DNA of 64,000 bases from a virus (lineage: Duplodnaviria; Heunggongvirae; Uroviricota; Caudoviricetes): IMG/VR virus record IMGVR_UViG_2778261223_000007, positions 12,132 to 76,131 of that record, one strand, 5' to 3'. Positions within the stretch are counted from its first letter, which is position 1, and each line of letters starts with the position of its first letter. The notes beneath the pieces are model-generated. The model did not search any database, was not told where the DNA came from, and saw only the letters and a program-made list of their open reading frames with translations. This document shows, piece by piece, positions 1 through 64,000 of this stretch. The position numbers were made by a program, and so were the translations under genes.

Positions 1-1
1 T

Positions 2-1948
2 AAGGATACATTTTTATCCACTGACGAAAACACAAAACAAGTAAAAAAAGCTGTTGAAGACGGCACCAAAAAAACTGTCGATGCGATTCATTCTTTAGGT
101 GAGCAGCTACAAGGCGGGCGTGATGGTGAAGATGGTGTTGGTGAGCACGGGTATACTTCCCCGGCTGAATTTAATGCCCCTACCAGCAACACCATTGCAG
201 CGGATCTGAATATTGGTGGCAGCAACGCCAAAAACCGCAATTACCGGAATAATAATCTCGGCAACCTTGTTTTCGCTAATCAGGAAGGGGCGACGCTGGA
301 AGCACCAAATGCAAAAGGTGAACAACGTTTTGCGCGATTTAACACGCCTGAAGAAGGGATCAGGGCGCTGGCAAACCAGGTGTCAAGCTATTACAACGGC
401 ACCAGCGCCGCTGCTGGGTATCAGAAGCTACAGACGGTATCCAGTATTATTTCCAAATGGGCACCCCCAAAGGAGAACAATACTAATCAATATATTGATA
501 ACGTCAGCAAATATCTTGGCGTCTCGCCTAATGAAAAAATAGACGTCAGCAACCCAGAGGTTATGACGCAATTAGTTCGTGCAATAGCGACGAAAGAAGG
601 TGGAAACCCGGCGGTTAACAATGAGTTCATAAAGAATGCTCTTGGGGCATTTAACACAAATACTGGTCGATGGGAGGGACAATTCTCTGACGAAACATTG
701 GCGCGGATTAATAAAATTCAGAAAGAAAATGGTGGTCAGCTAATTGCCCGCGATTCGCAATATAGTGTTGGTCGCAAGATAAAATATGTTAATGGAAAAT
801 CTCCAGCTCAACCAGTTTTGAATGCCGTTCCGACAGCAACACAACAGCCAATTGAGGTTGCACAACATGCCCAGGCAGTCAAAAAGCCACAAAAAACAGG
901 CAATCAATCGCAACCGATTAATCCAGAGAACGTTGATGTTAATACTGGCTCTCCATCAAGTCTGCTTGAGAGATTAATCGCTATAAATGACAGCGGGGTA
1001 GGTAATTTATTTGGAGGTGCGGCTACCAGCCTTGCTGGTACAAGCCTTGGCCTGATTAAGGATTTTGCGTCGGCGACTTCGTTTGGTTCTATATCTTCGC
1101 TTTCCGAAAAAGCGAAAGGAATGGATCAGGCTCTTACTGAAAAGATATCCAGCTTAACCGGTAAATCTTTTGGATTTCAAAAAGCAAGCCAGGTAACTGA
1201 TATAAGAGACGCTTTACAAAAAAGACCAAAAGCTGAACGCGATATGCCTTCAGTGGATCTTCTTTCCGGTGTTTCTTCGGCAAGTGAGAGTGAAAAAATC
1301 CCTGTAAACTCAAGGGGGATTCCAGTTTATGACAATGGATACAAGGTAATTGATGGTGAAGATAAGGGGGTGCTTGGCTCTTTGTTTGACTCGTCATTAA
1401 CAGGTCTGAAACGTATTAGCTCTGCTGTGTTACCTGCAATTGGCGATAACGTTTCACGACTTATTGGTGGGGTAGATGGCACTGGCATTGTTAATGATTT
1501 GGTTTATCAGGCTACTGGGCAGAACTCAACAATTGCTAGGGCTATTAGCCCGCTTACCAGGAGCGCCGGTAGTTGGCTGAATAATGGTATTCAACAAACC
1601 GCAGATAGCATTAGAGGTATATCAAACGAAGCCAATAATGCCATATTTGGCTCTGCGTCAGCCGTGCAAGAACCTTTTCTTGCTATGCCACCACAGCTTC
1701 CTACTGTAACAGATCTCGCACGAAGCGGAATAAGACAACCATTAACTACTGACACTATAAATAACGATCCTGCTATGTTGAAGGCGCTGGATAACATCTG
1801 CTCTATCCTGAACGATCTTCTGAATGTGAACAAGAACAATACAAAAGGCGATCCGGATAAGGTTGTCAAAACATCGCAGCCGCAACCGCGACCACGTGCT
1901 AGCACAACTATTAATGACCCGTCGCTGGATGCTCTGCTTGAGGATTAA
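2..1948 (+). CDS. tail/baseplate-associated structural protein, C-terminal part (5' end lies outside window); possibly tape-measure or Sit-like injection protein
   Basis: Frame 2 is open from the window edge to the stop at 1946-1948; sits directly upstream of baseplate-like genes; Ser/Thr/Gly/Asn-rich. Function inferred from position only. Confidence 0.45.
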   Translation, partial: KDTFLSTDENTKQVKKAVEDGTKKTVDAIHSLGEQLQGGRDGEDGVGEHGYTSPAEFNAPTSNTIAADLNIGGSNAKNRNYRNNNLGNLVFANQEGATLEAPNAKGEQRFARFNTPEEGIRALANQVSSYYNGTSAAAGYQKLQTVSSIISKWAPPKENNTNQYIDNVSKYLGVSPNEKIDVSNPEVMTQLVRAIATKEGGNPAVNNEFIKNALGAFNTNTGRWEGQFSDETLARINKIQKENGGQLIARDSQYSVGRKIKYVNGKSPAQPVLNAVPTATQQPIEVAQHAQAVKKPQKTGNQSQPINPENVDVNTGSPSSLLERLIAINDSGVGNLFGGAATSLAGTSLGLIKDFASATSFGSISSLSEKAKGMDQALTEKISSLTGKSFGFQKASQVTDIRDALQKRPKAERDMPSVDLLSGVSSASESEKIPVNSRGIPVYDNGYKVIDGEDKGVLGSLFDSSLTGLKRISSAVLPAIGDNVSRLIGGVDGTGIVNDLVYQATGQNSTIARAISPLTRSAGSWLNNGIQQTADSIRGISNEANNAIFGSASAVQEPFLAMPPQLPTVTDLARSGIRQPLTTDTINNDPAMLKALDNICSILNDLLNVNKNNTKGDPDKVVKTSQPQPRPRASTTINDPSLDALLED

Positions 1949-1953
1949 TAAAG

Positions 1954-2328
1954 ATGCTTTATGAAATAGACGCAAGACTTCAAACGAATGAGAGCGGTGT
2001 CATTATTGCAGAAGGAAGTTCCGCAGCATGGATGGCCCGACTTGACGAGTGGCTACGAACCCCTGAAGGGAGTGTTTATGGTTTACCCTCTTGGGGGAAT
2101 CCAATGGAAGAATTTAAGCATGAACCATTCGGCTCTGAAACTTCGCACATAGTTGAAGTGGCTATTGAAGGGAGAATGATGAAAAAACTACGACAAGACT
2201 TGCCAGGTTTGGATGTGCAGGGGATTCGTTGCACATCAATTTCTGAAGATTCTTTATTAATTAGTTTTTATGCGAAAGGTGGGAGCATGGATATTGTTAT
2301 GCAGAAATCAAGTGGGGTGGGCGCGTGA
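1954..2328 (+). CDS. baseplate wedge protein (gp25/W-like)
   Basis: 124 aa, tightly packed in tail operon; segment EWLRTPEGSVYGLPSWGNPMEEFKHEP resembles gp25/GPW-type baseplate proteins (from memory). Confidence 0.4.
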   Translation: MLYEIDARLQTNESGVIIAEGSSAAWMARLDEWLRTPEGSVYGLPSWGNPMEEFKHEPFGSETSHIVEVAIEGRMMKKLRQDLPGLDVQGIRCTSISEDSLLISFYAKGGSMDIVMQKSSGVGA

Positions 2329-3755
2329 CGATTACAGAATTACTGGACAAATTTAACGCCAAGTTAAATGAAAACACATGGTGGTCACGATTTGTAAATA
2401 GTCAGTTTGTGCAGATGCACGCTATATTCGGATCACAGCTTATTTATATTGCCCGTACATTTGCAAGCCGCGGCCTCACTGAGGGACTTATTTCAACGGC
2501 TACGCGCCGCTCAAGTATTTTAGCGGTTGCTGAAGACCGTAGCTACGTAGGGCGATTTGTTAGTGCTTCATACGGAACAACGTCTATAACCAATAAAACT
2601 GATCGGGATATTACGTTACCAGCCGGGGCTGAATTGCTTGCCAATGACCAAACACCTTTGGCAATTATTAACAGTGTTGTAATTCCTGCTGGAGGAACTG
2701 TTTCTGGCGTAGAAACTAAACAGCATGAAGCTGTTAGCGTTACATTTGATATTGAGAAGGAAACTTTATTTCTGACATTGTTGCTTTCCAGAGAATTAAC
2801 AAAAGAAGTCTCTAGCCTGGATGTTTATGTTATTACAGATGGCGTAGAAGAAAAATGGACATATAACCCATTATTTAGAATGTCCAGAGACAAGAGTAAG
2901 CACTATTCATTGGCATATAAACCTACAGAACAACTTGGAGTCAAGTTTGGTGATGGTTCTATGGGTATGATGCCTCCAGCAGGCTGTCAGGTTCGAATCG
3001 ATGTTATGGCTAGCCTTGGCGACTATACTTTGGCTGAAGGACAAAAGTTAGAACCGGCTGGAAATATCGCTCAATATGTGGAGTCACTAGAGTTTAAAAC
3101 TGATTCGATCATTACCGGTGGTAGTGGTATGGAAACTACAGAAGAAACTCGAAATCGTGCTCAGTATTATGTTGCATACGATGAACAAGTGGTATGGGGC
3201 GGTGATTATCGCCAATTCATTCAGAATGTTGTTCATGGAACTTCATGGTTGAACGTTTGGGGCGAAGCGTTGCAAGAGAAAATAACTGGGTTTGACGTTC
3301 GAAACATCAACAAGATTTTCTTTTGCGGACATAAGCCAGGTGTAAGCCAGGCTCAGCTAAAATCAGAAATACTGAAAGCTCTAGAGAATGTTCCAAATGA
3401 GTTGAACAAGCGGTTTGAGTATGTAGATACAAATGAACAACCATTTACTATAATATTTACAGGTATTGCACGTAAAAATGTTCTGATAGACGACGCTCAA
3501 AATGCTATTAAAGCAGCGTTGGAAGAAAATTTTGGTCGTGATTCGTCATCATTCAGTTTATTACTACAGAGTGATGATGATTCTCAGCAATGTTATGCAC
3601 AGGTAAAAGTTAAAGATATTTGGCGAGTAATAGAGTCGCTGGATATGTTTCTCTCTTATGACATAACAATACAAAATATGAAAGATGCAGTTTACTTTAA
3701 TGACTTCATTTATCTTGACGTGAAATCTTCAACGTTCAGCATTTCTTACCCGTAA
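2325..3755 (+). CDS. baseplate J-like protein
   Basis: 476 aa, GTG start overlapping upstream stop (translational coupling); W-J-I-fibre gene order typical of myovirus baseplate modules. Confidence 0.4.
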   Translation: MTITELLDKFNAKLNENTWWSRFVNSQFVQMHAIFGSQLIYIARTFASRGLTEGLISTATRRSSILAVAEDRSYVGRFVSASYGTTSITNKTDRDITLPAGAELLANDQTPLAIINSVVIPAGGTVSGVETKQHEAVSVTFDIEKETLFLTLLLSRELTKEVSSLDVYVITDGVEEKWTYNPLFRMSRDKSKHYSLAYKPTEQLGVKFGDGSMGMMPPAGCQVRIDVMASLGDYTLAEGQKLEPAGNIAQYVESLEFKTDSIITGGSGMETTEETRNRAQYYVAYDEQVVWGGDYRQFIQNVVHGTSWLNVWGEALQEKITGFDVRNINKIFFCGHKPGVSQAQLKSEILKALENVPNELNKRFEYVDTNEQPFTIIFTGIARKNVLIDDAQNAIKAALEENFGRDSSSFSLLLQSDDDSQQCYAQVKVKDIWRVIESLDMFLSYDITIQNMKDAVYFNDFIYLDVKSSTFSISYP

Positions 3756-3765
3756 TGAGGTTAGC

Positions 3766-4611
3766 ATGAAAGATAATTGGCTTAAGGAACGATTAACTAA
3801 AGTAAAACAGGATTCACATCTCTGGAGTGCATTTATAGACGCTTTACAGGATGTCTGGAATGAGGCAGTAGAACCAATATTAACAAGAATAAGTAACAGA
3901 AAATCCTTCTTCACTATGGACAGTGAGGACATGGATGCCCGCATTGCTGAATACGGGCGTTTTTTCGTTATCACTGAAAAAGATAAGGCTCGTAGGCCAA
4001 TGCTGCTGGCACAACGTTTAGATGAAGTGCACTTTAAAGGCACTATCTTGCCAATTGAGCAGACATTCTGGCGTGAATTCGGTTGTATTCCTGTTAGTTG
4101 GGAACCGCTGTATGCACCTGTAAATATAGAAAAACACCCCTATGGTTCATATTTTGCGACCGAAATAGAAATACCTACGGCACAGGCTCAATTCGGTGAG
4201 TTCTTCCTGACATCAAGGGGGCTGGTCGTTGTTGATCAGAACAAGCTATATCGCTCATATGGAGAGCAGGATAAAGAAGCCGCTGTACAGAAATTGTTAT
4301 CTGACTTCGAAACAGTAATAGCCCCTTTATTGCCATTGCATATTGTTTTTGATGGCGTCTCGTTTCGGCTTAGTGCTGTATTCCCTGAAGTGGCAGAAAT
4401 ACTAAATTGCTTGTCTACGGATGTTTCGGTAATTGAAGGTGTTTATGTTACTGAGAGTATGGCTGATATGCTATCCCGTAGTGATACCTCCTGCCAGGTA
4501 GACAATATTTCTCTTAACGCCATACCGAACCGAACGGCAGAAAAGCAATTACATCTTGATGTAACCCCACTCGATGCGTGGCCTTTGGATTACCACCTTC
4601 AACCTGTTTAA
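3766..4611 (+). CDS. baseplate/tail protein (I-like)
   Basis: 281 aa ORF with ATG start, between J-like gene and fibre genes; hairpin follows the stop. Confidence 0.35.
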   Translation: MKDNWLKERLTKVKQDSHLWSAFIDALQDVWNEAVEPILTRISNRKSFFTMDSEDMDARIAEYGRFFVITEKDKARRPMLLAQRLDEVHFKGTILPIEQTFWREFGCIPVSWEPLYAPVNIEKHPYGSYFATEIEIPTAQAQFGEFFLTSRGLVVVDQNKLYRSYGEQDKEAAVQKLLSDFETVIAPLLPLHIVFDGVSFRLSAVFPEVAEILNCLSTDVSVIEGVYVTESMADMLSRSDTSCQVDNISLNAIPNRTAEKQLHLDVTPLDAWPLDYHLQPV

Positions 4612-4705
4612 TAATTCCTCCCCCGCATTTGGGGGAAGAACAACGGAAATCACAAACTGAGCATACTCTCCTTTGGTTCATTGCTTATGAAGGAGCTATG
4701 TTCGT

Positions 4706-5152
4706 ATGGCTGAAAATTTAAAGGCAAGAGATGGTAACCGCCTGTATAAGGCACAATTGCTTTCCTACTATTATTCACGCCGCGCTGAGTCGGCGATCGG
4801 CAAAGGTGCGCGTTTTGTTATCTCTAAGGCGTATTGGTGCAAATCTAGTCTGGTAACTGCTAATGGTGCAGGAGGCTGGAATATAGCGGACATTCCACTC
4901 GATTTTAAATTGAGTGACGCTCAACAGTTTGCTGTGTCCGATCTGATATTGTCCAGCGTGGATGGGATTATCACTATCAATGCAGCCTTCCCACAAGAAA
5001 GAATGCCGGATAACACGCCTTACGATTTTAACACGCTTGTGCTTGTTGATGCTGAGGAACGGGCTTTTGGTGTGCTTTGCACCCAGCAAGATACCCTCTA
5101 TAAAGGTAAACGTTACAGTATTCTCATGACAATCGAGCAAGTTGAGGGTTGA
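4706..5152 (+). CDS. tail-fibre-associated protein (P1 R-like position)
   Basis: 148 aa, stop overlaps start of tail-fibre gene (ATGA-type coupling). Confidence 0.35.
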   Translation: MAENLKARDGNRLYKAQLLSYYYSRRAESAIGKGARFVISKAYWCKSSLVTANGAGGWNIADIPLDFKLSDAQQFAVSDLILSSVDGIITINAAFPQERMPDNTPYDFNTLVLVDAEERAFGVLCTQQDTLYKGKRYSILMTIEQVEG

Positions 5153-8100
5153 TTATGGGGGCTGATAAAACGAACAACATAATGACACTATCCTCTGGTG
5201 TCTCACAGCCTTTGCTTGCTGATGTTCAATATTTCGAACTCTATAGTAGTTCGGCTCTTAACAGAAAACTTAAAAATATTGTTTTGCCTGGCTTTTACTG
5301 TGGATTTGAACCAGTTCCCGGCACAGGGTTGAGTGTTCGTATAACTTCTGAAAACTCAGAAGGTAAAGGGGCTGCTTCAGTAGATGTAAATAATGTTCAG
5401 ATATCCGTTCAGCAAATAGAAGATGTGACTGTCTCGGTAAAGGCTGGGGCTACCAACATTATTGTGCTGGAAGCCAATTTTGAACATGGTGTAAAAACGA
5501 CACAGGTAGATAGCGCATCTTCTGTCAGTGCTGCAAGAATTTACGCGCGTACGGACAATACTATTGGGCAGAATCAAATTGAATTATGTCGAGTTATCGT
5601 GCCTAACGGCGCAACGGCTGTGACTAAAGAAATGATTGTGCTTAAATACCGGGTTAACCGTGCTGTTGGTGTCGAATTCTCTAATGAAATAAGCAGTACA
5701 GAAGAAAGAAAAGCGGCTACACCTCTGGCTGTCAAAACTCTCCATGATTTGGTTGATACAAAAGCTCCGCTCGATAGTCCGCATCTGTCAGGTACGCCGA
5801 CTTCGCCGACACCTGAACCCGGTACAAACAACACACAGATCGCAAATGCGGCCTTTGTCTATGCTGCTATAAATGCGCTTATCAATGGTGCTCCGGGAAC
5901 GATGGACACGCTGAAAGAAATAGCGGCTGCGATCAATAACGACCCGAATTTCAGCACAACTATCAACAATGCCCTGGCTCTTAAAGCTCCTTTGGCAAGC
6001 CCGGCGTTCACAGGTACGCCGACAGCACCTACGGCCTCACAAGGCACAAATAGCACGCAGATTGCAAATACAGCCTTTGTTAAGGCAGCTATAACGGCAC
6101 TTATCAACGGTGCGCCTGGCACACTGGATACGCTGAAAGAAATAGCGGCTGCGATCAATAACGACCCGAATTTCAGCACAACTATCAACAATGCCCTGGC
6201 TCTCAAAGCGCCTTTGGCAAGCCCTGCATTAACGGGTGTCCCTACTGCGCCGACCGCCGCACAGGGCACAAATAATACGCAGATTGCTACGACCGCTTAT
6301 GTAAGAGCTGCCATATCCGCATTGGTTGGTTCATCACCAGAAGCTCTTGATACCCTGAATGAGCTTGCCGCAGCACTTGGCAATGACCCGAACTTTGCGA
6401 CAACAATGACAAATGCGCTGGCAGGCAAACAGCCTCTGGATGCAACTTTAACCGCGCTCGCTGGCCTTGCGACTGGTGCAAACAAACTGCCTTATTTCAC
6501 CGGTAAGGATACGGTAGCGCAGACTGATTTAACGTCAGTCGGTCGCGATATTCTGGCTAAAACAAGCACACTGGCCGTTATCCAATACCTTGGTTTAAGA
6601 GAACTCGGTACCAGTGGTGAAAAGATCCCCCTGTTGAGTACGGCTAACACATGGAGTGCGCGCCAGACTTTCAATGGCGGGATCACCGGGGCGCTGACAG
6701 GGAACGCCGACACCGCGACGAAATTGAAAACAGCCATAAACATTAATGGCGTCAGGTTCGATGGTTCGGCTGACATTAATATCAATACTCTGGTATCGCG
6801 TGGTCGCGTAACGGCTCTGGGGGCGAATGCACAGGGGACATCCGGGATTCAGCTGTATGAGGCATACAACAATGGCTATCCTTCCCCCTATGGCAATGTG
6901 CTTCACCTTAAAGGTGCCACCGCTGCTGGCGAAGGTGAATTATTCATTGGCTGGAGTGGCTCGAGCGGTGACCATGCGCCCGTACATATCCGTTCGCGGC
7001 GTGATACTGATTCTGCCAACTGGTCTGAATGGGCACAGGTCTATACGTCAAAAGATTCAGTTCCCGGCGTTAATGCCAAAGGGAATCAGGATACCTCTGG
7101 TAATGCGGCTACAGCGACCAAATTGCAGACGGCGTGTACTATCAACGGTGTCTCGTTTGATGGTTCTAAAAACATTGAGCTAACGGCGGAAGATTTAAAT
7201 CTTGAGCAAACCGTAGAATTAGCCGCAGGAGCATTGCAGAAAAACCAGAACGGTGCAGATATTCCGAATAAAGATAAATTCATACAAAACACAGGGGCCT
7301 GTCGTGCATTTAGCGGTCAGACTGATATCGATGGTTCACAAGGTGAATGGTCGACAGTTGCATTTATCTCGTGGCTGGAGAATAACGGAGCTTTCCGACA
7401 TCCATACTGGATGTGTAAAGGGTCATGGTCCTATGCCAGAAACAGGGTTATTACGGATACCGGTTGTGGAAATATCTGCCTTGCCGGAGCCGTGATTGAG
7501 GTTATGGGAACCCGCGGCGCAATGACCATACGCGTTACCACGCCGAGCACGTCCAGCGGTGGCGGAATCACTAACGCTCAATTCACTTATATTAATCATG
7601 GTGATGCTTACGCTCCTGGCTGGCGACGAGACTACAACACGAAAAACCAGCAGCCTGCATTTGCTTTAGGGCAAACAGGACGCAGGGTCGCAAATGATAA
7701 AGCTGTTGGCTGGAACTGGAATAGCGGCGTTTATGATGCAGATATCAGTGGCGCATCGACATTAATCCTCCACTTTAATATGAATGCGGGGAGTTGCCCT
7801 GCTGTACAGTTCCGCGTGAATTACAGAAATGGCGGTATCTTTTATCGTTCAGCGCGTGATGGTTATGGCTTTGAAGCTAACTGGTCAGAGTTTTACACCA
7901 CAACACGCAAACCCTCTGCGGGAGATGTTGGTGCATATACGCAGGCAGAATGTAACTCAAGGTTTATTACAGGTATTCGCCTTGGCGGTCTGTCATCTGT
8001 TAAGACATGGAATGGTCCTGGCTGGTCTGACAGGTCAGGTTATGTCGTTACTGGTTCAGTTAACGGAAACCGTGATGAATTAATTGATACAACTCAGGCA

Positions 8101-8154
8101 AGGCCAATTCAGTATTGCATTAATGGAACGTGGTATAACGCGGGGAGTATTTAA
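5149..8154 (+). CDS. tail fibre protein S (constant part 5149..6590 plus variable part Sv in current orientation)
   Basis: 1001 aa; three tandem 74-aa repeats (NNDPNFSTTINNALALKAPLASP...) typical of phage fibres; the cix crossover site lies inside the gene at 6578..6603; followed by tail-fibre assembly gene. Confidence 0.85.
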   Translation: MIMGADKTNNIMTLSSGVSQPLLADVQYFELYSSSALNRKLKNIVLPGFYCGFEPVPGTGLSVRITSENSEGKGAASVDVNNVQISVQQIEDVTVSVKAGATNIIVLEANFEHGVKTTQVDSASSVSAARIYARTDNTIGQNQIELCRVIVPNGATAVTKEMIVLKYRVNRAVGVEFSNEISSTEERKAATPLAVKTLHDLVDTKAPLDSPHLSGTPTSPTPEPGTNNTQIANAAFVYAAINALINGAPGTMDTLKEIAAAINNDPNFSTTINNALALKAPLASPAFTGTPTAPTASQGTNSTQIANTAFVKAAITALINGAPGTLDTLKEIAAAINNDPNFSTTINNALALKAPLASPALTGVPTAPTAAQGTNNTQIATTAYVRAAISALVGSSPEALDTLNELAAALGNDPNFATTMTNALAGKQPLDATLTALAGLATGANKLPYFTGKDTVAQTDLTSVGRDILAKTSTLAVIQYLGLRELGTSGEKIPLLSTANTWSARQTFNGGITGALTGNADTATKLKTAININGVRFDGSADININTLVSRGRVTALGANAQGTSGIQLYEAYNNGYPSPYGNVLHLKGATAAGEGELFIGWSGSSGDHAPVHIRSRRDTDSANWSEWAQVYTSKDSVPGVNAKGNQDTSGNAATATKLQTACTINGVSFDGSKNIELTAEDLNLEQTVELAAGALQKNQNGADIPNKDKFIQNTGACRAFSGQTDIDGSQGEWSTVAFISWLENNGAFRHPYWMCKGSWSYARNRVITDTGCGNICLAGAVIEVMGTRGAMTIRVTTPSTSSGGGITNAQFTYINHGDAYAPGWRRDYNTKNQQPAFALGQTGRRVANDKAVGWNWNSGVYDADISGASTLILHFNMNAGSCPAVQFRVNYRNGGIFYRSARDGYGFEANWSEFYTTTRKPSAGDVGAYTQAECNSRFITGIRLGGLSSVKTWNGPGWSDRSGYVVTGSVNGNRDELIDTTQARPIQYCINGTWYNAGSI
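5761..6426 (+). repeat. three tandem copies of a 222-bp (74-codon) unit inside tail fibre gene S
   Basis: Copies start at 5761, 5983 and 6205; copies 1 and 2 share long identical nucleotide stretches, copy 3 is diverged. Confidence 0.85.
6578..6603. other. cix-like crossover site (left): TTATCCAATACC-TT-GGTTTAAGAGAA
   Basis: 26-bp site of Gin/Hin/Cin type inside the fibre gene at the constant/variable junction; core dinucleotide TT matches the right site in inverted orientation. Confidence 0.7.
6592..6767. repeat. inverted repeat, left arm (~176 bp) at the inner side of cixL
   Basis: Reverse complement of 10679..10854 with only a few mismatches; encodes the shared first ~60 residues of Sv and Sv'. 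Confidence 0.8.
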
Positions 8155-8156
8155 TT

Positions 8157-8690
8157 ATGATGCACTTAAAAAATATTACTGCTGGCAACCCTAAAACAAA
8201 AGAGCAATACCAGCTAACAAAGCAATTTAACATCAAATGGCTTTATTCAGATGATGGAAAAAACTGGTATGAGGAACAAAAGAATTTCCAGCCAGACACT
8301 TTGAAAATGGTCTATGACCATAACGGCGTTATTATTTGTATTGAAAAGGATGTTTCAGCAATTAATCCGGAAGGCGCAAGCGTCGTTGAATTACCTGATA
8401 TTACAGCAAATCGCCGGGCTGATATTTCGGGTAAATGGATGTTCAAAGATGGCGTAGTGATAAAGCGAACTTATACCGAGGAGGAACAGAGGCAGCAGGC
8501 AGAGAATGAAAAGCAAAGCCTGTTGCAACTTGTCAGGGATAAAACCCAGCTATGGGACTCACAGCTACGGCTGGGTATCATTTCCGACGAGAATAAACAA
8601 AAATTAACCGAGTGGATGCTCTATGCGCAGAAGGTCGAATCCACAGACACCTCCAGCCTGCCAGTAACGTTTCCAGAACAACCAGAATGA
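8157..8690 (+). CDS. tail fibre assembly protein U
   Basis: 177 aa; N-terminus [22 protein letters not shown] is the classic Tfa/U-type start; immediately after the fibre gene. Confidence 0.8.
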   Translation: MMHLKNITAGNPKTKEQYQLTKQFNIKWLYSDDGKNWYEEQKNFQPDTLKMVYDHNGVIICIEKDVSAINPEGASVVELPDITANRRADISGKWMFKDGVVIKRTYTEEEQRQQAENEKQSLLQLVRDKTQLWDSQLRLGIISDENKQKLTEWMLYAQKVESTDTSSLPVTFPEQPE

Positions 8691-8694
8691 AACA

Positions 8695-8720
8695 AGGCCC
8701 GCTATCGGGCCTTAATTTTT
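8695..8720. terminator. bidirectional rho-independent terminator between convergent U and U'
   Basis: Hairpin AGGCCCG-CTAT-CGGGCCT followed by TAATTTTT. Confidence 0.6.
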
Positions 8721-9249
8721 ATTCAGGCTTTTGTGGCCATTCAGGATTTGCCGTATCCACACGGCTGACCAGAACACTATAGCGTTCCCATGACTCCAGT
8801 CGTGCGCGTTCCTCATCCGTCGCCATATTCAGCCTGACAGCGCGTTCCAGTGGCTGAATAACGTTTTCTGCTTCGGAAAGTAACGCGGCCTTTTGTGATT
8901 CGGCCTGTTGTTGTTGCTCGTCTGCCGTATAAATCCGTTTAACCACAGCTCCGTCCTTAAACATCCACTTCCCTGAATCATCGGCACGACGATTGGCTGT
9001 TATATCTGGAATCTCAACGACGCTAAAGCCTTCGGGATTAAGCGTTGAGGCATCTTTGGTTATGGCAACAATAATATTATTTTCGTCGTATACAATCTTT
9101 ATGGTGTCGTCCTGAAAGTTATTTACTTCTTCATACCAGTTTTTACCGTCTTCGGACCATAACCAGATAACATCAAAATTCTTTGTTAGCTGATATTGTT
9201 CTTTCGTTTTAGGATTTCCAGACTTAATATTTTTTAAATGCTGCATCAT
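8719..9249 (-). CDS. alternative tail fibre assembly protein U'
   Basis: 176 aa paralog of U on the opposite strand ([25 protein letters not shown]...), convergent with U inside the invertible segment. Confidence 0.8.
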
Positions 9250-10854
9250 TTACACCTGTGCGACGTTATACCATGTGCCATTGATGTATTTTTGTATTGG
9301 CCTGAAGATGGCTTCATCATCGCCATCTACTTCACCAATGATTCTTAATCCGGTAATTGCGTGTCCGGCTTTTTCATAACGACCACCACGCGCCATCAAT
9401 TGAACAACACGTGTGCCAAGTCGGACATCTCTCACATAGCGTGAGTCAAAATTGCCATAATTGCCGGGAATAACTTGCGCACCACAAAGCCAGTTACCGT
9501 TATTATCCATGTACGCCTGACCATCGGTGCCATTGGCTGTCCTTGAGTTATTAATCATGTAGATGCCAAATTGCTTGTTCCCCAGTCCACCTATCATGAA
9601 CTTTCGGTCGGCGTGATTCTGGCGAAGTAACGCCTGAGCGCTATCAGTGTTAACTATATTTTTCCCAAAGATAGCGTTGTTATCGCGCATCTGAATCCAC
9701 ATACCATTACTGCTGTTAATAGCAAAACGGTCTGAAAGTGTCTCCCCTGAAACATTAAGACCACGTCCCATCGAAACAGCGCCAGTAGCGTTATTAATCC
9801 ATAATGGCCTTAATCCGTTATAAGTCCCCATGTTGTCACCGGAGTTTGTCAACATGAAGTATGTATTTGAACCATCATTACGAATAAAGAATCCGTAATT
9901 ACCATAAGCAATACGTAGGCCGTTTGCTGATTTTGATATGACTTCGCCATTTACAATGGCATTGACAAGAACATACAAAGCATCCCATTTAAGATTCATC
10001 AGGTCTTTTGTTGTGGTACTTTGTTTGCTTCTCCATTTGAAATATTCATTGCCGTTGTCGCCTGTCTCAAACCACATGTATGAATCAGTATCGCTGTCGG
10101 CATCATTTTTAAAACCAATCTTCGCCCAGTCAGTATTCCGAATCCAGGCAAGGATTGAGTCGTTTTCAAAAGTAAGTCCACCGGACAAGGTATCGCCTGT
10201 CTTTTGAACCGCGTTATCAGCCTTGTTTACCGTTTCCTGTAGATTTAAATCTTCCGCCGTTAGCTCAATATTTTTAGAACCGTCAAACGAGACGCCGTTG
10301 ATAGTACATGCTATCTGCAATTTGGTCGCTGTAGCCGCATTACCAGAGGTGTCCTGATTCCCTTTAGCATTGACGCCGGGAACTGAATCTTTTGACGTAT
10401 AGATCTGTGCCCACTCGGACCATGCCGCAGCAGTGCTATCTCTTTTGGATCGAATGAAAGCAGGTGCATGAGCGCCATTTGTGCCACTCCAGCCAATGAA
10501 TAACTCACCTTCGCCAGCAGCGGTGGCACCTTTAAGGTGAAGCACATTGCCATAGGGGGAAGGGTAGCCATTGTTGTATGCCTCATACATCTGCAATCCA
10601 GTAGCAGCACCTTGCGTTGTACCGGTAAGCGCAGTAACGCGTCCTCTAGACGTAATTGTTGGTATCGAAATGTTCGTAGAACCATCGAACCTGACGCCAT
10701 TAATGTTTATGGCTGTTTTTAATTTCGTCGCGGTATCGGCGTTCCCTGTCAGCGCCCCGGTGATCCCGCCGTTGAAAGTCTGGCGTGCACTCCACGTGTT
10801 AGCCGTGCTCAACAGGGGGATCTTTTCACCGCTGGTACCGAGTTCTCTTAAACC
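9250..10854 (-). CDS. alternative tail fibre variable cassette Sv' (expressed only after inversion, no own promoter)
   Basis: Minus-strand frame is open from cixR to 9250; its first ~60 codons are identical to residues following the crossover point in S (STANTWSARQTFNGGITGALTGNADTATKLK...). Confidence 0.75.
   Translation of the reverse strand, partial: GLRELGTSGEKIPLLSTANTWSARQTFNGGITGALTGNADTATKLKTAININGVRFDGSTNISIPTITSRGRVTALTGTTQGAATGLQMYEAYNNGYPSPYGNVLHLKGATAAGEGELFIGWSGTNGAHAPAFIRSKRDSTAAAWSEWAQIYTSKDSVPGVNAKGNQDTSGNAATATKLQIACTINGVSFDGSKNIELTAEDLNLQETVNKADNAVQKTGDTLSGGLTFENDSILAWIRNTDWAKIGFKNDADSDTDSYMWFETGDNGNEYFKWRSKQSTTTKDLMNLKWDALYVLVNAIVNGEVISKSANGLRIAYGNYGFFIRNDGSNTYFMLTNSGDNMGTYNGLRPLWINNATGAVSMGRGLNVSGETLSDRFAINSSNGMWIQMRDNNAIFGKNIVNTDSAQALLRQNHADRKFMIGGLGNKQFGIYMINNSRTANGTDGQAYMDNNGNWLCGAQVIPGNYGNFDSRYVRDVRLGTRVVQLMARGGRYEKAGHAITGLRIIGEVDGDDEAIFRPIQKYINGTWYNVAQV
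10679..10854. repeat. inverted repeat, right arm (~176 bp)
   Basis: See left arm. Confidence 0.8.
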
Positions 10855-10868
10855 AAGGTTTAGGATTG
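10843..10868. other. cix-like crossover site (right): TTCTCTTAAACC-AA-GGTTTAGGATTG
   Basis: Inverted copy of the left site next to the 3' end of cin; resembles hix/gix consensus. Confidence 0.7.
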
Positions 10869-11420
10869 AAATGATGATGCCGGAAACTTCTTATAAAGCG
10901 TGGAAACAGCCACATCATAGATGATTGCAACCTGCTTACGAGGGATGCCCTTCTCCAGCAATCGCCGCATTTGCTGCCATGTTTCTTCTTGGTATTTAGG
11001 CCGACGCCCACCTATACGACCTTCTGCGCGAGCTGCATCAAGTCCAGCGCGTGTACGTTCAATGATAAGCTCACGTTCCATTTCTGCCAGCGCACCCATT
11101 ACGTGAAAGAAAAAGCGCCCCATTGGTGTACTGGTGTCGATGGAGTCAGTGAGACTCCGGAAGTTAATGCCTCTGTCACGCAGCTCTTCCACCAGCACAA
11201 CCAAGTGACGCATGCTGCGCCCAAGGCGATCTAACTTCCATACGACCAGGGTGTCACCTCTGGAAAGAATACGCAGAACCTTTTTTAACCCTGGGCGTTC
11301 AGCCTTTTTGCCGCTCGCCTTATCCTCAAAAATTAGCTCACATCCTGCGCTTTCAAGGGCGTTTCGTTGTAAAGCGGTGTTTTGGTCATTAGTTGATACG
11401 CGAATGTATCCAATAAGCAT
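10860..11420 (-). CDS. cin: serine DNA invertase (Cin/Gin/Hin/Pin family)
   Basis: 186 aa; MLIGYIRVSTNDQNT...VVWKLDRLGRSMRHL...SIDTSTPMGRFFFHVMGALAEMERELIIERT is near-identical in pattern to Pin/Cin invertases; adjacent to cixR. Confidence 0.9.
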   Translation of the reverse strand: MLIGYIRVSTNDQNTALQRNALESAGCELIFEDKASGKKAERPGLKKVLRILSRGDTLVVWKLDRLGRSMRHLVVLVEELRDRGINFRSLTDSIDTSTPMGRFFFHVMGALAEMERELIIERTRAGLDAARAEGRIGGRRPKYQEETWQQMRRLLEKGIPRKQVAIIYDVAVSTLYKKFPASSFQS

Positions 11421-11525
11421 ATGTCCCCCCTTGTATGTTAAGGGGGGAGATTCTAGAAGATGTCCTGTAAGGAAATAACAAACTGACTAAGTTAGTGGCG
11501 CATTAGATGTTATTTCTGGAGGGGT

Positions 11526-11852
11526 ATGTTTGCAGATTATGAAAATCTGGCTGTAGTAGTCATAACATCCCTACTAAGTGGAACCGGCGTATTCCTTCTC
11601 GGAGTTAGAGACGGGCGCATTTCTGCGTCCCTGCTCAATCTTGCGAGTGAATTGTTTACTGCGGTAACAGCCGGGCTTGCGGGGTATGGGGTGGCGGTTA
11701 GCCAAGAATGGCCTGAAGGTATCATTTTCTGCGTTGTTCTGATTGCCAGTAACAACGGTAGTGAAATTTTACAGGGCTTGAAGTCCAGAGCTAGTAACGT
11801 CTTGAATCTCTTAAGCGTAATAGCGAATGGGGGAAAAGGTGGAGAGAAATAA
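11526..11852 (+). CDS. small membrane protein, holin-like (P1 LydA-like by position and size)
   Basis: 108 aa with hydrophobic segments; first gene of the darA-like operon. Confidence 0.4.
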   Translation: MFADYENLAVVVITSLLSGTGVFLLGVRDGRISASLLNLASELFTAVTAGLAGYGVAVSQEWPEGIIFCVVLIASNNGSEILQGLKSRASNVLNLLSVIANGGKGGEK

Positions 11853-12298
11853 TGGGTAACTTTGGAAATTATTTCATTTTTATCATGGCATTTGTTGCCA
11901 TCATTGACCGTTTCATTTTTCGTCGCAAGAGTGTTGAGATTTTGAGTATTGGTGACGCTGTAGTGAAAGAATCCGCTATAGCATTTCCTGTTTCGCTACG
12001 TGTTAAGCGAAGCTGGGTGAGCAATGCTCAAATCGAATATTGGTTGCAAGACCTGAAAAATCCATCTGTGGTTATTTCAGGGAAAACGCGACCAGTTGAC
12101 GCCTCAAAACGCGGTGAGAGAGAAGAGTATTTGCTCATCGATACGAAATATCTTGAGCCAACGAAGTGGGATCTGAAAGTCACATTGACTAACGGTAACT
12201 GCCGACTGAATCCGCTTTATCGCATTTTCCCTATCAATGACTGCATAGAGCGCCAATTTACGATCGAAAAGCGTGAAGGAGACTGGGATGTCAAATAA
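11852..12298 (+). CDS. membrane-anchored protein (P1 LydB-like by position and size)
   Basis: 148 aa, N-terminal hydrophobic helix; start overlaps upstream stop. Confidence 0.35.
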   Translation: MGNFGNYFIFIMAFVAIIDRFIFRRKSVEILSIGDAVVKESAIAFPVSLRVKRSWVSNAQIEYWLQDLKNPSVVISGKTRPVDASKRGEREEYLLIDTKYLEPTKWDLKVTLTNGNCRLNPLYRIFPINDCIERQFTIEKREGDWDVK

Positions 12299-12908
12299 AA
12301 ATAATTATGTTCTTCTTAATTATGATGAGTTAAACGAAAAGGGGCTGTCAAAACTCGTCAAAGAAATCAGCAAAGGTGGTTACAAGATAGCGAGGGTGAT
12401 CCCTGCAAGTAATGGCAGGAAGAAAGATGGGATCATGACGCGCACGTTTACCCTTATTGGTATTGATGAACAGACAATGGAAGTTCAGGTTAACGATACC
12501 GGTGATATATCTGGGATCAAACTGAATGGTAAAACAGTACCGTTCAAGCCAGTAAAAACAATGTCGGCTTTGGGGCAATCTCTTGCGGCTTTATTTAATC
12601 GTGGAGCAACTTCTTTCCAGAAGTCACTAGCTCGAAAACTTGCTCGTGCAGCAAAAAATATTGATGACGGAAATAAGAAGCGGCAGGGAGTTAAATCTAA
12701 CGCTCAGAAATTAGCTGAAGCGAAAGAATCACGTGATGCACTCCGTGAAGATATCGCTAATGCTAACGACAAACTGTCTAAACTCCAGAGCAAGTCAGAC
12801 AAAGTAATGCAAGATACGGGTAATGTTAAAGCTGCCTTGTCTCAGGAAGTAGCTAAGACACGTGCTCTTAAAGAAGAAATCGCGCGCCTGGAGGATGAGC
12901 ATGATTAA
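12273..12908 (+). CDS. hypothetical coiled-coil protein in darA-like operon
   Basis: 211 aa, Lys/Ala-rich coiled-coil C-terminus; operon context only. Confidence 0.35.
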   Translation: MKETGMSNKNNYVLLNYDELNEKGLSKLVKEISKGGYKIARVIPASNGRKKDGIMTRTFTLIGIDEQTMEVQVNDTGDISGIKLNGKTVPFKPVKTMSALGQSLAALFNRGATSFQKSLARKLARAAKNIDDGNKKRQGVKSNAQKLAEAKESRDALREDIANANDKLSKLQSKSDKVMQDTGNVKAALSQEVAKTRALKEEIARLEDEHD

Positions 12909-14838
12909 CAATCCTTTACGAATTAATATTCAGTCTACTTTTGCTGATACGATCCCCGGCTATATGCCAAGTCGCTGGTCTTCAGAAGAATTAAGCGAAG
13001 ATGACCTGATTTTTGAGGCGGCGACCTTAGAAGATATTGAGCTTGCCTATATGGGCAATGAAATTCTGGTTGTGTCTGACGAAGCTATGTTTGAGTCCAT
13101 AACTACAACCAGAATTCGGTTAGCTCAAACAATGCGAGCTTTCGTCCGTGCGCTGAATCGTGGCCTGAATGGTACGAATATTATGGCAGGGACTGATGAA
13201 GCTGGGACCGATGAAAATGGACGTAATTGTATTGGTGGTGCGATTATCGGTCGTGTACGTCGGGTAGCTAATATCCCCGTTTTGACCGCGCAGATACCGC
13301 TTACTGACGGGCAGAGTACAAGCATAATTTTCCACTCTCCAACAGCTGACGGGGCAAAAATAAAGAGTAACGACGAGCTTGTTGCATTTCAGTTTTTACT
13401 TAATAAGCGTAACGTAACTCACGTTGTCGCCCCGATTGGTGGGAGAGATGTTTCTTTAAACCAGGTATGCCAGGCGCTATCTAATTTGATTGAGCGTAAC
13501 AGCGAAAAATTTAAGAAAGCAAAAGAGCGCCAGGACAAAATGAAGGCAGATATTGAGAGTTATCTCAATGAAGCAGATAAACTGGCAGAAGAACGGTCAA
13601 TAATGATTGATCAGGTGGAAGTTGCGCAACGAGGGCTGACTGAAAAGCGTGCTGCTCTTACGGAGATGCAAAAAAAACTTGATTCCCAGAAAGCCATCAA
13701 CGAGGAATTACAAGCAAAACGCGATAAATTGTTGTCTGCTAAAGGTGAAAAAACGAAAGAACGAGCGTTTAGTGACCAGCTGCGACATGTAAAACATAAT
13801 CTTGCCATTGACGGAAAAACAGTGCTGGATAATGGCGCTGAAGTTAATTATGTCACGTCCGGCAGTGATAATTTCGTTACGATAGTAGCACCTGAAGGTA
13901 AATTCAGTATTGATGCCAGTGCTGTCAAAGGAGGCAGTTTGGCAGATGCTGCAACCAAATTACTTAAAGCCTACCGAGAGCATAACGCAGATAAATATAA
14001 AGTTGATGTGTTACCAGGCCAGCAGGAAGACCCCGAACCACCACAGACAGACCCCGAGACGAACCCAGTATCACAACCAGAGAGCCAGGATGTAGGTAAA
14101 TACCACTATGCACTTCAATCTCGCCCGGCTGGTGTTGGTGCTGTGCCGGATGGAAATAAAGCCGTGCTTGATCGTCCTGACCAGGCTGATCAGTATTACG
14201 AATATGCTCGTCACGGTATCATTACGTATGACCGTAAACTGACAGATGAAGAAGTCAGCCAGTACGAGTTGCTCTATCTTCCTGATGAAGATGAGCTGAA
14301 AGATTTTGCAGGCCAATTGGTTGTGTCCAGCATGTCGAAACATATTGATGGCTATGTAGACCTGTTTGGCAGTGACCTGAAAACATTCAAGGCGCAAGTG
14401 AAAATTCTTTTCCGCAAAGCGTTTCCAAACGTGGCGTATCCACTTGGTGATGGGGAGAACCTTTTCATTATGGACGTATATAACGCCCTTCAAAATCATT
14501 CAAACGAAGTAACGCCAGAGCCTGAATTAGCACCTGTAGTTGAGCCAGAATCACACCCACAAACAGCACCAGAGCAACAGCCAACGCCGGAAGACGCTGA
14601 AGAAGCGGCAACTGAAGCTGATCAGGAAGCAGATAAAGCGTTGGAGTACCTTAAATCCGTCCCGGTGCAGTTTACATCTCGCGATCTGACGGTAATCAGT
14701 GCCGAACTTGACCATGTGCAGGAAGCTGCAAACGCTCTTATCAGTGCTGGTCGATACGACGAGAACGAATCAACGGTTGGCGCAGCAGTTGACTACCTGA
14801 TCAACATTCTGGCTGAAATTCAGCAGGGAGGTGCTTAA
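12901..14838 (+). CDS. darA: DarA-like head-associated antirestriction protein (candidate)
   Basis: ~646 aa from the ATG at 12901 (GGAGG 7 nt upstream); size and operon position match P1 DarA as I recall; Pro/Glu-rich linkers. Homology not verified. Confidence 0.4.
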   Translation: MINNPLRINIQSTFADTIPGYMPSRWSSEELSEDDLIFEAATLEDIELAYMGNEILVVSDEAMFESITTTRIRLAQTMRAFVRALNRGLNGTNIMAGTDEAGTDENGRNCIGGAIIGRVRRVANIPVLTAQIPLTDGQSTSIIFHSPTADGAKIKSNDELVAFQFLLNKRNVTHVVAPIGGRDVSLNQVCQALSNLIERNSEKFKKAKERQDKMKADIESYLNEADKLAEERSIMIDQVEVAQRGLTEKRAALTEMQKKLDSQKAINEELQAKRDKLLSAKGEKTKERAFSDQLRHVKHNLAIDGKTVLDNGAEVNYVTSGSDNFVTIVAPEGKFSIDASAVKGGSLADAATKLLKAYREHNADKYKVDVLPGQQEDPEPPQTDPETNPVSQPESQDVGKYHYALQSRPAGVGAVPDGNKAVLDRPDQADQYYEYARHGIITYDRKLTDEEVSQYELLYLPDEDELKDFAGQLVVSSMSKHIDGYVDLFGSDLKTFKAQVKILFRKAFPNVAYPLGDGENLFIMDVYNALQNHSNEVTPEPELAPVVEPESHPQTAPEQQPTPEDAEEAATEADQEADKALEYLKSVPVQFTSRDLTVISAELDHVQEAANALISAGRYDENESTVGAAVDYLINILAEIQQGGA

Positions 14839-15212
14839 TGACTATCTCTGTTTTAGACCGTCTGAAATTGGGTAAAGAGCTATCAGATTTAATGCAGGCG
14901 CAGAAAACCGCGCCAGTATTACAACGCGTCGCCATTGGTAAGCAGATTGTCGATCTGATGCTTAAACTGGGGTTGGGTACTGCCGCTCAACCGATGTCGG
15001 AACCGCAACCACAACCACAGTCTGATCCTGTTGCAGATGAAGTTCCTAAGATAGTGACTGACTTCCTGGGCGGCGTGTTCACAAAGTCCACACAAATGGA
15101 ATTTATTGATGCGCTGCGTGGGATCTCAAACTATGTTGGTGAGTTCCTTACGTTGGAGCAGGCTAAAGAGCAGACCATAAGCTGGGTGAAAGCCAACGGT
15201 TATGCCGGGTAA
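14838..15212 (+). CDS. hypothetical protein (DdrA-like position)
   Basis: 124 aa, ATG overlaps upstream stop; hairpin after stop. Confidence 0.35.
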   Translation: MTISVLDRLKLGKELSDLMQAQKTAPVLQRVAIGKQIVDLMLKLGLGTAAQPMSEPQPQPQSDPVADEVPKIVTDFLGGVFTKSTQMEFIDALRGISNYVGEFLTLEQAKEQTISWVKANGYAG

Positions 15213-15294
15213 TCAAAAGGGGGTGAAATGCCCCTTTCACTTCTCTGTTCTCACATAAATCACACTCTTTTTACACTCACAGCTTTCTCTATAG

Positions 15295-16671
15295 TTGGAG
15301 TGTATTTTGAACAAATCAGTTACTTCTGCGCTTTCCGAGGCCGCAGATATTAACAGCGTCATTGCTCTGGTTTCTTCATTAGAGAGGAAAGAAACACGCC
15401 TGGGGCGAAGTAGCTACGTAGTCACCAGCAAAGGTGCAGAGGTAAAGACGGCTTTTAAGGTCGTTGATGCCAGCAGTCTGATCATTTCGAACAACCTTGA
15501 CGGTACGATTAACCCGGCCTTCCCGGAAGAACTCCAACCACGAGATCGTACCCGGCTATCCAGCAAACTCCAGGTTAACCGTATTGCCTCCGATTTACGC
15601 CCGGCACAATTAACGGATTCCGGTATGAGCAGCCACGGAGCGCCGATAGTTGGTCCGGACAACGTTGTTGAATCCGGCAACGGAAGGAGTATGGGTATCT
15701 GGCGTGCCTATGAGCAAGGACAGGCGGATGAGTATCGCCAGTACCTGATCGACCATGCGAAAGAGTTTGGTCTGAATCCTGACGAAATTTCGCAAATGTC
15801 TATGCCCGTACTGGTGCGAGAAAGACTCACAGATGTAGACCGCGCTCAATTTGCCCGCGATTCAAACATTAGCGATCTGCAAGAGATGGCAGCAAGTGAA
15901 AAAGCGTATGCGGATGCGCAATTTCTCACTGAGAGCGTCATGGCGCTATTTAATCCTTCAGATGATGGAAATCTGCTGGCGCGGTCCAATGATGCGTTTA
16001 TTCGTGCGTTTTTGCGCGAAATTGGCGATACAGCGACGGCAGGCTTGCTTACTGCCGATGGGCGTCCCACGAAACAGCTTATCGATCGCATCCAGAATGC
16101 AATTTTTGCCAAAGCGTACAAGGATGAAAGGCTTGTTCGGCTGGTGTCGGAAGAGCCAGATCCGGAAATGCGTAATATCCTGATCGCATTAAATACGGCA
16201 GCCAGCGATTTTGCGCAAATGCAGTCGCTGTCTGGCGATGTTCACCATGACACGGTAACCGGACTGGTAGACGGTATAGAGCAATTGAATGGTCTGGATA
16301 AACAGGCTATTGCAGCGCTACAGGAAGCAATTAACCTTGTTCGTGAAGCAAAAGATAACGGTCAGGCAGTAGAAGAGGTGATCGCACAGCGTGGATTGTT
16401 TGGAGATAGCACTCCGGAAGCAGAAGCGCTTGCTCTGTTTATTGTTGCCAACAACCGAAGCGCTAAGCGAATGGGGGCCGCTTTCAAGAAACTGGCGCAA
16501 AAAATTAACGATGAACTTATTCACCAACAACAAGCGTTAGGCGATATGTTCGGCGGCGGAGATGTCGATCTGCGTAGCATTTTATCTGCCGTTTCTGATG
16601 AAATTGAGACTGAGTTTGGCGAAGGTAAAGGGTTAATTTTTTCTATGTTTGAGCCAACCTCTGTTGGGTAA
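15295..16671 (+). CDS. hypothetical protein (DdrB-like position); start uncertain (TTG)
   Basis: 458 aa open frame; no ATG near the 5' end. Confidence 0.35.
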   Translation: MECILNKSVTSALSEAADINSVIALVSSLERKETRLGRSSYVVTSKGAEVKTAFKVVDASSLIISNNLDGTINPAFPEELQPRDRTRLSSKLQVNRIASDLRPAQLTDSGMSSHGAPIVGPDNVVESGNGRSMGIWRAYEQGQADEYRQYLIDHAKEFGLNPDEISQMSMPVLVRERLTDVDRAQFARDSNISDLQEMAASEKAYADAQFLTESVMALFNPSDDGNLLARSNDAFIRAFLREIGDTATAGLLTADGRPTKQLIDRIQNAIFAKAYKDERLVRLVSEEPDPEMRNILIALNTAASDFAQMQSLSGDVHHDTVTGLVDGIEQLNGLDKQAIAALQEAINLVREAKDNGQAVEEVIAQRGLFGDSTPEAEALALFIVANNRSAKRMGAAFKKLAQKINDELIHQQQALGDMFGGGDVDLRSILSAVSDEIETEFGEGKGLIFSMFEPTSVG

Positions 16672-16796
16672 CATCAATGTAACTTAATGCTCTTTCTGTG
16701 CGTTCATCACATATCTGAAGATGGGCGCATAATTCATTTTTGTTCCTGTTTAATAATATGTAAACTAGCTGAAAATATAATGAATGAGGATAACCG

Positions 16797-17354
16797 ATGT
16801 CATCATTTACAGATTTGGTTTCAGCTCTTGCATGGCCATTGGTGTTTGTGTGGTTTGTTAATAAGTATGGGGTTGATATTAAGGAGTTAATAGTACGTCT
16901 GAGTAGATTCAAGATTGGAGTAGCTGAAGCTGAGTTTAATGCGGGACTAACCGCAGCAGAAGTATTAGCAACAGATGCATCAGTTGGGAATAGAAATATT
17001 AACAATGGTAATAATAACTCTGAATATATAAATAAAATCGCACAATTAGAGAGAATTGCTGATTTTTCACCTAGAGCTGCTATTATGGAGTCATGGTTGA
17101 TGGTAGAGGAGGCTGCCGGGCGCTCTGGTTTTATACAGGGAGGGTTAAAGCCGAAACGGAATCCAGAACTATTCATTGACTGGTTGATTCAAGAAGGAAA
17201 ACTTGAAGATTCCGCTGCTTTGCTGTTAAAACGGCTTCGCTCGCTAAGAAATGAAGCCGCGCACTTTCTGGATTTTGAAATCACCAGAAATGAAGCTGAA
17301 CGCTATATAAGACTTGCAGCGAAGGTTTCACAACTTATTGTTGATCCAGATTAG
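16797..17354 (+). CDS. membrane-anchored protein with C-terminal HEPN-like Rx4H motif (candidate toxin/abortive-infection protein)
   Basis: 185 aa; N-terminal hydrophobic helix LVSALAWPLVFVWFV; C-terminal LRSLRNEAAHF fits Rx4-6H; lies in a visibly AT-rich island. Confidence 0.45.
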   Translation: MSSFTDLVSALAWPLVFVWFVNKYGVDIKELIVRLSRFKIGVAEAEFNAGLTAAEVLATDASVGNRNINNGNNNSEYINKIAQLERIADFSPRAAIMESWLMVEEAAGRSGFIQGGLKPKRNPELFIDWLIQEGKLEDSAALLLKRLRSLRNEAAHFLDFEITRNEAERYIRLAAKVSQLIVDPD

Positions 17355-17398
17355 TTTTACTTACTTAGCTTTGATAATTTATAACATGGAGTATAGTT

Positions 17399-17731
17399 AT
17401 GAGAAATATAATCCTGGTTTGTGCTTTATTAGCTTCTGCATCAGTTTGTGCTGCGCCCTATAAGATAAAAATCCCTTCTGATCCAAAAGCTACTTATACA
17501 GTGCTGGATATTGGTCGTGAAGGTGAATATAAAACTATCATTACAAAAAGGGAAGGCCCATCTGGGACAGCATATTCGAAGAGAATATATAATTGCATGA
17601 CAAATGAAGTGAAGTATCTTGGTTCTGGGGAGACGCTTGAACAGATGAAAAATTCAAAACCTGATCCCAAAATGGGGGGGATTGTAAGTGGTTCCATCGC
17701 TGACTATGTGGGCAGGGAAGCGTGTAAGTAA
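17399..17731 (+). CDS. small secreted/periplasmic protein
   Basis: 110 aa with signal peptide MRNIILVCALLASASVCAAP; AT-rich island, downstream of the HEPN-like gene. Confidence 0.45.
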   Translation: MRNIILVCALLASASVCAAPYKIKIPSDPKATYTVLDIGREGEYKTIITKREGPSGTAYSKRIYNCMTNEVKYLGSGETLEQMKNSKPDPKMGGIVSGSIADYVGREACK

Positions 17732-17815
17732 TCATTAACAGCACCAATAAAACTCTCCTATCAAATCACATACTGATTATGCTGCCGCAAAACTGGAAAC
17801 AATTTGCGGTGATTC

Positions 17816-19498
17816 ATGGCAACGAAAGACAAAAACAAAGGCTTTCTGTCAGCATTGAAGAAAGCCTTCAACGGTGGTGATGTTACGCCCGCCGATCCGG
17901 TCGTTTTTACGAGCGGGCATAGTGTCGTTGCTCGTTCCGGCCTGTCTGCTTTACGTCCAGGTATACTGGGGAGCAACAGCGATGGCATGACGAGTGCAGC
18001 AGATTCAATTTCTTTATCCGCTGAACTGCCCGGCGAGCGCCTGCAAAAGTACAACATCCTGGAAACGATGGCTAAAAGCCCGACTATCTCGACGGCTTTA
18101 AACATTCACATTGCACATGCGCTTGCGCCTTCAAAAAAAACCGGACAAGCATTCATCCTTTCGCCAAAGGATGGTTCCGATGCTGAGGCAGTAAGTAGAT
18201 GTGAAGAGTTAACCGCTGATTTGGGGGCGATGATTAATGACGGACTTCCTTCATGGGCCATGATTATGGCTATCTTTGGGGTGTCTTATGTCCGACCTTA
18301 TGCTGAACAGGGCAGGGGGATAACAGGCATTGAGTCCAGTTATTACACTCTGCCACACTTCGTCCAGGAGTTTTATCGTGGTAGCCAGCTGGTAGGTTTC
18401 AGTGGTGATTACATTCTGGATACGCATAGTTTGCGCAGAGTAATAACCGAACCGTGGAATCTGGTTTCCATGAAAAATCCCTATTGGACGCCACAGCATA
18501 AAGTTATTCCGGTTAGCTACGGCACAAAAGGGTACTCACTGTTAAGTGATCAGGCTGATAAGCCGTTAATGGAGACGCAGAATTACGGAACTTCATTCCT
18601 GGAATACAGCTATGAACCTTACCTTAATTTATGTGCTTCGCTCGCCGCGCTGAAATCAACGCGAAATAATGCAGCCAAAATTGACCGCCTGATTGCTCTT
18701 ACGACGAACACACTGGACCCGGTTAATGCGGCGAACTATACGCGTGGCGTCAGCCAGGCATTGAAGCGTCATAGTGACCTGGTGGCGCAAAGGTCGATTA
18801 ATGCCAACGCTATTCCGACTGTGCTTAACCATCTGATACCTGTTATGGGAGACGGGAAGAACGGCATCACCATTGATACGCAATCCATACCCGCAGATAT
18901 CAGTGGTATCGAAGACGTTATGTTTCACCTCCGGCAGCTTGCTGCAAGCCTCGGCATTGACGCAACAATGCTTGGCTGGGCTGATCAGATGAGCGGAGGG
19001 CTTGGAGAAGGCGGCTGGCAGCAAACTGCTATCCAGGCTGCATTGCGTGCGAACTGGATCAGACAGGCCGCCCAGCGAACTATTTATCGGCTTCTGGACA
19101 TTCACCTCGCTTATAAATACGGCAAGGTTTACACCGAAACAAACCGCCCTTATGACGTGCAATTCAACTCAATGAACACTGCTATCCAGGAAGAGGAAAA
19201 CCGAGAACTGGATGCACGCGCCAACTTTGTTGCTGTCATCTCCCAAATTATGGACCAGATCCAGAACAACCCGAAACTGGCTGGTAGCGACGCGTTTATG
19301 CGTTATCTGTTCACTGAGCAGTTGCACATCGACGATGACACTCTCAACACCATGATCAAAGAGTTTAAGGCGAATGAATCAGAGCAAAACAACGAGCATG
19401 GTATGTACGAATCCGCGCCGTTGTCGTCCGGTGACGATCCGGAAAACTGGACGCCAGAACAGTTAATAAACTTTGCAAAATTTGTGATGAGCAATTAA
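17816..19498 (+). CDS. phage structural protein, possibly portal (P1 Prt-like by size)
   Basis: 560 aa ORF followed 14 bp later by a 332-aa ORF; assignment by size and arrangement only. Confidence 0.3.
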   Translation: MATKDKNKGFLSALKKAFNGGDVTPADPVVFTSGHSVVARSGLSALRPGILGSNSDGMTSAADSISLSAELPGERLQKYNILETMAKSPTISTALNIHIAHALAPSKKTGQAFILSPKDGSDAEAVSRCEELTADLGAMINDGLPSWAMIMAIFGVSYVRPYAEQGRGITGIESSYYTLPHFVQEFYRGSQLVGFSGDYILDTHSLRRVITEPWNLVSMKNPYWTPQHKVIPVSYGTKGYSLLSDQADKPLMETQNYGTSFLEYSYEPYLNLCASLAALKSTRNNAAKIDRLIALTTNTLDPVNAANYTRGVSQALKRHSDLVAQRSINANAIPTVLNHLIPVMGDGKNGITIDTQSIPADISGIEDVMFHLRQLAASLGIDATMLGWADQMSGGLGEGGWQQTAIQAALRANWIRQAAQRTIYRLLDIHLAYKYGKVYTETNRPYDVQFNSMNTAIQEEENRELDARANFVAVISQIMDQIQNNPKLAGSDAFMRYLFTEQLHIDDDTLNTMIKEFKANESEQNNEHGMYESAPLSSGDDPENWTPEQLINFAKFVMSN

Positions 19499-19511
19499 CC
19501 GGAGGGAAATA

Positions 19512-20510
19512 ATGCAATCACTGAATACTGTTACGGATCGCTTCTCCCTGGTAGAGAAAATCCGCAAACACACACCGCAGAACAACCGAAATTACGTCAT
19601 TCAGTCGGTACGAGACACATTCAACTCGCCAGAAACAAAAGAGCGTATCGCGCTGGGTGAGATGTATGGTTATTACGGTCATGGTCGCCGGGCGATGCAC
19701 TATAACAAAACGAAAAGCCTGAACTTGCCGGAAGTCTCTGTTGTGATGGTAGATGGGAAGCCTGTTGTATTGGAGAACGTGCCGTCAAACAGGACTATCG
19801 ACATTTCGATTGACGACAACGGCATTGTTACGCATACGCAGGAAATACTGGATACAGACACCGGGCGTATTGTTCAGGGCATGATTAATTCTGGTGCTGG
19901 TGGTTGGTCGTGGGCTACATCTGGTCCAGATTCATCGGTATCCCTGGTAAAGTCTTTCCACGGCTTTGATTACGTAACTGTGCCTAACTATATCAGCCTC
20001 GACAAGAAAAGCCTGATGCTTGAATCAGCAGAAGAGCGCGATGCGGCTATTCATGCAGCACTTATCGAACAAGGTTTTACCGATAACGCTGCTACGGATC
20101 TGGTTCACCACTTTTCAGCAATGAAAAATCAGCAAGCCATGCTCGAATCTGCACATCGTGAAGCCCTGGAATCAGAATTGATGCTCCTTGAAGTGGAAAA
20201 CATACAGCTTCGAGATAAGCTGCGCGCTCAAACAGCGATGATGGAAAGCCAGGGGGAAAATGCAAAGCAATGCCGCCGGATTTTGCGTGACGCTATCCAG
20301 GAAATGCCTGTTTTTATCAGCGCAGAACAGCGCCGGGCGCTTTGCCGTATGCAGTCTGAAGATGATGCCCGCATAGTGGCTGCGATGCTTGAATCTCTTG
20401 GGGCAAATGCTACTTATGGCTTACCGGTATCAGGCAAGAAAGAACCAGAGTTATCACCGAAGGAGAACAAAAACACCACCCCGTTACTCTTCGTTTCTAG
20501 AAGGGGGTGA
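19512..20510 (+). CDS. phage protein, possibly prohead protease/scaffold (P1 Pro-like by size)
   Basis: 332 aa; coiled-coil C-terminal half; RBS GGAGGG upstream. Confidence 0.3.
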   Translation: MQSLNTVTDRFSLVEKIRKHTPQNNRNYVIQSVRDTFNSPETKERIALGEMYGYYGHGRRAMHYNKTKSLNLPEVSVVMVDGKPVVLENVPSNRTIDISIDDNGIVTHTQEILDTDTGRIVQGMINSGAGGWSWATSGPDSSVSLVKSFHGFDYVTVPNYISLDKKSLMLESAEERDAAIHAALIEQGFTDNAATDLVHHFSAMKNQQAMLESAHREALESELMLLEVENIQLRDKLRAQTAMMESQGENAKQCRRILRDAIQEMPVFISAEQRRALCRMQSEDDARIVAAMLESLGANATYGLPVSGKKEPELSPKENKNTTPLLFVSRRG

Positions 20511-20522
20511 TTGCCTTGTTAA

Positions 20523-20539
20523 GTTAAATTTCTAACATA
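20523..20539 (+). promoter_or_regulatory. operator-like motif GTTAAATTTCTAACATA
   Basis: Member of the dispersed TTTCTAACA motif family; upstream of RepL-like gene. Confidence 0.5.
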
Positions 20540-20624
20540 GTGTATTTATATACACTGTTGATCCTGGTGGATGGGATCGAGTAGGATCGCGGTCACTGCT
20601 CCGGTAGCGACTGCCAAAAAAGCA

Positions 20625-20648
20625 AAAGCCGCTGAGAAGCGGCTTTTT
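20625..20648 (+). terminator. rho-independent terminator
   Basis: Hairpin AAAGCCGCT-GAGA-AGCGGCTTT followed by a T-run. Confidence 0.6.
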
Positions 20649-20710
20649 GGGTGTATAAATCCACTGCCATAGATTTATACGGTAGATAGATTTTTTCACG
20701 GAACTATCTG

Positions 20711-21673
20711 GTGAGTATTTTAAATTCAGTTTCAGTAACTTTCAACACTTCTGAGTATAAAAACAACACTGAATACCACAAAAAAATCAAAGGTCATCAG
20801 TTGAGTTTTTTTGCTCGTCATAGCGGTCTTCTTTCCCCTTCACATAGCGCCATTATTGCCGAGTTCGCCAACCTGGCAGGGTCTACCGATGAATACATGA
20901 TCCGTCGCTCATATGCTGATATGTCCGAGATTACAGGACGCAGTATTTCTACTGTGCGCCGGGCATTTGCTGAAGCGACGAAGTGCGGAATGCTTGTTAA
21001 GCAACATCAGGTAGCGAATAACAATGCCCAGGTGTGTAACGTATATCGGTTTACGACACAATTTCTCCACTTCATTCATGTAGCAATGGAGATAGGGGGT
21101 AAGCAGGGCATCAAATTTGCCAACGCCACAAAACTGGTTAAGCAGTTGATTTCAAAGGTTCGTTATTTTTTTGAAACTGGGAACCCCCTGTTCAAATTGA
21201 ACAAGTCCCCCCATGTTCAAAATGAACAGCCAATAGAAAATAAGAGTCACTCTATAGCCAAAAGAAGAGAAAGATCATACGCGGTTCAGCCAAAGGCTTC
21301 ACCAGCAGATAGTTCTCAAACGGATAACGGTGTACTGGATAAAAAACCAGTAATCAGGGAAGAACATACCAACCACTGCCTGGCGGCGGCAAAAGCGAGA
21401 GCTGCAAAGCGTCGTTCAGACGAGGGGCACGCAAAACGGCAGGCTCTGTATCGTACCGCTGAAAAGCTGGCAAAAAAATTTGCATGGATACGTAGTGCCG
21501 CTACCGCAGTGAATAAGCCTAAACAATCCAATGCCCTGGATTTCTCAATGGATTATTCTGGCTCCCAGGGGTGTGCAACCATTGGTGAAGCCTTTGACCT
21601 GATGAAACAGCGTGGCTATCGGTCTGAATTTGACCGGGAGGATTGGTCAATCCCTGCGGGATTTAGGGGATGA
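20711..21673 (+). CDS. putative replication initiator with winged-HTH (RepL-like)
   Basis: 320 aa, GTG start; HTH-like segment YADMSEITGRSISTVRRAFAEATKCGMLV; operator-like motif upstream at 20523..20539. Confidence 0.35.
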   Translation: MSILNSVSVTFNTSEYKNNTEYHKKIKGHQLSFFARHSGLLSPSHSAIIAEFANLAGSTDEYMIRRSYADMSEITGRSISTVRRAFAEATKCGMLVKQHQVANNNAQVCNVYRFTTQFLHFIHVAMEIGGKQGIKFANATKLVKQLISKVRYFFETGNPLFKLNKSPHVQNEQPIENKSHSIAKRRERSYAVQPKASPADSSQTDNGVLDKKPVIREEHTNHCLAAAKARAAKRRSDEGHAKRQALYRTAEKLAKKFAWIRSAATAVNKPKQSNALDFSMDYSGSQGCATIGEAFDLMKQRGYRSEFDREDWSIPAGFRG

Positions 21674-21725
21674 CCTGTGTGTCTACAAAGCATCCCAATG
21701 ATCGGAAAATGCCCGCTCGATGATT

Positions 21726-21744
21726 TATGTTAGAAAATTAATTT
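21726..21744 (-). promoter_or_regulatory. operator-like motif (rc AAATTAATTTTCTAACATA)
   Basis: Motif family member; upstream of immI-like module 1 promoter. Confidence 0.5.
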
Positions 21745-21811
21745 GCTGTTTCTAAATCGGAATGTATGATCTGCATCATCGACTGAAGTCATCCATTGCT
21801 GAAATTTTTAG

Positions 21812-21840
21812 TTGATCTTCCATGTTTTCAGGCTTATATT
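21812..21840 (+). promoter_or_regulatory. sigma70-like promoter (-35 TTGATC, 17-bp spacer, -10 TATATT) for immI-like module 1
   Basis: Seen directly; start site would fall just upstream of the first antisense target repeat. Confidence 0.4.
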
Positions 21841-21996
21841 CATGCCGTCGTAGCAAATTCTGCGACCAGGTTTGACAGCCTGAATGTTAGTGCGGACAAC
21901 CGCAGATTTCCGATATTGCGGTATTTTTGTGTCCGTAAACCGCGTTACGCCCGAATTATGGTGGGGCGTGATGGGGAGGCTTCGGCCTGCTGGTTT

Positions 21997-22016
21997 CACT
22001 AACGCCAGTCTGTCAA
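21997..22016 (+). ncRNA. candidate c4-like antisense RNA core (CACTAAC-N6-CTGTCAA)
   Basis: Complementary to two repeats TTGACAG...GTTAGTG at 21871..21892 and 22039..22075, the second overlapping the RBS of the icd-like ORF. Exact RNA ends unknown. Confidence 0.35.
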
Positions 22017-22086
22017 CCCTGTCACGTCCTGCCACCTGTTTGACAGCGGGTAGCAGGTTGTTAAACCTGTTAGTGAGGCCGTAACT

Positions 22087-22311
22087 ATGGTTAATGCCAA
22101 TCCTTGCTCACGTCCAGAATTCATCTGGCGTTTCCACTCCCTGCAAAAACACTGCGATCACTTCGCAATTGCCGCAACCGAAAAAGAAGCCCGTTCTCTG
22201 ATCCCTGATCAGCATGGTGTTCTTACTGGTCGTTTCTCTACTTCCCCACAACCAAACACTAATCCCTGGTATCGCAATATTACCAATCCCGGCATTGCGG
22301 AGGCACACTGA
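22087..22311 (+). CDS. Icd-like small protein (immI-like module 1)
   Basis: 74 aa; stop overlaps the antirepressor start (TGATG); paralog at 58280..58495 shares the EFIWRF...QKH...AATE.EARS...VEAH pattern. Confidence 0.5.
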   Translation: MVNANPCSRPEFIWRFHSLQKHCDHFAIAATEKEARSLIPDQHGVLTGRFSTSPQPNTNPWYRNITNPGIAEAH

Positions 22312-23018
22312 TGGATATCTGCATTCTTGAAAAGCCATCAATGACCAGCATTGAGATCGCGGAGCTGGTGGGAAAACGTCATGACAATGTGAAGCGTACC
22401 ATTGAAACATTAGCCGAATCCGGCGTTATTGTTCGTCCTCAAATTGAGGATGAACCAAAAATAGATGTAATGGGGCGTTCTCGATTAATTCAGGTGTTCC
22501 GATTTAGCGACGAGCAAGGCAAACGAGACAGCATCATTGTAGTCGCACAGCTTTGTCCTGAGTTTACTGCCCGGCTGGTGGACCGCTGGCGCGAACTGGA
22601 AGAACAAGTACGCCAGCCGTTGACCGAAATAGAGATGATCGCCGCAATGGCTGCAAATGCAGTTCAGCAGCAAAAGCGGCTTCATGCTGTTGAGTCAAAG
22701 GTTAGCCAGGTCGCTGAAACCGTCGAGCAAATCAAGAAGGGCAATATGCCAGATGGCTACATTGGCTACCGCCAGCTGGCGGCGAAATGTGGCCTGACCG
22801 AAGCCAAATGCCGTAACCTGGTTAACGCTTACCGGATTCCCACCGATACACATGAGTTTTTAACTCCAGAGGGGGTATTGTCGCGTCGTTCCATCGTGGC
22901 CTTATCTCCCTTCATGAATGCTTTTAACCGGATGATGTCGGAGGCTGAACACCGAGGAAAACGCTGGTATCACCCCAAAATGGGGCAATTCCAGGTGATC
23001 GGTTGGGGAGGTGAGTGA
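22311..23018 (+). CDS. antirepressor, Rha-family N-terminal domain
   Basis: 235 aa; MTSIEIAELVGKRHDNVKRTIE matches the phage Rha regulatory-protein signature; paralog of 58495..59421. Confidence 0.6.
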   Translation: MDICILEKPSMTSIEIAELVGKRHDNVKRTIETLAESGVIVRPQIEDEPKIDVMGRSRLIQVFRFSDEQGKRDSIIVVAQLCPEFTARLVDRWRELEEQVRQPLTEIEMIAAMAANAVQQQKRLHAVESKVSQVAETVEQIKKGNMPDGYIGYRQLAAKCGLTEAKCRNLVNAYRIPTDTHEFLTPEGVLSRRSIVALSPFMNAFNRMMSEAEHRGKRWYHPKMGQFQVIGWGGE

Positions 23019-23215
23019 TGGACATCATGCAGGCGGTAAAAAAAATCAGGGAAGGACAGGCTGAAGTGTGCCGCCGTAAAGCATGGAGTGTTGGTGTATG
23101 GGCCTGGCCTGATAATTACTCTACTACCGGATGGTTTTGTATTAATGGACTCCAGATCCGGGAAGTTGATTTATCGACGGCTGATATAGTCGGTAATGAT
23201 TGGATCGTGACTTGA
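23015..23215 (+). CDS. small DUF2829-like protein (split-off C-terminal domain of antirepressor)
   Basis: 66 aa, GTG start overlapping upstream stop; aligns with the C-terminus of the fused paralog at 58495..59421; ends DLSTADIVGNDWIVT. Confidence 0.45.
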   Translation: MMDIMQAVKKIREGQAEVCRRKAWSVGVWAWPDNYSTTGWFCINGLQIREVDLSTADIVGNDWIVT

Positions 23216-23223
23216 AGCGTGAT

Positions 23224-23248
23224 GCCCCGGCCTGGCCGGGGCTTTTTT
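23224..23248. terminator. terminator hairpin between convergent genes
   Basis: CCCCGGCC-TGG-CCGGGG followed by CTTTTTTC; a near-identical hairpin occurs after the paralogous antirepressor at 59434..59455. Confidence 0.55.
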
Positions 23249-23733
23249 CATGCCTCATTAGTTGAGGTTGCTGCGTCTCCGACTGGTAACAGAGCGGTAT
23301 TGCGTGGTTCGCCAGCAGGCCAGCGATAGCCAGACACTCTTGATGTTGGGAATGCGCGAATATTAACCGCATCCCCCTGGTTCCCACCCAGGACAAGCAG
23401 ATCGCCATTGGCGCGGCGTCCGACAACGAAGCCTACGTGCCCACCGCCTACACGGGTAAATACAACGATACATCCGTATGCCGGTGTATCTAATTTCTCG
23501 CCCCAATCCAGATAGGATTTTGCCGACTCAAATCTTGTTGAGCGGATGCCTACACGTTCCAGCATTGCACCGACAAATGCTGCGCACCACGGCGTTTCAT
23601 CGTCTTTAATTCCGCCGCGCTTGATGTCGCGCCAGAACTGAACGATTTCAGGGTTGTGTTTAGCGCCTTTTATTTCAGTCAGGCCAATGTGCTTACGGGC
23701 TTCAATTAGCCAGCGAGGTTCAATGTTTGCCAT
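23248..23733 (-). CDS. NlpC/P60-CHAP-like amidase family protein (TIGR02594-like)
   Basis: 161 aa; conserved Cys (TPWCAAFV) and His (GGGHVGFV) arrangement typical of this family (from memory). Confidence 0.5.
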   Translation of the reverse strand: MANIEPRWLIEARKHIGLTEIKGAKHNPEIVQFWRDIKRGGIKDDETPWCAAFVGAMLERVGIRSTRFESAKSYLDWGEKLDTPAYGCIVVFTRVGGGHVGFVVGRRANGDLLVLGGNQGDAVNIRAFPTSRVSGYRWPAGEPRNTALLPVGDAATSTNEA

Positions 23734-23884
23734 ATTTTTCTCCCGGTCATGGGTTAATAAGTAGGCAAACTATGGGGAGTATGTGATTTTGACGGTAGTA
23801 TCGTCCCCCTGAAAATAACATTCTCCATACCCTCTCAACCGTACCGCATAGCGGAATTTTTTACGGTTTAGAGGGGGAAATCCT

Positions 23885-26800
23885 TTGGACAAACTACTTC
23901 ATTCAATCAGTGAAGCCTCCAGCTTAGGCGAACTGATTGAAATTGTTAGTCGGTTGCATAAATTACGTGCTGTTGCGACCTTTGGCGTCAGGAAAGCCGA
24001 TGGCGTCAGTATTCAGAAAACACGCCGGGCAGCAAATAATGCCGCAGTAAATCTTCTTAATTCCCTTCCGCCCGGCTTCGATGGGGCGAAATTAACTGAC
24101 GAACAACGTCAGATTCTTGCCGGGTATACCGGTGAAGGCGGCCTGACAGATGGTGAGGGCAGCCAATACGAATACTACACGCCACAGTTTATGGCTGAAG
24201 GTATATGGGATCTGTTTGCTGACTACGGTATTGATGGCGGGCACGTACTGGAACCATCAGCGGGCACAGGTATTTTCCAGGAGACAAAACGGCAGGGCAT
24301 GATAATGACCAGCGCGGAACTGTCTCCGATTTCTGGTCGAATAAACCAGCTTTTGCACCCGGAAGACGATGTGAATATCGGGGCGTTTGAGGCGCTGGCG
24401 GCGAAAGATGCAATGTATGACCACGCTGTTGGTAACGTACCGTTTGGTGAAGGGCGTTCCGGCGTTGCCGGGCTTGATCCGGCATATGCAAACGAGAAGA
24501 ACGTTGGCAATTACTTTGTGCTGCGCACGATCGACAAGGTTAAGCCTGGTGGGCTTATCGTATTGGTGGTGCCAAATGGCATGACCGATGGTACGAAATA
24601 TAAAAAATTGCGCGATAAAGTCAGCCGTAAAGCGGAATTTTTGGGCGCACATCGTATGCCTTCCGGTACGTTCAGCGAATCCGGTACAGATACCGTGGTG
24701 GACGTATGGGTATTGCGTAAACACCCGGAAACCTTCCTGGAGATGATCCCCGACACGGATGATTCAACACTCAAATCGGCAAACGTCCTTTGGGATACCT
24801 TCCTCAAAGGAAAATGGTTTACAACCGAAGGGAAGCGATTTGTTTACGGCGACATGGAACGTGCCAGCTTCCGCAATACCCTGGTGGTGAAAAAAGACGG
24901 TCGTGTATCCAATGAGTCGATGAAAACCGCGCTATCTCGTCGCTTTGATAGTCGCATCAATTGGGATTTGCTCGGCGTAACTACTCAGGCATGGCAGGGC
25001 GCGAAAGTGGGCGATAAACGCCTTGTAGGCGGTATCTGGCATGAGTTTGATGGTCTGAAATGGGTTAAGGACACGACAACCAAATCCTCCGCGCTTGATG
25101 TAAGTCGATATGGTGTTTCGACGTTTGGCGATCTGCAGATCGCGTTCCAGTCAACAAACGGGATTCTGGCTTTGTCATGGGACCAGATATCGGCGATCGC
25201 GTCCGACTATCCATCGGTTGTCAGTGATGAAGTGGCAGCAATGATTCGCTTTGCTGGCAAGCAGCGAGAAAAAGATAGAGAGCGCGTTATGCGCGGTGCG
25301 CTGATAGGGCAGTTGATCAACAAGGCACTTGATTTGCGTAACCTGGGGGTGAACGTTGATGACAAACTGGCAGATGCATCCCGCCTGGCGGCAGCAGAAG
25401 TTGCGAAGTATGGACCACCACACGCCATTAAGCTGAATGGGCTTGCTGAAGCTGGCGCTAAAAACTGGATGACGTTCACTGGCAATGTGAAACAGGATGG
25501 TTCCACTTCTGACCTTCTGGCAGGGCGACTTGATGTAACGGATGGTGCTGCCGGTATTGACTTTACACGTCCTGAACAAGTGATAGCACATCTTTTCAGT
25601 GATGTAGCCCTTAATCCTATAACGCTGGGAGACTTTCGTGAGGCGTTTGCTGGTGAACTGCCAGAGGACGACGACGCGGCCCTTGAATACCTGGCGAAAT
25701 TTGATGATATCGCTATTGATGGGTATGGCTGTCTGCTGCCGATGGACCGCGCCACCAGCGGCGATGTTGCAACCAAAACAGCACTGCTGGTGGGCTGGCG
25801 TGATGCGTCAACAGGTGAGCAGAAAGCGAACTTTGAGCGTCAGTTGGCGAAAATCGAAGAGAAACGCATTTTCACGCCACTAAATAAAGTCACCGTTAAT
25901 CTGAATGCCCGCTGGCTGGATCGCCGCTTGATAAAAGAGTTCTTGGCAGAGCAGGGCTATGACGAGTTTAAGTACACTGAACCTGATCTGAAGGTCGTCG
26001 ATGGCATTCTGGTATCTCCGGACGATTACGAAGGTAAGGACGGGGTATTTACCGGCTATCAGCTACGAACCGTAAACGGCAAAAACGGGAATGAGTTCAA
26101 GAAGGCCAACAATAAAGACGGCTTCCTGAACCAGTTAGAAAACTACCTGAACGGTGTTAAACCGCGTGGGCAGAACGCTAACGAGTACCTGGATAAAATT
26201 GCTCAACTGGAAGTTAGCTTTAACGACTGGTTACGCACCCACCCGCAGGCGGATCAGATAGCCCGTGACTATAACGACGCATTCAATGGTTTCATTCCGT
26301 TCACACATTCTGACGCACCGCTTGGCCTGGAAGGGATTAGTGGAAAGCGCATTCCTCTGACTTATCAGAATGAAGAAGTTCGGCGCTTGTCAGAAGATGG
26401 GCGTGGCATCATGGGATTTGGTACCGGGCTGGGTAAAACCACGACCGCGCTTGCGCTTGAGGCGTATAACTTCGAAACAGGTCGCACTAAACGCACGTGT
26501 ATTGTTGTTCCGAAGGCGGTTTATCAGAACTGGTATCACGAGGCACAGAGTTTCTACAGTGCTGATGCCTTCGCCAATATGATGTTTATCGGTTTGGATG
26601 AAGTTCGTGATGACAGCGGAAATATTCTGACCGCGCCGGTGCTTGATGAAAATGGCGAACCACGCCTCGACAGTAACGGGCAGCCTCTTACCAGAAATGT
26701 TGTGAAAGAGTCCTCCAGCGCCGTTATCGTTCAGCGTATGAACATGATCCCGTCGTCAAATTGGCGAACGGTCATCATGACAAAAGAACAATTCGCGTCT

Positions 26801-29800
26801 ATCCCGCTACGAGAAAAAACCATCGAGGAGAACTCACAGCAAGCTGTCTTTAATGCTGTGGAAATGGGGCGTCTTGACCTGGCGTCCGGTAAACACCGTG
26901 ATGCGCAGAAGAAGAACAAGATTAAGGATCAGGCCGCGAATACCGGTACAACGAAGAAGCAAAATATCCCGTACTTTGAGGATATGAACTTCGATAGCGT
27001 GATTGCCGACGAGGGGCATAACTACCGCAACTCCTTTAATGCCGGGCGTGAAGCGGGACAACTGGCATATTTGCCTAACCCGGCAGTATCCAAGATGGCC
27101 CGCGACATGGCTGTAAAAGCTGCGTACATGATGAAACGCAACAACGGGCGTGGTGTAGTCATGCTGACGGCAACACCGCTGGTGAACAGTCCGATTGATG
27201 CCTTCAACATGCTGTCTACTGTCATTCCGCAGGAAGAGTGGATGCGTATGGGCATCATTACGCCTGATGATTTCGTTCGTGTGTTTGGCAAAACAGCCAC
27301 AGTTCAGGTCCAGAAAATTTCCGGGGAAGTGGAAGAGAAGCAGGGGCTGGTGGGCTTCCAGAACCTTGACGGCCTGCGTGGTATTTTCCATCGTTGGGCC
27401 ACTCTGAAGACTGCTGCAGATGTCGGAGCGACGGTTAAAATTCCCGACATCATCGAGAACACCTTGCAGATCCCGATGACAGGGGAGCAGGAGACTGCTT
27501 ATGAAGAGCTTCGTAAGCGTGCTCAGGAGTTAAGTCGCAATGATGAGCTGACAGTCGATGAAAACGGGCATATCACTAACGACAAACCGGATGATTTCAT
27601 CTTCTCCATCATCCGTGACATGGATAAGGTTGCTATAGACCCGGATCTGTATGCCAGTGCGATTACATTCCAGTTCCCCGTTGAGCTTGCAGACCAGGTA
27701 AAAGCTATTGCTGATGCCTTGCCAAAAGTAGCTGGCGGTAAAGTGGCAGATGATGTTGATGAGGCCGAGGAAGACGGCGCTGGCGGGCTGGTCAGTACGC
27801 GTACCAGCAAGGTAGTGAAGACCGCTTTTAGTGAACATCCGACGCATGTTGAAATACGTGCCAGCATTGAACTGGAAGCTGAAATACTGAAGGCCATTGC
27901 GGCTGCCGGCATTGATATGCAGCAGGTATCGCACCCCATCCCGCCGAAGTATGCCGCGCTGATCGAAAATCTTCGTGAAGGTCTGAAGAACGGTAAGCAG
28001 ATCGTCTTTATTGATGAAAAAGCCCAGCACCAGAAGCTGCGCCGTATTATCGCCAGTGCACTGCAAATGCCGGAGCAGGAGATTGGCATTATCAATGCGA
28101 CGACAGTTAGCCAGGCTGGTGGCATCAAACTGAAGAAGGTGAATAAGCCGACCGAACCTACTCCAAACAAAAACGGTGAATACAAAGAAGGGGCATGGGA
28201 AACCTACTACAGCAAACTTGCCCAATATGAGGATTATCTCTCCGCTAAAAATGATGCTGGCCTTGAGGGCATGGAAGGTATTGCCGCCGACTATAACGAA
28301 GGTCGCACGCGCATCATAATCTGTAACAAGAAGGCTGAAGTAGGTATTAACCTGCACATCGGGACAACCGATATCCACCACCTGACACTACCCTGGACAC
28401 CAGCCAGTATCGACCAACGAAATGGGCGCGGTGCGCGCGTAGGTTCACCGCAAGAAAAGGTCAATGTTCACTACTATTGTGGCAAAGGCACATTCGATGA
28501 CTTCCGTCTGGATACGCTTAAACGTAAGAAAGACTGGATCAAGATGGTGATGACCTCCGACATGTCAGAGATCGCCAATGGTGATGCGGATGATGCTGAT
28601 GAACGCGCCATTATGCTGGCGGCAAACCCGGAAGAACGCCGCGCAATCATGGCTCGCCAGGCGCAAGAGCGTGAAGAACGTCTGAAACTGAAAGCACAGC
28701 GCGAGGCCAACAATGCTCTCGATATCTACCTGAAAGCGGCAAACGCCGCCGGAAAAGATATCGGCATGATGGAGACAGAACTGAAAAGCGCGATGGAACA
28801 GATAGAGTATTACCAGCGAAATCTTGACGACCTGATAAAAGCGGGTACGAACAGGAATGGGCAAAAATACGCGCTTGAGCAGTTGAGTAGCTACAGAAAA
28901 CGTGCGCGGGTGCTGCGGTTTGCGATCACCAGGGCAAAAGACGCGGATACCATAATGAAACGCTCTCGTGGTGATGTGGAGCGCGCTATTAAGTCTGGTG
29001 TGCTGGATATCAGTATCGATGTTATTCAGAACCCACAGGAATATATGCGCACTGACAAGAATATCCTGTTGCATAAAGGTAGTTATTACCGTGCAGTCAT
29101 TGATGATCGCGAAACAACAGCGATTGTCCGGGTGGAAAAAATTGACGGTGAAAAAGCACAATACCTCTGCCGTATCGCCTGGCTGGATAGAGCAAGTCGT
29201 TACGCTCGAGCACCGGGGTCAATCGTTACATTGCCGTTTGACTCTGTGATTGAAGCGGTAACTTTTGAAGAGGGGGTAGCTGAATCGCGCGCAACGGCTG
29301 CGCGAGGTGTTCAGTGCCACCAGCTATCAACAATACTTACTCGCGATCAGTTCTATGATGCTATTCGCAATGGGGTAATGAATGTTATTGCTGGTAAACC
29401 TGGTAATGCATGGGGCGGTGGGTCAGCTATTAAATACTGGGCATATCGCACAGATGATGGTCAGATCGCGCTGTCATCGGCCTATGATGGCGTGATAGGC
29501 CAAAAAATCGGGCGAGCATCGGATATAGCACCTGAGCGATGGATATATCCTGATGGCAACGACGAGGCGCTGAAGCGTGAAGTGGCAAAAATACAAGCCA
29601 GTGATAACCCGCTGAATATCGTGGACGGCGAGGGATTCCTCCAGGCATTGTATGGGTATGATTACATCCAGGGAATGCAGGCATGGGGCGCACAGGCAAC
29701 GATGGATGATGTTGCCCAGGAGTTCGAAAACTGGATGGCTGGGCGTGGTCTGTCAGGTCGTTCGCTTAATAAAGTCACTTCTGAAGATATTCTTAGCTTG

Positions 29801-30721
29801 TTCCGCAAACCGTCCGGAGAAGGTCTGGAATCATTCTGGAGGACCGTGCTGGCATACCGTTTATTCCAGGGCAGGATGAAAGCCTTTAGCAATATCGATG
29901 ATATTGAACGGATGTTTAATCAGGTCAAGATCGCGAAAATTAAGGCGAAGATCGAAAAAACACGTTCTGCGCTGGTGGCCTGGCGCGATGCATTGTTTGA
30001 GCAATATAAATCACTCAGTGATGCAGATGGATGGGCGGCATTGGAACAGCTGGCGAATAATGGGGTAGATGGAGCGAAACTCGCCATTGTTCAGGCTGAT
30101 AACCCCCTGGAATCACCGGCAGCACAGTGGATTAAGGTGGGGGCTGTCATCAATGCATTTGATGAAAAACACATTAGTAAGGACGATTTTGCTGATGCTG
30201 TTTCTGTTAATCGCCTGGTAGAAATGGCTACCCGCCGCGCCCGTGAGTTGAAAGACGGCGACTATGTGAATGAGTTGCCGGATACGCTCAAATCGGCAAC
30301 GTGGCAGGACTATGTATCGCTGAAAAACGGCGGGGCCACTGAATCAGAGATCGCGGAAAGGCTTGAGCAGGCTGAAAGCAAAAGAGAAGAGCAGGCGGCA
30401 GTGGCTGAAGCCAGAGCTGATGAAGCGGCGAATGATGACTATATCATTGTGGTTAATGATAAGCCGATTCGCGCTAAGGCGCGTGTTCGCGGGCGCTGGT
30501 GGAGCGTCAGCGAGGACGTTGGCGCGGTTTATCTCATTGCCGACCAACCAGGTTCCTCGACAATACGGAACGCCAAAGACGCGATTAAGAAGATTGGCGG
30601 GCGTTTCTGGAATTTTGAAGCAAACCCGGTTGCTGATGTGAACTTTGACCGTCCTGCATGGATGGTATCTACGCGTTACTCGGTAGATGAACTGCGTAAA
30701 ATAATCGCCGATGCGGCCTAA
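23885..30721 (+). CDS. darB: DarB-like antirestriction protein: N6-adenine methyltransferase-like N-terminal domain plus SF2 helicase-like domain
   Basis: 2278 aa, TTG start with GAGGGGG RBS; MTase-like NVPFGEG motif; helicase Walker A GFGTGLGKTT, DEGHNYRN box, motif VI QRNGRGARVG; size matches P1 DarB. Confidence 0.8.
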   Translation: MDKLLHSISEASSLGELIEIVSRLHKLRAVATFGVRKADGVSIQKTRRAANNAAVNLLNSLPPGFDGAKLTDEQRQILAGYTGEGGLTDGEGSQYEYYTPQFMAEGIWDLFADYGIDGGHVLEPSAGTGIFQETKRQGMIMTSAELSPISGRINQLLHPEDDVNIGAFEALAAKDAMYDHAVGNVPFGEGRSGVAGLDPAYANEKNVGNYFVLRTIDKVKPGGLIVLVVPNGMTDGTKYKKLRDKVSRKAEFLGAHRMPSGTFSESGTDTVVDVWVLRKHPETFLEMIPDTDDSTLKSANVLWDTFLKGKWFTTEGKRFVYGDMERASFRNTLVVKKDGRVSNESMKTALSRRFDSRINWDLLGVTTQAWQGAKVGDKRLVGGIWHEFDGLKWVKDTTTKSSALDVSRYGVSTFGDLQIAFQSTNGILALSWDQISAIASDYPSVVSDEVAAMIRFAGKQREKDRERVMRGALIGQLINKALDLRNLGVNVDDKLADASRLAAAEVAKYGPPHAIKLNGLAEAGAKNWMTFTGNVKQDGSTSDLLAGRLDVTDGAAGIDFTRPEQVIAHLFSDVALNPITLGDFREAFAGELPEDDDAALEYLAKFDDIAIDGYGCLLPMDRATSGDVATKTALLVGWRDASTGEQKANFERQLAKIEEKRIFTPLNKVTVNLNARWLDRRLIKEFLAEQGYDEFKYTEPDLKVVDGILVSPDDYEGKDGVFTGYQLRTVNGKNGNEFKKANNKDGFLNQLENYLNGVKPRGQNANEYLDKIAQLEVSFNDWLRTHPQADQIARDYNDAFNGFIPFTHSDAPLGLEGISGKRIPLTYQNEEVRRLSEDGRGIMGFGTGLGKTTTALALEAYNFETGRTKRTCIVVPKAVYQNWYHEAQSFYSADAFANMMFIGLDEVRDDSGNILTAPVLDENGEPRLDSNGQPLTRNVVKESSSAVIVQRMNMIPSSNWRTVIMTKEQFASIPLREKTIEENSQQAVFNAVEMGRLDLASGKHRDAQKKNKIKDQAANTGTTKKQNIPYFEDMNFDSVIADEGHNYRNSFNAGREAGQLAYLPNPAVSKMARDMAVKAAYMMKRNNGRGVVMLTATPLVNSPIDAFNMLSTVIPQEEWMRMGIITPDDFVRVFGKTATVQVQKISGEVEEKQGLVGFQNLDGLRGIFHRWATLKTAADVGATVKIPDIIENTLQIPMTGEQETAYEELRKRAQELSRNDELTVDENGHITNDKPDDFIFSIIRDMDKVAIDPDLYASAITFQFPVELADQVKAIADALPKVAGGKVADDVDEAEEDGAGGLVSTRTSKVVKTAFSEHPTHVEIRASIELEAEILKAIAAAGIDMQQVSHPIPPKYAALIENLREGLKNGKQIVFIDEKAQHQKLRRIIASALQMPEQEIGIINATTVSQAGGIKLKKVNKPTEPTPNKNGEYKEGAWETYYSKLAQYEDYLSAKNDAGLEGMEGIAADYNEGRTRIIICNKKAEVGINLHIGTTDIHHLTLPWTPASIDQRNGRGARVGSPQEKVNVHYYCGKGTFDDFRLDTLKRKKDWIKMVMTSDMSEIANGDADDADERAIMLAANPEERRAIMARQAQEREERLKLKAQREANNALDIYLKAANAAGKDIGMMETELKSAMEQIEYYQRNLDDLIKAGTNRNGQKYALEQLSSYRKRARVLRFAITRAKDADTIMKRSRGDVERAIKSGVLDISIDVIQNPQEYMRTDKNILLHKGSYYRAVIDDRETTAIVRVEKIDGEKAQYLCRIAWLDRASRYARAPGSIVTLPFDSVIEAVTFEEGVAESRATAARGVQCHQLSTILTRDQFYDAIRNGVMNVIAGKPGNAWGGGSAIKYWAYRTDDGQIALSSAYDGVIGQKIGRASDIAPERWIYPDGNDEALKREVAKIQASDNPLNIVDGEGFLQALYGYDYIQGMQAWGAQATMDDVAQEFENWMAGRGLSGRSLNKVTSEDILSLFRKPSGEGLESFWRTVLAYRLFQGRMKAFSNIDDIERMFNQVKIAKIKAKIEKTRSALVAWRDALFEQYKSLSDADGWAALEQLANNGVDGAKLAIVQADNPLESPAAQWIKVGAVINAFDEKHISKDDFADAVSVNRLVEMATRRARELKDGDYVNELPDTLKSATWQDYVSLKNGGATESEIAERLEQAESKREEQAAVAEARADEAANDDYIIVVNDKPIRAKARVRGRWWSVSEDVGAVYLIADQPGSSTIRNAKDAIKKIGGRFWNFEANPVADVNFDRPAWMVSTRYSVDELRKIIADAA

Positions 30722-30757
30722 CAGATAAGGAGCGGCCCCAACTGGGGCCGAATTTGA

Positions 30758-31192
30758 ATGACGACATTAATTGACACTGTAAAACCGACGGAATCCTACC
30801 TTGAGGACATTTTGCCGCAGGCGCTCAATGGCAGGAGTGAAGAGGCGTTTCTGGATGCATATCTGAATGGCATGGTGGAAAGGCTGAAACGAGATCCACA
30901 GCTTTATCACCTTTATGGGCCGTGGTGGCCTGCGCTTAAAACGTTATTGCTGGAGCGCGGCGACATATCATTTGGACAAGTGGTAGATAGTGATGTGGCA
31001 GAGATCTACAAAATGAGTCGCCCGGCGCTTACGGTTTTGGCTGGGCATCTGTATTCGAGCGATCGCCTGGAAAATGACGCGGTATACAATCCTGTTCATG
31101 CTCTGGAAGTCGCACCTTATGCCGATGATACAGAGCCATACGTGTACACAAGTTACGACGAGTCTATAGAGAAATATCGAATTATGGGGTAG
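30758..31192 (+). CDS. hypothetical protein
   Basis: 144 aa ORF, ATG start 37 bp after darB. Confidence 0.45.
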   Translation: MTTLIDTVKPTESYLEDILPQALNGRSEEAFLDAYLNGMVERLKRDPQLYHLYGPWWPALKTLLLERGDISFGQVVDSDVAEIYKMSRPALTVLAGHLYSSDRLENDAVYNPVHALEVAPYADDTEPYVYTSYDESIEKYRIMG

Positions 31193-31194
31193 CC

Positions 31195-31455
31195 ATGCGA
31201 AAGAATCGTAGGTTTACGGTCGAAGACCTAAAGGAATATTCCATATCGAAGGGGTATATCCTTGAGTTCCACCGATACAAGAAGGTTTTTACGCTGCGAA
31301 AAGCAGAAAACCCTGCGAACTGGAGCTGGATATACTTTCCTCACACCGATGATAAGTTGGTAGAACTTGTTGATGATTTAACCTATGAAGGTTGGTTGAT
31401 CGCAATCGACAAGACAATCAAAGAATTATCCGAACAGGATAAAATAACCCTTTAA
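31195..31455 (+). CDS. hypothetical protein
   Basis: 86 aa ORF closely following upstream gene. Confidence 0.4.
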   Translation: MRKNRRFTVEDLKEYSISKGYILEFHRYKKVFTLRKAENPANWSWIYFPHTDDKLVELVDDLTYEGWLIAIDKTIKELSEQDKITL

Positions 31456-31777
31456 AAATAACAGGTTGGGTAAATGCCATGCGATTTACCCTCCTTGTTG
31501 ATTAAGGTCGCTCTTTACTCTAAAAGCAAATCCGACCTGTTGCATATAGACCATCCTTGAGTAGTATCTCTCTTGTTTTACAAATCTAACGTTGTTGTTA
31601 TTATTTCGCATATTTACTATCAATTGGTGTGTTAGAAAAATAGCGCGAAAGAGAAGGCGTCGCAGTGAATATTCTGAAACATCCCCACATGCCGCAGCTC
31701 TTAGAGAACTGGAGAAAAACCCAGATCTAATCAAAAGGAACCATGAGCATTACGAGCAGGTTCGCGTCCTGGACTGG

Positions 31778-32086
31778 ATGTATCGCAATATGCGTTATGT
31801 GTATGAGCATACTCACGCCACTCCAAACGGTGGCCTGCGAGGCATAAGGACGGCAATAAAAATGGTGGCAGAGGGCCAAAAGAAGGGATATCCCGATCTT
31901 TCTATAGACCTTGCTTGTGGGGGATACCACGGAATGCGCATTGAGATGAAACATGGGAGAAATCGCCTGACTCCCGAACAACTCGTCTGGATGACTCGCC
32001 TCACAGAAGCCGGTTACTACTGCTTTGAGGCGCGCAGTGCCGCTGAAGCCATAAAAGCTATCACGGAGTATGTTTGTCTTGATTAA
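31778..32086 (+). CDS. VRR-NUC domain nuclease (PD-(D/E)xK); N-terminus uncertain, frame open upstream to 31592
   Basis: GYPDLSIDLACGGYHGMRIEMKHGRNRLTPEQLVWM matches the VRR-NUC core (PDL...E.K...Q..W). Confidence 0.55.
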   Translation: MYRNMRYVYEHTHATPNGGLRGIRTAIKMVAEGQKKGYPDLSIDLACGGYHGMRIEMKHGRNRLTPEQLVWMTRLTEAGYYCFEARSAAEAIKAITEYVCLD

Positions 32087-32100
32087 ACGGAGAAATCGTT

Positions 32101-32301
32101 TTGCGTTTACATAACGTGGCAGAACTTATCCCTGCAGGAACTAATGCTATCGCTCGTCGTCGCTCATGGCAGCAGGCTCTATGTATTGAGATCTCGAAAC
32201 GTATCAATGGAAGTTTTGAAGCTCGCAATATTGTTACTGGCGATAAGGTTCACATAACCCCGGAAAGTGCAAGCGCTGATGATTGGGAGTTTGTACATTG
32301 A
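32101..32301 (+). CDS. small protein with DUF2829-like C-terminal motif
   Basis: 66 aa; AIARRRSW ... SASADDWEFVH resembles the R..W / D.W pattern of the other DUF2829-like ORFs; non-ATG start. Confidence 0.3.
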   Translation: MRLHNVAELIPAGTNAIARRRSWQQALCIEISKRINGSFEARNIVTGDKVHITPESASADDWEFVH

Positions 32302-32597
32302 GCAAAAAATATTATGTGAGTCTGGCGTTCGCTGACGATGCGGGGAGGACGCGGAGTATCACGTTGAGCACACCGGTTCAGGCTGTGACAGCGCCGTTAA
32401 TCCGTGAAGCTCTCAGAGAGCTGGAATTGGGTGAAAACTCGGCACTGTTGTCGGTTAGTTGGTTAGGGAAAATGTCAGAGAAACAATACGTGGATGGAGT
32501 TACCCCAATAACAGTAATGAGGCTACTTTCATTGCTGCAATGGGCCATCGTACCTGTATTTATCGCGTATCTTATTTATCAGGCTGCAACACAGTAA
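32283..32597 (+). CDS. tail-anchored membrane protein, hypothetical
   Basis: 104 aa; C-terminal hydrophobic helix LLSLLQWAIVPVFIAYLIY; rho-independent terminator follows. Confidence 0.4.
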   Translation: MGVCTLSKKYYVSLAFADDAGRTRSITLSTPVQAVTAPLIREALRELELGENSALLSVSWLGKMSEKQYVDGVTPITVMRLLSLLQWAIVPVFIAYLIYQAATQ

Positions 32598-32604
32598 TTG
32601 CATA

Positions 32605-32632
32605 AAAACCCGCCAATTAGCGGGTTTTTTGT
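32605..32632 (+). terminator. rho-independent terminator
   Basis: AAAACCCGC-CAATTA-GCGGGTTTT followed by a T-run. Confidence 0.65.
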
Positions 32633-32670
32633 TTATTGCATCTTCCGATACCGTCATCAAACTAATAAAA

Positions 32671-32689
32671 TATGTTAGAAAACTAATTT
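32671..32689 (-). promoter_or_regulatory. operator-like motif (rc AAATTAGTTTTCTAACATA)
   Basis: Motif family member; 20 bp upstream of the 32711 gene. Confidence 0.5.
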
Positions 32690-32710
32690 AACAAAGTGAC
32701 GGGAACAGCA

Positions 32711-33919
32711 ATGAGTCAACACACTGATACTTCTAATCTGGAAATTATCTCGACAGCAATTGAAACGCTGCGCACACAAATCGCTCTTATACAGAAACGG
32801 AATCCTGGTGATGACCTGTCAAAGCGACTGCACGAGAGTGTCATTGCCACTACAGATAACCTGGTGGCGGAAATCAACAAGCTGCTTGATGATGGGGCAG
32901 TTGATTACAATAAGCTGGTGGATCAGTTTGAGGAATACCAACAAGCCGTTAATGATGGCTTGATCCGTTTTTCACAAGTCACAGGCGTATCAGCGACAGT
33001 TGAAAGCCTGGGTGATGCAGTTAATCAATTTGCCACGAATATGCGTAATGAGATCGGCAATCTGGAAGCGCGTCTTGAACAGGCAAATACACTGCGTAAA
33101 TCTGCTGAAGCCGATTTGAACCGTTACAAAAAAGACTATCCGCCCACCCTGACAAAGCGGCTGGATGTTGCGGAGAAGGATAACCGCACGCTGAAAAGAG
33201 AGCGCCGGGAACTAAAAGAGCGTTTAACCAAGCTCAATCAGCAATGCATTGATTATCAAGGCGAAGGCGTCACACTGCGTAAAAAGTTGGCTACAGCGCA
33301 GAGCATTATCGAAACATTAAAGCGAGAGTGCTCACAGCTTGGTCACGATCTGAACCGTGCTTGTGGCATGGGACAAAGACCAGAGACATTTCCACTTATG
33401 TATGACGGAAGGGATGCCATTGCCTACATCCATGAGTATCCGCACGGCCTGGTTGCGGAAACTGGGCAGCGTGGCGAAGCACTGCTGACGGCTAATTACC
33501 ATCAACAAATCAGAACCAATCGCCTGTTAACGATGGATGTGATCCCATCGGTATGGGGAACGCCGCTTTACTATCGCCTGCCGGGCTTCGAAAAGGACTG
33601 GAATACCGACATAGACGAATGTCTCGCAGATAAAATTATGGCGTACCTGGAGACGGATTTTCCGCGCTTATATCGCCGGATTATGGACTCAAAGGATGCG
33701 CCAATCGATGAATTAAAAATGCGTCCGGAGACGCTGGAGGCAATCAAGCAGACGGAGTTTGATACTGTATTCAGTGTGGCCTGCATTCCAAGCTGTTTCC
33801 ATGAAAGCATTCCGTTCATGCAAGGAGATCGTCGTCAGGAAATCATTGACGCTTGCCGGGTATGGGCGAACGAATGGGATAAGAAGAATGGGGGTGTAGA
33901 AGATCTTTACGGGAAGTAA
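32711..33919 (+). CDS. hypothetical coiled-coil protein, bracketed by operator-like motifs
   Basis: ~403 aa from the ATG at 32711 (frame opens at GTG 32696); operator-like motifs at 32671..32689 and 33919..33938. Confidence 0.5.
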   Translation: MSQHTDTSNLEIISTAIETLRTQIALIQKRNPGDDLSKRLHESVIATTDNLVAEINKLLDDGAVDYNKLVDQFEEYQQAVNDGLIRFSQVTGVSATVESLGDAVNQFATNMRNEIGNLEARLEQANTLRKSAEADLNRYKKDYPPTLTKRLDVAEKDNRTLKRERRELKERLTKLNQQCIDYQGEGVTLRKKLATAQSIIETLKRECSQLGHDLNRACGMGQRPETFPLMYDGRDAIAYIHEYPHGLVAETGQRGEALLTANYHQQIRTNRLLTMDVIPSVWGTPLYYRLPGFEKDWNTDIDECLADKIMAYLETDFPRLYRRIMDSKDAPIDELKMRPETLEAIKQTEFDTVFSVACIPSCFHESIPFMQGDRRQEIIDACRVWANEWDKKNGGVEDLYGK

Positions 33920-33938
33920 TGTGTTAGAAATCTAAAAT
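33919..33938 (-). promoter_or_regulatory. operator-like motif (rc ATTTTAGATTTCTAACACAT)
   Basis: Motif family member; at the stop of the 32711..33919 gene. Confidence 0.45.
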
Positions 33939-35153
33939 CACAATTCGAATGTGTTGATTGTGAAGGTAACTTAACATAGAATTTTCCTTGCTGGTGGGCG
34001 GTACCCACGTTTCGCTTGCTGGGCTTGATAGTCACTTATTGGTTATTGTTCGCCCACCAGCATTTAACAAATTAAAGCGTTAGAAAAGTATAGTAACGCA
34101 AGAGCACGCTTTGGCACTGTGCAGGCAAAAGTTCAGCAGGTTTAGTGCGGAAAGTGGTTTCAGAGAGAGCACTTTGCGGAGTAAACGACAATACATGTTG
34201 AGCCACGGAAGGTCTTTTTAAGGTGTTCATTGATGATGGTCCGGCAGAGAGTAACGGTACATGCTGCATCTAATCATCAATGCACATCTTCAACATTAAG
34301 GAGGCATAGGGATTTTTGTGGCGGTTACCTTTTGCCCTGAGTCTCCTTAATGTTGCAGTAATGCACCTATGCGGATGTGGCCTTGCATTGTGTCTTGAAA
34401 GAATGGGGTAAGGCCGGGGATATCCCCAGGGGGAGGCACTCCCGCTGCAACGAACAGCCACAGACGGCAGTCGAGTGATGGGAACGTGAAAAGACTTTAA
34501 ACCTCGTTATGGCTGGCGTGGCAAACGCGACAACCGAGACAGAGCGGTGACGGGCGGAGAGAGTGCCGCATCAAGAAAGAAGCCGACTTGTGATCCCTTT
34601 CAGCGGGCATTTGAAAGTGAATCCAACTCAGGCAGTCGGCTTCTTTCTTGTGTGAGATGTAGCGTATTTGCCCATCTTCGGGTGGGCTTTTTTAGGGTTT
34701 TCGTCATGGTTAGCGACTTTGCGGCGGTTTAGAAACCGACCATTAAAGTAAATGCAAACGATGATCTGATGATGGTAGCGGCCTAAGAAGCCAGACGCCA
34801 CGGGGTATGAGTCGTCCCCCGTCAAAAAATCGACCGCAGAGTGTCCCCGTCTGTGTATTAGGGAACGGGGAGGCATAACAGGCAAGGGCGCTGGTGTGAT
34901 TAACCAGATGAATGAGAAGGGTCAGGTCTTTCTGGTCAGCGCCCTTACCTGTTACGTCCCTCCCGCGTAACAGCCATTGCTTAATGGCATCCTGGGGGAA
35001 TTTCTTGTAACGGGTATATCCCGTCATGCTGAAGGCGCTAATCACGCTGGAAGCCAGGGTTGTGCATCCCCTGTTACCGAATTGCAGCCAGGGCGCGGTG
35101 CGCCGAAAAGCATACGGAGGTGGAAGCCCTCGCCGGAGACGTACCCGGCAAGT

Positions 35154-35229
35154 GATGGTGTAGCTCAGCGGTTAGAGCGGTTGACTGTTAATCAACGGGT
35201 CGATGGTTCAAATCCATCCACCATCGCCA
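35154..35229 (+). tRNA. tRNA-Asn (anticodon GTT)
   Basis: 76 nt; acceptor stem GATGGTG/CACCATC, anticodon loop CTGTTAA, T-loop TTCAAAT, 3' CCA encoded. Confidence 0.85.
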
Positions 35230-35231
35230 AT

Positions 35232-35307
35232 GCCGGTTTAGCTCAGTTGGTAGAGCGCCTGCCTTGTAAGCAGGATGTCAGCGGTTCGAGTCCGTTAATC
35301 GGCACCA
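35232..35307 (+). tRNA. tRNA-Thr (anticodon TGT)
   Basis: 76 nt; GCCGGTTTAGCTCAGTTGGTAGAGC..., anticodon loop CTTGTAA, T-loop TTCGAGT, 3' CCA. Confidence 0.85.
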
Positions 35308-35308
35308 G

Positions 35309-35395
35309 CACAACAGGTAAGGGTATTTTGCGACGTCGGAGATCGCCGAGCTTGGCAGAGGGTTCGAATCCCTACGAAGTACCCTTACCGTTGTG
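35309..35395 (+). ncRNA. tRNA-like element: T-arm consensus (GGTTCGAATCC) inside an extended 16-bp hairpin
   Basis: Arms CACAACAGGTAAGGGTA and TACCCTTACCGTTGTG are reverse complements; cannot be folded into a canonical cloverleaf by eye. Confidence 0.3.
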
Positions 35396-35772
35396 ATGAA
35401 GTGCAGCTCTTTGAAGCAACCAGAAGATAAGCATCTGGCTTCACAACATAAACCGCAGGAACGACCAATAAACGGTAGTCCGTACGGAGAACACCCCGTT
35501 GAGGAAGAGGCCTGGCCGGAACCGTAACCGGCACTACAACGTTGAGAACACTGGCGTAACGGGGTCATATCCCAATCTACGAATAAATGTTGCGTTGCAG
35601 CGTGACAACCAGTGTTCTCAACGTTGTGGTGGATTCGCAGGCTGATGCGATAGCTTTCTTGGATGTTAGGGAAATGCGGCCGCAAATCTTCCCTTTCGCG
35701 AGCGGTGATCGTCCGTAGTCCTAATTGGCTGCACCGTATGCCGGAGATTCAGTACCGGCCACCACAACGGCC

Positions 35773-35859
35773 GGAGAGTAGGGCGCATGGTGCTCAAGCG
35801 GTCTTGAAAACCGTCCCATTGCGCAAGCGATGATGGTTCGATTCCATTACTCTCCGCCA
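35773..35859 (+). tRNA. type II tRNA, Ser-like (anticodon TGA), possibly degenerate D-arm
   Basis: 87 nt; acceptor GGAGAGT/ACTCTCC + G + CCA; anticodon arm GCGGTCTTGAAAACCGT resembles E. coli serT; long variable arm; T-loop TTCGATT. Confidence 0.5.
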
Positions 35860-36126
35860 GCGCAACGTTAAGAGTATTTGGCTAATTAAGCGAATGCCGG
35901 AAGCAGAACCGGATCACCAAATGCGTACAGGCGTCATCGCCGCCCAGCCAGCCAAGTGCTCTTACCATTGCGGTGAATGCGGCTAAGCGCACGCGGAACA
36001 GTTAAAACAATCCTCCTTAGTGGTTAAGTCAAAAATCCCGGCGTTAATTGTTAACTGGTTAACGTCACCTGGAGGCACCAGGCACCGCAACCTAATAAAT
36101 ACGTCATGTTTATTGAGGGATAACCA

Positions 36127-36561
36127 ATGTTCGGTAAATTTTTCGGTAAGAAAGTCGCTTCAGCAAAAGTAGAGCTGAAAAGGGTTGAGAATCGCGATCT
36201 GATGGAGGCCATTATCGGTGGCTGTTTGTTGGTGTCTGCCGCAGATGGTGAAATCGAAAAGGAAGAAACAGCGAAACTTGATCAGCTTGTCCGCTCTAAT
36301 CCTCGCTTAAGTCATTTTGGCAACGAAATTACCGCAACAATCACCCGTTTTACTGAGCAACTGGAAGCTGGTTTCCGTGTTGGTCGCATGAATATCCTTC
36401 GCGAAATTGAAGATATCAAAAATGATCCAAAAGAAGCGGAAGAAGTATTCGTTAACATGCTGACGATTGCAGAAGCGGACGGTGAAATCGAGCCAGCAGA
36501 ACACAAAGTACTGGAAGAAGTAGGCCGTCGTTTGGGCCTTCGTGTGGAAGATTATCTGTAA
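36127..36561 (+). CDS. tciA: TerB-like protein (tellurite-resistance/colicin-immunity family, P1 TciA-like)
   Basis: 144 aa; two repeats of the (A/E)ADGEIE motif (SAADGEIEKEE ... AEADGEIEPAE) typical of TerB; embedded among the tRNAs as in P1. Confidence 0.7.
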   Translation: MFGKFFGKKVASAKVELKRVENRDLMEAIIGGCLLVSAADGEIEKEETAKLDQLVRSNPRLSHFGNEITATITRFTEQLEAGFRVGRMNILREIEDIKNDPKEAEEVFVNMLTIAEADGEIEPAEHKVLEEVGRRLGLRVEDYL

Positions 36562-36725
36562 TGATTGGCAAGGCGCGTATTGCGTGCGCCATTGGTTTTC
36601 TCGTTTTGTCCGTGCTGGTGGATTTCACCAGCAAAGTGATGTCGGTGTTGGCTGATGGGGCACTGGTTTCAGTAGCTGTGGTATTGCTATTGCCGATTAT
36701 TAAAGCTGCGTTCAGGAACTCATGA
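36561..36725 (+). CDS. small hydrophobic protein (TciB-like position)
   Basis: 54 aa, ATG overlaps tciA stop; two predicted transmembrane stretches. Not in ORF track (below 60 aa). Confidence 0.35.
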   Translation: MIGKARIACAIGFLVLSVLVDFTSKVMSVLADGALVSVAVVLLLPIIKAAFRNS

Positions 36726-36835
36726 TGGATTTTTGGACGTATATTGATAAGAACCCTGGATGGTCTTTGCTATTTCTGCTTGTGATCGTATACGGAGTAG
36801 AACAAGTAGCGAAGAATCTCAGGCGTCGAAAATAA
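36722..36835 (+). CDS. small hydrophobic protein (TciC-like position)
   Basis: 37 aa, overlaps upstream stop; MMDFWTYIDKNPGWSLLFLLVIVYGVEQVAKNLRRRK. Confidence 0.3.
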   Translation: MMDFWTYIDKNPGWSLLFLLVIVYGVEQVAKNLRRRK

Positions 36836-36844
36836 AAACTAATT

Positions 36845-36920
36845 GGCCCCTTAGCTCAGTGGTTAGAGCTGGCGACTCATAATCGCACGGTCACCGGTTC
36901 AAGTCCGGTAGGGGCCACCA
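36845..36920 (+). tRNA. tRNA-Ile2 (anticodon CAT, lysidine type) or tRNA-Met
   Basis: 76 nt, near-identical to E. coli ileX over most of its length (GGCCCCTTAGCTCAGTGGTTAGAGC.GGCGACTCATAATCGC...GGTTCAAGTCC...GGGGCCACCA). Confidence 0.85.
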
Positions 36921-37374
36921 TATTTGGTTGTAACACGGCGTCTGGCACATGCGTCGTTAGCGGTCTGGTGACGTTAAAGGGGTTACCTTTTCCCCTAGCT
37001 CAGGCAACAAACCAGGTAGCCGGAATGTGCAAGCCCCGTTCATATCGTCGGACCGAGGATTCACCATCCTGGCGATTCGGTGTGACAGCCGGAAGAGCAC
37101 GGCGCACAACAGGAAAAGGCGTTTAATTAGCGTGAGCGCCGTTTCCGTTGTGGTAATTGCGGCTATGCGCTCGTGACGAAGCCATTTTCATTCACTACGT
37201 TCTGATAAGTGACGTCGCCAGGAGTGGCTAACCTGGCAGGTGGAGGCACCACCGCCACAACTCCTTTCAATTCATCATATAGCCGCTCAGGCTGTACCCC
37301 TTAATTAATACGAAGTTACGACATCACTACCGGCACTTCCGGGGGATAGTCGCGCGTGTAAAAAAGGAGACGTT

Positions 37375-37950
37375 ATGTTAATGGCGAACGATAACGCATA
37401 TGCAGAAGAAGATCTCATTTTGAGTGACTTCATAGGGAAGCGTGAACGCTGGACCCAAAAGCGAGAGGAACTTTACGCCTCATTAGTTCGCAAAGGCGTC
37501 AATATCGAAACCGCACAGAGCGGCGATATGACAGTGGTAAGCGTTGGATTGCACGGTGTAAGCGTGTCAGCAATCAATCATGAGCCATACGTTGCGTTAT
37601 CCGAGTCAATGGTAAGGTTAGTTAAGTTCCTGAAGTACACAGAAGCGAATAATGTAATCATTGGCAAAAAGAATATCCCTTTTTCCTCGGCTTTTTACTG
37701 GATGATGAAAGGGCTTGATGCCCGGCGGACATCATGGCCTAAAGGGAGCTATATATCGATGTTCCGTGGCAGCATTGGCAGCAAAGAAAAGCTCTTCGAA
37801 TTCTTGCCGGAAGAGGCATTCGATATTGTGGAAGGGTGCGATGTGATGGTGATGCCTCGCCTGGTAATGATGAATGGTGATTTACAGGCGCAGACAGACT
37901 GGTTTGCAACTGGTGTGGATATTATCGCGACTGACTGGGAGGCTTTCTGA
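37375..37950 (+). CDS. hypothetical protein with DUF2829-like C-terminal domain
   Basis: 191 aa, AAGGAG RBS; C-terminal AFYWMMKGLDARRTSWPKG ... DWFATGVDIIATDWEAF parallels the DUF2829-like ORF at 45597. Confidence 0.45.
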   Translation: MLMANDNAYAEEDLILSDFIGKRERWTQKREELYASLVRKGVNIETAQSGDMTVVSVGLHGVSVSAINHEPYVALSESMVRLVKFLKYTEANNVIIGKKNIPFSSAFYWMMKGLDARRTSWPKGSYISMFRGSIGSKEKLFEFLPEEAFDIVEGCDVMVMPRLVMMNGDLQAQTDWFATGVDIIATDWEAF

Positions 37951-38342
37951 TGTACGGGACTACCAAATTAAGCACTCAACAGGCCACCAATATTGAGTGG
38001 TCTATCGCTAACTGTAAGATCGTGTCATGCAATGCCACGCGTACTGATGTGGGCCATAAAAGCACTATAACAGGCTATCTAGTAATGACCACCAGGGGGA
38101 TGAGGGTTAGATTTCGTTGGAAAGCAGAGCAAGTAACGCCATTCAGAGAGCCATCAATGCCGCTGCAGGTTGAGCAGGATTATCTATGTTTACCAGAAAT
38201 AGATGGCGGAATGCTGGTGGAGTCTGATGGTAGTAAGGCTGATTTTGAAGCCAATTTGAAGCTGGCACAGGCCGTAATCAATAGTTATCGCGGACAGTGG
38301 ATCGCAAAAGTGAAACATGTTGTTCGTTTGTCTCGCTGGTAG
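37950..38342 (+). CDS. hypothetical protein
   Basis: 130 aa, ATG overlaps upstream stop. Confidence 0.4.
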   Translation: MYGTTKLSTQQATNIEWSIANCKIVSCNATRTDVGHKSTITGYLVMTTRGMRVRFRWKAEQVTPFREPSMPLQVEQDYLCLPEIDGGMLVESDGSKADFEANLKLAQAVINSYRGQWIAKVKHVVRLSRW

Positions 38343-38357
38343 TATTAGATATTTGGT

Positions 38358-38374
38358 ATTAATTTTCTAATACA
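38358..38374 (+). promoter_or_regulatory. operator-like variant ATTAATTTTCTAATACA
   Basis: Weaker variant of the motif, upstream of the Lpa-like gene. Confidence 0.3.
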
Positions 38375-38450
38375 ATCATCTTTTTGCCAGTCTATACAGT
38401 TTTAACATTCTCATTATCATCCCCTCGGTCATTTCCTGCCCGGGGGATTA

Positions 38451-38843
38451 ATGGAACAAATCAGCAGCGCAGAAATTGCGGATATCATGATCAGGGCTGA
38501 CTGCTATCTGACAGTCACTGAAATTACCACTCTCGCCAAAGAAAAATACCCTCATCTCCATGTTTCACGAGTAAGTGTAACTAACATCATTCGTCATTTT
38601 GTTCGTTCAAGCAGGGCAATCTGTGAGCTTGATGATCGTGTGTATCCACGAAAATACTGGTTGCATGGCCTGAACGGATATCAGTTCAAGGTGCGTGGGC
38701 GAACCCCGGAATACGGCAGTTTACTGGTTAAAAACTGTAGCAGGAAATCAGTCGAACAGGCGCGAAAAGAGCAACGAGAGCTGGTGGACATGGCGAATAA
38801 GCTGTGGAATGCCGCCGTTAAAAAGCGTGGTGTTGCTTTATGA
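38451..38843 (+). CDS. putative late-promoter activator (Lpa-like by position upstream of pacA)
   Basis: 130 aa; operator-like variant motif at 38358..38374 upstream; position only. Confidence 0.35.
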   Translation: MEQISSAEIADIMIRADCYLTVTEITTLAKEKYPHLHVSRVSVTNIIRHFVRSSRAICELDDRVYPRKYWLHGLNGYQFKVRGRTPEYGSLLVKNCSRKSVEQARKEQRELVDMANKLWNAAVKKRGVAL

Positions 38844-40204
38844 GTCTGGTTAATTGGGAGGAGCACCGCGCCCGCTTTATGGCGTTGCGTGAAGAAAAAG
38901 GGATCACTGTAAAGGAATACTGTGAGGAGCATGGCCTTAGCTTCAATACAGCCAGAAAGCATCTCAATATGAAAAAAAATGAGGTGCGGTCGCAGGTAAA
39001 GACAACAAAAAAAAGCACCAAATCACCTGAAAAAAAACGGGCGGGAAGAGCAACAAAAAAGCTGGAAGAGGGTGCAGAAAAAACAAAATTTACAGAAATT
39101 GACAATTCGCAGGGCGCAGGTTCTTTCCGAAGTATGCCGAGAAAGAAAACTTCGGATCATGAAAATAATTCAAATAATAACAATGAGATAAAAGAATCCG
39201 TCAGGAGATCATTGCGCGAAAAAATGGCGAAAATGATCCCCGAAGAAGATAAAAGCGCCCCAAAAATTGAGGGATCTTCTGCAATGATCCCTGACGGTGC
39301 TGTGCAGCGTGCCACATTGCCAACTACGAATGTGGCTCGCGATATGATGAAGAACGGCGCAGAAGAACACCTGCGGTTAGCAATTCAAATGGCGCAAGAG
39401 CGCGCACTTCAGTATCAAAGCATTGTTGATCAGGAGGCCGAACGTCTACAGGCGGAAATAGACGCCTTGGGCGATAAAGAGCCAGAAGGAATGCACCCTG
39501 GGCAGCGCCTTCTCGGTCTAATCAGTGACGCGGCCTACTACATGAATGATTTTATCAGTAGGTTGGCAGCTATATATCAGTCCGAACAAAAGCTGCGACA
39601 GGGGGATGAAAAGCTTCGTCAGAGCGCTCGCCAGCAAGCATTCAAAGAGGCTGAGGCCAGAGAAAAACTCGAATTAGCACGCCTACAGGCCGAACAGCGT
39701 GGCAAAGAGATTGAATATCGCATTGGCGCTGACGCACGCGCAGCCAGAGTTATCGCCGCCGCTATACGTATGCGTGAGCGCGAGGAACTGGATGATATCG
39801 GTGTTGCTGAATACATCGAGCGCCAGGGTGTCAGCGTCCCGGCTATCCTCGCGGCGCGCGCGGCGAAAGCTATCACTCTTCTCGAACCACCTGTTTCTGA
39901 CGTCAATGATGTTGATGATGAACAGCTGGACAAAGAGGCAAGGGAGTTTGCAACGCTTCAGGCTAACCATCCGCAATGGCTGGCAGAGCGCCGGGCGGAT
40001 GTGGCAACCATTGTTGAAGAATTGGGGTGCGGAGATTACGACCGCAATGGCGAGCGTAAAGCAGGAGAATTCGAGGCCAACGACGAAGAGCTGGATATTG
40101 ACCCTTCGGCAACGGCTGAAATTTACGGTGATTATGATGCATCTGATGCAGGGTATGACGCCGGAGATGATGATATCGCGATAGAACCGCCGGAGGATGA
40201 TTAA
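38840..40204 (+). CDS. pacA: terminase small subunit / pac-recognition protein (PacA-like)
   Basis: 454 aa; N-terminal HTH-like segment, highly acidic C-terminus; immediately upstream of and coupled to the large terminase gene. Confidence 0.55.
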   Translation: MSLVNWEEHRARFMALREEKGITVKEYCEEHGLSFNTARKHLNMKKNEVRSQVKTTKKSTKSPEKKRAGRATKKLEEGAEKTKFTEIDNSQGAGSFRSMPRKKTSDHENNSNNNNEIKESVRRSLREKMAKMIPEEDKSAPKIEGSSAMIPDGAVQRATLPTTNVARDMMKNGAEEHLRLAIQMAQERALQYQSIVDQEAERLQAEIDALGDKEPEGMHPGQRLLGLISDAAYYMNDFISRLAAIYQSEQKLRQGDEKLRQSARQQAFKEAEAREKLELARLQAEQRGKEIEYRIGADARAARVIAAAIRMREREELDDIGVAEYIERQGVSVPAILAARAAKAITLLEPPVSDVNDVDDEQLDKEAREFATLQANHPQWLAERRADVATIVEELGCGDYDRNGERKAGEFEANDEELDIDPSATAEIYGDYDASDAGYDAGDDDIAIEPPEDD

Positions 40205-41712
40205 TGGCTGGAGGGCGCAAGATTAAATGCGTCACCAGCGATCCACGCTGGCGCGATATGGTAATCAAATACCGCTACAACTTTACCCAAGCTGTTGTCG
40301 ATATTTTTGGGATGTTCCCCTCCCACCAGCAGCAGCAGATCATTCAGTCCGTGCAGGAAACGGGGAGTAGGACGACCGTCACGTCCGGACACGGAACGGG
40401 GAAGTCGTCCCTTACCGCGATGTTGCTGTTGATTTTCATGATCCTGTTCCCCGATGCCCGTGTCATCATTGTTGCTAACAAGATAGGCCAGGTAAAAACA
40501 GGCGTATTCAAATACGTTAAACAGTATTGGGCGAATGCAGTTAAGCGTCATGGGTGGTTGCAGACCTATTTTGTCCTCTCTGACACCATGTTTTATGAGC
40601 GCTCCCGTAAGGGGATTTGGGAAGTTCTCTGCAAAGGTTATCGACTCGGCAACGAAGAAGCGCTGGCGGGGGAACACGCGGCACATTTGCTTCTAATTCT
40701 GGATGAAGCATCTGGTATATCTGATAAGGCGATCGGCGTAATGACCGGTGCTCTTACTGAAGAAGATAACCGGATGTTGATGCTATCCCAGCCAACAAGG
40801 CCAAGTGGTTATTTCTACGATTCGCACCATTCTCAAGCAAAAACCCCAGACAACCCGAAAGGGATCTGGACAGCAATTGTTCTTAACTCGGAAGAATCAC
40901 CGTTCGTCACACCACAATTCATCAAGCAGAAGCTTCTGGAATATGGCGGGCGCGATTCTATTGAGTACATGGTCAAGGTGCTTGGTCAGTTCCCACGAGA
41001 AATTAACGGCTATTTGCTTGGTCGTGATGAATGCGATCGCGCTGCTCGCCGCAAGGTGTTGTTGGAGAAAAACTGGGGATGGGTGGCAACGGCTGACGTT
41101 GGTAATGGGCGAGATAAGTCGGTCCTCAACATCTGCAAGGTATCAGGTCACAGGGATAAGCGGCGCGTTGTTAACTTTAAGGTAATGGAGATGCCTGGCA
41201 CTATGGACCCATTGGCCTTTGCTGACTTCATATATAACGAATGTACGCCGGAAAAATACCCGAATATAACAATCGCGGTTGATGCTGATGGTTTTGGTTC
41301 TGATACGTGTGCGCAGTTGGTGCGTCGTGGTGCGAACCCGGTACGTATTCGGTGGGGAAAACCCATGTTTGCGAACAAAGACAGGGAGCGATTTGTTAAT
41401 CAGCGTGCCTACGCAAATATTATGGCGCGTGATGCCATAAAGTCAGGGCGTATGCGGATAGACAGTGACCCTAAAACGGCAGAGCAAGCGTCAAAAATCC
41501 CCTTTTTACTGAATGAAGAAGGGAAAATGGCGATGATGCGCAAAGAGCACATGCGGCAAAAGCTAAACATCAAATCGCCTGACCGATGGGATACCTACTG
41601 CTTCACTATGCTGGTGGACTATGTGCCTGCTAATGAAGATATTGGTGCCGAAATGGCAACTTTCCGAGATCAGGTTCTGGCGGATATCGAAATGCCGGAT
41701 CTGGATATATAA
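40204..41712 (+). CDS. pacB: terminase large subunit (PacB-like)
   Basis: 502 aa; Walker A TSGHGTGKSS, Walker B-like LLLILDEASGI, nuclease-domain acidic residues; overlaps pacA stop. Confidence 0.75.
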   Translation: MAGGRKIKCVTSDPRWRDMVIKYRYNFTQAVVDIFGMFPSHQQQQIIQSVQETGSRTTVTSGHGTGKSSLTAMLLLIFMILFPDARVIIVANKIGQVKTGVFKYVKQYWANAVKRHGWLQTYFVLSDTMFYERSRKGIWEVLCKGYRLGNEEALAGEHAAHLLLILDEASGISDKAIGVMTGALTEEDNRMLMLSQPTRPSGYFYDSHHSQAKTPDNPKGIWTAIVLNSEESPFVTPQFIKQKLLEYGGRDSIEYMVKVLGQFPREINGYLLGRDECDRAARRKVLLEKNWGWVATADVGNGRDKSVLNICKVSGHRDKRRVVNFKVMEMPGTMDPLAFADFIYNECTPEKYPNITIAVDADGFGSDTCAQLVRRGANPVRIRWGKPMFANKDRERFVNQRAYANIMARDAIKSGRMRIDSDPKTAEQASKIPFLLNEEGKMAMMRKEHMRQKLNIKSPDRWDTYCFTMLVDYVPANEDIGAEMATFRDQVLADIEMPDLDI

Positions 41713-41739
41713 AGCCCCGCGATGCGGGGCCGGTTGTGA

Positions 41740-42777
41740 TTACCAGAGCTTCGCGGCGTACTGCGTTTGGGGGAATGTGTATCCGTAACGTTCTTCGATT
41801 GCTTTGCCGTATTTTTTACGAGCTTCATTCAGTTTAATGCCGGTCAGGTCGTCTCCAGAGGCCATCATTACGTCTAACAATTCCAGATCCATTTTATCCA
41901 GCCTTGCCATTGCTTCACGTGATGTACGTATCTTACGCTCAATGATATGGCGAATAGCCGGATCGGCATCCTCCAGCATCTTAGCGGATTTCTGCTTAAG
42001 GCTTTCATTGCGAATATCGATGTTCCTTAAGATGTACGACTTCGCAACGTAGCTTGGCTGGTGTTTTTCCAGGTCACGAACACGATATAAGTTAAAATCG
42101 CCGAGAAGGCTGCAAGGTACCGATTCGACGCCAGAATAAATTGTAATGCTCCGGCGTTCACCAACATTATTGACAACGGGGATCGTTGTCTTCGGTTGTC
42201 TTGCGAAAACCAATGCGCCATGTGCGCCAACTCTAAAGCGAGAAAGGGCATTGCTGCCTTCGATGTTTGTTGTCAGCACAACATCTGTATATGCCTCTTT
42301 ACGCGCCCGGTAGATCTCGCCTTCAGGCTCAGCTTCAAAGAAGCGCTGTTCTTCTTCAAGAGCACCTACGATTTGAGAAAAAACCCTATTTTTCAGGCTT
42401 TTCTTTATGATTTTGTCGTATTTTTTTAGCAATTGTTCACGTGTAAATGTACGTGTTGTTGTAGCGCTTTGCACAACGACATGCGTGCTTTGATTGGTGT
42501 CCTCAATGATGAATGGGATCGGAGAATATACAGACTCAACAATGTTCGACGCTTTGCCGTCGGCATCGCGGCACATGTCAACGAAGGCTTTCCATTCAGC
42601 AAGACATTTTTCAGCTTCTTCTAATATGTTTTGGTCATGCGTTAATGCAACATGGCGGAATTCCTCGCCAGCATAACTGGTATCATGGAAAACAGAGTTT
42701 GCGACCACCAGCTCTTTCCACCGTTCAGCGGTTTGCAGGAACCGTTTGTACTCTTTCTCGATCGACTTCTTACTCAT
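41740..42777 (-). CDS. hypothetical protein at the immC-equivalent position (candidate repressor or immunity function)
   Basis: 345 aa, convergent with pacB; operator-like motif 42790..42807 overlaps its start region; no recognisable similarity to P1 C1 by eye. Confidence 0.5.
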   Translation of the reverse strand: MSKKSIEKEYKRFLQTAERWKELVVANSVFHDTSYAGEEFRHVALTHDQNILEEAEKCLAEWKAFVDMCRDADGKASNIVESVYSPIPFIIEDTNQSTHVVVQSATTTRTFTREQLLKKYDKIIKKSLKNRVFSQIVGALEEEQRFFEAEPEGEIYRARKEAYTDVVLTTNIEGSNALSRFRVGAHGALVFARQPKTTIPVVNNVGERRSITIYSGVESVPCSLLGDFNLYRVRDLEKHQPSYVAKSYILRNIDIRNESLKQKSAKMLEDADPAIRHIIERKIRTSREAMARLDKMDLELLDVMMASGDDLTGIKLNEARKKYGKAIEERYGYTFPQTQYAAKLW

Positions 42778-42789
42778 TATTCCTACTCG

Positions 42790-42807
42790 ATTTAGTTTTC
42801 TAACATA
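42790..42807 (+). promoter_or_regulatory. operator-like motif ATTTAGTTTTCTAACATA
   Basis: Motif family member; overlaps the start region of the minus-strand gene 41740..42777. Confidence 0.5.
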
Positions 42808-42987
42808 AAATTACTATGACAAATTTATGTCGAATAACAGAGTGAGTAAAGGATCGAACTGTGATTTTTTGTCATCAATTTTAGAAAACCAACCGTAGAA
42901 ACCACACTTCGCTAATTAAAGACCATGAAGGCAACGTGTTACTGGTCATCATCAATCTATGATGGATTAAAAAAAATCGGCATTTTA

Positions 42988-43019
42988 TAACTTTAAATAA
43001 TTGGCATTATTTAAAGTTA
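42988..43019. other. rox-type recombination site (32 bp: 14-bp inverted arms, 4-bp spacer TGGC)
   Basis: TAACTTTAAATAAT-TGGC-ATTATTTAAAGTTA is the reverse complement of the rox site as I recall it; 14/14 arm complementarity; 150 bp upstream of the Cre-family gene. Confidence 0.8.
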
Positions 43020-43028
43020 GGCTATAAT
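43001..43028 (+). promoter_or_regulatory. sigma70-like promoter overlapping rox (-35 TTGGCA, 16-bp spacer, -10 TATAAT)
   Basis: Seen directly; oriented toward the recombinase gene. Confidence 0.4.
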
Positions 43029-43171
43029 CATGTGTAGATGAACAGTATTGACATCACTGAAAATACGTGCATCCAATCAAAGGCTTGTATTTTGAAAATT
43101 AACTTATAGCTACCCTGTCATTTTTATATTTTTCGCGTAGCTTCATCTGTATATAGAGGTGAAATGGTTTC

Positions 43172-44200
43172 ATGAGTGAATTAATTATCTCTGGCAGTTC
43201 CGGTGGTTTTCTGCGCAACATTGGCAAAGAGTACCAGGAAGCCGCAGAAAACTTTATGCGGTTCATGAATGATCAGGGTGCTTATGCGCCGAATACTCTG
43301 CGCGACCTCCGGTTGGTGTTTCATTCCTGGGCGCGCTGGTGTCACGCTCGCCAGCTTGCCTGGTTTCCGATCTCACCAGAAATGGCCCGCGAGTATTTTC
43401 TTCAGTTGCATGATGCCGATCTGGCTTCGACCACCATTGATAAGCACTACGCCATGCTTAACATGCTGCTTTCTCATTGTGGCCTTCCGCCACTTTCGGA
43501 TGATAAAAGTGTTTCTCTGGCTATGCGGCGTATCCGGCGCGAAGCGGCAACGGAAAAAGGCGAACGAACAGGCCAGGCTATACCGCTGCGATGGGACGAC
43601 CTGAAACTGCTCGACGTCCTGTTGTCCAGGTCAGAACGGCTGGTGGACCTGCGCAACCGGGCTTTTCTCTTTGTTGCATACAATACGCTGATGCGTATGT
43701 CGGAAATCTCGCGTATTCGTGTAGGAGATCTGGACCAAACAGGTGACACTGTCACGCTACATATTTCACACACGAAGACAATAACGACCGCCGCCGGGCT
43801 TGATAAGGTGCTTTCCCGTCGCACTACTGCTGTGCTGAATGACTGGCTGGATGTTTCCGGGCTTCGTGAACATCCTGACGCGGTGCTGTTCCCGCCGATA
43901 CACCGTAGCAATAAGGCCAGGATTACGACAACGCCCCTTACTGCACCTGCAATGGAGAAAATATTCAGCGACGCCTGGGTGTTGCTGAATAAAAGGGATG
44001 CCACGCCAAACAAAGGGAGATACCGGACGTGGACCGGGCATAGTGCTCGTGTCGGGGCCGCTATCGATATGGCTGAAAAGCAGGTGTCTATGGTGGAGAT
44101 TATGCAGGAAGGAACCTGGAAGAAACCGGAAACACTTATGCGGTATCTGCGCCGTGGCGGTGTGTCTGTGGGGGCTAATAGCCGCTTGATGGATTCATAA
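43172..44200 (+). CDS. dre: Cre-family tyrosine recombinase (Dre-like)
   Basis: 342 aa; blocks SWARWCHARQLAWFP, AMLNMLLSHCGLPPLSDDKSVSLAMRRIRRE, WTGHSARVGAAIDMA...MRYLR align with Cre (catalytic R, H-x-x-R, Y); cognate rox site upstream. Confidence 0.9.
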   Translation: MSELIISGSSGGFLRNIGKEYQEAAENFMRFMNDQGAYAPNTLRDLRLVFHSWARWCHARQLAWFPISPEMAREYFLQLHDADLASTTIDKHYAMLNMLLSHCGLPPLSDDKSVSLAMRRIRREAATEKGERTGQAIPLRWDDLKLLDVLLSRSERLVDLRNRAFLFVAYNTLMRMSEISRIRVGDLDQTGDTVTLHISHTKTITTAAGLDKVLSRRTTAVLNDWLDVSGLREHPDAVLFPPIHRSNKARITTTPLTAPAMEKIFSDAWVLLNKRDATPNKGRYRTWTGHSARVGAAIDMAEKQVSMVEIMQEGTWKKPETLMRYLRRGGVSVGANSRLMDS

Positions 44201-44218
44201 ATTAAATTTCTAACACAT
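44201..44218 (+). promoter_or_regulatory. operator-like motif ATTAAATTTCTAACACAT
   Basis: Motif family member; immediately after the recombinase stop. Confidence 0.5.
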
Positions 44219-44261
44219 CTTTTTAGATTGATATCTTTGCTGTAAAGTACCCTCGCCTATT

Positions 44262-44618
44262 TTGGAGGGTGCTTTGCAGAGTCAAATCACGGAATCAAGA
44301 CGCTTCACGGTGGATGGTTACACCGTAACCTTCGCCGCTGGTGTTAAGAACAGTCATGCTGTCGTTGTATTCGGCATCATGACCGGGCTTGAGGCCGTCC
44401 CTGTGTTTACCCTCGAAAAAAACTGGCGAAATCTGGAGGAAGCAGAAAGCTACGTCCGGAAAGTAACCATCATTGCCGCCGAAAAACTCCTGGCCCACTA
44501 TCAGGAAAATTATCGCACTATGGTCGAGAAGATTAATCTCGCTTTCACTCGCCCCACTACCGGCTTTATTGCACCGGATACTAATGCAGGTCGATATCCG
44601 GCAAGGGGGCGTCGGTGA
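44262..44618 (+). CDS. hypothetical protein (TTG start)
   Basis: 118 aa; operator-like motif 44201..44218 directly upstream. Confidence 0.35.
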   Translation: MEGALQSQITESRRFTVDGYTVTFAAGVKNSHAVVVFGIMTGLEAVPVFTLEKNWRNLEEAESYVRKVTIIAAEKLLAHYQENYRTMVEKINLAFTRPTTGFIAPDTNAGRYPARGRR

Positions 44619-45091
44619 AAACTTATTACCCATCTCTGAATTGTTACCCGTCTTCCTATCCAGGATTGTCCGGGAAGCTGTTAGCTCTATTAGCTAAAGC
44701 ACCTACGGAATGGTTTAAGCCAGTCGTTATCAATCCACACTTCCTGGATTACGGATCTGTTCGCACTCGTAACGAACTCAAAAACCTACTGGCGCATGGA
44801 TTCATTCGACACCGTGCCGGTAAAGGCTATCAGTTATCGATTGCGCCAGAAGAGGCCGTGCGGCTATTCGCATATCGTGACAGCCAGACAAAAGCTCGGG
44901 TAATAGCTCAAATACTTCATAACGGCAGCACCTATGCCCGCCAGTTTGGCGGCGACACGTCGCAGTTCTTGCGGGCGGTGCGATCGCTGGAGGAGCAAGG
45001 AGTTATTGAAAGTTCCTGTCTTCCTGTTCCAACCGTTCCACATATCAAACGTCGGGTTTACACCTTCACGCAGAGAGCTAAAAAACAATGA
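44615..45091 (+). CDS. hypothetical protein, possible winged-helix
   Basis: 158 aa; overlaps neighbours by 4 nt on both sides. Confidence 0.4.
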   Translation: MKTYYPSLNCYPSSYPGLSGKLLALLAKAPTEWFKPVVINPHFLDYGSVRTRNELKNLLAHGFIRHRAGKGYQLSIAPEEAVRLFAYRDSQTKARVIAQILHNGSTYARQFGGDTSQFLRAVRSLEEQGVIESSCLPVPTVPHIKRRVYTFTQRAKKQ

Positions 45092-45582
45092 TTTACGTAA
45101 AAGTGAAACGCCTACATCCGGCAGCAAAACTTCCAGCTTATGCCACCTCCGGATCGGCGGCGATGGATTTTGAGGCTGTTGAAATAAAACCATGTGTCGA
45201 TAGCAATGGTGCAATTTCCTCAAGCTGGTGGGTGTACACCGGATTGGCTATGGAGATCCCGCCCGGCTGGTGTCTGAAACTCTATCCGCGATCCGGATTG
45301 GGCTGCAAAAAACATACTCGCCTGGCTAACTGCGTAGGAATTATCGACTCCGATTATCGCGGCGAAATCATGGCAAAACTGATTACTGATCCCGGCGGGG
45401 AAGGCGTTTGTCTCAAGCCTGGAATGGCTGTCATGCAAGGAATTTTTGAGCGTGTTGAACAAGTCTCACTAGTCGAGGTTGAGGAACTCAACGAAACGGA
45501 ACGTGGTGATGGTGGCTTTGGTAGCACATCGGAAGGCCACTTTGAAATTAAGCGTTCACCGCTTCAGTACGAAAAGTTATAA
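45088..45582 (+). CDS. dut: dUTP diphosphatase (dUTPase)
   Basis: 164 aa; motifs YATSGSAAMD, PRSGLG, GIIDSDYRGE, RGDGGFGSTS match the trimeric dUTPase motifs. Confidence 0.8.
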   Translation: MIYVKVKRLHPAAKLPAYATSGSAAMDFEAVEIKPCVDSNGAISSSWWVYTGLAMEIPPGWCLKLYPRSGLGCKKHTRLANCVGIIDSDYRGEIMAKLITDPGGEGVCLKPGMAVMQGIFERVEQVSLVEVEELNETERGDGGFGSTSEGHFEIKRSPLQYEKL

Positions 45583-45596
45583 GCAGAGAAAAGACT

Positions 45597-46037
45597 ATGA
45601 ATAACATGGCAACGAAAGAGCTTTTTAAGTTCCTTCCAAAATACAAAGCTCACAAAAAAAATGGAACCACGGTCATCATTACGGATGACAACGGCGTGAT
45701 GATTAATCTTACCGGGAGCGTAACTATTTCTGCTGGTGGCATCACCACCCAGCAAGAAGAAATCGACCTTGAAGCAGCCGACTTTTCTGACGCGCTGATG
45801 TGGCTGAAGGATGGCAAGAAAGTTGCTCGACGCGGGTGGAACGGCGAAAACCAATTCTGCTGGCTGGTTCCTGAAGGACAGTACCCGGCACGAATGGAAG
45901 CCATTAAGGGATATTTCCCCGGCGACCTCGTTCCGTATGGTGCTTATTTCGCCTTAAAAAATGCACAAGGTGTAGTTGTTCCGTGGGTTCCTTCTGTAGG
46001 CGACTTACTGGCATGTGACTGGTTTGTGGTGGAGTGA
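45597..46037 (+). CDS. DUF2829-like protein (Tad2-family fold candidate)
   Basis: 146 aa; ALMWLKDGKKVARRGWNGENQF ... PWVPSVGDLLACDWFVVE fits the DUF2829 pattern as I recall it. Confidence 0.5.
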   Translation: MNNMATKELFKFLPKYKAHKKNGTTVIITDDNGVMINLTGSVTISAGGITTQQEEIDLEAADFSDALMWLKDGKKVARRGWNGENQFCWLVPEGQYPARMEAIKGYFPGDLVPYGAYFALKNAQGVVVPWVPSVGDLLACDWFVVE

Positions 46038-46043
46038 TTTAAC

Positions 46044-46820
46044 GTGGAAAATACTAAAGCAATTCAATACCGCTTGCGTAATGGCCTGCTGGTGGCTGTT
46101 AACGCCGACATGTCACTGCCGTTTGACACGATTGAACGCACTATCATGACATATCTCGGCTTTAATGAAGAACTGAATGAAGAGCATGGCGTAGCTATAT
46201 GGAGCGATGCAGAAAGCGGCGTTCATCGTTACATCACCGCCAGGGGCAAAGACTACTCTCTGGAAGAACTGTTTACCCTTGCACAGTCTTTCGAATGTGT
46301 AGCATTAGACATGTTTAATGATCCTGCTATAGCGCAACGACTTATACGCGAGCTTGGGCTATCCGTTACACCAATTATCTTTAAGAATGGCAGCCTGACT
46401 GGCACATGGCGCGTAGAACGCATCTCAAACTACCTTCCATATAACCGACAGTTAAATGGAGTAATCTCCGGCGTTAATCAGCCCGTAGCGTGTGAAAATG
46501 TAAACCTGGTTGTCGCTGTTTTGGCAACCGCATGTCGTGTTATCGGTTTGGCTAAACAGGCATTTATTCATTTCCCAAATGGTGCAGAAGGTAGCGCAGA
46601 GATTATCGCGTGTGATTTCGAATTTACCTGGATGCTACGCGAATATCTGGACCAAACAGTATTCCGTGCCGAAGAACTGGATATGTATATCACGTCAACG
46701 ATTCCAGACGATGTGCGAGCAGAAGCAATCGCTACAGCCAGGGCGAAATGCCGTGCGGCGATTGCAGAACGGGCCAAAGAAGAACAGTCCAATGATACAG
46801 CGGCAGAAGAGGTGGAATAA
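46044..46820 (+). CDS. hypothetical protein
   Basis: 258 aa, GTG start; terminator hairpin after stop. Confidence 0.45.
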   Translation: MENTKAIQYRLRNGLLVAVNADMSLPFDTIERTIMTYLGFNEELNEEHGVAIWSDAESGVHRYITARGKDYSLEELFTLAQSFECVALDMFNDPAIAQRLIRELGLSVTPIIFKNGSLTGTWRVERISNYLPYNRQLNGVISGVNQPVACENVNLVVAVLATACRVIGLAKQAFIHFPNGAEGSAEIIACDFEFTWMLREYLDQTVFRAEELDMYITSTIPDDVRAEAIATARAKCRAAIAERAKEEQSNDTAAEEVE

Positions 46821-46824
46821 CAAA

Positions 46825-46854
46825 AAGCCCGCTTGGTATGGCGGGCTTCTTTTC
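46825..46854. terminator. terminator hairpin between convergent genes
   Basis: AAGCCCGC-TTGGTATG-GCGGGCTT followed by CTTTTC. Confidence 0.55.
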
Positions 46855-47049
46855 AAATACTGGAAGCACTTTGTCTGCTACCAAGCATTCTCTGTTTAAG
46901 CACAACCATTTCCTGACGGCATAACACAGCAATAGCGGTCCTGGCACCAATTTGCTTACCAACCAGGTATTGCTTTACCTCGCGGCGACTCACGCCATCA
47001 AGAAGCATCTTTAACGCTTCACGGGACAACTTGTTGTATTTACGTGCCA
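46853..47049 (-). CDS. small HTH-like protein downstream of doc (post-doc position)
   Basis: 65 aa from the ATG 6 nt after the doc stop; MARKYNKLSREALKMLLDGVSRREVKQYLVG. Confidence 0.35.
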
Positions 47050-47054
47050 TTAAT

Positions 47055-47435
47055 CTACTCCGCAGAACCATACAATCTACGTAACGTGTCGGCGACAGAA
47101 GATACAGATATCTCGCCAGTCGCAGCGCCTACAGTAAGGTCTGCCAGTTCAGGTGAATCAAATACCTGAACCCCGTTACGGCGTAGAAATAGCAGCGCAC
47201 TGTTTAGCGCGGTACGCTTATTGGCATCATTGAATATATGCCCTCTCGCTGTAGCCACCAGGTAGGTGGCGGAGACTTCGAAAAGGTCGCTGATCTCTTC
47301 GTAGGCAACTCTGGCCTGAACTCTCCCGATAATGGCCTCTGCCCTACCCGGATCTGACATTCCCGGCAGGCCACCGTAGCGGCTTATATTCGCATCATGA
47401 AGCGCAATAAGTTCTTCCGGTGATATATGCCTCAT
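47055..47435 (-). CDS. doc: Doc toxin (Fic/Doc family)
   Basis: 126 aa; sequence matches P1 Doc as I recall it ([25 protein letters not shown]...). Confidence 0.9.
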
Positions 47436-47656
47436 TATCGGTTAACCAGTTCCTTGTTGGTGGAGTCCAGGGTGTCAAACAGGGATGCAAATTCGGCATC
47501 CAGCGCCGCTTTTTTGTAGGCTTCAAAAGTAGCCTTGCTAACAATTACTGCTGGCTCACGGCCTCTGCGGGTGATTTCAACCTCTTCCCCGGCTTCAACA
47601 TTGTTGAGCACTTCAGAAAGGTTGCCGCGCGCGGTACGGAAGTTAATGGATTGCAT
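47435..47656 (-). CDS. phd: Phd antitoxin
   Basis: 73 aa from [17 protein letters not shown]...; stop overlaps doc start; matches P1 Phd as I recall it. Confidence 0.9.
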
Positions 47657-47764
47657 AAACACCTCGTGTGCTCGTTATGTGTACGCAATTATAGGTTTTA
47701 ATGATGCTGAATACCACTTCTTGGTGCCTTAAATCCTCGAGATGCAGTCTTGCAATTGCTGGGA

Positions 47765-48187
47765 TTAAGCAGAATAAGTGGTTGGAATTCTGAGCAGTAA
47801 TCCAATCTTGGCTATGTGCTCATATGGCAGCTCTCCGGTTTTACCGTCATGTATCGAGGCTATCAGATTCAATTCTTGCGCCGCTTTACGAATTTCAGTT
47901 TCTGATGGAACAAGGCGAAAACCGATGTGTAACATTTTGATATAGAAAGGTAATAGTTCGTACTTCACCCGTAACTGTGCTGCCGCATCTTTCAAATCAT
48001 GGATGATTTCTTGTTTTAAGTCAGAGCGGGGATTCGATAGCTTTGCTTGGTTAGACAATAACAGATGCGATATTTCCCCCAACTGTTCCTTGAATGAAAT
48101 GTAAGACTCAACCCCCTTGATGATGAGTCGACCTAGGACAAAAACGCTTACTCCAGTGACAACAGTGACAAAAGCAGACGAACTCAT
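47765..48187 (-). CDS. membrane-anchored hypothetical protein
   Basis: 140 aa, N-terminal hydrophobic helix. Confidence 0.4.
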   Translation of the reverse strand: MSSSAFVTVVTGVSVFVLGRLIIKGVESYISFKEQLGEISHLLLSNQAKLSNPRSDLKQEIIHDLKDAAAQLRVKYELLPFYIKMLHIGFRLVPSETEIRKAAQELNLIASIHDGKTGELPYEHIAKIGLLLRIPTTYSA

Positions 48188-48321
48188 TCGCGTACCTAAA
48201 AAGAGAATTATAACCTCATCTTATCTTCAAGTGAGTAACCGCGTCTAATGGGAGGAATCATTTAAATGGCCAGGGCGATATAGATCCAGTCATGCCTCTC
48301 TATGGTTTCTCTGAAAACAAA

Positions 48322-48711
48322 TCATATAGCAGGACTATCATCAAATTCACCGCCCCTGGCGTCATTGATAATGTGGGTGATCACACCAAAAACAGCATTA
48401 CTACCCGTGTAACCATCGTCATCTACTGGTAACGCCTCTTTCTTCCCGGTGCTTAAATCCTCCAGGTGCTGGCGCGGATACTTCCGGTATCTTTTTACGC
48501 GATATTCCCCCTCCATAGCGCATATAAGCAGTGAGCCATCAACCGGAGTAAGTGAGGAATCAACCACCAGCAAAGCACCCTGCAATATTCCCTCACGGTG
48601 ATGGCTATCAGCTGCCCGCATGAAGTAGGTTGCTGATGGATGTCTAATTAGTTGCTGATCAAGAGAAATTCGGCTTTCAACATAATCCGCCGCAGGAGAA
48701 GGGAAGCCCAT
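48322..48711 (-). CDS. humD: UmuD'-like S24 peptidase-family protein (HumD-like)
   Basis: 129 aa; GFPSPAADYVE ... GILQGALLVVD ... KRYRK pattern of UmuD/LexA C-terminal domain; LexA box 19 bp upstream. Confidence 0.75.
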   Translation of the reverse strand: MGFPSPAADYVESRISLDQQLIRHPSATYFMRAADSHHREGILQGALLVVDSSLTPVDGSLLICAMEGEYRVKRYRKYPRQHLEDLSTGKKEALPVDDDGYTGSNAVFGVITHIINDARGGEFDDSPAI

Positions 48712-48729
48712 AGCGTTTTACCTCAATGA

Positions 48730-48749
48730 TACTGTTTATTCATACAGTA
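48730..48749. promoter_or_regulatory. LexA (SOS) box TACTGTTTATTCATACAGTA
   Basis: Perfect CTGT-N8-ACAG palindrome between divergent genes humD (minus) and 48902..49252 (plus). Confidence 0.7.
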
Positions 48750-48901
48750 TACATTGAAAAGGCATAGTTTGTGAAAGCGGGGTTTGTAAGCAACGCCGCT
48801 GGCGGCAAGGTCTACGTTCACCTTGTCTCGCTCTTCCTGGCTTTTAGCTGCTATATTTCGATCTGACACAAGAAACCTCCAGGAGTTAGTGGATCAGGCA
48901 C

Positions 48902-49252
48902 ATGCACAATAACGTTCTCAATGTTAGCCGTTCAATTCAGACAATCAGAGACTGCACCAGTGTGGTGGCATCAATCCCATTGCGAAACAGCATAGACGAA
49001 CTGCAAATTCGTGTATTGAATCTGAATCAGGCTAATAAGCAATTGCGCTTTATTTTGACGCTGAAAAGTGAAACAGAGGGGATAAAGCACAGCGTAAAAG
49101 TGTTTTCTGAGGCCATTCTGCTTAATGGGAAGCTCCGGCATCTAGTAAGGCCAGAACGTCAATATCCTGACGTCCTGGCGCGTGAAAAAGACCTTCTTTC
49201 TGAAGTTCAGGATAGGGTGATCGATTTCGTCAAATGCTATCCCCTGCATTGA
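48902..49252 (+). CDS. hypothetical protein, divergent from humD (likely SOS-regulated)
   Basis: 116 aa, ATG start; shares the LexA box region. Confidence 0.4.
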   Translation: MHNNVLNVSRSIQTIRDCTSVVASIPLRNSIDELQIRVLNLNQANKQLRFILTLKSETEGIKHSVKVFSEAILLNGKLRHLVRPERQYPDVLAREKDLLSEVQDRVIDFVKCYPLH

Positions 49253-49358
49253 GGGCAGGTGTTCCCTTCCGCAAAGTAGGGAAAACTGCTATCAAGTTCA
49301 TCACACCATCTGCGATGGTCGTAGCACCAAAACGCCTCCCACGGTGCACGGAAATACT

Positions 49359-49511
49359 TCATCCACCAGGACACTCGATCAGGTATATCTGCTGGTGGCA
49401 GTTCTTCTGGCAATAATTTGCCTGATAATCCCGCGACAGCATTTTTTTGAGGCTCGCGTTCTCTTTTTCAAGCTCATCTACGCGCACCTGTAATTCAGCT
49501 TTCGTTGGCAT
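49359..49511 (-). CDS. small coiled-coil protein (candidate)
   Basis: 50 aa from ATG with GAGG RBS; overlaps 3' end of upstream gene by 17 nt. Confidence 0.25.
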   Translation of the reverse strand: MPTKAELQVRVDELEKENASLKKMLSRDYQANYCQKNCHQQIYLIECPGG

Positions 49512-50577
49512 GGTCCGCCTCATGCTTTTCAGCCACCAGCGGCAATAAAGCCCTGGCCATCTTATGAACCAATAGTGCATCAATAATGCCAAGCGTATGC
49601 CCCGGCTTAATGTTTAATGCCGCCTCAAGGTGACACCTTTCCAAGCCACTTTTCTCGGCTTGTTTATGATGATCTGGTGTAATAACGTCGCCCAAAACAC
49701 GGCTAATTCTTTCTCGTAATTGCTGGGTGCCCGCACTCTTGATCGCTGTATCGTGGAGACGGTTAACCAGTTCGCGATAAACATGCGGCTTAATTCGGAT
49801 ACGTTCACCGGTGACGCCCTTTCCTGGCGCTGGCACCGAACTATCCGGAATATCCGGATAGTTGCCAGCCAGTCTACGCAAAACGGCCTTAACAGCCTCA
49901 ATACGGTCATCATCGCAATTTTCCAGCGTATCTATGCGATCGAGCATGATGATGGCGTTATCAATATCAGGATTGCCGGTCCACTCATTACCGCGATTGG
50001 ATTCGGCAGCCTGGTTGCCGCGTACTGGTTGATTATCGGCTTTACCCAGTCTGTCGTTGCTGCATGAATGCCCTTCCAGCCAGGCCAATGCTTGTCGCAT
50101 GAAATACGCAATATGTTTGCCGTGGTAATCGTCTTCATCGATGTGAAAAGCGATACTGCGGATGTATTCAATTGCGTTTTCAATGGCCTCCGGCGTTATC
50201 GGCGCTGACATATTTTGATTTTGGAGTGCCAAGACGCGGCTGGCATCCTCAACACCTTTAACGGCATCTGCGCAGTAGTTATAGCGATTGCATTCCACTA
50301 ACTTCTGCTTGAGATTTTCAATTGCTTGCGCGACATCAGCCTGCAATTCCCGAACTGGCGGAGTAGCATATAACGGCACCCACTTTGGTGCTTTATCCCC
50401 GACCGAACGCTGATACCAGTCACCCGGTTTGTATTCATAAAACTCACCAACAGGCTCTGCTTCCAGCGATGCCAGCGCAATTTCATAAGCACGGCGCTCA
50501 ATATTGTCTCGAACGTCCAGACTGCCTATGCGCTCTTTGATTTCTTTAATCAGTTCTTTGTCGGTTAAAACGGTCAT
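49495..50577 (-). CDS. hypothetical protein
   Basis: 360 aa, ATG with GAGG RBS. Confidence 0.5.
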   Translation of the reverse strand: MTVLTDKELIKEIKERIGSLDVRDNIERRAYEIALASLEAEPVGEFYEYKPGDWYQRSVGDKAPKWVPLYATPPVRELQADVAQAIENLKQKLVECNRYNYCADAVKGVEDASRVLALQNQNMSAPITPEAIENAIEYIRSIAFHIDEDDYHGKHIAYFMRQALAWLEGHSCSNDRLGKADNQPVRGNQAAESNRGNEWTGNPDIDNAIIMLDRIDTLENCDDDRIEAVKAVLRRLAGNYPDIPDSSVPAPGKGVTGERIRIKPHVYRELVNRLHDTAIKSAGTQQLRERISRVLGDVITPDHHKQAEKSGLERCHLEAALNIKPGHTLGIIDALLVHKMARALLPLVAEKHEADHANES

Positions 50578-50587
50578 AATTTATGCC

Positions 50588-50824
50588 TCAGTTGTAGCCA
50601 ATCGGATTAACAGCAACAAGAACGCCGTCGGCGAATAAGTCTTTAATGAGGTGTTCGCTCGGCTTGCCTTTTTCGTACTCTTCAATAAGGTAAGTGTCGC
50701 CATTTTCATTGATATAAACAGGAAGGATGGAGCCGTTGATAAAGTAGGTTCCGTTATTGTCGAGGATTTTTGCCTCGGCGATTTGTTTTTTGGTAAAACT
50801 CTCTTCTTTTGTCAAAGTTGCCAT
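50588..50824 (-). CDS. hypothetical small protein (frame stays open upstream to 51043)
   Basis: 78 aa from the ATG preceded by AAGGA; MATLTKEESFTKKQIAEAKILDNNG... Confidence 0.4.
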   Translation of the reverse strand: MATLTKEESFTKKQIAEAKILDNNGTYFINGSILPVYINENGDTYLIEEYEKGKPSEHLIKDLFADGVLVAVNPIGYN

Positions 50825-51044
50825 ATCAGTTTCCTTGTATGGGTTAATTTTATTGTGTAGTGCCCCGAATGGTTTACACACTATATCGATATACAGGTCA
50901 ACTAACGGTTCAAATGCTTTCCCCACTAGAACAGTCACTAATATTGAGGATATCGGTATCAGCAGCACGATAAACAGAATGAGAAACAAGAGTTCTATAG
51001 CCCTGCTTCTTCGCGGATATTCTTTTCTGAATAATGTCGGCACA

Positions 51045-51260
51045 TCACTCTCCTTTGTTGATCCTCAAAATTTTATGACCTGGCGCAAAAGCACGCGTTT
51101 TGTCGGCGCTTATTCGCCAGCCATCCTTACGCGCCTCTTTTGCACAGCCAGCCCATGACGTACCGATATACTCACCGAAGTCTGGCGTTTGATATTTACC
51201 ATTTGTACACTGGCGACAATCACAGTAGAGATGCATGGTGTAACTTGCGGCAATAGCCAT
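51045..51260 (-). CDS. small Cys-rich (zinc-binding-like) protein
   Basis: 72 aa from ATG with AAGGAG RBS; YCDCRQC ... GC cysteine cluster. Confidence 0.4.
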   Translation of the reverse strand: MAIAASYTMHLYCDCRQCTNGKYQTPDFGEYIGTSWAGCAKEARKDGWRISADKTRAFAPGHKILRINKGE

Positions 51261-51439
51261 ATCAGTCTCCTTTAGTGCGCAGGTGGTTTTTCCAGCGGTT
51301 TTGCGCCGCGCTGCCCTTATCTCGGACTCCCTCTCTGGCAATTCCAGAAAATGAAAACAACACCACACGACGATTGCTAACTCTCAACCACTGGCTGGGA
51401 TAGCAAAGTCTGTATACACGGGAGATAAGCATCTTAGCT

Positions 51440-52087
51440 TTACGGTTTTTCATCGTTTTGCTCTCCTGCGTCTCCTTTGATGCAAATGCCAGCGACGCGT
51501 GGCACATTAACTTCCACGATGCGCACTGTTGGTTTGTACATCTCAATCGCTGTCAGCCAGTCAGCGCCAGTCATGCGCTTTTCTGCATCGCCATTAGTCC
51601 ACTTAACCGGTACACCAATAGCCTTCATCGCGATTTCTATTTCCCCGGCGATGGCGCTTTTTCCGCAACCAGTAAAACCAGAAACAACGACAAGAACTTC
51701 ACCTTTGGCTGGTTTTATTTCCCGTGCTTCCAGTTCTGCTATGCGCTTTTCTGATGCTTCAAGTAACGCCTGCTTATCGCGTAGCGCTTCTTCCAGTTCA
51801 GCAACATGGCATTCACTATCAATAAGGTTGTTCTCTGCTGCTTCCAGCTCAACACGCAGCTTCCCTACCGTTAGCGCAATATCCTCGTTCTCCTGATCGC
51901 GGCTTTTGATGTATTGCAGGTTTCTTTCCCGTTCATCCAACAATGCCAGCGCGATATCTGGCGAAAAGTGCTTCATAAAATCGTTAAGCGCATTAATTCG
52001 CTGATCGAAAGGCATTACAGGTGCTTCACCAGCAATTTTTGTTTTTTCAGCGATTTCACGAAGCTTTTGATAATCAATCTTGCTCAC
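51440..52087 (-). CDS. Ead/Ea22-like coiled-coil prophage protein
   Basis: 215 aa; central coiled coil and C-terminal SGFTGCGKSAIAGEIEIAMKAIG block resemble the Ea22/Ead family of lambdoid prophages (from memory). Confidence 0.45.
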   Translation of the reverse strand: MSKIDYQKLREIAEKTKIAGEAPVMPFDQRINALNDFMKHFSPDIALALLDERERNLQYIKSRDQENEDIALTVGKLRVELEAAENNLIDSECHVAELEEALRDKQALLEASEKRIAELEAREIKPAKGEVLVVVSGFTGCGKSAIAGEIEIAMKAIGVPVKWTNGDAEKRMTGADWLTAIEMYKPTVRIVEVNVPRVAGICIKGDAGEQNDEKP

Positions 52088-52373
52088 TGGTTGCCTCCGC
52101 TTCCCACGTTTTCAGACTTTCACCACAGAATGGGCAAAATGAAACTCGAATAGGCGATTTAGAAAATTCACCAGACCGCAGCATGATCAGGTCCTGTGAA
52201 TGAATTAATTCATGGTTATAGACTTTGTATTTCAGCAGGCCTTTTCGCGTCGTGTATTCAGCATCCTGCTCCAGAGATTGTGCCAGCGCCGCGCACGGTT
52301 CTATTTTTCTGCCATTAATCAAACAAGTGGAGATTCTGCACTTTGCAGCTCCGTCACCGTTACCTTGACTCAT
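52074..52373 (-). CDS. small zinc-ribbon-like protein
   Basis: 99 aa; CRISTC and CPFCGE cysteine pairs. Confidence 0.35.
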   Translation of the reverse strand: MSQGNGDGAAKCRISTCLINGRKIEPCAALAQSLEQDAEYTTRKGLLKYKVYNHELIHSQDLIMLRSGEFSKSPIRVSFCPFCGESLKTWEAEATSEQD

Positions 52374-52386
52374 TGCGTTGTTCCCA

Positions 52387-53382
52387 TCAGTTATTAAACG
52401 TGATCACTCCGCGCTCGATGGCGAAGTCGAAAAGCTGGTTAGCGGCTACATAAAGTCGTATGCCATGTGCTTTTTCCCATGCCCGGACATCGTTTTCTGC
52501 GCTTCTGGCGCAGTCATCGCAAAGAGGAACAGCCCAGCGGTCGTGTTCGTTTAACGAGCGGACGCGGTACATGAACGGGTGGTTAACTTTGCCACCGCAT
52601 CCGATGCACGGACGAGAAACCACAAACCGGAGATAAGCTGGGCTTTTACCGAGGACCACTTTTGGTCGGCGCATATAAAGCAGGCCGGAATCCTCATCTA
52701 CAGACAGGTTGACGATCTGCTCTGCGGTTATGTCCACCAGCTCGCGGGTACTGTGCTCCCAAGTGATATCTGATTCTTTCAGCGTACCGGTAGGGATTTC
52801 AGTTTTTGGCTGACAAAATGCAATGCGACCGGCTTCATCTGGCAGCTCATCTTTCAGATTCCGGCGAATGGCCCAAAAAGTGAGTTCAACCATGCTCAGA
52901 TCGCGTTCTGGCGGTAGTTTTAACTCGCTCGCAGCCCAGTTCATAACCCAGTTGGCGCGATTCAGGGATAACTGGTCGTCCAGCTTGCTGTACCCCTTCA
53001 TCATGTATTCCGCATCATGCTTCCAGCACAGGCGAACGGCAGAGCCGTTATAGAAATGAGTGGTTAGCTGGTGGCTACAATCGCGCTTATCGTGCGCCTG
53101 GCAATCGTGGATATTGGAACTTACCCAATGAACAAGCGAATCTTCACCGCCTAACGCGTTAAATACGCGCTCGCTTTGAAAAAACGGTTTCAGAGACTGG
53201 TTGGCAACCAGCGAATAATTCAGATCCACTACGCCATCTGGCGTGTTTTCAGCCTGTTCACGCGGAAGTGGGGAGATAATGAAACGGCGACCTGCGCCAA
53301 TGTAGTTACTGGTGGGCTTGTCTACCGGAAAGACAGCCACACCAGCTCCGTTTACGAAATGAGGTGTGATTATTGCACTCAT
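52387..53382 (-). CDS. DUF968-like prophage protein with C-terminal Cys cluster
   Basis: 331 aa; C-terminal PCIGCGG...HP...R...WAVPLCDDCAR motif; first gene downstream of a paired operator-like motif at 53422..53454. Confidence 0.45.
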   Translation of the reverse strand: MSAIITPHFVNGAGVAVFPVDKPTSNYIGAGRRFIISPLPREQAENTPDGVVDLNYSLVANQSLKPFFQSERVFNALGGEDSLVHWVSSNIHDCQAHDKRDCSHQLTTHFYNGSAVRLCWKHDAEYMMKGYSKLDDQLSLNRANWVMNWAASELKLPPERDLSMVELTFWAIRRNLKDELPDEAGRIAFCQPKTEIPTGTLKESDITWEHSTRELVDITAEQIVNLSVDEDSGLLYMRRPKVVLGKSPAYLRFVVSRPCIGCGGKVNHPFMYRVRSLNEHDRWAVPLCDDCARSAENDVRAWEKAHGIRLYVAANQLFDFAIERGVITFNN

Positions 53383-53421
53383 AATGTATACCGACTCTGT
53401 TTTGTTCCGAGCGGTAAAATA

Positions 53422-53454
53422 ATGTGTTAGAAAACTAAAATCAATGTTCTAACG
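53422..53454 (-). promoter_or_regulatory. paired operator-like motifs in inverted orientation (GTTAGAA ... TTCTAAC, 14 bp apart)
   Basis: Full motif at 53422..53441 plus inverted partial copy at 53444..53454; upstream of the minus-strand operon starting at 53382. Confidence 0.5.
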
Positions 53455-53480
53455 TAATTTTGAGTGCGTAAATGATTTGA

Positions 53481-54173
53481 TCAGACTTTAAGCTGCCCTC
53501 CCTTCACCTGCATTAGCGTCAGATTTCCGCAAAAAACCGCGCCCGTGTCTATGTAGTGCTGATTCCAGTATGCTTTTGGTCTTCGTACCGGTGTGTGCCC
53601 AAAGATAAAGCGATCTGCGCCTGTGATTTCTCCACCAATGCCATCTATCGAATCACCGACGCGACTGCGCGACCAGACAACATCAAAAAGCGACACATCC
53701 TTACCGAACTGGTACTCTCCACCTGGATAGTCGGCATGGGCTATAACGATAGTTTCATGCCCGGTGTTCAACTCAATGATATATGGCAGACGCTTTACCA
53801 GCTCCACCAGCGCCCAGGCTAATATTTCCTGATCAGTGTCCAGCATGAAGAACCATTGTCCGCCATTCATTAGCCAGTTATTCACGTTGCCATCAGGACT
53901 TAACGCATCAAGCATCAACCGCTCATGGTTCCCCATTACTGCCCTGAACCAGGGCATCTGCAATAGTTCCAGACATTCGACATTTTCAGTACCGCGATCG
54001 ATAAGGTCGCCAACAGATATCAGTAAATCCTGCGCCGGGTCAAAATCCACACGATGGAGTTCGGACATCAGTCTGGTGTAGCAACCATGCAGATCACCAA
54101 CAACCCATATGTTTCTGTAGCCAGAACCATCAATACGGCTATATAAATTCACTTCATGCATAGTCTGGATCAT
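53481..54173 (-). CDS. Ser/Thr protein phosphatase (calcineurin-like metallophosphoesterase, lambda PPase-like)
   Basis: Motifs GDLHGC, GDLIDRG, GNHE; start set at MIQTMHEV (GGAGAAGG RBS), which overlaps the upstream gene stop. Confidence 0.65.
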
Positions 54174-54481
54174 GCGGCAACCTTCTCCCGCAGCCAGATA
54201 CAAACTGGACCATCTTCAGTGTCATGAATAGAGCCAACAAACCAGCCTTCACCCTCTGGTCGCTCCGGTTCCCAGGCGGCAATATCGGGACCAGCTGCGT
54301 CCAGATCAAAATCATCTTCATCCATACTGCGAATAGTCCACTGAAGATTATTTTCCTTCATCCAGGCGTCAAATTCCTCAGTGGAAATATATTCACGACC
54401 TGCGCAAAACTTCTCATACTCCGGATGTGTCCAGCAGCCATATTCATCACGTTCTACCGGCATTTCTTTAATGATGCTCAC
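54170..54481 (-). CDS. hypothetical acidic protein
   Basis: 103 aa, operon context. Confidence 0.4.
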
Positions 54482-54702
54482 TCTTCATCCTCCAAGTCGG
54501 CAACGGCCTCCATCACATCAGAACCGCGAATAACCGCAAAAGCACGGCAGGCCATTTCAAACACCTGTTGTTCTTGCGGATGCGGTGACTCCCAATACTT
54601 AAAACCAGGTCGATGCTCGTAACCCATCATGGAATAAAAATCGCCAGCAAGTTCAATCGCGGCATCAACAAGTTCGCGATTTGTCATCGTCTGTTCTGTC
54701 AT
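54478..54702 (-). CDS. hypothetical protein
   Basis: 74 aa, overlaps neighbours in operon. Confidence 0.35.
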   Translation of the reverse strand: MTEQTMTNRELVDAAIELAGDFYSMMGYEHRPGFKYWESPHPQEQQVFEMACRAFAVIRGSDVMEAVADLEDEE

Positions 54703-54973
54703 TTGGTTTCTCCTGTCTGAACATCACTATCATCAGGTCGCCTTTTATCGCTATTCTGGCTGTTGTGCCTGGTTCAATGCGGCTAAGTTCAAATGCGTCA
54801 TAGAACGCTTCTAATGCCTTCTGGCGTAGTTCCTGTTTGCGCCGTTTTTTCCACTCTTTTAGGAAAATGGAACCCAGCCATCGCCAGGTACGGGACATGA
54901 TGTAAAGCCAACCGAGAAGTGCCAGACCGGTATTTAGGGCCGTATCGATCGTTATCGTGGTGTCGATATTCAC
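54665..54973 (-). CDS. membrane protein, hypothetical
   Basis: 102 aa; hydrophobic helix LALLGWLYIM. Confidence 0.35.
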   Translation of the reverse strand: MNIDTTITIDTALNTGLALLGWLYIMSRTWRWLGSIFLKEWKKRRKQELRQKALEAFYDAFELSRIEPGTTARIAIKGDLMIVMFRQEKPNDRTDDDKSRTC

Positions 54974-55251
54974 TGTGGTGGCTCCTGCTTTTCTGCCTTT
55001 AATACCATGCGAGAACCATCATCCAGCTCCCAATTAATTTCACCGCCTTCAGCCATGACTAGATGCCAAACGAGTTGTGCGGCCTCGTTGGTTACATCAC
55101 GACCGCGATCATTGCCGACACGACGTTTTGTTCCATCCCCTAAGTCACGCATTTTTGCCAACACGATGGTTTTTGATAGCGGTGAAAAACCAAGCTGTAG
55201 TCGTGCGGTATTACTCACTGTTTGCCTCCTTTGCGAAGCTGTTCCGCCCAT
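54970..55251 (-). CDS. hypothetical protein (start uncertain)
   Basis: 93 aa open frame; no clear RBS. Confidence 0.25.
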   Translation of the reverse strand: MGGTASQRRQTVSNTARLQLGFSPLSKTIVLAKMRDLGDGTKRRVGNDRGRDVTNEAAQLVWHLVMAEGGEINWELDDGSRMVLKAEKQEPPQ

Positions 55252-55703
55252 TCTTCAAGGGATTTCTCCGCATATTCACCGGACAGGCCATCAATCGGGT
55301 GCGGTTCATTAGCCAACTCTTCTTTCGCTGACAGAATCATGCGCGTAACGTCGAAAACTTCACGTAAAGACTTATTGATAAATCCGTGGTTGAAAGCAGC
55401 AGCAAGACGGCTTGCGGTATAGTTAATCCCCTCGTTGCGAGCCGCCGCACGAATTTCAGCCAGAAAAGCATCGGTGGCTGGAGTTTCGCTGTGGTGCAGG
55501 GCATCGTTGATAATCATTGCAGCAACTCCGGCCTGACCTGCATCCGTGACCGACACATGCTCAAGAGTTACAGCCATTGCATGTTTCAGCCCAGCATTCT
55601 CCGCCGCCAGCGCAGCACACGCTTTCTCAAGTCGGGAAATTTCCGTTACATACTCAGCGTTACGCTCTGCCAGTTGTGCGGGCGTTAAACCTTCAGACTT
55701 CAT
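55215..55703 (-). CDS. hypothetical protein
   Basis: 162 aa. Confidence 0.4.
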   Translation of the reverse strand: MKSEGLTPAQLAERNAEYVTEISRLEKACAALAAENAGLKHAMAVTLEHVSVTDAGQAGVAAMIINDALHHSETPATDAFLAEIRAAARNEGINYTASRLAAAFNHGFINKSLREVFDVTRMILSAKEELANEPHPIDGLSGEYAEKSLEEWAEQLRKGGKQ

Positions 55704-56010
55704 ACACTCTCCTTTCGAAATAAACGTACTGATTAATCATGCCTAGGGGCATTTCGAGTTTTTCCGCGATCTCACGGCGGGGAACACCACACCGATGAAG
55801 CTGCCGTGCCAGTTCTATATCGCCCTGCCGGTATTTGGCTGACGGGTGAAAGTCTCCTTTCAGAATCATGCAGATCCGCAGTTGCCGCGCTTTGGTTCTG
55901 ACAGCACTACCGGTACGCCCGATCAGCCTCCCAATACTCTCGACTGTCATAGTCCCGGCGCACTGGCGGAGTATCATGATTTCTGCCCTTCCCCATCCCC
56001 GCCAGCTCAC
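55693..56010 (-). CDS. putative HTH DNA-binding protein
   Basis: 105 aa; two HTH-like stretches (ESIGRLIGRTGSAVRTKARQL; RREIAEKLEMPLGMINQYV). Confidence 0.35.
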   Translation of the reverse strand: MSWRGWGRAEIMILRQCAGTMTVESIGRLIGRTGSAVRTKARQLRICMILKGDFHPSAKYRQGDIELARQLHRCGVPRREIAEKLEMPLGMINQYVYFERRVYEV

Positions 56011-56618
56011 GCAGAACTCCTTCTAACCAAAAGCACGCCATCTTCAGAAACAACGTTGCAGGACTTCAGGTAATTCATTGCCTCTTTCGGTAATGGATTC
56101 TTTGGATCGGCGTTTGCCAGGGATTTCGATAACCTCATGATAAATTTGATCATTACCTTCTGGCGGAGCTTGTGCTCATGAGATAAAGACAGGTAATAGG
56201 AAATGGTATGGGCTAAACGCTCACGAAGCTGTTCTGTGCCGTGATATACAGCAGCGATATCACACAGTGCATTGACCAGTTCCCGGTAAATATGCGGAGC
56301 AACCTGGCATTCAATGTTGGTTGGTGACTCATAAATTACAGTCAGCCCCAGCTTTTCAGCCAGCGCGTGCTCTGCACGAGCACCAATCGATTCCTCCCAT
56401 CGATTGAGCAAGTAGATCGCATCAGCAGAACGCACCATTGCCAGGCAAATATCCATGTATTCACTCTGACAAAGGCCACCAGGTAACACAGCTGGATTCA
56501 GAACGATATGCCCTTCAGCCATCAGCTCGCTCGCTTTCGCATTAAACGCAGCACGGTTGTAATCTGGATAACCAGTCATCGGCCCCGCGATGTAAATTTT
56601 CAAAACACGTTTCACCAT
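56007..56618 (-). CDS. DUF4406-like protein (nucleoside 2-deoxyribosyltransferase-like fold)
   Basis: IYIAGPMTGYPDYN motif; start set at MVKR, which overlaps (TGATG) the stop of the upstream small ORF. Confidence 0.45.
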   Translation of the reverse strand: MVKRVLKIYIAGPMTGYPDYNRAAFNAKASELMAEGHIVLNPAVLPGGLCQSEYMDICLAMVRSADAIYLLNRWEESIGARAEHALAEKLGLTVIYESPTNIECQVAPHIYRELVNALCDIAAVYHGTEQLRERLAHTISYYLSLSHEHKLRQKVMIKFIMRLSKSLANADPKNPLPKEAMNYLKSCNVVSEDGVLLVRRSSA

Positions 56619-56773
56619 CAAAATTTCCCCAAAATCGTGACGCAAAACATAAGCACTGCGAAAAGCTCAATACCAAGCTCAAGTAGCGCCAACGCCCCGA
56701 AAAACAACACATAGAACAGGCCAATCTCATTCACAGATGGCTGGTGGATCGCACTTAAAGCTATAAGCATCAT
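56618..56773 (-). CDS. small hydrophobic protein
   Basis: 51 aa, GGAGG RBS, coupled to downstream gene; not in ORF track (below 60 aa). Confidence 0.35.
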   Translation of the reverse strand: MMLIALSAIHQPSVNEIGLFYVLFFGALALLELGIELFAVLMFCVTILGKF

Positions 56774-56810
56774 GTCCTCCAAACAGTTATCAGGAATGAT
56801 ATTAATGTTT

Positions 56811-56829
56811 TGTGTTAGAAAATCAATTT
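56811..56829 (-). promoter_or_regulatory. operator-like motif (rc AAATTGATTTTCTAACACA)
   Basis: Motif family member; in the divergent region between 56773 (minus) and ref (plus). Confidence 0.5.
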
Positions 56830-56890
56830 TGAATATCTAATCATTTTGATCAATCATAGAAAAATCGCTGAAAAGTAAGAGGCAGCCATC

Positions 56891-57469
56891 ATGCAGAAAC
56901 AGAGCTATTGGGAGAAACAGAGACAAAAAGCCATGCAAAAATTGGCTGACCCAGCCTGGCGAGAGGAACAAAGGGCAAAGTGCCTTCAACAAGCTCAACG
57001 CCAGCAGCAGCGAGCGAGAGAAAAAGCCGCATCGCCTGAATATCGGCAAAAGAAAATTGAAAAAGCAAAGCAATATGAACAGCGGAGAAAAGATAAAGCT
57101 GTATCCGCTCCGTCCAAAAAAACACGCACGTCACGCGGCCTGAAAGGCAGATCACTCACAGCCGATGAACGCCGGATACAGACCGCTATCGGTGCTCTCC
57201 CCTGCATTGCCTGCCATATTCACGGGCAACATAGCCCAGTGGTATCCCTGCACCATATCTTCGGGAGAACGGCAGAGAACGCGCATAAATATGTCCTCCC
57301 TTTGTGTAAATGGCACCACCAGTACGCAGCGCCAGCCGAGGTCCGAGAACAATATCCCTGGCTGGTCCCTGTTCATGCTGACGGAAAAATAGGCGGAAAA
57401 GCAGATTTCATGCGGCACAATGCCGATGAAATGACGTTGTATCAGATGGCGATTGAATTGATAAATTAG
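56891..57469 (+). CDS. ref: HNH endonuclease, Ref-like (recombination enhancement function)
   Basis: 192 aa; basic N-terminus, then ALPCIACHIHG...SLHHIFGRT...LPLCKWHHQ HNH core and the AAPAEVREQYPWLVPVHADG block that I recall from P1 Ref; flanked by operator-like motifs. Confidence 0.7.
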   Translation: MQKQSYWEKQRQKAMQKLADPAWREEQRAKCLQQAQRQQQRAREKAASPEYRQKKIEKAKQYEQRRKDKAVSAPSKKTRTSRGLKGRSLTADERRIQTAIGALPCIACHIHGQHSPVVSLHHIFGRTAENAHKYVLPLCKWHHQYAAPAEVREQYPWLVPVHADGKIGGKADFMRHNADEMTLYQMAIELIN

Positions 57470-57480
57470 TTTTCTAACAT
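57463..57480 (+). promoter_or_regulatory. operator-like motif AAATTAGTTTTCTAACAT
   Basis: Motif family member; overlaps the ref stop. Confidence 0.5.
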
Positions 57481-57800
57481 TTTAAGTTGAATTGTAAATT
57501 TCTCCGATGTACATTCACTACCGATTGGCACACCGGTCAACTTTTTGAGACAAACTGTTTAGTTTTTCGTATTATTGCCGCCGCTATACCTATGGCGGTG
57601 CAATATAGGTGGCTGAAAAGCCCCCGTTGACTCACGGTGTTCCAGCCTTTATTGCGCCGCCACCAGACCGTGGAACAGTCGATGGCGGCTCCGAAAGCAA
57701 GGAGTCACTACACTATGAACAGCTACTGTCTTTTCCCATCACTCGTTGTCCGCCACTCACGCGATAATCTGCATTCTTTACTCGCGCTGGGGGTGTCAAA

Positions 57801-57968
57801 ATGACCGTTCGTTACCTCAACTTTCAAATCCAGAACATCACTGGCGGTTGCTATGACTGGTTTGTCACTCTCGGAAAAGAAGTGATCACCGGGAAGCTGG
57901 ATGAAGTGAAAACTAAAGCAATGGCCTACGCCTGCAAGCAAGCCCGGAAGAAATCCGCCAAAGCATAA
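57801..57968 (+). CDS. small ORF (candidate)
   Basis: 55 aa, GGGGG RBS; followed by terminator at 58073..58094. Confidence 0.25.
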   Translation: MTVRYLNFQIQNITGGCYDWFVTLGKEVITGKLDEVKTKAMAYACKQARKKSAKA

Positions 57969-58072
57969 AATACTGACTGTTGCGCCCTGGCATTATCGTG
58001 GGGTATATTTCTACGGCACCTTAGAAAAACGGGTGCCGGGATTGGAACCCCGGATAATGTCAAAGGCGACAC

Positions 58073-58094
58073 AGACGCCGAAAGCGTCTTTTTT
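58073..58094 (+). terminator. rho-independent terminator
   Basis: GACGC-CGAAA-GCGTC followed by TTTTTT. Confidence 0.6.
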
Positions 58095-58139
58095 GTGTCA
58101 TGCCATCGCACAGCCATACGTAGCGTTTAGCTCAGAGAT

Positions 58140-58270
58140 CAATGGTAGTGCTGGCTGGGCTGCCGAAAGGCAGGCCGGTTCCCTTTGACGCCGGTAGTTC
58201 CAACCCAGTCAGTGCTACCGCCATTGAGATTGGAACCTCACGCGGTAGCTCCTTAACTTAGTCAAAGGAG
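58140..58270 (+). ncRNA. candidate c4-like antisense RNA region of immI-like module 2
   Basis: CCTTTGAC at 58182..58189 is complementary to GTCAAAGG at 58261..58268, which overlaps the AAGGAGG RBS of the icd-like ORF; further pairs GTTCCAA/TTGGAAC and GGTAGTGCTG/CAGTGCTACC (with G-U pairs). Confidence 0.25.
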
Positions 58271-58279
58271 GCTGCCAAT

Positions 58280-58495
58280 ATGGCTACTATCCCTACCCCA
58301 ACTCATTCTGAATTTATCTGGCGTTTCTATTCCTGCCAAAAACACCTGTATATCTGCGTCATGGCTGCTACCGAAGCAGAGGCGCGCTCATACCTTCCCG
58401 AAGAACCCTGCATTTTTGCTGCTCGCTTCACTCTTGATGCGATGGAGATCCTCAATTACTGGAATCTGCCGATGAACTGCGTGGAGGCGCACTGA
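58280..58495 (+). CDS. Icd-like small protein (immI-like module 2)
   Basis: 71 aa paralog of 22087..22311; AAGGAGG RBS; stop overlaps antirepressor start. Confidence 0.5.
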   Translation: MATIPTPTHSEFIWRFYSCQKHLYICVMAATEAEARSYLPEEPCIFAARFTLDAMEILNYWNLPMNCVEAH

Positions 58496-59421
58496 TGAAT
58501 CTGTCCATCTCTCAAAAAGCGACAATGACCAGCATTGAGATCGCGGAACTGGTAGGTAAGCGCCCTGATAACGTTAAACGCACCATTGAACACCTGGCGG
58601 AACGGGGCGTAATATCTTTTCCTCAAATTGAGGAAAAGCCCACCGCAGGCCGCCCGGCGAGCTATTACGTCTTTGAAGGCGAACAAGGCAAGCGTGACAG
58701 TATCATTGTCGTCGCACAGCTTTCTCCCGAATTTACCGCCCGGCTGGTGGACCGCTGGCGCGAACTGGAGAATGCCCGGGTACAGTTAAAATCAAAAGCC
58801 GAAATCCTGGCTGAAATGGCGCAAATGCATCTTGAGCATGAACGCCGGATCAACGCCGTTAATGCCCAGGTAGCCGAAGTATCGGCACAAGTGTCCAAAG
58901 TCGCTGAAACCGTCGAGCAAATCAAGAAAGGCAATATTCCGGAAGGCTACATTGGCTACCGCCAGCTGGCGGCGAAATGTGGCCTGACTGAAGCCAAATG
59001 CCGAAACCTGGTTAACGCTTACCGGATTCCCACCGATACGCATGAGTTTTTAACTCCCGATGGTTTGCTTGCGCAACGCTCCATTGTGGCCCTGGCCCCC
59101 TTCCGGAAAGCCTTTAAGCAGGTGATGTCGGAGGCAGAACCACGCAATAAACGCTGGTATCATCCAAAGATGGGGATGTTTCAGGCAATCCACCATCCTG
59201 TGCCTGAAAGTCCAAAGGCAAACCTGTCGTTGCATACCGCCAGAGAGAGGATTAAAACAGGCTATGCAATCGTATGCCGTCGAGCATCCTGGCCTGAAGG
59301 TGTATGGGTGTGGCCCGAAGGTGGATCACGAAAGCACTGGCGCACTATCCGGGATGGGAAAATCCATGCGATTGATTTAGCTCCAGAGGATGTTGTTGCT
59401 ACGGACTGGATTGTTAGTTAA
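58495..59421 (+). CDS. antirepressor: Rha-family N-terminal domain fused to DUF2829-like C-terminal domain
   Basis: 308 aa; N-terminus MTSIEIAELVGKRPDNVKRTIE; C-terminus YAIVCRRASW...DLAPEDVVATDWIVS corresponds to the separate ORF 23015..23215 of module 1. Confidence 0.6.
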   Translation: MNLSISQKATMTSIEIAELVGKRPDNVKRTIEHLAERGVISFPQIEEKPTAGRPASYYVFEGEQGKRDSIIVVAQLSPEFTARLVDRWRELENARVQLKSKAEILAEMAQMHLEHERRINAVNAQVAEVSAQVSKVAETVEQIKKGNIPEGYIGYRQLAAKCGLTEAKCRNLVNAYRIPTDTHEFLTPDGLLAQRSIVALAPFRKAFKQVMSEAEPRNKRWYHPKMGMFQAIHHPVPESPKANLSLHTARERIKTGYAIVCRRASWPEGVWVWPEGGSRKHWRTIRDGKIHAIDLAPEDVVATDWIVS

Positions 59422-59480
59422 TTACTGTTGCCCCGGCCTGTCCGGGGCTTTAACTACTAAATAACCGGATTCTCCGCACG

Positions 59481-59765
59481 ATGAAGAAAATAGATTTCAC
59501 TTACTCTGCTGCCACAATCCAGCGACGTTTCAGTCTCATAAGGGAAGTGGAACTATCAAAAAACTGCTATCAAATTCTACTGGATGAAGAGTTTTCACTG
59601 ATGGTTATAGCAGAAAAATTGGCTATGCCGAATGACCGGCACAAGGTCATAGCCAGCCTGGATCTGGTGACAAACAGATACTGGGAATACGAGGAACTAC
59701 TTGAAGTTGGCTTGATACGCGAGATGATAGAACAGGCTGTTCCCCTCCACTTACAGCAACCATAA
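59481..59765 (+). CDS. hypothetical protein
   Basis: 94 aa. Confidence 0.35.
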   Translation: MKKIDFTYSAATIQRRFSLIREVELSKNCYQILLDEEFSLMVIAEKLAMPNDRHKVIASLDLVTNRYWEYEELLEVGLIREMIEQAVPLHLQQP

Positions 59766-59901
59766 TTGAAAGATCTTAACGATAGTCTGCCACGAATAGT
59801 TACTTCCACTGCCTAAAGTTATTTAATTGCATTACAAAGTGTAAATTAGTAACATTAGAATCTCACACAGCACTATAACTATATGTTTTTTATGTAAAAG
59901 G

Positions 59902-60261
59902 ATGATAATCGTGGCTACTAAAATTAAACTTGAAAACCCTCAAACTGGCGAATCAATCACCGGTTTTTATGGTTTTTCCTGGACTACATTCTTGTTTGGT
60001 GCTTTTCCAGCTTTGTTCAGGAAAGACTTTATAACTTTTATTGGGGTATTTGTAGTGATGCTGATACTGGCATTCCTCACAGCCGGAATTGGCCCGTGGA
60101 TTGCCTCATTTATCTGGGCGTTCATGTATAATAAATATTTCACCGTAAATAAGATAAAACAAGGCTTCATTTTTGCTGGTTCTCACACAGAAAATGAGTT
60201 GGCTGCTAGCAAGCTAGGATTGTCATTAAATCAAAACAACTGCAAAACTATTACCGAGTAA
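59902..60261 (+). CDS. small inner-membrane protein (candidate superinfection-exclusion-type moron)
   Basis: 119 aa with 2-3 hydrophobic helices; AT-rich surroundings. Confidence 0.4.
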   Translation: MIIVATKIKLENPQTGESITGFYGFSWTTFLFGAFPALFRKDFITFIGVFVVMLILAFLTAGIGPWIASFIWAFMYNKYFTVNKIKQGFIFAGSHTENELAASKLGLSLNQNNCKTITE

Positions 60262-60300
60262 AGCCAAAAAGCAGGCTTAATAGTAAGCCTGCTATGTCAA

Positions 60301-61134
60301 TCACGAATCTCTCTGACAATTCAGAAACATAAACGCCCGCTTGTCTGTTAAATCCGTAACATAATACTCTCTCATGCCTGTAGGTTTTATTCTACGAGCA
60401 TATACAAACTTATGAACTGGTTGTTTTTCCCCATAACTTACATCAGTCCTAAATTCATCAACCACGCTACCATCTTTTTCAGTTTCCTTTCTCACTAGCT
60501 GATTTTCTAATACAGGCTTTGATTCGTCCATGCCACTAAAAGCATCCTGACCTGTGCTGTTGCCTCGGTTTCCGCGTGGCAAATCCCATGAAAAATAAGT
60601 GCCATAGTCAGTAATCACACGATCCCATGTTCCGGAATCCCCCATATAGTTAGAACGCTCCCCCTTGTAAGTTACAGCCACCTTACAGGCATACGTTTCA
60701 CCATTATTTTTTTTATCATGTCCAGCCATGCTTGCAGGAGTTGCAGGGGAATTATGAATAGATGCGCTTACATCATCTTGCGTTAATTTCTCAACTGGAG
60801 CAAATTCATATATGGGTGTGCCGAGGCTATTTAAATATAACTTATATCTAACCCTAAGCGCACTTCCATCTGAGAATTCATACGTTCCCAGGCATTGGAG
60901 CTTATTGTTTTCTCTTATCTCATTGATCTGATTATAAGCATCAATTACAGAGATTGCTTCCTGCTCGTCCTTCAGCAGTTCATTATAATCATCGATTAAC
61001 ATCTGCCTAGTTTTAGGGGAATTGCAGTCAATTTTGCTAAAATCATAAGCAAAGGTGAGTGTGGGAACAAAAAGAGCAACAACAGTAGCTAGTATTGTTG
61101 AGGAAAATCTTTTTCCATTTTTTATAAAAAACAT
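60301..61134 (-). CDS. secreted protein / putative lipoprotein, hypothetical
   Basis: 277 aa from ATG with GGAG RBS; signal-peptide-like N-terminus; AT-rich gene. Confidence 0.4.
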   Translation of the reverse strand: MFFIKNGKRFSSTILATVVALFVPTLTFAYDFSKIDCNSPKTRQMLIDDYNELLKDEQEAISVIDAYNQINEIRENNKLQCLGTYEFSDGSALRVRYKLYLNSLGTPIYEFAPVEKLTQDDVSASIHNSPATPASMAGHDKKNNGETYACKVAVTYKGERSNYMGDSGTWDRVITDYGTYFSWDLPRGNRGNSTGQDAFSGMDESKPVLENQLVRKETEKDGSVVDEFRTDVSYGEKQPVHKFVYARRIKPTGMREYYVTDLTDKRAFMFLNCQRDS

Positions 61135-61427
61135 TTCATTAACTCCATACCTTACCATCTTAGCCGCGAGCGCGGTCCCTAAAACCATTAACTTCACTGC
61201 ACCGTCCTTCATGCAATCAAAATGACTTTTATGTTATAAAAATAATCAGCCAAATCAACATGATTTAGGCCAAATTTCTGTCAAAAAATAAAATCCACAA
61301 AAAGTGGTTGACACTATTTTGGAAATCACAAACTGCACATAATCCATCGCGCTAACGGCTCCCGTTGAAGGTTCTTTTGACGATTAACTTTCAGCCGAAG
61401 CGCGGTAGGGAGTCATAACGCCAAAGC

Positions 61428-61452
61428 AGGCCGCCATGTGCGGCCTTTTTTT
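61428..61452 (+). terminator. rho-independent terminator
   Basis: AGGCCGC-CATGT-GCGGCCT followed by TTTTTTT; no plus-strand CDS directly upstream. Confidence 0.55.
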
Positions 61453-61479
61453 GTATCCGTCATCCGTGGAGGAAGGACA

Positions 61480-62133
61480 ATGGAAAAGATCGCAATATTC
61501 AGCCTGACCACCAGCAAGCCTCAAATGCTCACTGCAATACTGAAAGACGGTGCTCTCATTATTAACGAAGTAAAACCCCTTCCCGCGTCAGCATTGGAGC
61601 AAAAGCAAAAAATTCCTCCAGCTATAGCAGCCCTGCGGAAAAGCAAATTTAAGGTACTGGTAGACGAAATTACGCCAACGATCTCCGCTGGCACCGGAGC
61701 AAGCCAGGTGACTCTCAAGACCCGTCATGCCGATGGCAGAGCAGCAATCATCGTCGGGATGGAAAGATACAGAGAGTTAAAACTCCAGAAGCTATTATCC
61801 CTGCCGCAAAATAACAAAGGTGCTTTCGAAATCCCTGACTCCATCGTTGACACCGAATACAACGGTAACGGAGAAGAAGTCTACCGGGTGAACTGGCAGG
61901 ATATCAGGCCGGAGCATATTTTGATGATCCTGTGTTGCTACGCGACCGTATACCACAATGTTGCCAGTGCGGATTACGTAGAGCAGATGACCGGTACAGT
62001 CGAGAAAGAGCAAAAAACAGGCATACTCGCTTCGTTCCTGTCCATTATTGGGCATGAAAAAGTTAAAGCAGGCACCTCCCAGCCAAAGTCACTGACTGGG
62101 AAAGAAGTTGATGAAGATACCGTGATACTTTGA
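61480..62133 (+). CDS. hypothetical protein
   Basis: 217 aa from ATG with GGAGGAAGG RBS; the longer frame from 61438 would begin inside a terminator hairpin. Confidence 0.45.
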   Translation: MEKIAIFSLTTSKPQMLTAILKDGALIINEVKPLPASALEQKQKIPPAIAALRKSKFKVLVDEITPTISAGTGASQVTLKTRHADGRAAIIVGMERYRELKLQKLLSLPQNNKGAFEIPDSIVDTEYNGNGEEVYRVNWQDIRPEHILMILCCYATVYHNVASADYVEQMTGTVEKEQKTGILASFLSIIGHEKVKAGTSQPKSLTGKEVDEDTVIL

Positions 62134-62461
62134 TCACATTAGTAGCTTTGTTAACTCCCTCAATACCAGGTAGAAGAGTAACAAAAATATTGACGCCAGT
62201 ATTTGCGTGGTCAATGAAGCGTTCATAAACAGATCAATTAGCATTAATAATTCGAAGATAACATCCATGTCATTCACTCCGTTTAATTTTTAATCTAATG
62301 CCAGCAAATGAAGCTGGCCCCCGCATAAAGATTAATGAAAGTCACTTGTCACCAGTGAGGGGATTTATGAACCACATCCCCCTGAACTGGTGGCCTGTCT
62401 GTTTCTCGCATTTCACACCCTGCATACAGTTTCCCCCAGGTTATGACTGAGAGGCTTTGTT

Positions 62462-62791
62462 ATGGGCTATAGCAGACTCGACGATAGGTACATTGAAGAC
62501 GATATTTTTCGTGCGCTGTTTCACCAGGAAATGATTAAGCGGGTATCGGAGTATCACTCTGATAATTTCCAGTACACGATAAAGATTGATGAAGTATATC
62601 GTTCAGACCTTGCAGCCTACCGGGCGTATGGCAATGCAGATTTGCGCTGGGTATTCCGGGTGCTGGTGGGCCATGAGTCAGAAATGGAAGAAATGCCCGC
62701 CGGGACCACGTTAACTCTTCCTGATGTGGCATGGCTGAGGAACAAGATCCGTGATTACGCGAGCGCGGAACCGGAGATAGAAAATGCCTGA
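62462..62791 (+). CDS. hypothetical protein
   Basis: 109 aa; overlaps downstream gene start. Confidence 0.4.
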   Translation: MGYSRLDDRYIEDDIFRALFHQEMIKRVSEYHSDNFQYTIKIDEVYRSDLAAYRAYGNADLRWVFRVLVGHESEMEEMPAGTTLTLPDVAWLRNKIRDYASAEPEIENA

Positions 62792-63926
62792 TTTCCTGAA
62801 AAACCAGGACGGGCGCTATATCACTGACGGCCTGTCCTCTAAGGACTTCACGCGTTTATTCGACCTTATCAGGAAAGAACAAACCCGTAAGCGCCGACAA
62901 GCTCACCGGACGCTGACGCCAGGTAGACTGAGGAACAAATCCGCCGAAGATATTCTCAAGTTAGGGAAGAAAAAAGGCGGCACGTTCTTCACGCGAGACG
63001 ACCTGAAAGGTTTCGAAAAGCTACGGAGTAAAACACGCGAAAAATATGACAGCAAGACGGCTGGCATCACATACGCCCAGCTGGTGGCATCCAGCCAGGC
63101 AATCGATATTAAGCGTGCAAATAACGCCGTGGATGACGGATCTGGTATCAAAAGAGCTACACCCGTATCTCTTCGCCACAACGTGATTAATATCCGCGTA
63201 GAAGCATCGAATATATCCGTCCACCAGCACCATATCGTCCGGATACGCTTTGAAGAATGGGATCAGATGGTCGATGACATCGCAGAAGACGATAAATCAG
63301 CTCTGAAAATCACTAAATCACTGTGCGCCGGGCGGGTGTCTTTCGATTGTGACTGTGGTCGTCATCAATACTGGTATCGTTACATCGCTACTGCGGGTAA
63401 CTTTGCCCTGGCCCCGCCAAAAGAATACGCCTATCCAAAAGTTCGTAACCCTAAGCTACAAGGCGTCGCCTGTAAACACGTGATCCACTCAATGACGCGG
63501 TTACAGTCCGCCAGTTGGCAAATGAGTATTGCTCGTGCGTTACAAAAGGCTGCAACGCAAATTGCATTTGGTGACGATCGCCGCCGTACAACCAAACACT
63601 TCTCAAAAGAAGACGAGAGGGAGTTTAATCGCAATCGCAACAGTAAAACAAACGTTGACGCTGCCAAGCGCGAATGGAGGCTCTATCAGAAGCGCCAGGC
63701 AGCTTTAAGTACAAAACTGGCAAAGGACAACGGCAAGATCGACAAGCTACGTGACCAATTGACCAGGGCCAGAAAGTTGTCAGACGCACAGAAAAAACGG
63801 GCGGCTGCAAAAGAAGCGGCCTTGCAACGAGAGAAACAGAAAAACAAGGAGCTTCAGCAACGCCTTGCCGATCAGTTCGCACTGAAGAAGCAGGCGTTCA
63901 TTGATGCGCTTGTCATGGCAGGATGA
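62784..63926 (+). CDS. hypothetical protein with basic coiled-coil C-terminus
   Basis: 380 aa. Confidence 0.45.
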   Translation: MPDFLKNQDGRYITDGLSSKDFTRLFDLIRKEQTRKRRQAHRTLTPGRLRNKSAEDILKLGKKKGGTFFTRDDLKGFEKLRSKTREKYDSKTAGITYAQLVASSQAIDIKRANNAVDDGSGIKRATPVSLRHNVINIRVEASNISVHQHHIVRIRFEEWDQMVDDIAEDDKSALKITKSLCAGRVSFDCDCGRHQYWYRYIATAGNFALAPPKEYAYPKVRNPKLQGVACKHVIHSMTRLQSASWQMSIARALQKAATQIAFGDDRRRTTKHFSKEDEREFNRNRNSKTNVDAAKREWRLYQKRQAALSTKLAKDNGKIDKLRDQLTRARKLSDAQKKRAAAKEAALQREKQKNKELQQRLADQFALKKQAFIDALVMAG

Positions 63927-64000
63927 ACCGCCCCGGAAATCCTGGAGACTAAACTCCCTGAGAAAGAGGTAAACAGGATGACTAAAAATACTCGTTTTTC

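Follow-up and report, generated by a model that had tools for sequence, protein, structure and literature searches.

The window analyzed here, a continuous stretch of 64,000 nucleotides, is part of a D6-type, P1-like phage-plasmid of Escherichia coli. It shares 98.8-99.5% nucleotide identity with Escherichia phage D6, the annotation of which it matches, and some 120 PLSDB plasmids from E. coli, Salmonella, and Shigella carry the genes described below. Two of its operons have the arrangement that characterizes a P1-type immI operon, namely a C4 antisense RNA upstream of an icd gene and an antirepressor gene. The first comprises an a1/b1 target element (positions 21834-21886; Rfam RF03163, 54.4 bits), a C4 RNA (21954..22039, plus strand; RF01695, 68.8 bits), an icd-like gene (22087..22311, plus strand; 'Icd-like' in the D6 annotation and present in the ORF list), ant1 (22311..23018, plus strand; 235 residues), and a small gene, orf17 (23018..23215, plus strand; 65 residues). 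The latter closes the operon ahead of an intrinsic terminator (23224..23250, plus strand) made up of an 8-bp all-GC stem and a T run. The second operon contains a C4 RNA (58138..58225, plus strand; RF01695, 77.1 bits), an icd-like gene (58280..58495, plus strand; again from the D6 annotation and the ORF list), and ant2 (58495..59421, plus strand; 308 residues). A gene for a C1-like repressor, C1 being the protein that the antirepressor of a P1-type immI system inactivates, is located at 41740-42777.

Both antirepressors are of the Rha type, scoring 37.2 bits (Ant1) and 30.7 bits (Ant2) against PF09669 (Phage_pRha), at or above the gathering score of 29.9 bits in each case. Ant2, annotated as Ant in D6, also matches the anti-repressor Ant family phrog_63 (E 2e-64). 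Ant1 is a paralogue of the body of Ant2: it is 66% identical to Ant2 residues 1-232 and stops where the linker of Ant2 starts. The C-terminal domain of Ant2 (Ant2-C; residues 244-308, 59224..59418, plus strand), which matches phrog_7385 (E 1e-13), is thus missing from Ant1 and is supplied by orf17, the product of which has 40% ungapped identity to it (phmmer E 1.5e-14). The initial annotation had placed this ORF at 23015..23215; it is indeed present there, but its start is most likely the ATG at 23018 and not the GTG at 23015. The ATG is preceded by a GGAGG Shine-Dalgarno sequence, overlaps the Ant1 stop codon by 1 nucleotide (TGATG), such that orf17 is translationally coupled to ant1, and agrees with the 65-residue D6 annotation. 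Across 33 IMG/VR loci, the split (Ant1 plus orf17) and fused (Ant2) forms are the only ones found. By sequence, Ant1 and orf17 together are the split counterpart of Ant2, and the fusion of a small domain to the antirepressor, as originally claimed, is real and is mirrored by this split pair.

Ant2-C and orf17 are two of five segments, the others being in orf11, orf6, and orf114, that the initial annotation had brought together on the basis of a basic (K/R)(K/R)..W segment and a C-terminal D..(A/G).DW(I/F/E)(V/A) tail and had assigned to DUF2829, the family of the Thoeris anti-defense protein Tad2. All five ORFs exist where they had been placed, and the common pattern is genuine: of 776 six-frame ORFs with a length of 40 residues or more, 4 have the tail motif, each of which is one of the five, and the motif is absent from 200 of 200 composition-preserving shuffles. 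Its wording requires adjustment in two places, as orf114 reads RRGW, with one spacer residue instead of two, and orf11 ends in S..A.DWEF. When the 776 window ORFs were searched with an HMM of the Ant-C/orf17 family, the best three non-self matches were orf11 (E 3e-4), orf6 (E 0.02), and orf114 (E 0.6), and an HMM search for a sixth copy in the window and in the remaining D6 genome found none. The evidence supports a Tad2/DUF2829 fold or family common to the five segments, within which three tiers can be distinguished. Formal membership of PF11195 (Tad2-like, DUF2829), defined as a whole-protein score of at least the curated gathering score of 25 bits, extends to orf114 and orf6 alone.

The first tier consists of orf114 (45597..46037, plus strand; 146 residues), a canonical Tad2/DUF2829 protein that is annotated as a DUF2829 protein in the D6 record. 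It had been singled out as the strongest of the five and has the highest PF11195 score (81.3 bits, E 7.7e-23). Its Tad2 domain (residues ~58-146, nucleotides 45768-46034, plus strand) lies behind a 57-residue N-terminal linker and matches ModTad2 (Protein Data Bank entries 9eib and 8v3e, E 2e-20) as well as HgmTad2, SPO1 Tad2, and SptTad2, such that its homology to Tad2 is established. Aligned to SPO1 Tad2 (8sme_A), it keeps all of the core ligand contacts (W25, N26, W73, and D79) together with S76. A functional Tad2 sponge is, by definition, a homotetramer with nM affinity for gcADPR or His-ADPR that neutralizes Thoeris in vivo. Most likely, orf114 is a sponge for a Thoeris signal, and homology predicts a tetramer that would sequester the ADP-ribose-derived alarm molecule made by TIR proteins and so block Thoeris. 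The best guess for its ligand is His-ADPR, the signal of type II Thoeris, because its closest characterized relative is ModTad2; this preference over gcADPR is based solely on relative similarity (77 bits versus 41-48 bits).

A more divergent full-size domain makes up the second tier. It occupies the C-terminal part of orf6 (37375..37950, plus strand; 191 residues), at residues ~100-191 (nucleotides 37672-37947, plus strand), and follows an uncharacterized N-terminal part (residues 1-95). Its score against PF11195 is 39.1 bits (E 1.1e-9), and when the orf6 family profile (A6) was compared with Protein Data Bank sequences, the top seven matches were seven Tad2 proteins. Three residues, W121, W176, and D182 (corresponding to W25, W73, and D79), are invariant across four orf6 homologues with 22-54% identity; where N26 would be expected, P or G is found. 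The gene sits upstream of lpa, with synteny in plasmids of E. fergusonii, Enterobacter, and Pantoea. Most likely, orf6 is a ligand binder with a specificity that differs from that of canonical Tad2, and it is possibly a second sponge.

The third tier is that of the mini-domains. Both orf17 (15.1 bits, E 0.034) and Ant2-C (12.3 bits, E 0.26) fall below the PF11195 cutoff of 25 bits and therefore count, on their sequences, as remote relatives outside formal Pfam membership. The case for their homology to Tad2 is nevertheless strong. The alignment by hhalign of Ant-C with the Tad2 family is end-to-end, with a probability of 78-93% and a score of 39 (shuffled controls reach at most 16), and its sole large gap corresponds to the β2-β3 insertion. 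When 1.84 billion proteins were searched by profile with the mini-domain, only seven matched, and these included two bridging relatives, P0133 and P0130, of which the former passes PF11195 (37.4 bits) and the latter is just short (23.9 bits). The AF2 model of orf17 (pLDDT 92.9; element order H-E-E-E-E-H-E) has the features by which the Tad2 fold is recognized, namely an N-terminal helix, a five-stranded antiparallel sheet, and a short helix preceding the last strand. Foldseek matches 1-16 to this model in the Protein Data Bank are all Tad2 chains (probability 1.0, TMq 0.73-0.77), with the next match at a probability of 0.06. The two domains are not under identical constraint: dN/dS for Ant2-C against IMG/VR variants is 0.09-0.20, indicative of purifying selection, and that for orf17, calculated from very few substitutions, is 0.35-0.77, suggesting a weaker constraint. 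Ant2-C has a basic pI of 9.1, and orf17 is mildly acidic.

The weakest case, as originally judged, is orf11 (32101..32301, plus strand; 66 residues), located between a pmgM-like VRR-NUC gene and a pmgR-like gene. It has no match to PF11195, and no significant direct match to Tad2 profiles was obtained with hhalign or HMM searches. Its family does align end-to-end with the Ant-C family (hhalign score 32, where shuffled controls do not exceed 12), and its motifs occupy the same structural positions as those of the other mini-domains. The best or joint-best structural match of its model is ModTad2, with PWWP and mS34 folds close behind, and the alignment from which the model was built included Ant-C sequences. 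We regard orf11 as a probable mini-Tad2 domain.

What distinguishes the mini-domains from known sponges is the ligand-binding region, for which the reference is the set of SPO1 Tad2 contacts and the β2-β3 insertion with its dimer-forming helix α2. In orf17, Ant2-C, and probably orf11, helix α1, the β-sheet, and the R-x-x-W and D...DW core are retained. The insertion of ~17-20 residues is gone, as are two of the four main contacts; hhalign places P, S, or Q at the N26 position and I or V at that of W73. Both orf17 and Ant2-C still have W at the W25 position and D at the D79 position (W267 and D300 in Ant2), the latter being taken by S or E in orf11. Because the Ant-C/orf17 group retains these two residues, a reduced or different ligand pocket is possible there. 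The suggestion of several anti-defense sponges accordingly fits orf114, and possibly orf6, but is not supported for the mini-domains; in terms of pocket residues, one or two of the five domains look like working sponges.

The reading that we favor, at a probability of roughly 60%, is that D6-type phage-plasmids have diversified the Tad2/DUF2829 fold into the canonical orf114, the divergent orf6, and mini-domains that serve as Tad2-derived accessory modules. Thus, orf17, Ant2-C, and probably orf11 would not be canonical sponges of gcADPR or His-ADPR. In both C4 RNA-controlled immI operons, the Rha-type antirepressor would require the mini-domain as a partner, delivered in cis in Ant2 and in trans, by means of translational coupling, in the case of Ant1 and orf17. 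Most likely, the domain would serve in oligomerization or partner binding within the antirepressor complex. Free-standing copies also occur away from antirepressors, in orf11 and in P0130 and P0131, which are genes in variable regions of other phage-plasmids with no adjoining antirepressor gene; these suggest an autonomous function beyond that of an Ant subunit.

It might instead be supposed that all five domains are sponges, each tuned to another messenger (1''-3' gcADPR, His-ADPR, N7-cADPR, and cyclic dinucleotides being examples), and that in combination they provide a broad shield against TIR and CBASS systems. Tad2 ligands are already diverse (gcADPR for SPO1 Tad2, His-ADPR for ModTad2, and additionally cGG and cGAMP for HgmTad2), and known Tad proteins do not bind N7-cADPR, the signal of type IV Thoeris in E. 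coli. The variable regions in which free-standing mini-Tad2 genes lie are typical sites of accessory and anti-defense genes, and the W25 and D79 equivalents of orf17 and Ant-C would fit a binding function. However, the loss of the N26 and W73 equivalents and of the entire insertion, which forms the dimer in SPO1 Tad2 and the second pocket in HgmTad2 and ModTad2, makes this unlikely. Sponges also need abundance, yet two of the mini-domains are expressed only from tightly C4-repressed operons, and a covalent link to a DNA-binding Rha-type regulator is unexpected in a sponge. The initial annotation had also proposed a ligand-binding module acting on lysogeny, an idea for which the evidence is neutral. 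In an explanation of this kind, the mini-Tad2 domain, on Ant2 or as orf17 alongside Ant1, would sense a small molecule and gate the antirepressor, such that a host metabolite or immune signal feeds the lysis-lysogeny switch. The origin of the domain in a ligand-binding fold, the purifying selection at the antirepressor end, its retention with the antirepressor in fused and split forms, and the remaining W and D of the pocket are all consistent with this. We nonetheless find it doubtful: half of the canonical pocket has been lost, along with the insertion that builds the pocket-forming oligomer, and free-standing copies have no Ant partner. Furthermore, no paper connecting Tad2 with antirepressors was found in the literature searched. 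A more elaborate version is a long shot. Here, a degenerate sponge would have become a sensor of a nucleotide-type host signal, such as an ADP-ribose derivative that TIR proteins produce during attack by another phage; this would switch on the Rha-type antirepressor and allow the plasmid prophage to exit the alarm-fired cell, with orf17 and orf11 as stand-alone tuners or buffers.

A different kind of objection concerns homology itself. It could be argued that orf11, and conceivably other mini-domains, are unrelated to Tad2 and represent a generic small α+β fold or SH3-like barrel in which the RR..W and DW motifs arose by convergence. The failure of orf11 to match PF11195 or Tad2 profiles directly, and the Ant-C sequences in its AF2 alignment, would be in keeping with this. 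The hhalign score against the Ant-C family, the first rank of orf11 among 776 window ORFs in the Ant-C HMM search, the equal structural positions of its motifs, and the strong case for orf17 and Ant-C render such convergence quite improbable. RefSeq offers yet another identity, the product name "MW1434 family type I TA system toxin" being attached to orf6 homologues on several plasmids. Toxins of type I toxin-antitoxin systems are small hydrophobic membrane peptides repressed by an antisense RNA, but no hydrophobic segment is present in orf6, orf114, orf17, or orf11 (Kyte-Doolittle maxima over a 19-residue window are 1.20 for orf6, 1.41 for orf114, and at most 1.41 for orf17 and orf11), and the family members with solved structures are soluble tetramers that act as nucleotide sponges. 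The origin of the MW1434 name is a list of S. aureus candidates compiled by bioinformatics, in which the passages on MW1434 describe no functional test of it. Published structures and biochemistry, as well as the absent hydrophobic segment, contradict an identity as type I toxins, which is barely credible.

Tad2 is the most widespread known phage protein family that disarms TIR-based immunity and has until now been described as a stand-alone sponge. In one widespread phage-plasmid lineage, its fold appears to be used five times, including in a stripped-down form of ~65 residues that escapes standard domain searches. Two of these mini-domains are linked to the immunity-switch antirepressor, the protein that ends dormancy, through fusion in Ant2 and through translational coupling in the case of orf17. 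If they still bind a small molecule, immune signaling would be tied to the lysis-lysogeny decision. If they bind nothing, an anti-defense fold would have been recycled as a structural module, and counts of "Tad2 anti-defense genes" by domain would have to separate pocket-competent from pocket-less members. For P1/D6-like phage-plasmids, vehicles of resistance genes in enterobacteria, orf114 and orf6 are candidates for anti-Thoeris activity.

Of the characterized proteins, ModTad2 of a Myroides odoratus prophage (8V3E, 9EIB), a His-ADPR sponge that inhibits type II Thoeris, provides the closest comparison. Aligned over 88 residues, the β2-β3 insertion among them, it and the orf114 domain show 45% identity with a single gap of one residue, and both have the W-N, W, S, and D pocket residues; ModTad2 is also the top or joint-top structural match of the orf17 and orf11 models. 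It differs in having neither the 57-residue N-terminal segment of orf114 nor the 95-residue N-terminal domain and P at the N26 position of orf6, and in possessing the insertion, which contributes an extra pocket, and the N26 and W73 equivalents that the three mini-domains lack. SPO1 Tad2 (Gp34.65; 8SME/8SMF/8SMG) is the founding 1''-3' gcADPR sponge of DUF2829, in which the insertion forms a V-shaped dimer interface and W25, N26, W73, and D79 are the four main gcADPR contacts. The fold order (α1, β1-β2, insertion, β3-β4, α3, β5) is common to the D6 proteins, and the orf17 model superimposes on its chains with TMq 0.73-0.76. Identity to orf114, which shares the five pocket residues, is just 38%, and residues ~36-59, including the dimer-interface helix α2, are deleted in the mini-domains. 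HgmTad2/AcrIIA7 (8KBI and others) carries an insertion of 35-41 residues that creates a cyclic dinucleotide pocket, in contrast to the almost complete absence of one in the D6 mini-domains. It belongs to the same family, with 44% identity to orf114 and a match to the orf6 family profile (E 1e-3), and is the best, albeit sub-significant (E 0.08), match of the Ant-C profile among Protein Data Bank sequences. A possible functional analogy for contact with a repressor by a 65-residue domain is offered by CarS, an SH3-topology antirepressor described as a mimic of operator DNA (PMC2926617); in both cases a small domain rich in β-structure forms an antirepressor or part of one, although CarS has no sequence or demonstrated structural relationship to Ant2-C or orf17.

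At the level of the operon, the natural comparison is with immI of P1. The order of C4 RNA, icd-like gene, and antirepressor gene is the same in both D6-type operons, and the ant region of operon 1 yields two polypeptides. In P1, a single reading frame gives rise to both Ant1 and Ant2. The antirepressors of D6 are, by contrast, Rha/Roi-type proteins (PF09669), which the D6 record likens to Rha/Roi/KilA proteins and to Roi of HK97, whereas its notes on other D6 genes point to similarity with named P1 genes. A further difference is that the second polypeptide of D6 operon 1, a domain of the Tad2 fold, is read from a different frame and does not result from an in-frame restart, and the operon itself is present in two copies in the D6-type element.

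The entire region is matched at 98.8-99.5% identity by Escherichia phage D6 (NC_050154.1/MF356679.1; megablast), the rox site of which corresponds to a point near position 43004 of the window, and the element is, judged from its sequence, a P1-like plasmid prophage of the D6 type. Within 35154-36920, both ARAGORN and Rfam predict + strand genes for tRNA-Asn, tRNA-Thr and tRNA-Met(CAT), and a tRNA-Ser(UGA) is predicted by ARAGORN only; in the feature table of the D6 RefSeq record, the Asn, Thr and Ser tRNAs are on the opposite strand and the tRNA at 36845-36920 is missing.

The initial annotation described five ORFs sharing a basic segment and a C-terminal tail. All five are present with translations as described, small corrections aside: orf17 most likely starts at an ATG at 23018 and not at the GTG at 23015, the basic segment (K/R)(K/R)..W reads RRGW instead of RR..W in orf114, and the tail of orf11 is actually S..A.DWEF. 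In D6 they are annotated as a "DUF2829 domain-containing protein" (orf114, 45597-46037), an "anti-repressor Ant" (orf82, here Ant2, 58495-59421) and hypothetical proteins (orf6, 37375-37950; orf17, 23018-23215; orf11, 32101-32301). Of 776 six-frame ORFs, four contain the tail D..[AG].DW, every one among the five named, and 200 composition-preserving shuffles gave no occurrence. With an HMM of orf17 and the C-terminal domain of Ant2 (Ant-C, residues 244-308), the other three candidates are the top non-self matches among the ORFs of the window, and four HMMs, built from the sub-families, found no sixth copy there or in D6's other 49 kb. Assignment to DUF2829 held for part of the set: orf114 and orf6 pass the 25-bit cutoff of the corresponding Pfam family, PF11195, whereas orf17 and Ant2-C fall below it and orf11 gives no match. 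A search of NCBIfam produced nothing useful. Word-indexed searches for homologues of the 65-66-aa proteins returned only 3-5 near-identical matches, too shallow for profiles, and homologues were gathered instead from an exhaustive search of representatives, from IMG/VR and by tblastn of PLSDB.

Four lines of evidence point to a relationship between Tad2 and the small domains of orf17 and Ant2-C, here termed mini-domains. The two are themselves 40% identical, without gaps, over the final 65 residues of Ant2 (phmmer E 1.5e-14), and alone they score 15.1 and 12.3 bits, respectively, against PF11195. Their joint profile, run against 1.84 billion representatives, reached just seven proteins and no canonical Tad2 directly at library-wide significance. 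Because this direct search was insufficient, the link was made through two intermediates, P0133 (37.4 bits across the whole PF11195 model) and P0130 (23.9 bits), and by profile-profile comparison. In hhalign, which was used because hmmalign to our own Tad2 HMM fragmented the alignment, the Ant-C family aligns end to end with a 32-sequence Tad2 alignment at a probability of 93.5% (77.5% without P0133), interrupted by one large gap that coincides with the β2-β3 insertion; the real alignment reaches 39, against at most 16 for reversed and column-shuffled controls. Among PDB sequences the Ant-C profile matches HgmTad2 best, although the E value of 0.08 falls short of significance. An AlphaFold2 model of orf17, based on a six-sequence alignment, has a pLDDT of 92.9 and the order α-β-β-β-β-α-β. 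Comparison with Tad2 structures bore out the suggested kinship: Foldseek hits 1-16 in the PDB are all Tad2 chains (probability 1.0, TMq 0.73-0.77), and the probability of hit 17 is 0.06.

Both mini-domains lie at antirepressor genes. Rfam identifies C4 antisense RNAs at 21954-22039 and 58138-58225, as well as a c4 a1/b1 target element at 21834-21886 in operon 1, and since an icd-like gene and then a Rha-type ant gene lie downstream of each C4 RNA, the element carries two operons of the immI type. Both are complete and lie within 21834-23250 and 58016-59421, and an isrK-like sRNA match is found at 58016-58094, ahead of operon 2. A C1-like repressor is encoded at 41740-42777. Ant1 (235 aa), from operon 1, is 66% identical to residues 1-232 of Ant2 and ends at the point where, in Ant2, a short linker leads on to the mini-domain. 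Directly after it, in a different frame and with a 1-nt overlap (TGATG), comes orf17, whose ATG is preceded by a GGAGG Shine-Dalgarno sequence; an intrinsic terminator ends the ant1-orf17 operon. From the position of the Ant1 stop and the adjoining orf17, it follows that the two are the split counterpart of fused Ant2. The proposed fusion of the domain to an antirepressor is thus confirmed for Ant2 and paralleled by a split pair, a classic fusion/fission signal that both pieces would function together.

In 33 IMG/VR loci the Ant-C domain takes fused and split forms only, and orf17 is found in ~122 PLSDB plasmids; of 50,697 phage records, none but D6 has the Ant-C domain, orf6 or orf11. Values of dN/dS are 0.09-0.20 for the Ant2 C-domain and, from few changes, 0.35-0.77 for orf17. 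The possibility that orf17 is a pseudogene, a fragment recently derived from ant1, was rejected on account of its own Shine-Dalgarno sequence and ATG, its conservation in ~120 plasmids and its high-confidence fold, and also because its 40% identity to Ant2-C contrasts with the 66% between Ant1 and Ant2. In five D6-like IMG/VR contigs (L036-L040; e.g. L038, 2256-3198) ant2 is frameshifted into overlapping ORFs of 212 and 120 aa, the second of which retains an intact mini-Tad2 domain at its end; it may be that the gene is a pseudogene, that the frameshift is an artefact of sequencing, or that the protein has another natural way of being split. The Salmonella plasmid pSa1423-160k (L045, 2429-2689) has a degraded orf17 with an internal stop codon behind a truncated ant-like remnant, a sign of operon decay in some lineages. 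Other ~90-kb phage-plasmids have free-standing relatives, P0130 and P0131, whose genes occupy a variable region beside those for the capsid and upfC; this implies that the mini-domain can also act alone. The free-standing mini-Tad2 genes at L006 4001-4291 (96 aa) and L007 4001-4207 (68 aa) lie in a variable region between capsid/Ig-domain and PAAR-like upfC genes of other ~90-kb P1/D6-like phage-plasmids, distant from any antirepressor gene.

The weakest of the five cases is orf11. That it is not homologous to Tad2 at all is an improbable reading, though one in keeping with direct comparisons, all of which were negative (hhalign in local and in global mode, HMMER, a profile search of the PDB, and Pfam). 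On the other side, there is an end-to-end alignment between its family and that of Ant-C (probability 84-87%, score 32; controls ≤11.7), it is found by phmmer with Ant2-C within the window (E 3.7e-4), and one divergent homologue (52% identical), the only such case, matches nearly the whole PF11195 model at E 0.056. By its sequence conservation orf11 is a real gene: it is present in ~119 PLSDB plasmids, and homologues down to 38% identity share its position between VRR-NUC (pmgM-like) and pmgR-like genes. Directly upstream, at 31592-32086, a pmgM-like gene labelled "putative morphogenetic" encodes a VRR-NUC nuclease domain (PF08774, 27 bits), and Dar proteins are encoded nearby.

According to the Tad2 paper, SPO1 Tad2 contacts gcADPR mainly through W25, N26, W73 and D79, and further through S76, T78, I63, T65, D67 and H71. 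Residues 103-190 of orf6 match PF11195 at 39.1 bits and include a full-size insertion; the N-terminal 95 aa have no Pfam match. Homologues at 54%, 42% and 22% identity, on plasmids of E. fergusonii, Enterobacter hormaechei and Pantoea agglomerans, occupy the same position directly upstream of lpa-pacA. W121, W176 and D182, the equivalents of W25, W73 and D79, are invariant in the family alignment, and N26 is replaced by P or G. The best seven PDB matches of the family profile are all Tad2 sequences (SptTad2, E 1.8e-5). The family appears to be a separate subfamily of Tad2 with a conserved pocket, and orf6 is best regarded as a putative sponge, or binder of a related ligand, with altered specificity. 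Some RefSeq records name its homologues (plasmid loci L046-L048) "MW1434 family type I TA system toxin". A toxin role was rejected: orf6 has no hydrophobic segment, and the name traces back to a purely bioinformatic candidate list in S. aureus, whose passages on MW1434 describe no functional test of it. The label conflicts with the solved Tad2 structures and appears to be a misleading product name.

The established homology and fold relations, operon structure, split/fusion relation, residue conservation and distribution can be accommodated in one scheme. Here, orf114 would sequester a TIR-derived ADPR signal, orf6 would bind a related ligand through its changed pocket, and the mini-domains at the antirepressors, expressed only once C4 control is lifted, would most likely serve as an oligomerisation or partner-binding piece. 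The initial annotation had raised the possibility of several anti-defence sponges. This fits orf114 and possibly orf6. A battery in which all five domains are sponges is improbable. The Ant-C family does keep W25 and D79 in the hhalign alignment, but N26 is replaced by P or S and W73 by I or V, and the mini-domains are without the β2-β3 insertion, which in SPO1 Tad2 contributes helix α2 to the V-shaped dimer and in HgmTad2 and ModTad2 builds the second pocket. We infer that canonical sponge function has probably been lost and that these domains are accessory modules instead. The same two retained residues and the coupling to antirepressors are what a ligand-sensing antirepressor would draw upon, and the same substitutions and missing insertion weigh on it; we consider such an antirepressor improbable, and one that senses an immune signal very improbable. 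An accessory role in oligomerisation or partner binding is preferred. A literature search found no paper linking Tad2 or DUF2829 with antirepressors, and to our knowledge neither an insertion-less mini-Tad2 subfamily, nor duplicated immI operons in which it is fused to or coupled with an antirepressor of the Rha type, nor five uses of the Tad2 fold within one element have been described.

Already annotated as DUF2829, orf114 is an ordinary new member of that family. The dUTPase gene (dut, 45088-45582) ends 14 nt upstream of it, and some of its relatives are 241-aa dUTPase-Tad2 fusions in one polypeptide (P0035), others, P0046 included, being proteins in which Tad2 has an added C-terminal crAss001_48 domain (PF21825). 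The relatives are of 216-233 aa in most P1-like elements, the N-terminal half being replaced in D6. Residues 62-145 match PF11195 at 81.3 bits, and alignment to 8sme_A indicates that W, N, W, S and D of the SPO1 Tad2 contacts are retained. This score, the retained contacts and the similarity to ModTad2 identify orf114, at the level of sequence, as a genuine Tad2 protein that most likely acts as a sponge against Thoeris. Type II Thoeris is blocked by ModTad2, which sequesters His-ADPR; relative similarity alone suggests His-ADPR as the best guess for the ligand of orf114, with gcADPR possible. In phmmer, ModTad2 (9EIB/8V3E) is the best PDB sequence match (E 2e-20), followed by HgmTad2/AcrIIA7, SPO1 Tad2 and SptTad2. 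Identity to orf114 is 45% for ModTad2, with one single-residue gap in the alignment, even across the β2-β3 insertion, 44% for HgmTad2 and 38% for SPO1 Tad2.

Follow-up and report, generated by a model that had tools for sequence, protein, structure and literature searches.

The longest open reading frame of the region, at 23885..30721 on the + strand of the 64,000-nucleotide stretch of viral DNA analysed here (the window), encodes a homologue of DarB with 2278 codons plus stop, starts with TTG and corresponds to orf15 of phage D6. We read it as the darB of a phage D6-type (P1-like) plasmid prophage, which is the best explanation of the data as a whole and to which we give a probability of about 85%. 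The homologue is already known and annotated and is ordinary for a P1-type phage; at least 113 plasmids of E. coli, Salmonella and Shigella carry the same gene. Its DNA shares 99.6% identity with orf15 of Escherichia phage D6 (ASR76325.1, GenBank MF356679), for which the GenBank annotation reads 'defense against restriction; similar to P1 gene darB'. TTG start, stop, length and neighbours are all the same in both, and the two genes differ at 26 nucleotides and 8 amino acids, so that the window represents a D6-like plasmid prophage variant and not the sequenced D6 isolate. The tail-fibre C-segment lies in opposite orientations in the window and in the D6 record.

P1 DarB (YP_006479.1, 2255 aa) is collinear with the window protein over the full length (BLASTP 1518 bits, 40% identity, 2372 columns, E = 0), the match to phrog_1685 runs end to end over residues 1–2278, and phrog_10089 ('DarB-like antirestriction') is matched as well. 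The initial annotation of this DNA, which had called the protein DarB-like and the largest ORF, with 2278 aa and a TTG start, was thus right on both points, as an ORF scan gave 283 aa for the next longest overlapping ORF. Similarity to DarB and domain hits for both a methyltransferase and a helicase, the lack of which it had named as speaking against its reading, were found. The TTG start codon is well supported because it is the first available start past the upstream stop, because a Shine-Dalgarno sequence read directly from the DNA (GAGGGGG, 23871..23877, + strand) ends 7 nt before it, because the alignment with P1 DarB opens at residue 1 in both proteins, and because TTG is present at the same position in all seven D6-type alleles examined and the GenBank D6 record has the identical start. 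P1 darB, in contrast, starts with ATG.

The gene context is also that of a Dar system. Directly 3' of darB, as in P1, lies a ulx homologue of 144 aa (30758..31192, + strand; D6 orf14) with 46% identity to P1 Ulx and a match to phrog_1629 ('Ulx-like anti-restriction', E = 2e-59). The companions hdf, darA, ddrA and ddrB are all present at 12288-16671, 7 kb upstream of darB, with 33–64% identity to their P1 counterparts, and both genomes share this hdf-darA-ddrA-ddrB operon. According to sequence identity and the D6 annotation, the + strand encodes homologues of Hdf (12288-12908, 40%), DarA (12901-14838, 39%) and DdrA (14838-15212, 33%), and the operon is headed by homologues of the holin LydA (11526-11852, 43%) and the antiholin LydB (11852-12298, 34%). 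The block at 11.5..16.7 kb that had been proposed as a darA-like operon contains LydA, LydB, Hdf, DarA, DdrA and DdrB homologues. The ddrB homologue (15307..16671, + strand, 454 aa) shows 64% identity between its residues 4-454 and residues 2-446 of P1 DdrB and thus has no counterpart to the part of P1 DdrB (995 aa) beyond residue 446, while the ORFs downstream of it gave no match to P1 Dar proteins. As the D6-type DdrB is without the C-terminal half, the assembly pathway may differ from that of P1. Another difference is that darB adjoins the portal gene in P1 but not in the window. A Vibrio relative with 34% identity sits in a similar P1-type neighbourhood, with portal and protease genes upstream, DarA_N/DarA_C genes, and a 145-aa ORF of unknown family at the position where the window has ulx.

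Five Pfam matches (N6_Mtase, Eco57I, SNF2-rel_dom, ResIII and Helicase_C) define the enzymatic part of the protein, and P1 DarB shows the same set in the same order together with the helicase motifs and the NVPF version of motif IV. An alignment of 11 sequences (A1) with relatives of 31–54% identity shows no variation at the SAM-binding and catalytic residues, nor at the Walker A, DExH and arginine-finger positions, and every region of DarB is under purifying selection. Judged from the sequence, the catalytic motifs of both predicted enzymes are intact. Identity to P1 amounts to 40–68% at residues 1–1600 but falls to 19–26% at 1601–2278.

At the N-terminus, the first 30 residues (23885..23974, + strand) can be assigned by position only to the site of the P1 DarB capsid-targeting sequence. 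The first 30 residues of P1 DarB suffice for capsid targeting, and the signal has no defined consensus in P1 (PMC9024508). Eight of the 30 residues are identical between the two proteins, and P1 residues 6–10 (MGVFR), which have been implicated in targeting, are not conserved, the window DarB having HSISE. Next comes a predicted helical region at residues about 35–95 (23987..24169, + strand) that resembles the LPD36 domain described by Iyer et al. (PMC5512222) and has a GxGG motif at residues 83–86, in which G83 never varies within A1 and G85 and G86 hardly do; the Pfam search gave no model for this region.

The gamma-class N6-adenine DNA methyltransferase is predicted for residues 96–300 (24170..24784, + strand) from the N6_Mtase and Eco57I matches. 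The N6_Mtase match (PF02384) scores 20.4 bits and lies exactly at the gathering cutoff of 20.4, whereas P1 DarB reaches 31.6 bits against the same model, and the type I methyltransferase subunit 7eew from the PDB matches the domain with E = 9e-4. It shows the TP motif (T99, P100), the SAM-binding motif I EPSAGTG (residues 123–129, nt 24251-24271) and the catalytic motif IV NVPF (residues 184–187, nt 24434-24445), the last being the amino-methyltransferase-like NVPFGEG already pointed out by the initial annotation and found at residue 184. NVPF departs from the canonical NPPF, and among family members NPPF, NPPY or NVPF is seen. E96, T99, P100, L122–S125, G129, F131, G183, N184 and P186 are family-invariant in A1, and the dN/dS of the domain is 0.01–0.03. 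The adjacent middle region of 520 aa (residues 301–820; 24785..26344, + strand) is conserved but without family assignment, as Pfam gave no match there. It shows 29–46% identity to P1 per 100-residue block, many invariant columns in A1 and a dN/dS of 0.04–0.09, and a function in DNA binding or target recognition is possible.

Residues 821–1560 (26345..28564, + strand) form a predicted SWI2/SNF2-type superfamily 2 helicase/translocase with matches to SNF2-rel_dom (PF00176; 46.5 bits against a gathering cutoff of 24.9), ResIII and Helicase_C. All three SF2 motifs claimed before are present, namely motif I GFGTGLGKTT (residue 844, nt 26414-26443), motif II DEGHNYRN (residue 1042, nt 27008-27031) and motif VI QRNGRGARVG (residue 1511, nt 28415-28444), beginning 660 residues after the methyltransferase motif and hence close to the 'about 700' given earlier. 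A1 shows no exchange at the motif residues, and the dN/dS of the helicase is 0.05. For the C-terminal third, a start at about residue 1450 and the lack of any recognised motif had been suggested; the tail is indeed without family match, but this boundary is too early because Helicase_C covers 1464–1520 and motif VI stands at 1511, and the tail comprises residues 1561–2278.

This tail gave no Pfam, NCBIfam or PDB family match, and its 31 matches in 1.84 billion representative proteins are all C-terminal parts of proteins of DarB size. An AF2 model based on a 17-sequence alignment, which is confident (pLDDT 84), divides it into five parts. We read the tail as a structured, family-restricted module. 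A long antiparallel coiled-coil hairpin is modelled at residues 1571–1703 (28595..28993, + strand; local 11–143, pLDDT about 85–94), for which a PDB profile search returned coiled coils only, e.g. occludin, Rad50 and lamin. The strands at residues 1720–1792 (29042..29260, + strand; local 160–232) may form a small SH3/Tudor/KOW-like beta-barrel, with local Tudor matches in Foldseek that have a probability of about 0.99 and target TM-scores of 0.65–0.79 but are weak with E-values of only 0.1–0.8. After a short mixed segment in the model, a helical bundle at residues 1894–2181 (29564..30427, + strand) starts at the conserved island YPD..DE.LK and is the most variable stretch of DarB. The protein ends with a predicted alpha/beta domain at residues 2186–2277 (30440..30715, + strand; pLDDT about 75–90) with the family signature F.AG....L.D..G..G.L..AK...K...GA.F...F.G.WW.I (consensus or near-invariant positions in alignments A1 and A2). 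Its dN/dS is about 0–0.02 and its constraint equals that of the methyltransferase, whereas the helical/beta part of the tail has roughly threefold the dN/dS of the enzymatic core, and D6 and P1 share only about 20% identity there. Pfam gave no match to the last 125 residues in nine family members. A catalytic role of the tail is unlikely. Its last 95 residues, which are strongly constrained, most likely serve a conserved contact with other proteins, either in the internal DarA/Hdf scaffold or along the exit pathway. A more speculative idea, to which we would give only a small chance, is a division of labour in which the fast-evolving part adjusts the choice of host restriction or defence complexes that DarB counters and the almost frozen terminal domain docks to the DarA/Hdf scaffold or guides exit through portal and tail. 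If true, the specificity of DarB as well as its delivery would reside in a stretch to which no function had been assigned.

Capsid packaging and an antirestriction role, which the initial annotation had attributed to the system, are proposed for the D6-type DarB by analogy to P1, where DarB is present in the virion in about 40 copies and acts against EcoK and EcoB (PMC9024508, PMC12810830). According to P1 genetics and proteomics, about 40 copies would be loaded into the procapsid late in infection via the N-terminus of DarB, depending on Hdf, DarA, DdrA, DdrB and Ulx, and would be ejected with the DNA to protect this very DNA, in cis, against EcoKI/EcoBI-like enzymes of type IA; that Dar protection acts in cis is described for P1 (PMC12707154). 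The SNF2 motor might then track along the entering duplex, as in the translocating-methylase model (PMC5512222), so that the fused adenine methyltransferase modifies the DNA and/or the motor displaces type I complexes before translocation and cleavage begin. This is the likeliest single model, but we hold it tentatively and at somewhat less than even odds. The mechanism of DarB has been stated to be 'not defined', and the sole reported data on a catalytic mutant ('data not shown') are confounded by a Chi-dependent plasmid artefact (PMC11109961). The window contains 8 EcoKI and 15 EcoBI sites, and as avoidance of these sites was not seen, we count this as a need for active defence. A methylation model does not readily account for the fact that P1 DarB protects against EcoK and EcoB and leaves EcoA unaffected.

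Packaged DarB could also protect by physical occlusion, with about 40 molecules of a DNA-binding protein of 250 kDa coating the entering DNA, or travelling with it, and blocking type I enzymes sterically, and with methyl transfer not being the protective act. Shielding is the standing hypothesis in the EcoSal Plus review, since Dar acts only in cis (PMC12707154), the specificity for EcoK and EcoB and not EcoA suits an interaction at the protein level better than bulk methylation (PMC12810830), and the large tail with its modelled coiled coil and possible Tudor/SH3-like barrel would offer binding surfaces. However, about 40 molecules are too few to coat roughly 90 kb of DNA, and invariant catalytic residues in both enzymes at 31–54% identity, together with the lowest dN/dS of the protein in the methyltransferase, are hard to explain if catalysis is dispensable. 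We consider occlusion rather unlikely. We consider it improbable that the main role of the packaged protein lies in another early step, for instance in counteracting BREX or further defence systems, or in remodelling the incoming genome so that it can circularise or be transcribed early. Dar has been reported to protect against BREX too (PMC12707154), SNF2 motors often remodel protein–DNA complexes (PMC5512222), and the D6-type Dar set differs from that of P1 in its truncated DdrB and diverged DarB N-terminus, but the phenotype of a P1 darB deletion is specific, being sensitivity to EcoB and EcoK (PMC11109961, PMC9024508), and nothing in the present analysis points to such a role.

Far more remote is a prophage-encoded defence or restriction enzyme (DISARM, BREX, Zorya or type ISP/III-like) that acts against other incoming DNA and not in antirestriction. 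The combination of methyltransferase and helicase is common to type I and III R-M systems (PMC5512222) and there are local matches to the DrmD, DpdE, ZorD and BrxHII models of NCBIfam and PADLOC, but these are limited to the generic helicase lobes and far below the cutoffs (DrmD 44.5 bits vs 610, DpdE 31.7 vs 500). Moreover, Pfam, NCBIfam and PADLOC searches found no nuclease domain, partner genes of DISARM-, BREX- or Zorya-type systems are not adjacent, and the full-length match is P1 DarB, a virion protein.

Beyond D6 and P1, a similar architecture is known from the 'polyvalent proteins' of phages and conjugative elements, for which Iyer et al. described the methylase–helicase dyad in 2017 and to which giant DarB-like proteins of Bcep22/PEp14-type podophages belong (PMC5512222). 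They show an LPD36-like region, an EcoKI/TaqI-like adenine methyltransferase with TP motif and a SWI2/SNF2 ATPase in the same order as the window DarB (PMC5512222), but carry other effector domains, whereas the 720-aa tail is found only in P1-type proteins of ~2200–2300 aa. Type III and type ISP R-M enzymes likewise combine a DNA-tracking SF2 motor with a gamma-class N6-adenine methyltransferase, an analogy drawn before (PMC5512222); they differ from the window DarB, in which no nuclease domain was detected and which, judged by P1, would be delivered by the virion to act for incoming DNA and not against it. With regard to delivery, the antirestriction proteins IPI* and IPIII of T4 have been compared to P1 DarB, as they too enter the head by means of a signal at the N-terminus and leave it together with the DNA (PMC9024508). 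They have no sequence relationship to DarB, however, and whereas DarB is a 250-kDa two-enzyme protein, they are small inhibitors that undergo processing by the prohead protease.

The darB homologue is encoded by a single open reading frame of 2278 codons with a TTG start (window 23885..30721, plus strand), as the initial annotation had proposed, and no ORF overlapping it in any frame is longer than 283 aa. All motifs quoted there were recovered in the translation, namely NVPFGEG (residue 184), GFGTGLGKTT (844), DEGHNYRN (1042) and QRNGRGARVG (1511). The TTG start appears well supported, as it is the earliest start codon past the upstream in-frame stop, is preceded by GAGGGGG at a spacing of 7 nt, occurs in all seven D6-type alleles examined and is identical in the GenBank record of Escherichia phage D6, and as the alignment with P1 DarB starts at residue 1 in both proteins.

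Using BLASTP, the protein could be aligned with P1 DarB (2255 aa) over its entire length with 40% identity, and in Pfam the two match an identical set of five families (N6_Mtase, Eco57I, SNF2-rel_dom, ResIII and Helicase_C), so that the methyltransferase and the helicase read from the motifs are both recovered by a domain search. Identity per 100-residue block ranges from 29 to 68% up to residue 1600 and from 19 to 26% from there to the end, and of the nucleotide sequence only the stretch around helicase motif I (query positions 2421–2605) can still be aligned with P1 darB. Homologues of the other Dar proteins and their neighbours were also identified, with lydA (11526–11852, 43% identity to P1), lydB (11852–12298, 34%), hdf (12288–12908, 40%), darA (12901–14838, 39%), ddrA (14838–15212, 33%) and ddrB (15307–16671) preceding darB and ulx (30758–31192, 46%, also matching phrog_1629) following it. 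DdrB has only half the length of its P1 counterpart: its 454 aa show 64% identity to the N-terminal 446 of 995 P1 residues, and the C-terminal half of P1 DdrB, with its possible metallopeptidase annotation, is absent. The ORFs after ddrB (16797–17354 and 17399–17731) do not resemble any of the P1 Dar proteins with which they were compared. Because of the homology to P1 DarB together with the rest of the Dar system, the interpretation of a DarB-like protein accompanied by a darA-like operon at 11.5–16.7 kb is supported, the predicted Dar antirestriction set is confirmed as complete, and we regard the protein as a DarB orthologue with a probability above 0.95. A defence-system assignment of DarB was rejected, its scores lying far under the family cutoffs.

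The P1-type late promoter (−22 box AAGTKAYT, N5, TANNNT) is absent upstream of both darB (23734–23884) and lydA (11421–11525), and its pattern is not enriched in the window; an lpa homologue is present in the D6 genome. The sequence CAAACT-N8-TA is common to both upstream regions (23766 and 11479) and was rejected as a shared upstream motif, its count in the window not being above chance and the other two copies being intragenic. Neither sigma-70 nor terminator scans exceeded the shuffled expectation.

We aligned the D6-type protein with P1 DarB and nine representatives from an exhaustive HMMER search, which share 31–54% identity with the D6-type protein; among them are proteins from Vibrio parahaemolyticus and V. 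harveyi (contigs of ~80–97 kb). Invariant in this alignment are the TP motif (E96, T99, P100), the SAM-binding motif I (L122, E123, P124, S125, G129, F131), motif IV (G183, N184, P186), Walker A (G846, T847, G848, G850, K851), the DExH motif (D1042, E1043, H1045) and motif VI (Q1511, R1512, G1514, R1515, G1516, R1518). As NPPF or NPPY stands in relatives at the position of NVPF in D6 and P1, NVPF is confirmed as motif IV. These features agree with the 'DNA methylase-helicase dyad' for which DarB is the archetype (Iyer et al., PMC5512222). Among the seven D6-type alleles dN/dS amounts to 0.01–0.03 in the methyltransferase and to 0.05 in the helicase, and thus both enzymes are maintained by selection, which argues that their predicted catalysis matters. 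The dS of the D6-type alleles (window compared with five further loci) is very uneven along the gene: against one of these loci (L006) it is 0.01 over residues 1–95, 0.54 in the coiled coil and 0.03 over the final 98 residues, indicating recombinational mosaicism among D6-like plasmids.

The C-terminal third had initially been described as unrecognised from about residue 1450; this holds for residues 1561–2278, hereafter the tail, and not for the proposed start, since the second helicase lobe with motif VI lies at 1464–1520. The tail has no match in Pfam or NCBIfam and in PHROGs matches only the DarB phrog itself. A word-indexed homologue search with the single sequence and with a 10-sequence profile returned only fragments 85–99% identical to the query, and the profile of ten tails matched only coiled-coil proteins among PDB sequences. 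When 1.84 billion representative proteins were searched exhaustively with HMMER, 31 matches were obtained, and as every full-length match is a protein of 2190–2300 aa matched at its own C-terminus, the tail is private to P1-type DarB proteins. Within the window, an hmmsearch of all six-frame ORFs revealed no paralogues of its sub-domains, for example in DdrB, DarA or Ulx.

AF2 modelling of the tail reached a pLDDT of 42 with the single sequence and of 84 with a 17-sequence alignment, the model consisting of a long helical hairpin (residues 1571–1703), a small beta-barrel (~1720–1792), a short mixed segment, a helical bundle (~1894–2181) and a terminal alpha/beta domain (~2186–2277). Foldseek found no match for this model in PDB and BFVD at E ≤ 0.001, and weak local Tudor/SH3-like matches were seen for the beta-barrel only. 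Residues 1706–2180 show a dN/dS of 0.15–0.18, about three times that of the enzymatic core. In the final 98 residues, which carry the family-wide signature F.AG....L.D..G..G.L..AK...K...GA.F...F.G.WW.I, dN/dS is ~0–0.02, and the terminal domain is constrained to the same degree as the methyltransferase. A likeness of this terminal motif to the small DUF5710-type domain found in primases and topoisomerases of plasmids is not supported, since nothing in Pfam matched the final 125 residues of nine members of the family at a relaxed threshold (E up to 10). Judged from alignments and model, the tail is a structured, family-restricted module under purifying selection and not disordered filler. This evidence and the corrected domain map are what the present analysis adds, and the map gives defined boundaries at which DarB could be truncated or its domains exchanged in experiments.

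In P1, DarB is a head protein of ~40–45 copies and the last Dar protein to be loaded, and its N-terminal 30 residues are sufficient for capsid targeting (PMC9024508; PMC12810830). Compared with these, only 8 of 30 residues are identical in the window protein and P1 residues 6–10 are unconserved, which fits co-divergence with Hdf, DarA, DdrA and Ulx, all diverged to an equal degree. Dar activity acts on packaged DNA only in cis (PMC12707154) and DarB is required against EcoB and EcoK in P1 (PMC9024508; PMC11109961). Its molecular mechanism is still listed as undefined in the literature, and in assays that use plasmids Chi-dependent alleviation of restriction is a confounding factor (PMC11109961).

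We tentatively prefer the enzymatic model (Iyer et al., PMC5512222), in which ejected DarB would track the entering duplex by its SNF2 motor, allowing the fused adenine methyltransferase to modify the DNA, and/or the motor to displace type I complexes, before restriction begins. The main rival, steric occlusion of the DNA without catalysis, seems less likely to us, as the invariant catalytic residues and the strong purifying selection on both enzymes support an enzymatic role. The 8 EcoKI and 15 EcoBI sites in the window reveal no site avoidance, which also supports the enzymatic model. The remaining probability falls to mixed or unknown mechanisms.

The darB DNA is 99.6% identical to orf15 of phage D6 (MF356679; 26 nt and 8 aa differences), annotated as 'defense against restriction, similar to P1 gene darB', and window positions 10228–43003 match the D6 record at 98.9%. 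PLSDB contains at least 113 non-mobilizable plasmids of ~90 kb with 80% or more of darB in E. coli, Salmonella and Shigella. The window is therefore a D6-like P1-type plasmid prophage and belongs to a group that is well documented (e.g. PMC6799933). An invertible tail-fibre C-segment (6580–10866) is inverted relative to the D6 record and is bounded by inverted repeats (6580–6777 with 10669–10866, 93%; 6850–7215 with 10228–10593, 86%) and followed by the cin invertase gene (10860–11420, minus strand). ARAGORN predicted four plus-strand tRNA genes (35154–36920), Asn-GTT, Thr-TGT, Ser-TGA and a tRNA with CAT anticodon (36845–36920), whereas in the D6 record just three of these, Asn, Thr and Ser, are listed, on the other strand. 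Chi (GCTGGTGG) occurs 36 times in the 64 kb (24 plus, 12 minus strand; the expectation for an 8-mer counted on both strands is ~2), with 7 copies within 23885–30721; the same enrichment is reported for P1, whose darB has 11 copies.

In P1 darB adjoins the portal gene, which is not the case here, and a Vibrio relative shows the arrangement of P1. The V. parahaemolyticus contig with the 34%-identical relative encodes a 495-aa C5 cytosine DNA methylase (PF00145, 6498–7985) immediately upstream of the darB-like gene in the same orientation, with no counterpart in the D6-like window. A D6-like P1-type phage-plasmid with a complete Dar set helps annotation and is not new: the darB finding is already contained in the public D6 annotation and is typical of P1-like phage-plasmids.

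Follow-up and report, generated by a model that had tools for sequence, protein, structure and literature searches.

The pmgS homologue of a D6-like phage-plasmid has its own putative operator-overlapped promoter and is followed by a candidate C1-controlled operon with a structured leader RNA

The gene under study is a homologue of pmgS. It corresponds to orf9 of Escherichia phage D6 and was thus already catalogued. As read from the sequence, it appears to form a single-gene transcription unit whose own promoter is overlapped by an operator, and the 14-bp motif in question, TGTTAGAAANCTAA, is most likely the operator of a D6-type C1 repressor. A second copy of this motif, located directly past the stop codon, seems to belong to the operon that follows. 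That operon could be C1-controlled and open with a ~700-nt, highly structured RNA of no established class that lies beside phage tRNA genes. We regard this account as a whole, including the reading of the protein given below, as rather likely.

Our current analysis covered a window of 64,000 nucleotides (the whole stretch of DNA that was analyzed). The original prediction had described a gene preceded by a terminator, bracketed by two operator-like motifs and containing the string CIPSCFH, and all of these elements are present where it had placed them (Table 1).

Table 1. Features of the pmgS region and copies of the 14-bp motif, given as positions in the window
Feature	Position	Strand	Remarks
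Intrinsic terminator closing the upstream pmgM-like/orf11/pmgR-like operon	32604..32637	+	AAAAACCCGCCAATTAGCGGGTTTTT and T-run (32604-32629); 10-bp stem; terminator scan
Putative sigma-70 promoter of pmgS	32643..32671	+	-35 TTCCGA at 32643-48, 17-bp spacer, -10 TAAAAT at 32666-71
Operator 1, putative D6-type C1 operator	32673..32686	+	Core TGTTAGAAAACTAA; covers the predicted transcription start of pmgS
pmgS-like gene (D6 orf9)	32711..33919	+	402 aa; 99% identical to D6 orf9
Long helical/coiled-coil region, aa 1-217	32711..33361	+	AF2 helices 9-29, 35-91, 100-142 and 147-217
Conserved beta domain, aa 225-329	33383..33697	+	6-7 strands capped by long helices; possibly PH-like fold (predicted)
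C-terminal (HhH)2 domain, aa 330-395	33698..33895	+	RNA polymerase alpha-CTD/RAD51 N-domain type (predicted); contains CIPSCFH
Operator 2 (putative)	33922..33935	+	TGTTAGAAATCTAA; upstream operator of the next operon, outside the pmgS unit
Promoter of the leader/tRNA/tciAB operon	33954..33982	+	TTGATT-17-TAGAAT; 19 bp downstream of operator 2
Conserved leader hairpin between operators 2 and 3	33986..34066	+	dG -33.8 kcal/mol, z -4.9
Operator 3 (operator-like)	34078..34091	+	CGTTAGAAAAGTAT, with 3 mismatches; GTGTTAGAAAAT in relatives
Rest of the about 700-nt non-coding structured leader	34092..34695	+	Ends at intrinsic terminator 34670-34687 and T-run
Strong upstream copies of the motif	20524; 21728; 32673; 38359; 42792, 42879		repL; c4/icd/ant; pmgS; lpa; c1 (two copies)
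Further copies of the motif	44202; 53425, 53441; 57466		After cre; before the pdcB-like gene, with inverted partner; ref/orf88 divergent region

Identity and genomic context of the gene

The window shares 99.1% nucleotide identity with Escherichia phage D6, and therefore derives from a D6-like, P1-related phage-plasmid. Such elements are common in E. coli and Salmonella, and the pmgS region is carried by more than 100 complete plasmids. The open reading frame ends with its stop codon at 33919 and can begin at a GTG at 32696, which is the start given for orf9 in the D6 record, or at an ATG at 32711, which is the start chosen by PGAP in related plasmids and which yields the protein of 402 amino acids.

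The original prediction could name no family for the product. By profile search, however, the protein belongs to PHROG 1660 (PmgS-like), with residues 1-401 matching profile positions 1-404 of 405 at an E value of 2.1e-146. A BLASTP alignment with P1 PmgS has just 21% identity over 408 columns (E 2e-13) but is collinear over ~400 amino acids, and a P1-type representative (P0027) was found by profile search at E 1.3e-21. Word-indexed homologue searches returned the D6 clade only; P1 and more distant lineages were reached by exhaustive profile search. P1 PmgS (P1_gp093, of the PHROG 1660 "PmgS-like head morphogenesis" family) has 420 amino acids versus 402 in the D6 type and the same architecture. 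Both genes neighbor pmgR, both are under C1-type operators (putative in the D6 type), and both lie on the same side of the map, flanked by darB/pmgM and lpa-pacAB-c1. The D6 annotation calls orf9 "similar to P1 pmgS" and a "putative prohead scaffolding protein."

The gene is kept throughout the P1/D6 supergroup and belongs to the set of 21 genes that are best conserved in P1-like phage-plasmids (PMC9603915). In P1 and D6 lineages, pmgS always adjoins pmgR; in D6, this neighbor is recognized from the annotation and from homology to PmgR. Two relatives (L009 and L010), whose PmgS proteins are 45-52% identical, have the order darB..pmgR-pmgS. The distant relatives L037 and L038 have the order pmgR-pmgS-lpa-pacAB-c1, with a terminator between pmgS and lpa. 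The adjacency of pmgR and pmgS is the same in L009, L010 and L038. PmgS is thus part of the conserved backbone of the P1 supergroup, with the ancestral order pmgR-pmgS-lpa-pacA-pacB-c1, in which the genes for Lpa and the PacAB terminase follow pmgS. A single-protein scan for related loci found none.

A candidate C1 operator dispersed through the window

When up to two mismatches are allowed, TGTTAGAAANCTAA occurs 15 times in the window versus 1.79 ± 1.36 times expected, an excess of about 8-fold, and none of 100 shuffles in a 14-mer shuffle test reached this count. With a weight matrix derived from the unambiguous copies, 15 sites in the window likewise scored above threshold, as compared with zero or one in each of 20 shuffles. 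Because copies occur at the places of P1 C1 operators (repL, c4/ant, lpa, c1, ref and pmgR-pmgS), the motif is, by position and analogy, most likely the operator of a D6-type C1. The operators annotated at equivalent places in the P1 record are Op53, Op51, Op86, Op94, Op99 and Op2. The suggestion that the two motifs flanking the gene are operator-like therefore holds, in that the copies are over-represented and positioned at early and immunity operons as repressor operators would be.

The minus strand at 41740-42777 encodes a C1 homologue, adjacent to lox/rox as in P1, whose annotation reads "prophage repressor, similar to P1 C1." This homologue is 62 amino acids longer than P1 C1 and shares 20% identity with it over 242 amino acids (E 9e-8). 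The operators of P1 (17-bp asymmetric ATTGCTCTAATAAATTT, including Op86a/b, Op72ab, Op94 and Op99) are likewise dispersed before the same early and immunity operons, and some D6-type copies are paired as well (53425/53441). The two sequences differ, however. The D6-type consensus, (A/T)(A/G)TGTTAGAAAA(C/T)TAA, has in common with the P1 consensus just a TTAGA core, which matches the reverse complement of ATTGCTCTAATAAATTT, and a few flanking positions. The motif is absent from the 29 kb of P1 DNA compared, yet all D6-type loci contain it; in L009, copies precede both pmgS and lpa. It thus appears to represent a diverged type, distinct from the operator of P1, and the diverged repressor and operator are consistent with an immunity specificity other than that of P1.

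Like the -22 box of P1 late promoters, the core TTAG-N4-CTAA forms a short inverted repeat, and the motif might instead be some other recurrent signal, such as an Lpa-dependent late-promoter box or a host-factor site. We consider this most improbable, since the copies precede c1, lpa, repL, c4/ant and ref, which have repressor-controlled early or immunity promoters in P1 rather than late ones. Moreover, no strong copy precedes the tail, head or lysis operons in the window, and the P1 late-box pattern is not enriched there.

Terminator, promoter and operator of pmgS

The terminator upstream of pmgS, which the original prediction had noted, is real. At the same position, L009 and L010 have a hairpin and T-run of different sequence, and thus the element is conserved as a structure. 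The promoter that follows was read from the sequence; its -35 element is weak and its -10 element good, and its score falls under the threshold of the promoter scan. A block at this position, ACTAATAAAATATGTTAGAAAACTAATTT, is invariant in three diverged plasmids, and L009 and L010 carry TTTAC(T/A)-16/17-TATAAT followed 3 bp on by TTAGAAA. Operator 1 matches the consensus exactly, has the top weight-matrix score of all sites in the window, is conserved in relatives, and is the positional equivalent of Op86a/b of P1. The terminator, -10 element and operator are all kept in lineages with 45-52% identity in PmgS. A P1 late-promoter box was found upstream of pmgS neither by reading the sequence nor by pattern scan.

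The P1 record states that the C1 operators OpmgRa/b "control expression of pmgR and pmgS." There, the operators precede pmgR, and pmgR-pmgS form one unit, whereas in the D6 type a terminator parts the two genes and pmgS has an operator and promoter of its own. In a lysogen, the D6-type C1 would occupy the site at 32673 and so block RNA polymerase. After induction, pmgS would switch on together with the other C1-controlled early operons. The proposal that the gene is isolated as its own repressor-controlled unit is consequently retained at its 5' end, where a terminator-insulated, operator-overlapped promoter resembles that of P1 pmgR-pmgS; the 3' motif does not form a boundary.

Control region and leader RNA of the next operon

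Operator 2 was originally taken to bracket pmgS. It is conserved in L009 and L010, again directly past the stop codon of pmgS, and the promoter, hairpin and third operator-like site downstream of it are all kept in distant relatives. The promoter is the sole plus-strand promoter-like match in a scan of 32300-35300, and its -35 and -10 elements are conserved in five lineages. The closing stem of the hairpin is kept, with a different sequence, in L009, and in operator 3 all nine aligned relatives share the column block GTTAGAAA without change. Because these conserved elements follow the 3' motif, and because the place corresponds to that of Pban with its bivalent operator Op72ab in P1, the motif is assigned to the next operon. 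Operator 2, the promoter, the leader hairpin and operator 3 together appear to be the control region of this operon and the counterpart of Pban/Op72ab. The promoter also fits the layout of P1 late promoters, as AGGTAACTT-4-TAGAAT at 33966-33982. This is one of just two perfect matches in the window to the late layout (-22 box AAGTnACTT, ~4 bp, -10), and scans with P1 late-promoter patterns revealed no enrichment in the window.

Two near-consensus sites in the same orientation flank pmgS exactly, and both might act on it, with repressor bound at 32673 and 33922 looping or clamping the 1.25-kb gene. Scanning found no terminator between the stop codon and operator 2; therefore, bound repressor could also act as a roadblock that parts pmgS from the next operon. 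Several observations speak against looping: the second site invariably occurs together with the promoter, hairpin and third operator that lie downstream of it; in P1, the homologous Pban/Op72 region does not adjoin pmgS; and in L037 and L038, a terminator and lpa come after pmgS instead. We judge this arrangement improbable, although roles of operator 2 for pmgS and for the next operon are not mutually exclusive.

The operon so controlled would comprise a structured leader of about 700 nt, then tRNAs for Asn, Thr, Ser and Met, and then tciAB. The fold of 33990-34695 has a z score of -5.7, and a hairpin at 34222-34310 exhibits compensatory changes in 6 of its 22 pairs. The leader contains no credible open reading frame, carries no annotated gene in the D6 record or in related plasmids, and matched no Rfam family either at the gathering threshold or at E<=10. 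A pattern scan of IMG/VR produced no further sequence types.

The ban operon of P1 has the same kind of C1-controlled promoter (Pban/Op72ab), a long non-coding leader ("dicF-like region"), tRNA-Asn and tRNA-Thr (trnA, trnT), and tci genes (tciABC). The last 480 nt or so of the D6-type leader, with its terminator hairpin, is about 95% identical to P1. The two systems differ in that D6-type elements have two separated operators flanking the promoter and hairpin, whereas P1 has a single overlapping bivalent operator, and in that the D6-type leader is longer by about 500 nt of conserved, structured sequence. The control region directly follows pmgS in the D6 type but dmt in P1, and the D6 annotation, unlike that of P1, shows no ban gene in this stretch.

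Domain architecture of PmgS

Approximately 215 N-terminal residues are predicted to be helical, in agreement with the proposed N-terminal coiled coil, but matches to coiled-coil families were all below threshold. Scans of the D6 and P1 proteins with Pfam, NCBIfam and PADLOC models returned sub-threshold coiled-coil matches only. Those to SMC, Rad50, JetC, LmuB, DivIVA and ERM were regarded as coiled-coil noise and were not taken as homology.

Ten sequences underlie the structure model; of the five models obtained, four were far poorer than the other. The full-length AlphaFold model is poor at residues 225-303, and a domain-only model was used instead. Foldseek searches of BFVD and the PDB gave no significant match. 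The predicted C-terminal domain has a five-helix (HhH)2 fold, for which the best structural match is the alpha-CTD; matches to the RAD51 N-domain and to further (HhH)2 domains are nearly as good. Unlike known domains of this kind (alpha-CTD, PF03118; RAD51/RadA N-terminal; HHH_5, PF14520), the one predicted in PmgS is joined to a coiled coil and a beta domain.

Among 64 PmgS family members, 12 match HHH_5 and 9 match RNA_pol_A_CTD in Pfam (profile matches 2e-5 to 3e-5), and hhalign paired the broad PmgS family profile with the alpha-CTD at E 1.9e-4 and 48% probability. The D6 sequence by itself had no Pfam HhH match at threshold, and a D6-clade profile gave no hhalign alignment with the E. coli alpha-CTD; the broad family profile alone aligned. 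In that alignment, the DNA-contact residues R265, G296 and K298 of the alpha-CTD correspond to E340, Q371 and D373, so the canonical contacts are not kept and DNA binding by PmgS is not assured. Speculatively, the nearby R338, G372 and R374-375 could substitute for them.

The original prediction had drawn attention to a cysteine pair in CIPSCFH, which spans residues 358-364. In nine homologues with 45-74% identity, the first cysteine is invariant but the second is replaced by N, E, A or V, so there is no conserved pair, and the idea of a metal or redox site was dropped. The CIPSCFH stretch is also absent from P1 PmgS.

Possible roles of PmgS

An in-frame deletion of P1 pmgS exists, and among knock-outs, loss of plaques or a change in antirestriction was reported only for pmgA, B, C, G and R (PMC9024508). 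CRISPRi knock-down of P1 pmgS gave an EOP of 1.2 (PMC10695390). The gene is thus dispensable under laboratory conditions in P1 and, by analogy, presumably also in D6. Our preferred reading, which we hold tentatively as one possibility, is that PmgS is a non-virion, oligomeric accessory factor in lytic development, around the stage of replication, packaging and head completion. At that stage, its paired HhH domains would bind to DNA or to a partner that is itself DNA-bound. A morphogenetic role would be compatible with control by C1: pmgR of P1, which is under the same C1 operators as pmgS, is essential for head completion (PMC9024508).

According to the D6 GenBank record, PmgS would be a prohead scaffolding protein, one that assembles together with the capsid protein and is lost as the head matures. 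Like lambda Nu3 and P22 gp8, PmgS is predicted to be elongated and helical, with helices spanning residues 9-217 in the long coiled-coil half typical of scaffolds. PmgS is not mentioned among P1 virion proteins (PMC9024508), as would be expected of a scaffold, and its gene adjoins pmgR. Scaffolds are essential, however, whereas the P1 deletion and knock-down lack a plaque defect. P1 is also concluded to have no separate scaffold, a function probably served by the cleaved 120-aa N-terminus of its capsid protein (PMC9024508). The gene lies outside the head module, ~12 kb from the portal and protease genes (at about 17.8-20.5 kb of the window on the D6 map), with repL, the immunity region and darB in between, and its putative operator-controlled promoter is of early type and has no late box. 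In addition, the predicted C-terminal half is globular, with conserved beta and (HhH)2 domains that would be of no use to a scaffold, and distant homologues sit among genes for DNA methyltransferase, Ant and RdgC-like proteins. These facts leave the specific proposal of the D6 record very unlikely. PmgS is unlikely to be a prohead scaffold, and "head morphogenesis" in the name of PHROG 1660 is a historical guess.

Alternatively, PmgS might be a decoy or adaptor of the transcription machinery, in which a coiled-coil dimer presents two alpha-CTD-like domains and so mimics the alpha dimer of RNA polymerase. The effect of such a protein would be competition for UP elements or for activators, or else assistance to Lpa-dependent late transcription; we think it doubtful in both forms. 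It would account for the alpha-CTD as best structural match, for the RNA_pol_A_CTD matches in the family, for the position of pmgS immediately upstream of lpa in the ancestral gene order, and for early, repressor-controlled expression. However, the near-equal matches to the RAD51 N-domain and other (HhH)2 domains, the unconserved alpha-CTD contact residues of the D6 protein, and the lack of a phenotype in P1 argue against it. The more general proposition, that early coiled-coil dimers of PmgS act as a decoy or adaptor either of host transcription or of DNA-bound partners such as Lpa or the PacAB terminase and have no morphogenetic role, seems to us similarly doubtful.

Implications

The element as a whole is already catalogued, and the current picture of P1-type biology is unchanged. 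What the analysis adds is an operator map that makes the D6-type immunity regulon open to direct checking. The database labels "prohead scaffolding" and "head morphogenesis" for PmgS should be treated as unproven. The gene is widely conserved, yet has no phenotype in P1. Its apparent combination of a coiled coil, a beta domain and an alpha-CTD-like (HhH)2 domain with an early-type promoter may provide concrete, testable hypotheses for what PmgS does in this family of phage-plasmids.

The gene and its surroundings

Region 32600-34000 of the window has 99.1% identity with MF356679, the record of Escherichia phage D6, which is a plasmid prophage related to P1. Identity with a 91-kb plasmid of Salmonella is 99.9%, and >100 complete plasmids of E. 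coli and Salmonella carry the region. Transfer of the D6 annotation yields the gene order portal and protease, repL, c4/icd/ant, lysozyme (on the other strand), darB, ulx, orf13, pmgM-like, orf11, pmgR-like, orf9, a gene-free stretch of ~1.2 kb, tRNAs, tciAB, orf6/5, lpa, pacA, pacB, c1 (minus strand) and rox/cre. The gene of interest is D6 orf9. Although the original prediction could name no family for its product, it belongs to the PmgS family (PHROGs family 1660, "PmgS-like head morphogenesis", E = 2e-146). The feature is real and its regulatory reading largely right, but the element was already catalogued.

The window also carries two separate C4 antisense-RNA loci. The a1/b1 target element is found at one locus, and an isrK-like RNA lies 5' of the other. 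On the 3' side of each are icd and an anti-repressor gene, so that this one phage-plasmid contains two immI-type modules. D6-type PmgR homologues are 97-99 aa long and have a hydrophobic C-terminal tail (..LLSLLQWAIVPVFIAYLIYQ), possibly a membrane anchor, whereas P1 PmgR has 72 aa and lacks this tail.

Features of the window, with positions
Feature	Position	Strand	Location or remark
Strong motif copy	20524		~175 bp before repL
Strong motif copy	21728		between repL and c4 RNA/icd/ant unit
C4 locus	21834-22039
darB	23885-30721		D6 annotation
Weak motif copies	31576, 31630		before pmgM-like operon
pmgR-like gene	32298-32597
Terminator	32604-32629		upstream of pmgS
Predicted -10, TAAAAT	32666-71		pmgS promoter
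Motif copy, TGTTAGAAAACTAA	32673		before pmgS
pmgS (orf9)	32711-33919	+	ATG, PGAP choice in related plasmids; GTG at 32696 in D6 record
Motif copy, TGTTAGAAATCTAA	33922		after pmgS
Promoter-like site	33954-33982		TTGATT-17-TAGAAT
Late-promoter layout	33964-33982	+	AGGTAACTT-AACA-TAGAAT
Leader	33986-34695	+	~700 nt, non-coding
Third operator-like site	34078-34091
Hairpin in leader	34222-34310
Intrinsic terminator	34670-34687		internal
tRNA-Asn	35154-35229	+	ARAGORN and Rfam
tRNA-Thr	35232-35307	+	ARAGORN and Rfam
tRNA-Ser(tga)	35773-35859	+	ARAGORN and Rfam
tRNA-Met(cat)	36845-36920	+	ARAGORN and Rfam
Strong motif copy	38359		~80 bp before lpa
Strong motif copies	42792, 42879		before c1
Strong motif copy	44202		directly after cre
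Inverted motif pair	53425-53438, 53441-53454	+, -	2 bp apart, between ppp-like and pdcB-like genes
Strong motif copy	57466		ref/orf88 divergent region
C4 locus	58016-58225

Predicted control of pmgS and of the next operon

All elements described previously (the ORF, the terminator and two flanking motifs) are present in the sequence. The terminator has a 10-bp stem and a T-run. Between it and the pmgS ATG lies a block, ACTAATAAAATATGTTAGAAAACTAATTT, that is invariant in three plasmids differing by ~10% elsewhere. This block includes a good predicted -10 element, with a weak predicted -35 (TTCCGA) 17 bp upstream and the operator core two bases further on. Two diverged relatives, L009 and L010, whose PmgS proteins are 45-52% identical, have the same layout in different sequences: a terminator hairpin, TTTAC(T/A)-16/17-TATAAT, and then TTAGAAA. 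From these features, pmgS is predicted to be insulated from the pmgR operon and to have its own promoter, with the start region covered by the operator. By contrast, the C1 operators of P1 lie 5' of pmgR, and pmgR and pmgS abut. Thus, the proposal that pmgS is its own repressor-controlled unit is supported at its 5' end, but not at its 3' motif.

No terminator was found 3' of the pmgS stop codon. The sole promoter-like site of the region lies 19 bp after the second motif, and it precedes an 81-nt hairpin (dG -33.8, z -4.9) and the third operator-like site. The order of operator, promoter, hairpin and operator is kept in all D6-type lineages examined, including L009, where the hairpin stem has a different sequence. 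In L010, a tRNA-Thr gene lies directly 3' of the third operator. The homologous place in P1 holds Pban with the bivalent Op72ab, a "dicF-like region", trnA, trnT, tciABC and ban. Given this conserved order and the P1 counterpart, the second motif reads as part of the next operon's control region, coupled to its promoter, hairpin and third operator, and had been mis-assigned to the pmgS unit. It may also block read-through from pmgS.

The sigma-70-type promoter of this leader/tRNA operon is overlapped by an exact P1 late-promoter layout (compare LP26, AAATGACTA-GCGG-TAGAAT); the window contains just one other perfect match. The operon may be transcribed in the early as well as the late phase.

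The motif as a probable D6-type C1 operator

With up to two mismatches allowed, the 14-mer occurs 15 times in the window versus 1.8 expected, and 0 of 100 shuffles reach 15. A weight matrix gives 15 above-threshold sites, versus 0-1 per shuffle, and ranks the copy before pmgS first. At corresponding places, the curated P1 record lists C1 operators Op53, Op51, Op82, Op86a/b, Op88, Op94, Op99a-e, Op2 and Op72ab, and it states that Op86a/b "controls expression of pmgR and pmgS". The inverted pair resembles the bivalent P1 operators Op72ab and Op99ab. The C1 homologue encoded in the window is distant (20% identical to P1 C1, E = 9e-8). The P1 operator, in reverse complement, has only a TTAGA core in common with the D6-type motif, which was not found in 29 kb of P1 DNA. 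However, the motif is present in all D6-type loci; a relative with 45% identity in PmgS has it 5' of both pmgS and lpa. This co-variation with the repressor, together with the positions at P1 operator places, suggests that the D6-type C1 repressor most likely uses this motif as its operator. A late-promoter box was rejected, as the motif stands before immunity and early genes, and the window shows no enrichment of the P1 late-box pattern.

Architecture and possible role of PmgS

P1 PmgS aligns end to end with the D6-type protein at 21% identity, and an exhaustive profile search yielded 86 clusters (at 50% identity) of proteins of 350-470 aa with the same layout. Conservation within the D6 clade is far higher in the C-terminal half than in the N-terminal half. 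The CIPSCFH cysteine pair, previously singled out, is not a family feature, as its second Cys varies within this clade. The full-length model has helices at residues 9-217 and a poorly modelled middle. A second model, covering residues 212-402, is good enough to use (pLDDT 79.8, pTM 0.77) and contains six or seven strands together with long helices and, at the C-terminus, a helical domain.

Independently of the models, 12 of 64 family members match Pfam HHH_5 and nine match RNA_pol_A_CTD. The family profile matches the RAD51 N-domain, RpoA and the Brr2 helix-hairpin-helix (HhH) region at 2-5e-5, and hhalign pairs the last ~65 residues with E. coli alpha-CTD (E = 1.9e-4). DNA binding is plausible at most, because D6 PmgS itself falls below Pfam thresholds for HhH/alpha-CTD and does not keep the alpha-CTD DNA-contact residues in the hhalign alignment. 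A 449-aa Shigella flexneri protein (P0011) matches PmgS at 100% identity across 17% of its length and carries a fused PF21446 domain; it presumably comes from a rearranged D6-like plasmid.

The D6 record labels orf9 a "putative prohead scaffolding protein". In P1, an in-frame pmgS deletion has been made, and among 29 knock-outs plaque formation was lost only in pmgA, B, C, G and R, with antirestriction unchanged in the others (Gonzales et al., PMC9024508). Knock-down of P1 pmgS by CRISPRi gave an EOP of 1.2 (PMC10695390). No separate scaffold was found in P1, and the cleaved 120-aa N-terminus of its capsid protein has been proposed instead (PMC9024508). In light of these data, the label is poorly supported. 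Repressor control alone is compatible with a morphogenetic accessory role, since P1 pmgR is needed for head completion yet is under the same C1 operators as pmgS.

The genomic context is mixed. The conserved backbone pmgR-pmgS-lpa-pacA-pacB-c1 of the P1/D6 supergroup is uninterrupted in two distant contigs of the P1 supergroup (L037, 5001-6679; L038, 482-6119), the c1 position being held by a c1-like gene. Because pmgS directly precedes lpa there, whereas tRNA/tci fills the gap in D6 and pap...pdcB fills it in P1, the junction appears to be a hot spot for insertions. In phages more distant still, the neighbours of pmgS include genes for DNA methyltransferase, anti-repressor and RdgC-like proteins. 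Our best guess, tentatively held, is that PmgS would be an oligomeric accessory factor that is not part of the virion and whose HhH domains act, in the course of lytic growth, on DNA or on a partner bound to DNA. PmgS might alternatively be a transcription decoy or an anti-defence factor. The domain architecture, and the doubt that it casts on the database name, are modestly new.

A candidate structured leader RNA

The third operator is followed by ~600 nt with no credible ORF and by the intrinsic terminator. After a further ~460 nt come the tRNA genes. The leader between the putative C1-controlled promoter and this terminator is better conserved among D6-like plasmids than neighbouring coding sequences, and its indels are not multiples of three. 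Its fold has a z of -5.7 over 706 nt, and one hairpin has compensatory changes in 6 of 22 pairs (seven sequences). The leader, found only in D6 and 121 D6-like plasmids, matches no Rfam family.

The tRNA genes share a strand with pmgS and with tciAB, which lies 3' of them. The D6 GenBank record has its three tRNAs on the other strand and omits tRNA-Met, which is probably an annotation error.

What is new here is this conserved, strongly structured leader 3' of pmgS, a candidate for a new structured RNA that neighbours phage tRNA genes. The stretch from its terminator hairpin to tRNA-Asn (34670-35153) is ~92% identical to ~500 P1-like plasmids and ~95% identical to P1 68880-69347, despite PmgS, encoded by the flanking gene, being only 21% identical. 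Such similarity in a non-coding stretch implies either that a tRNA/leader module was recently exchanged between the P1 and D6 lineages or that constraint is very strong.
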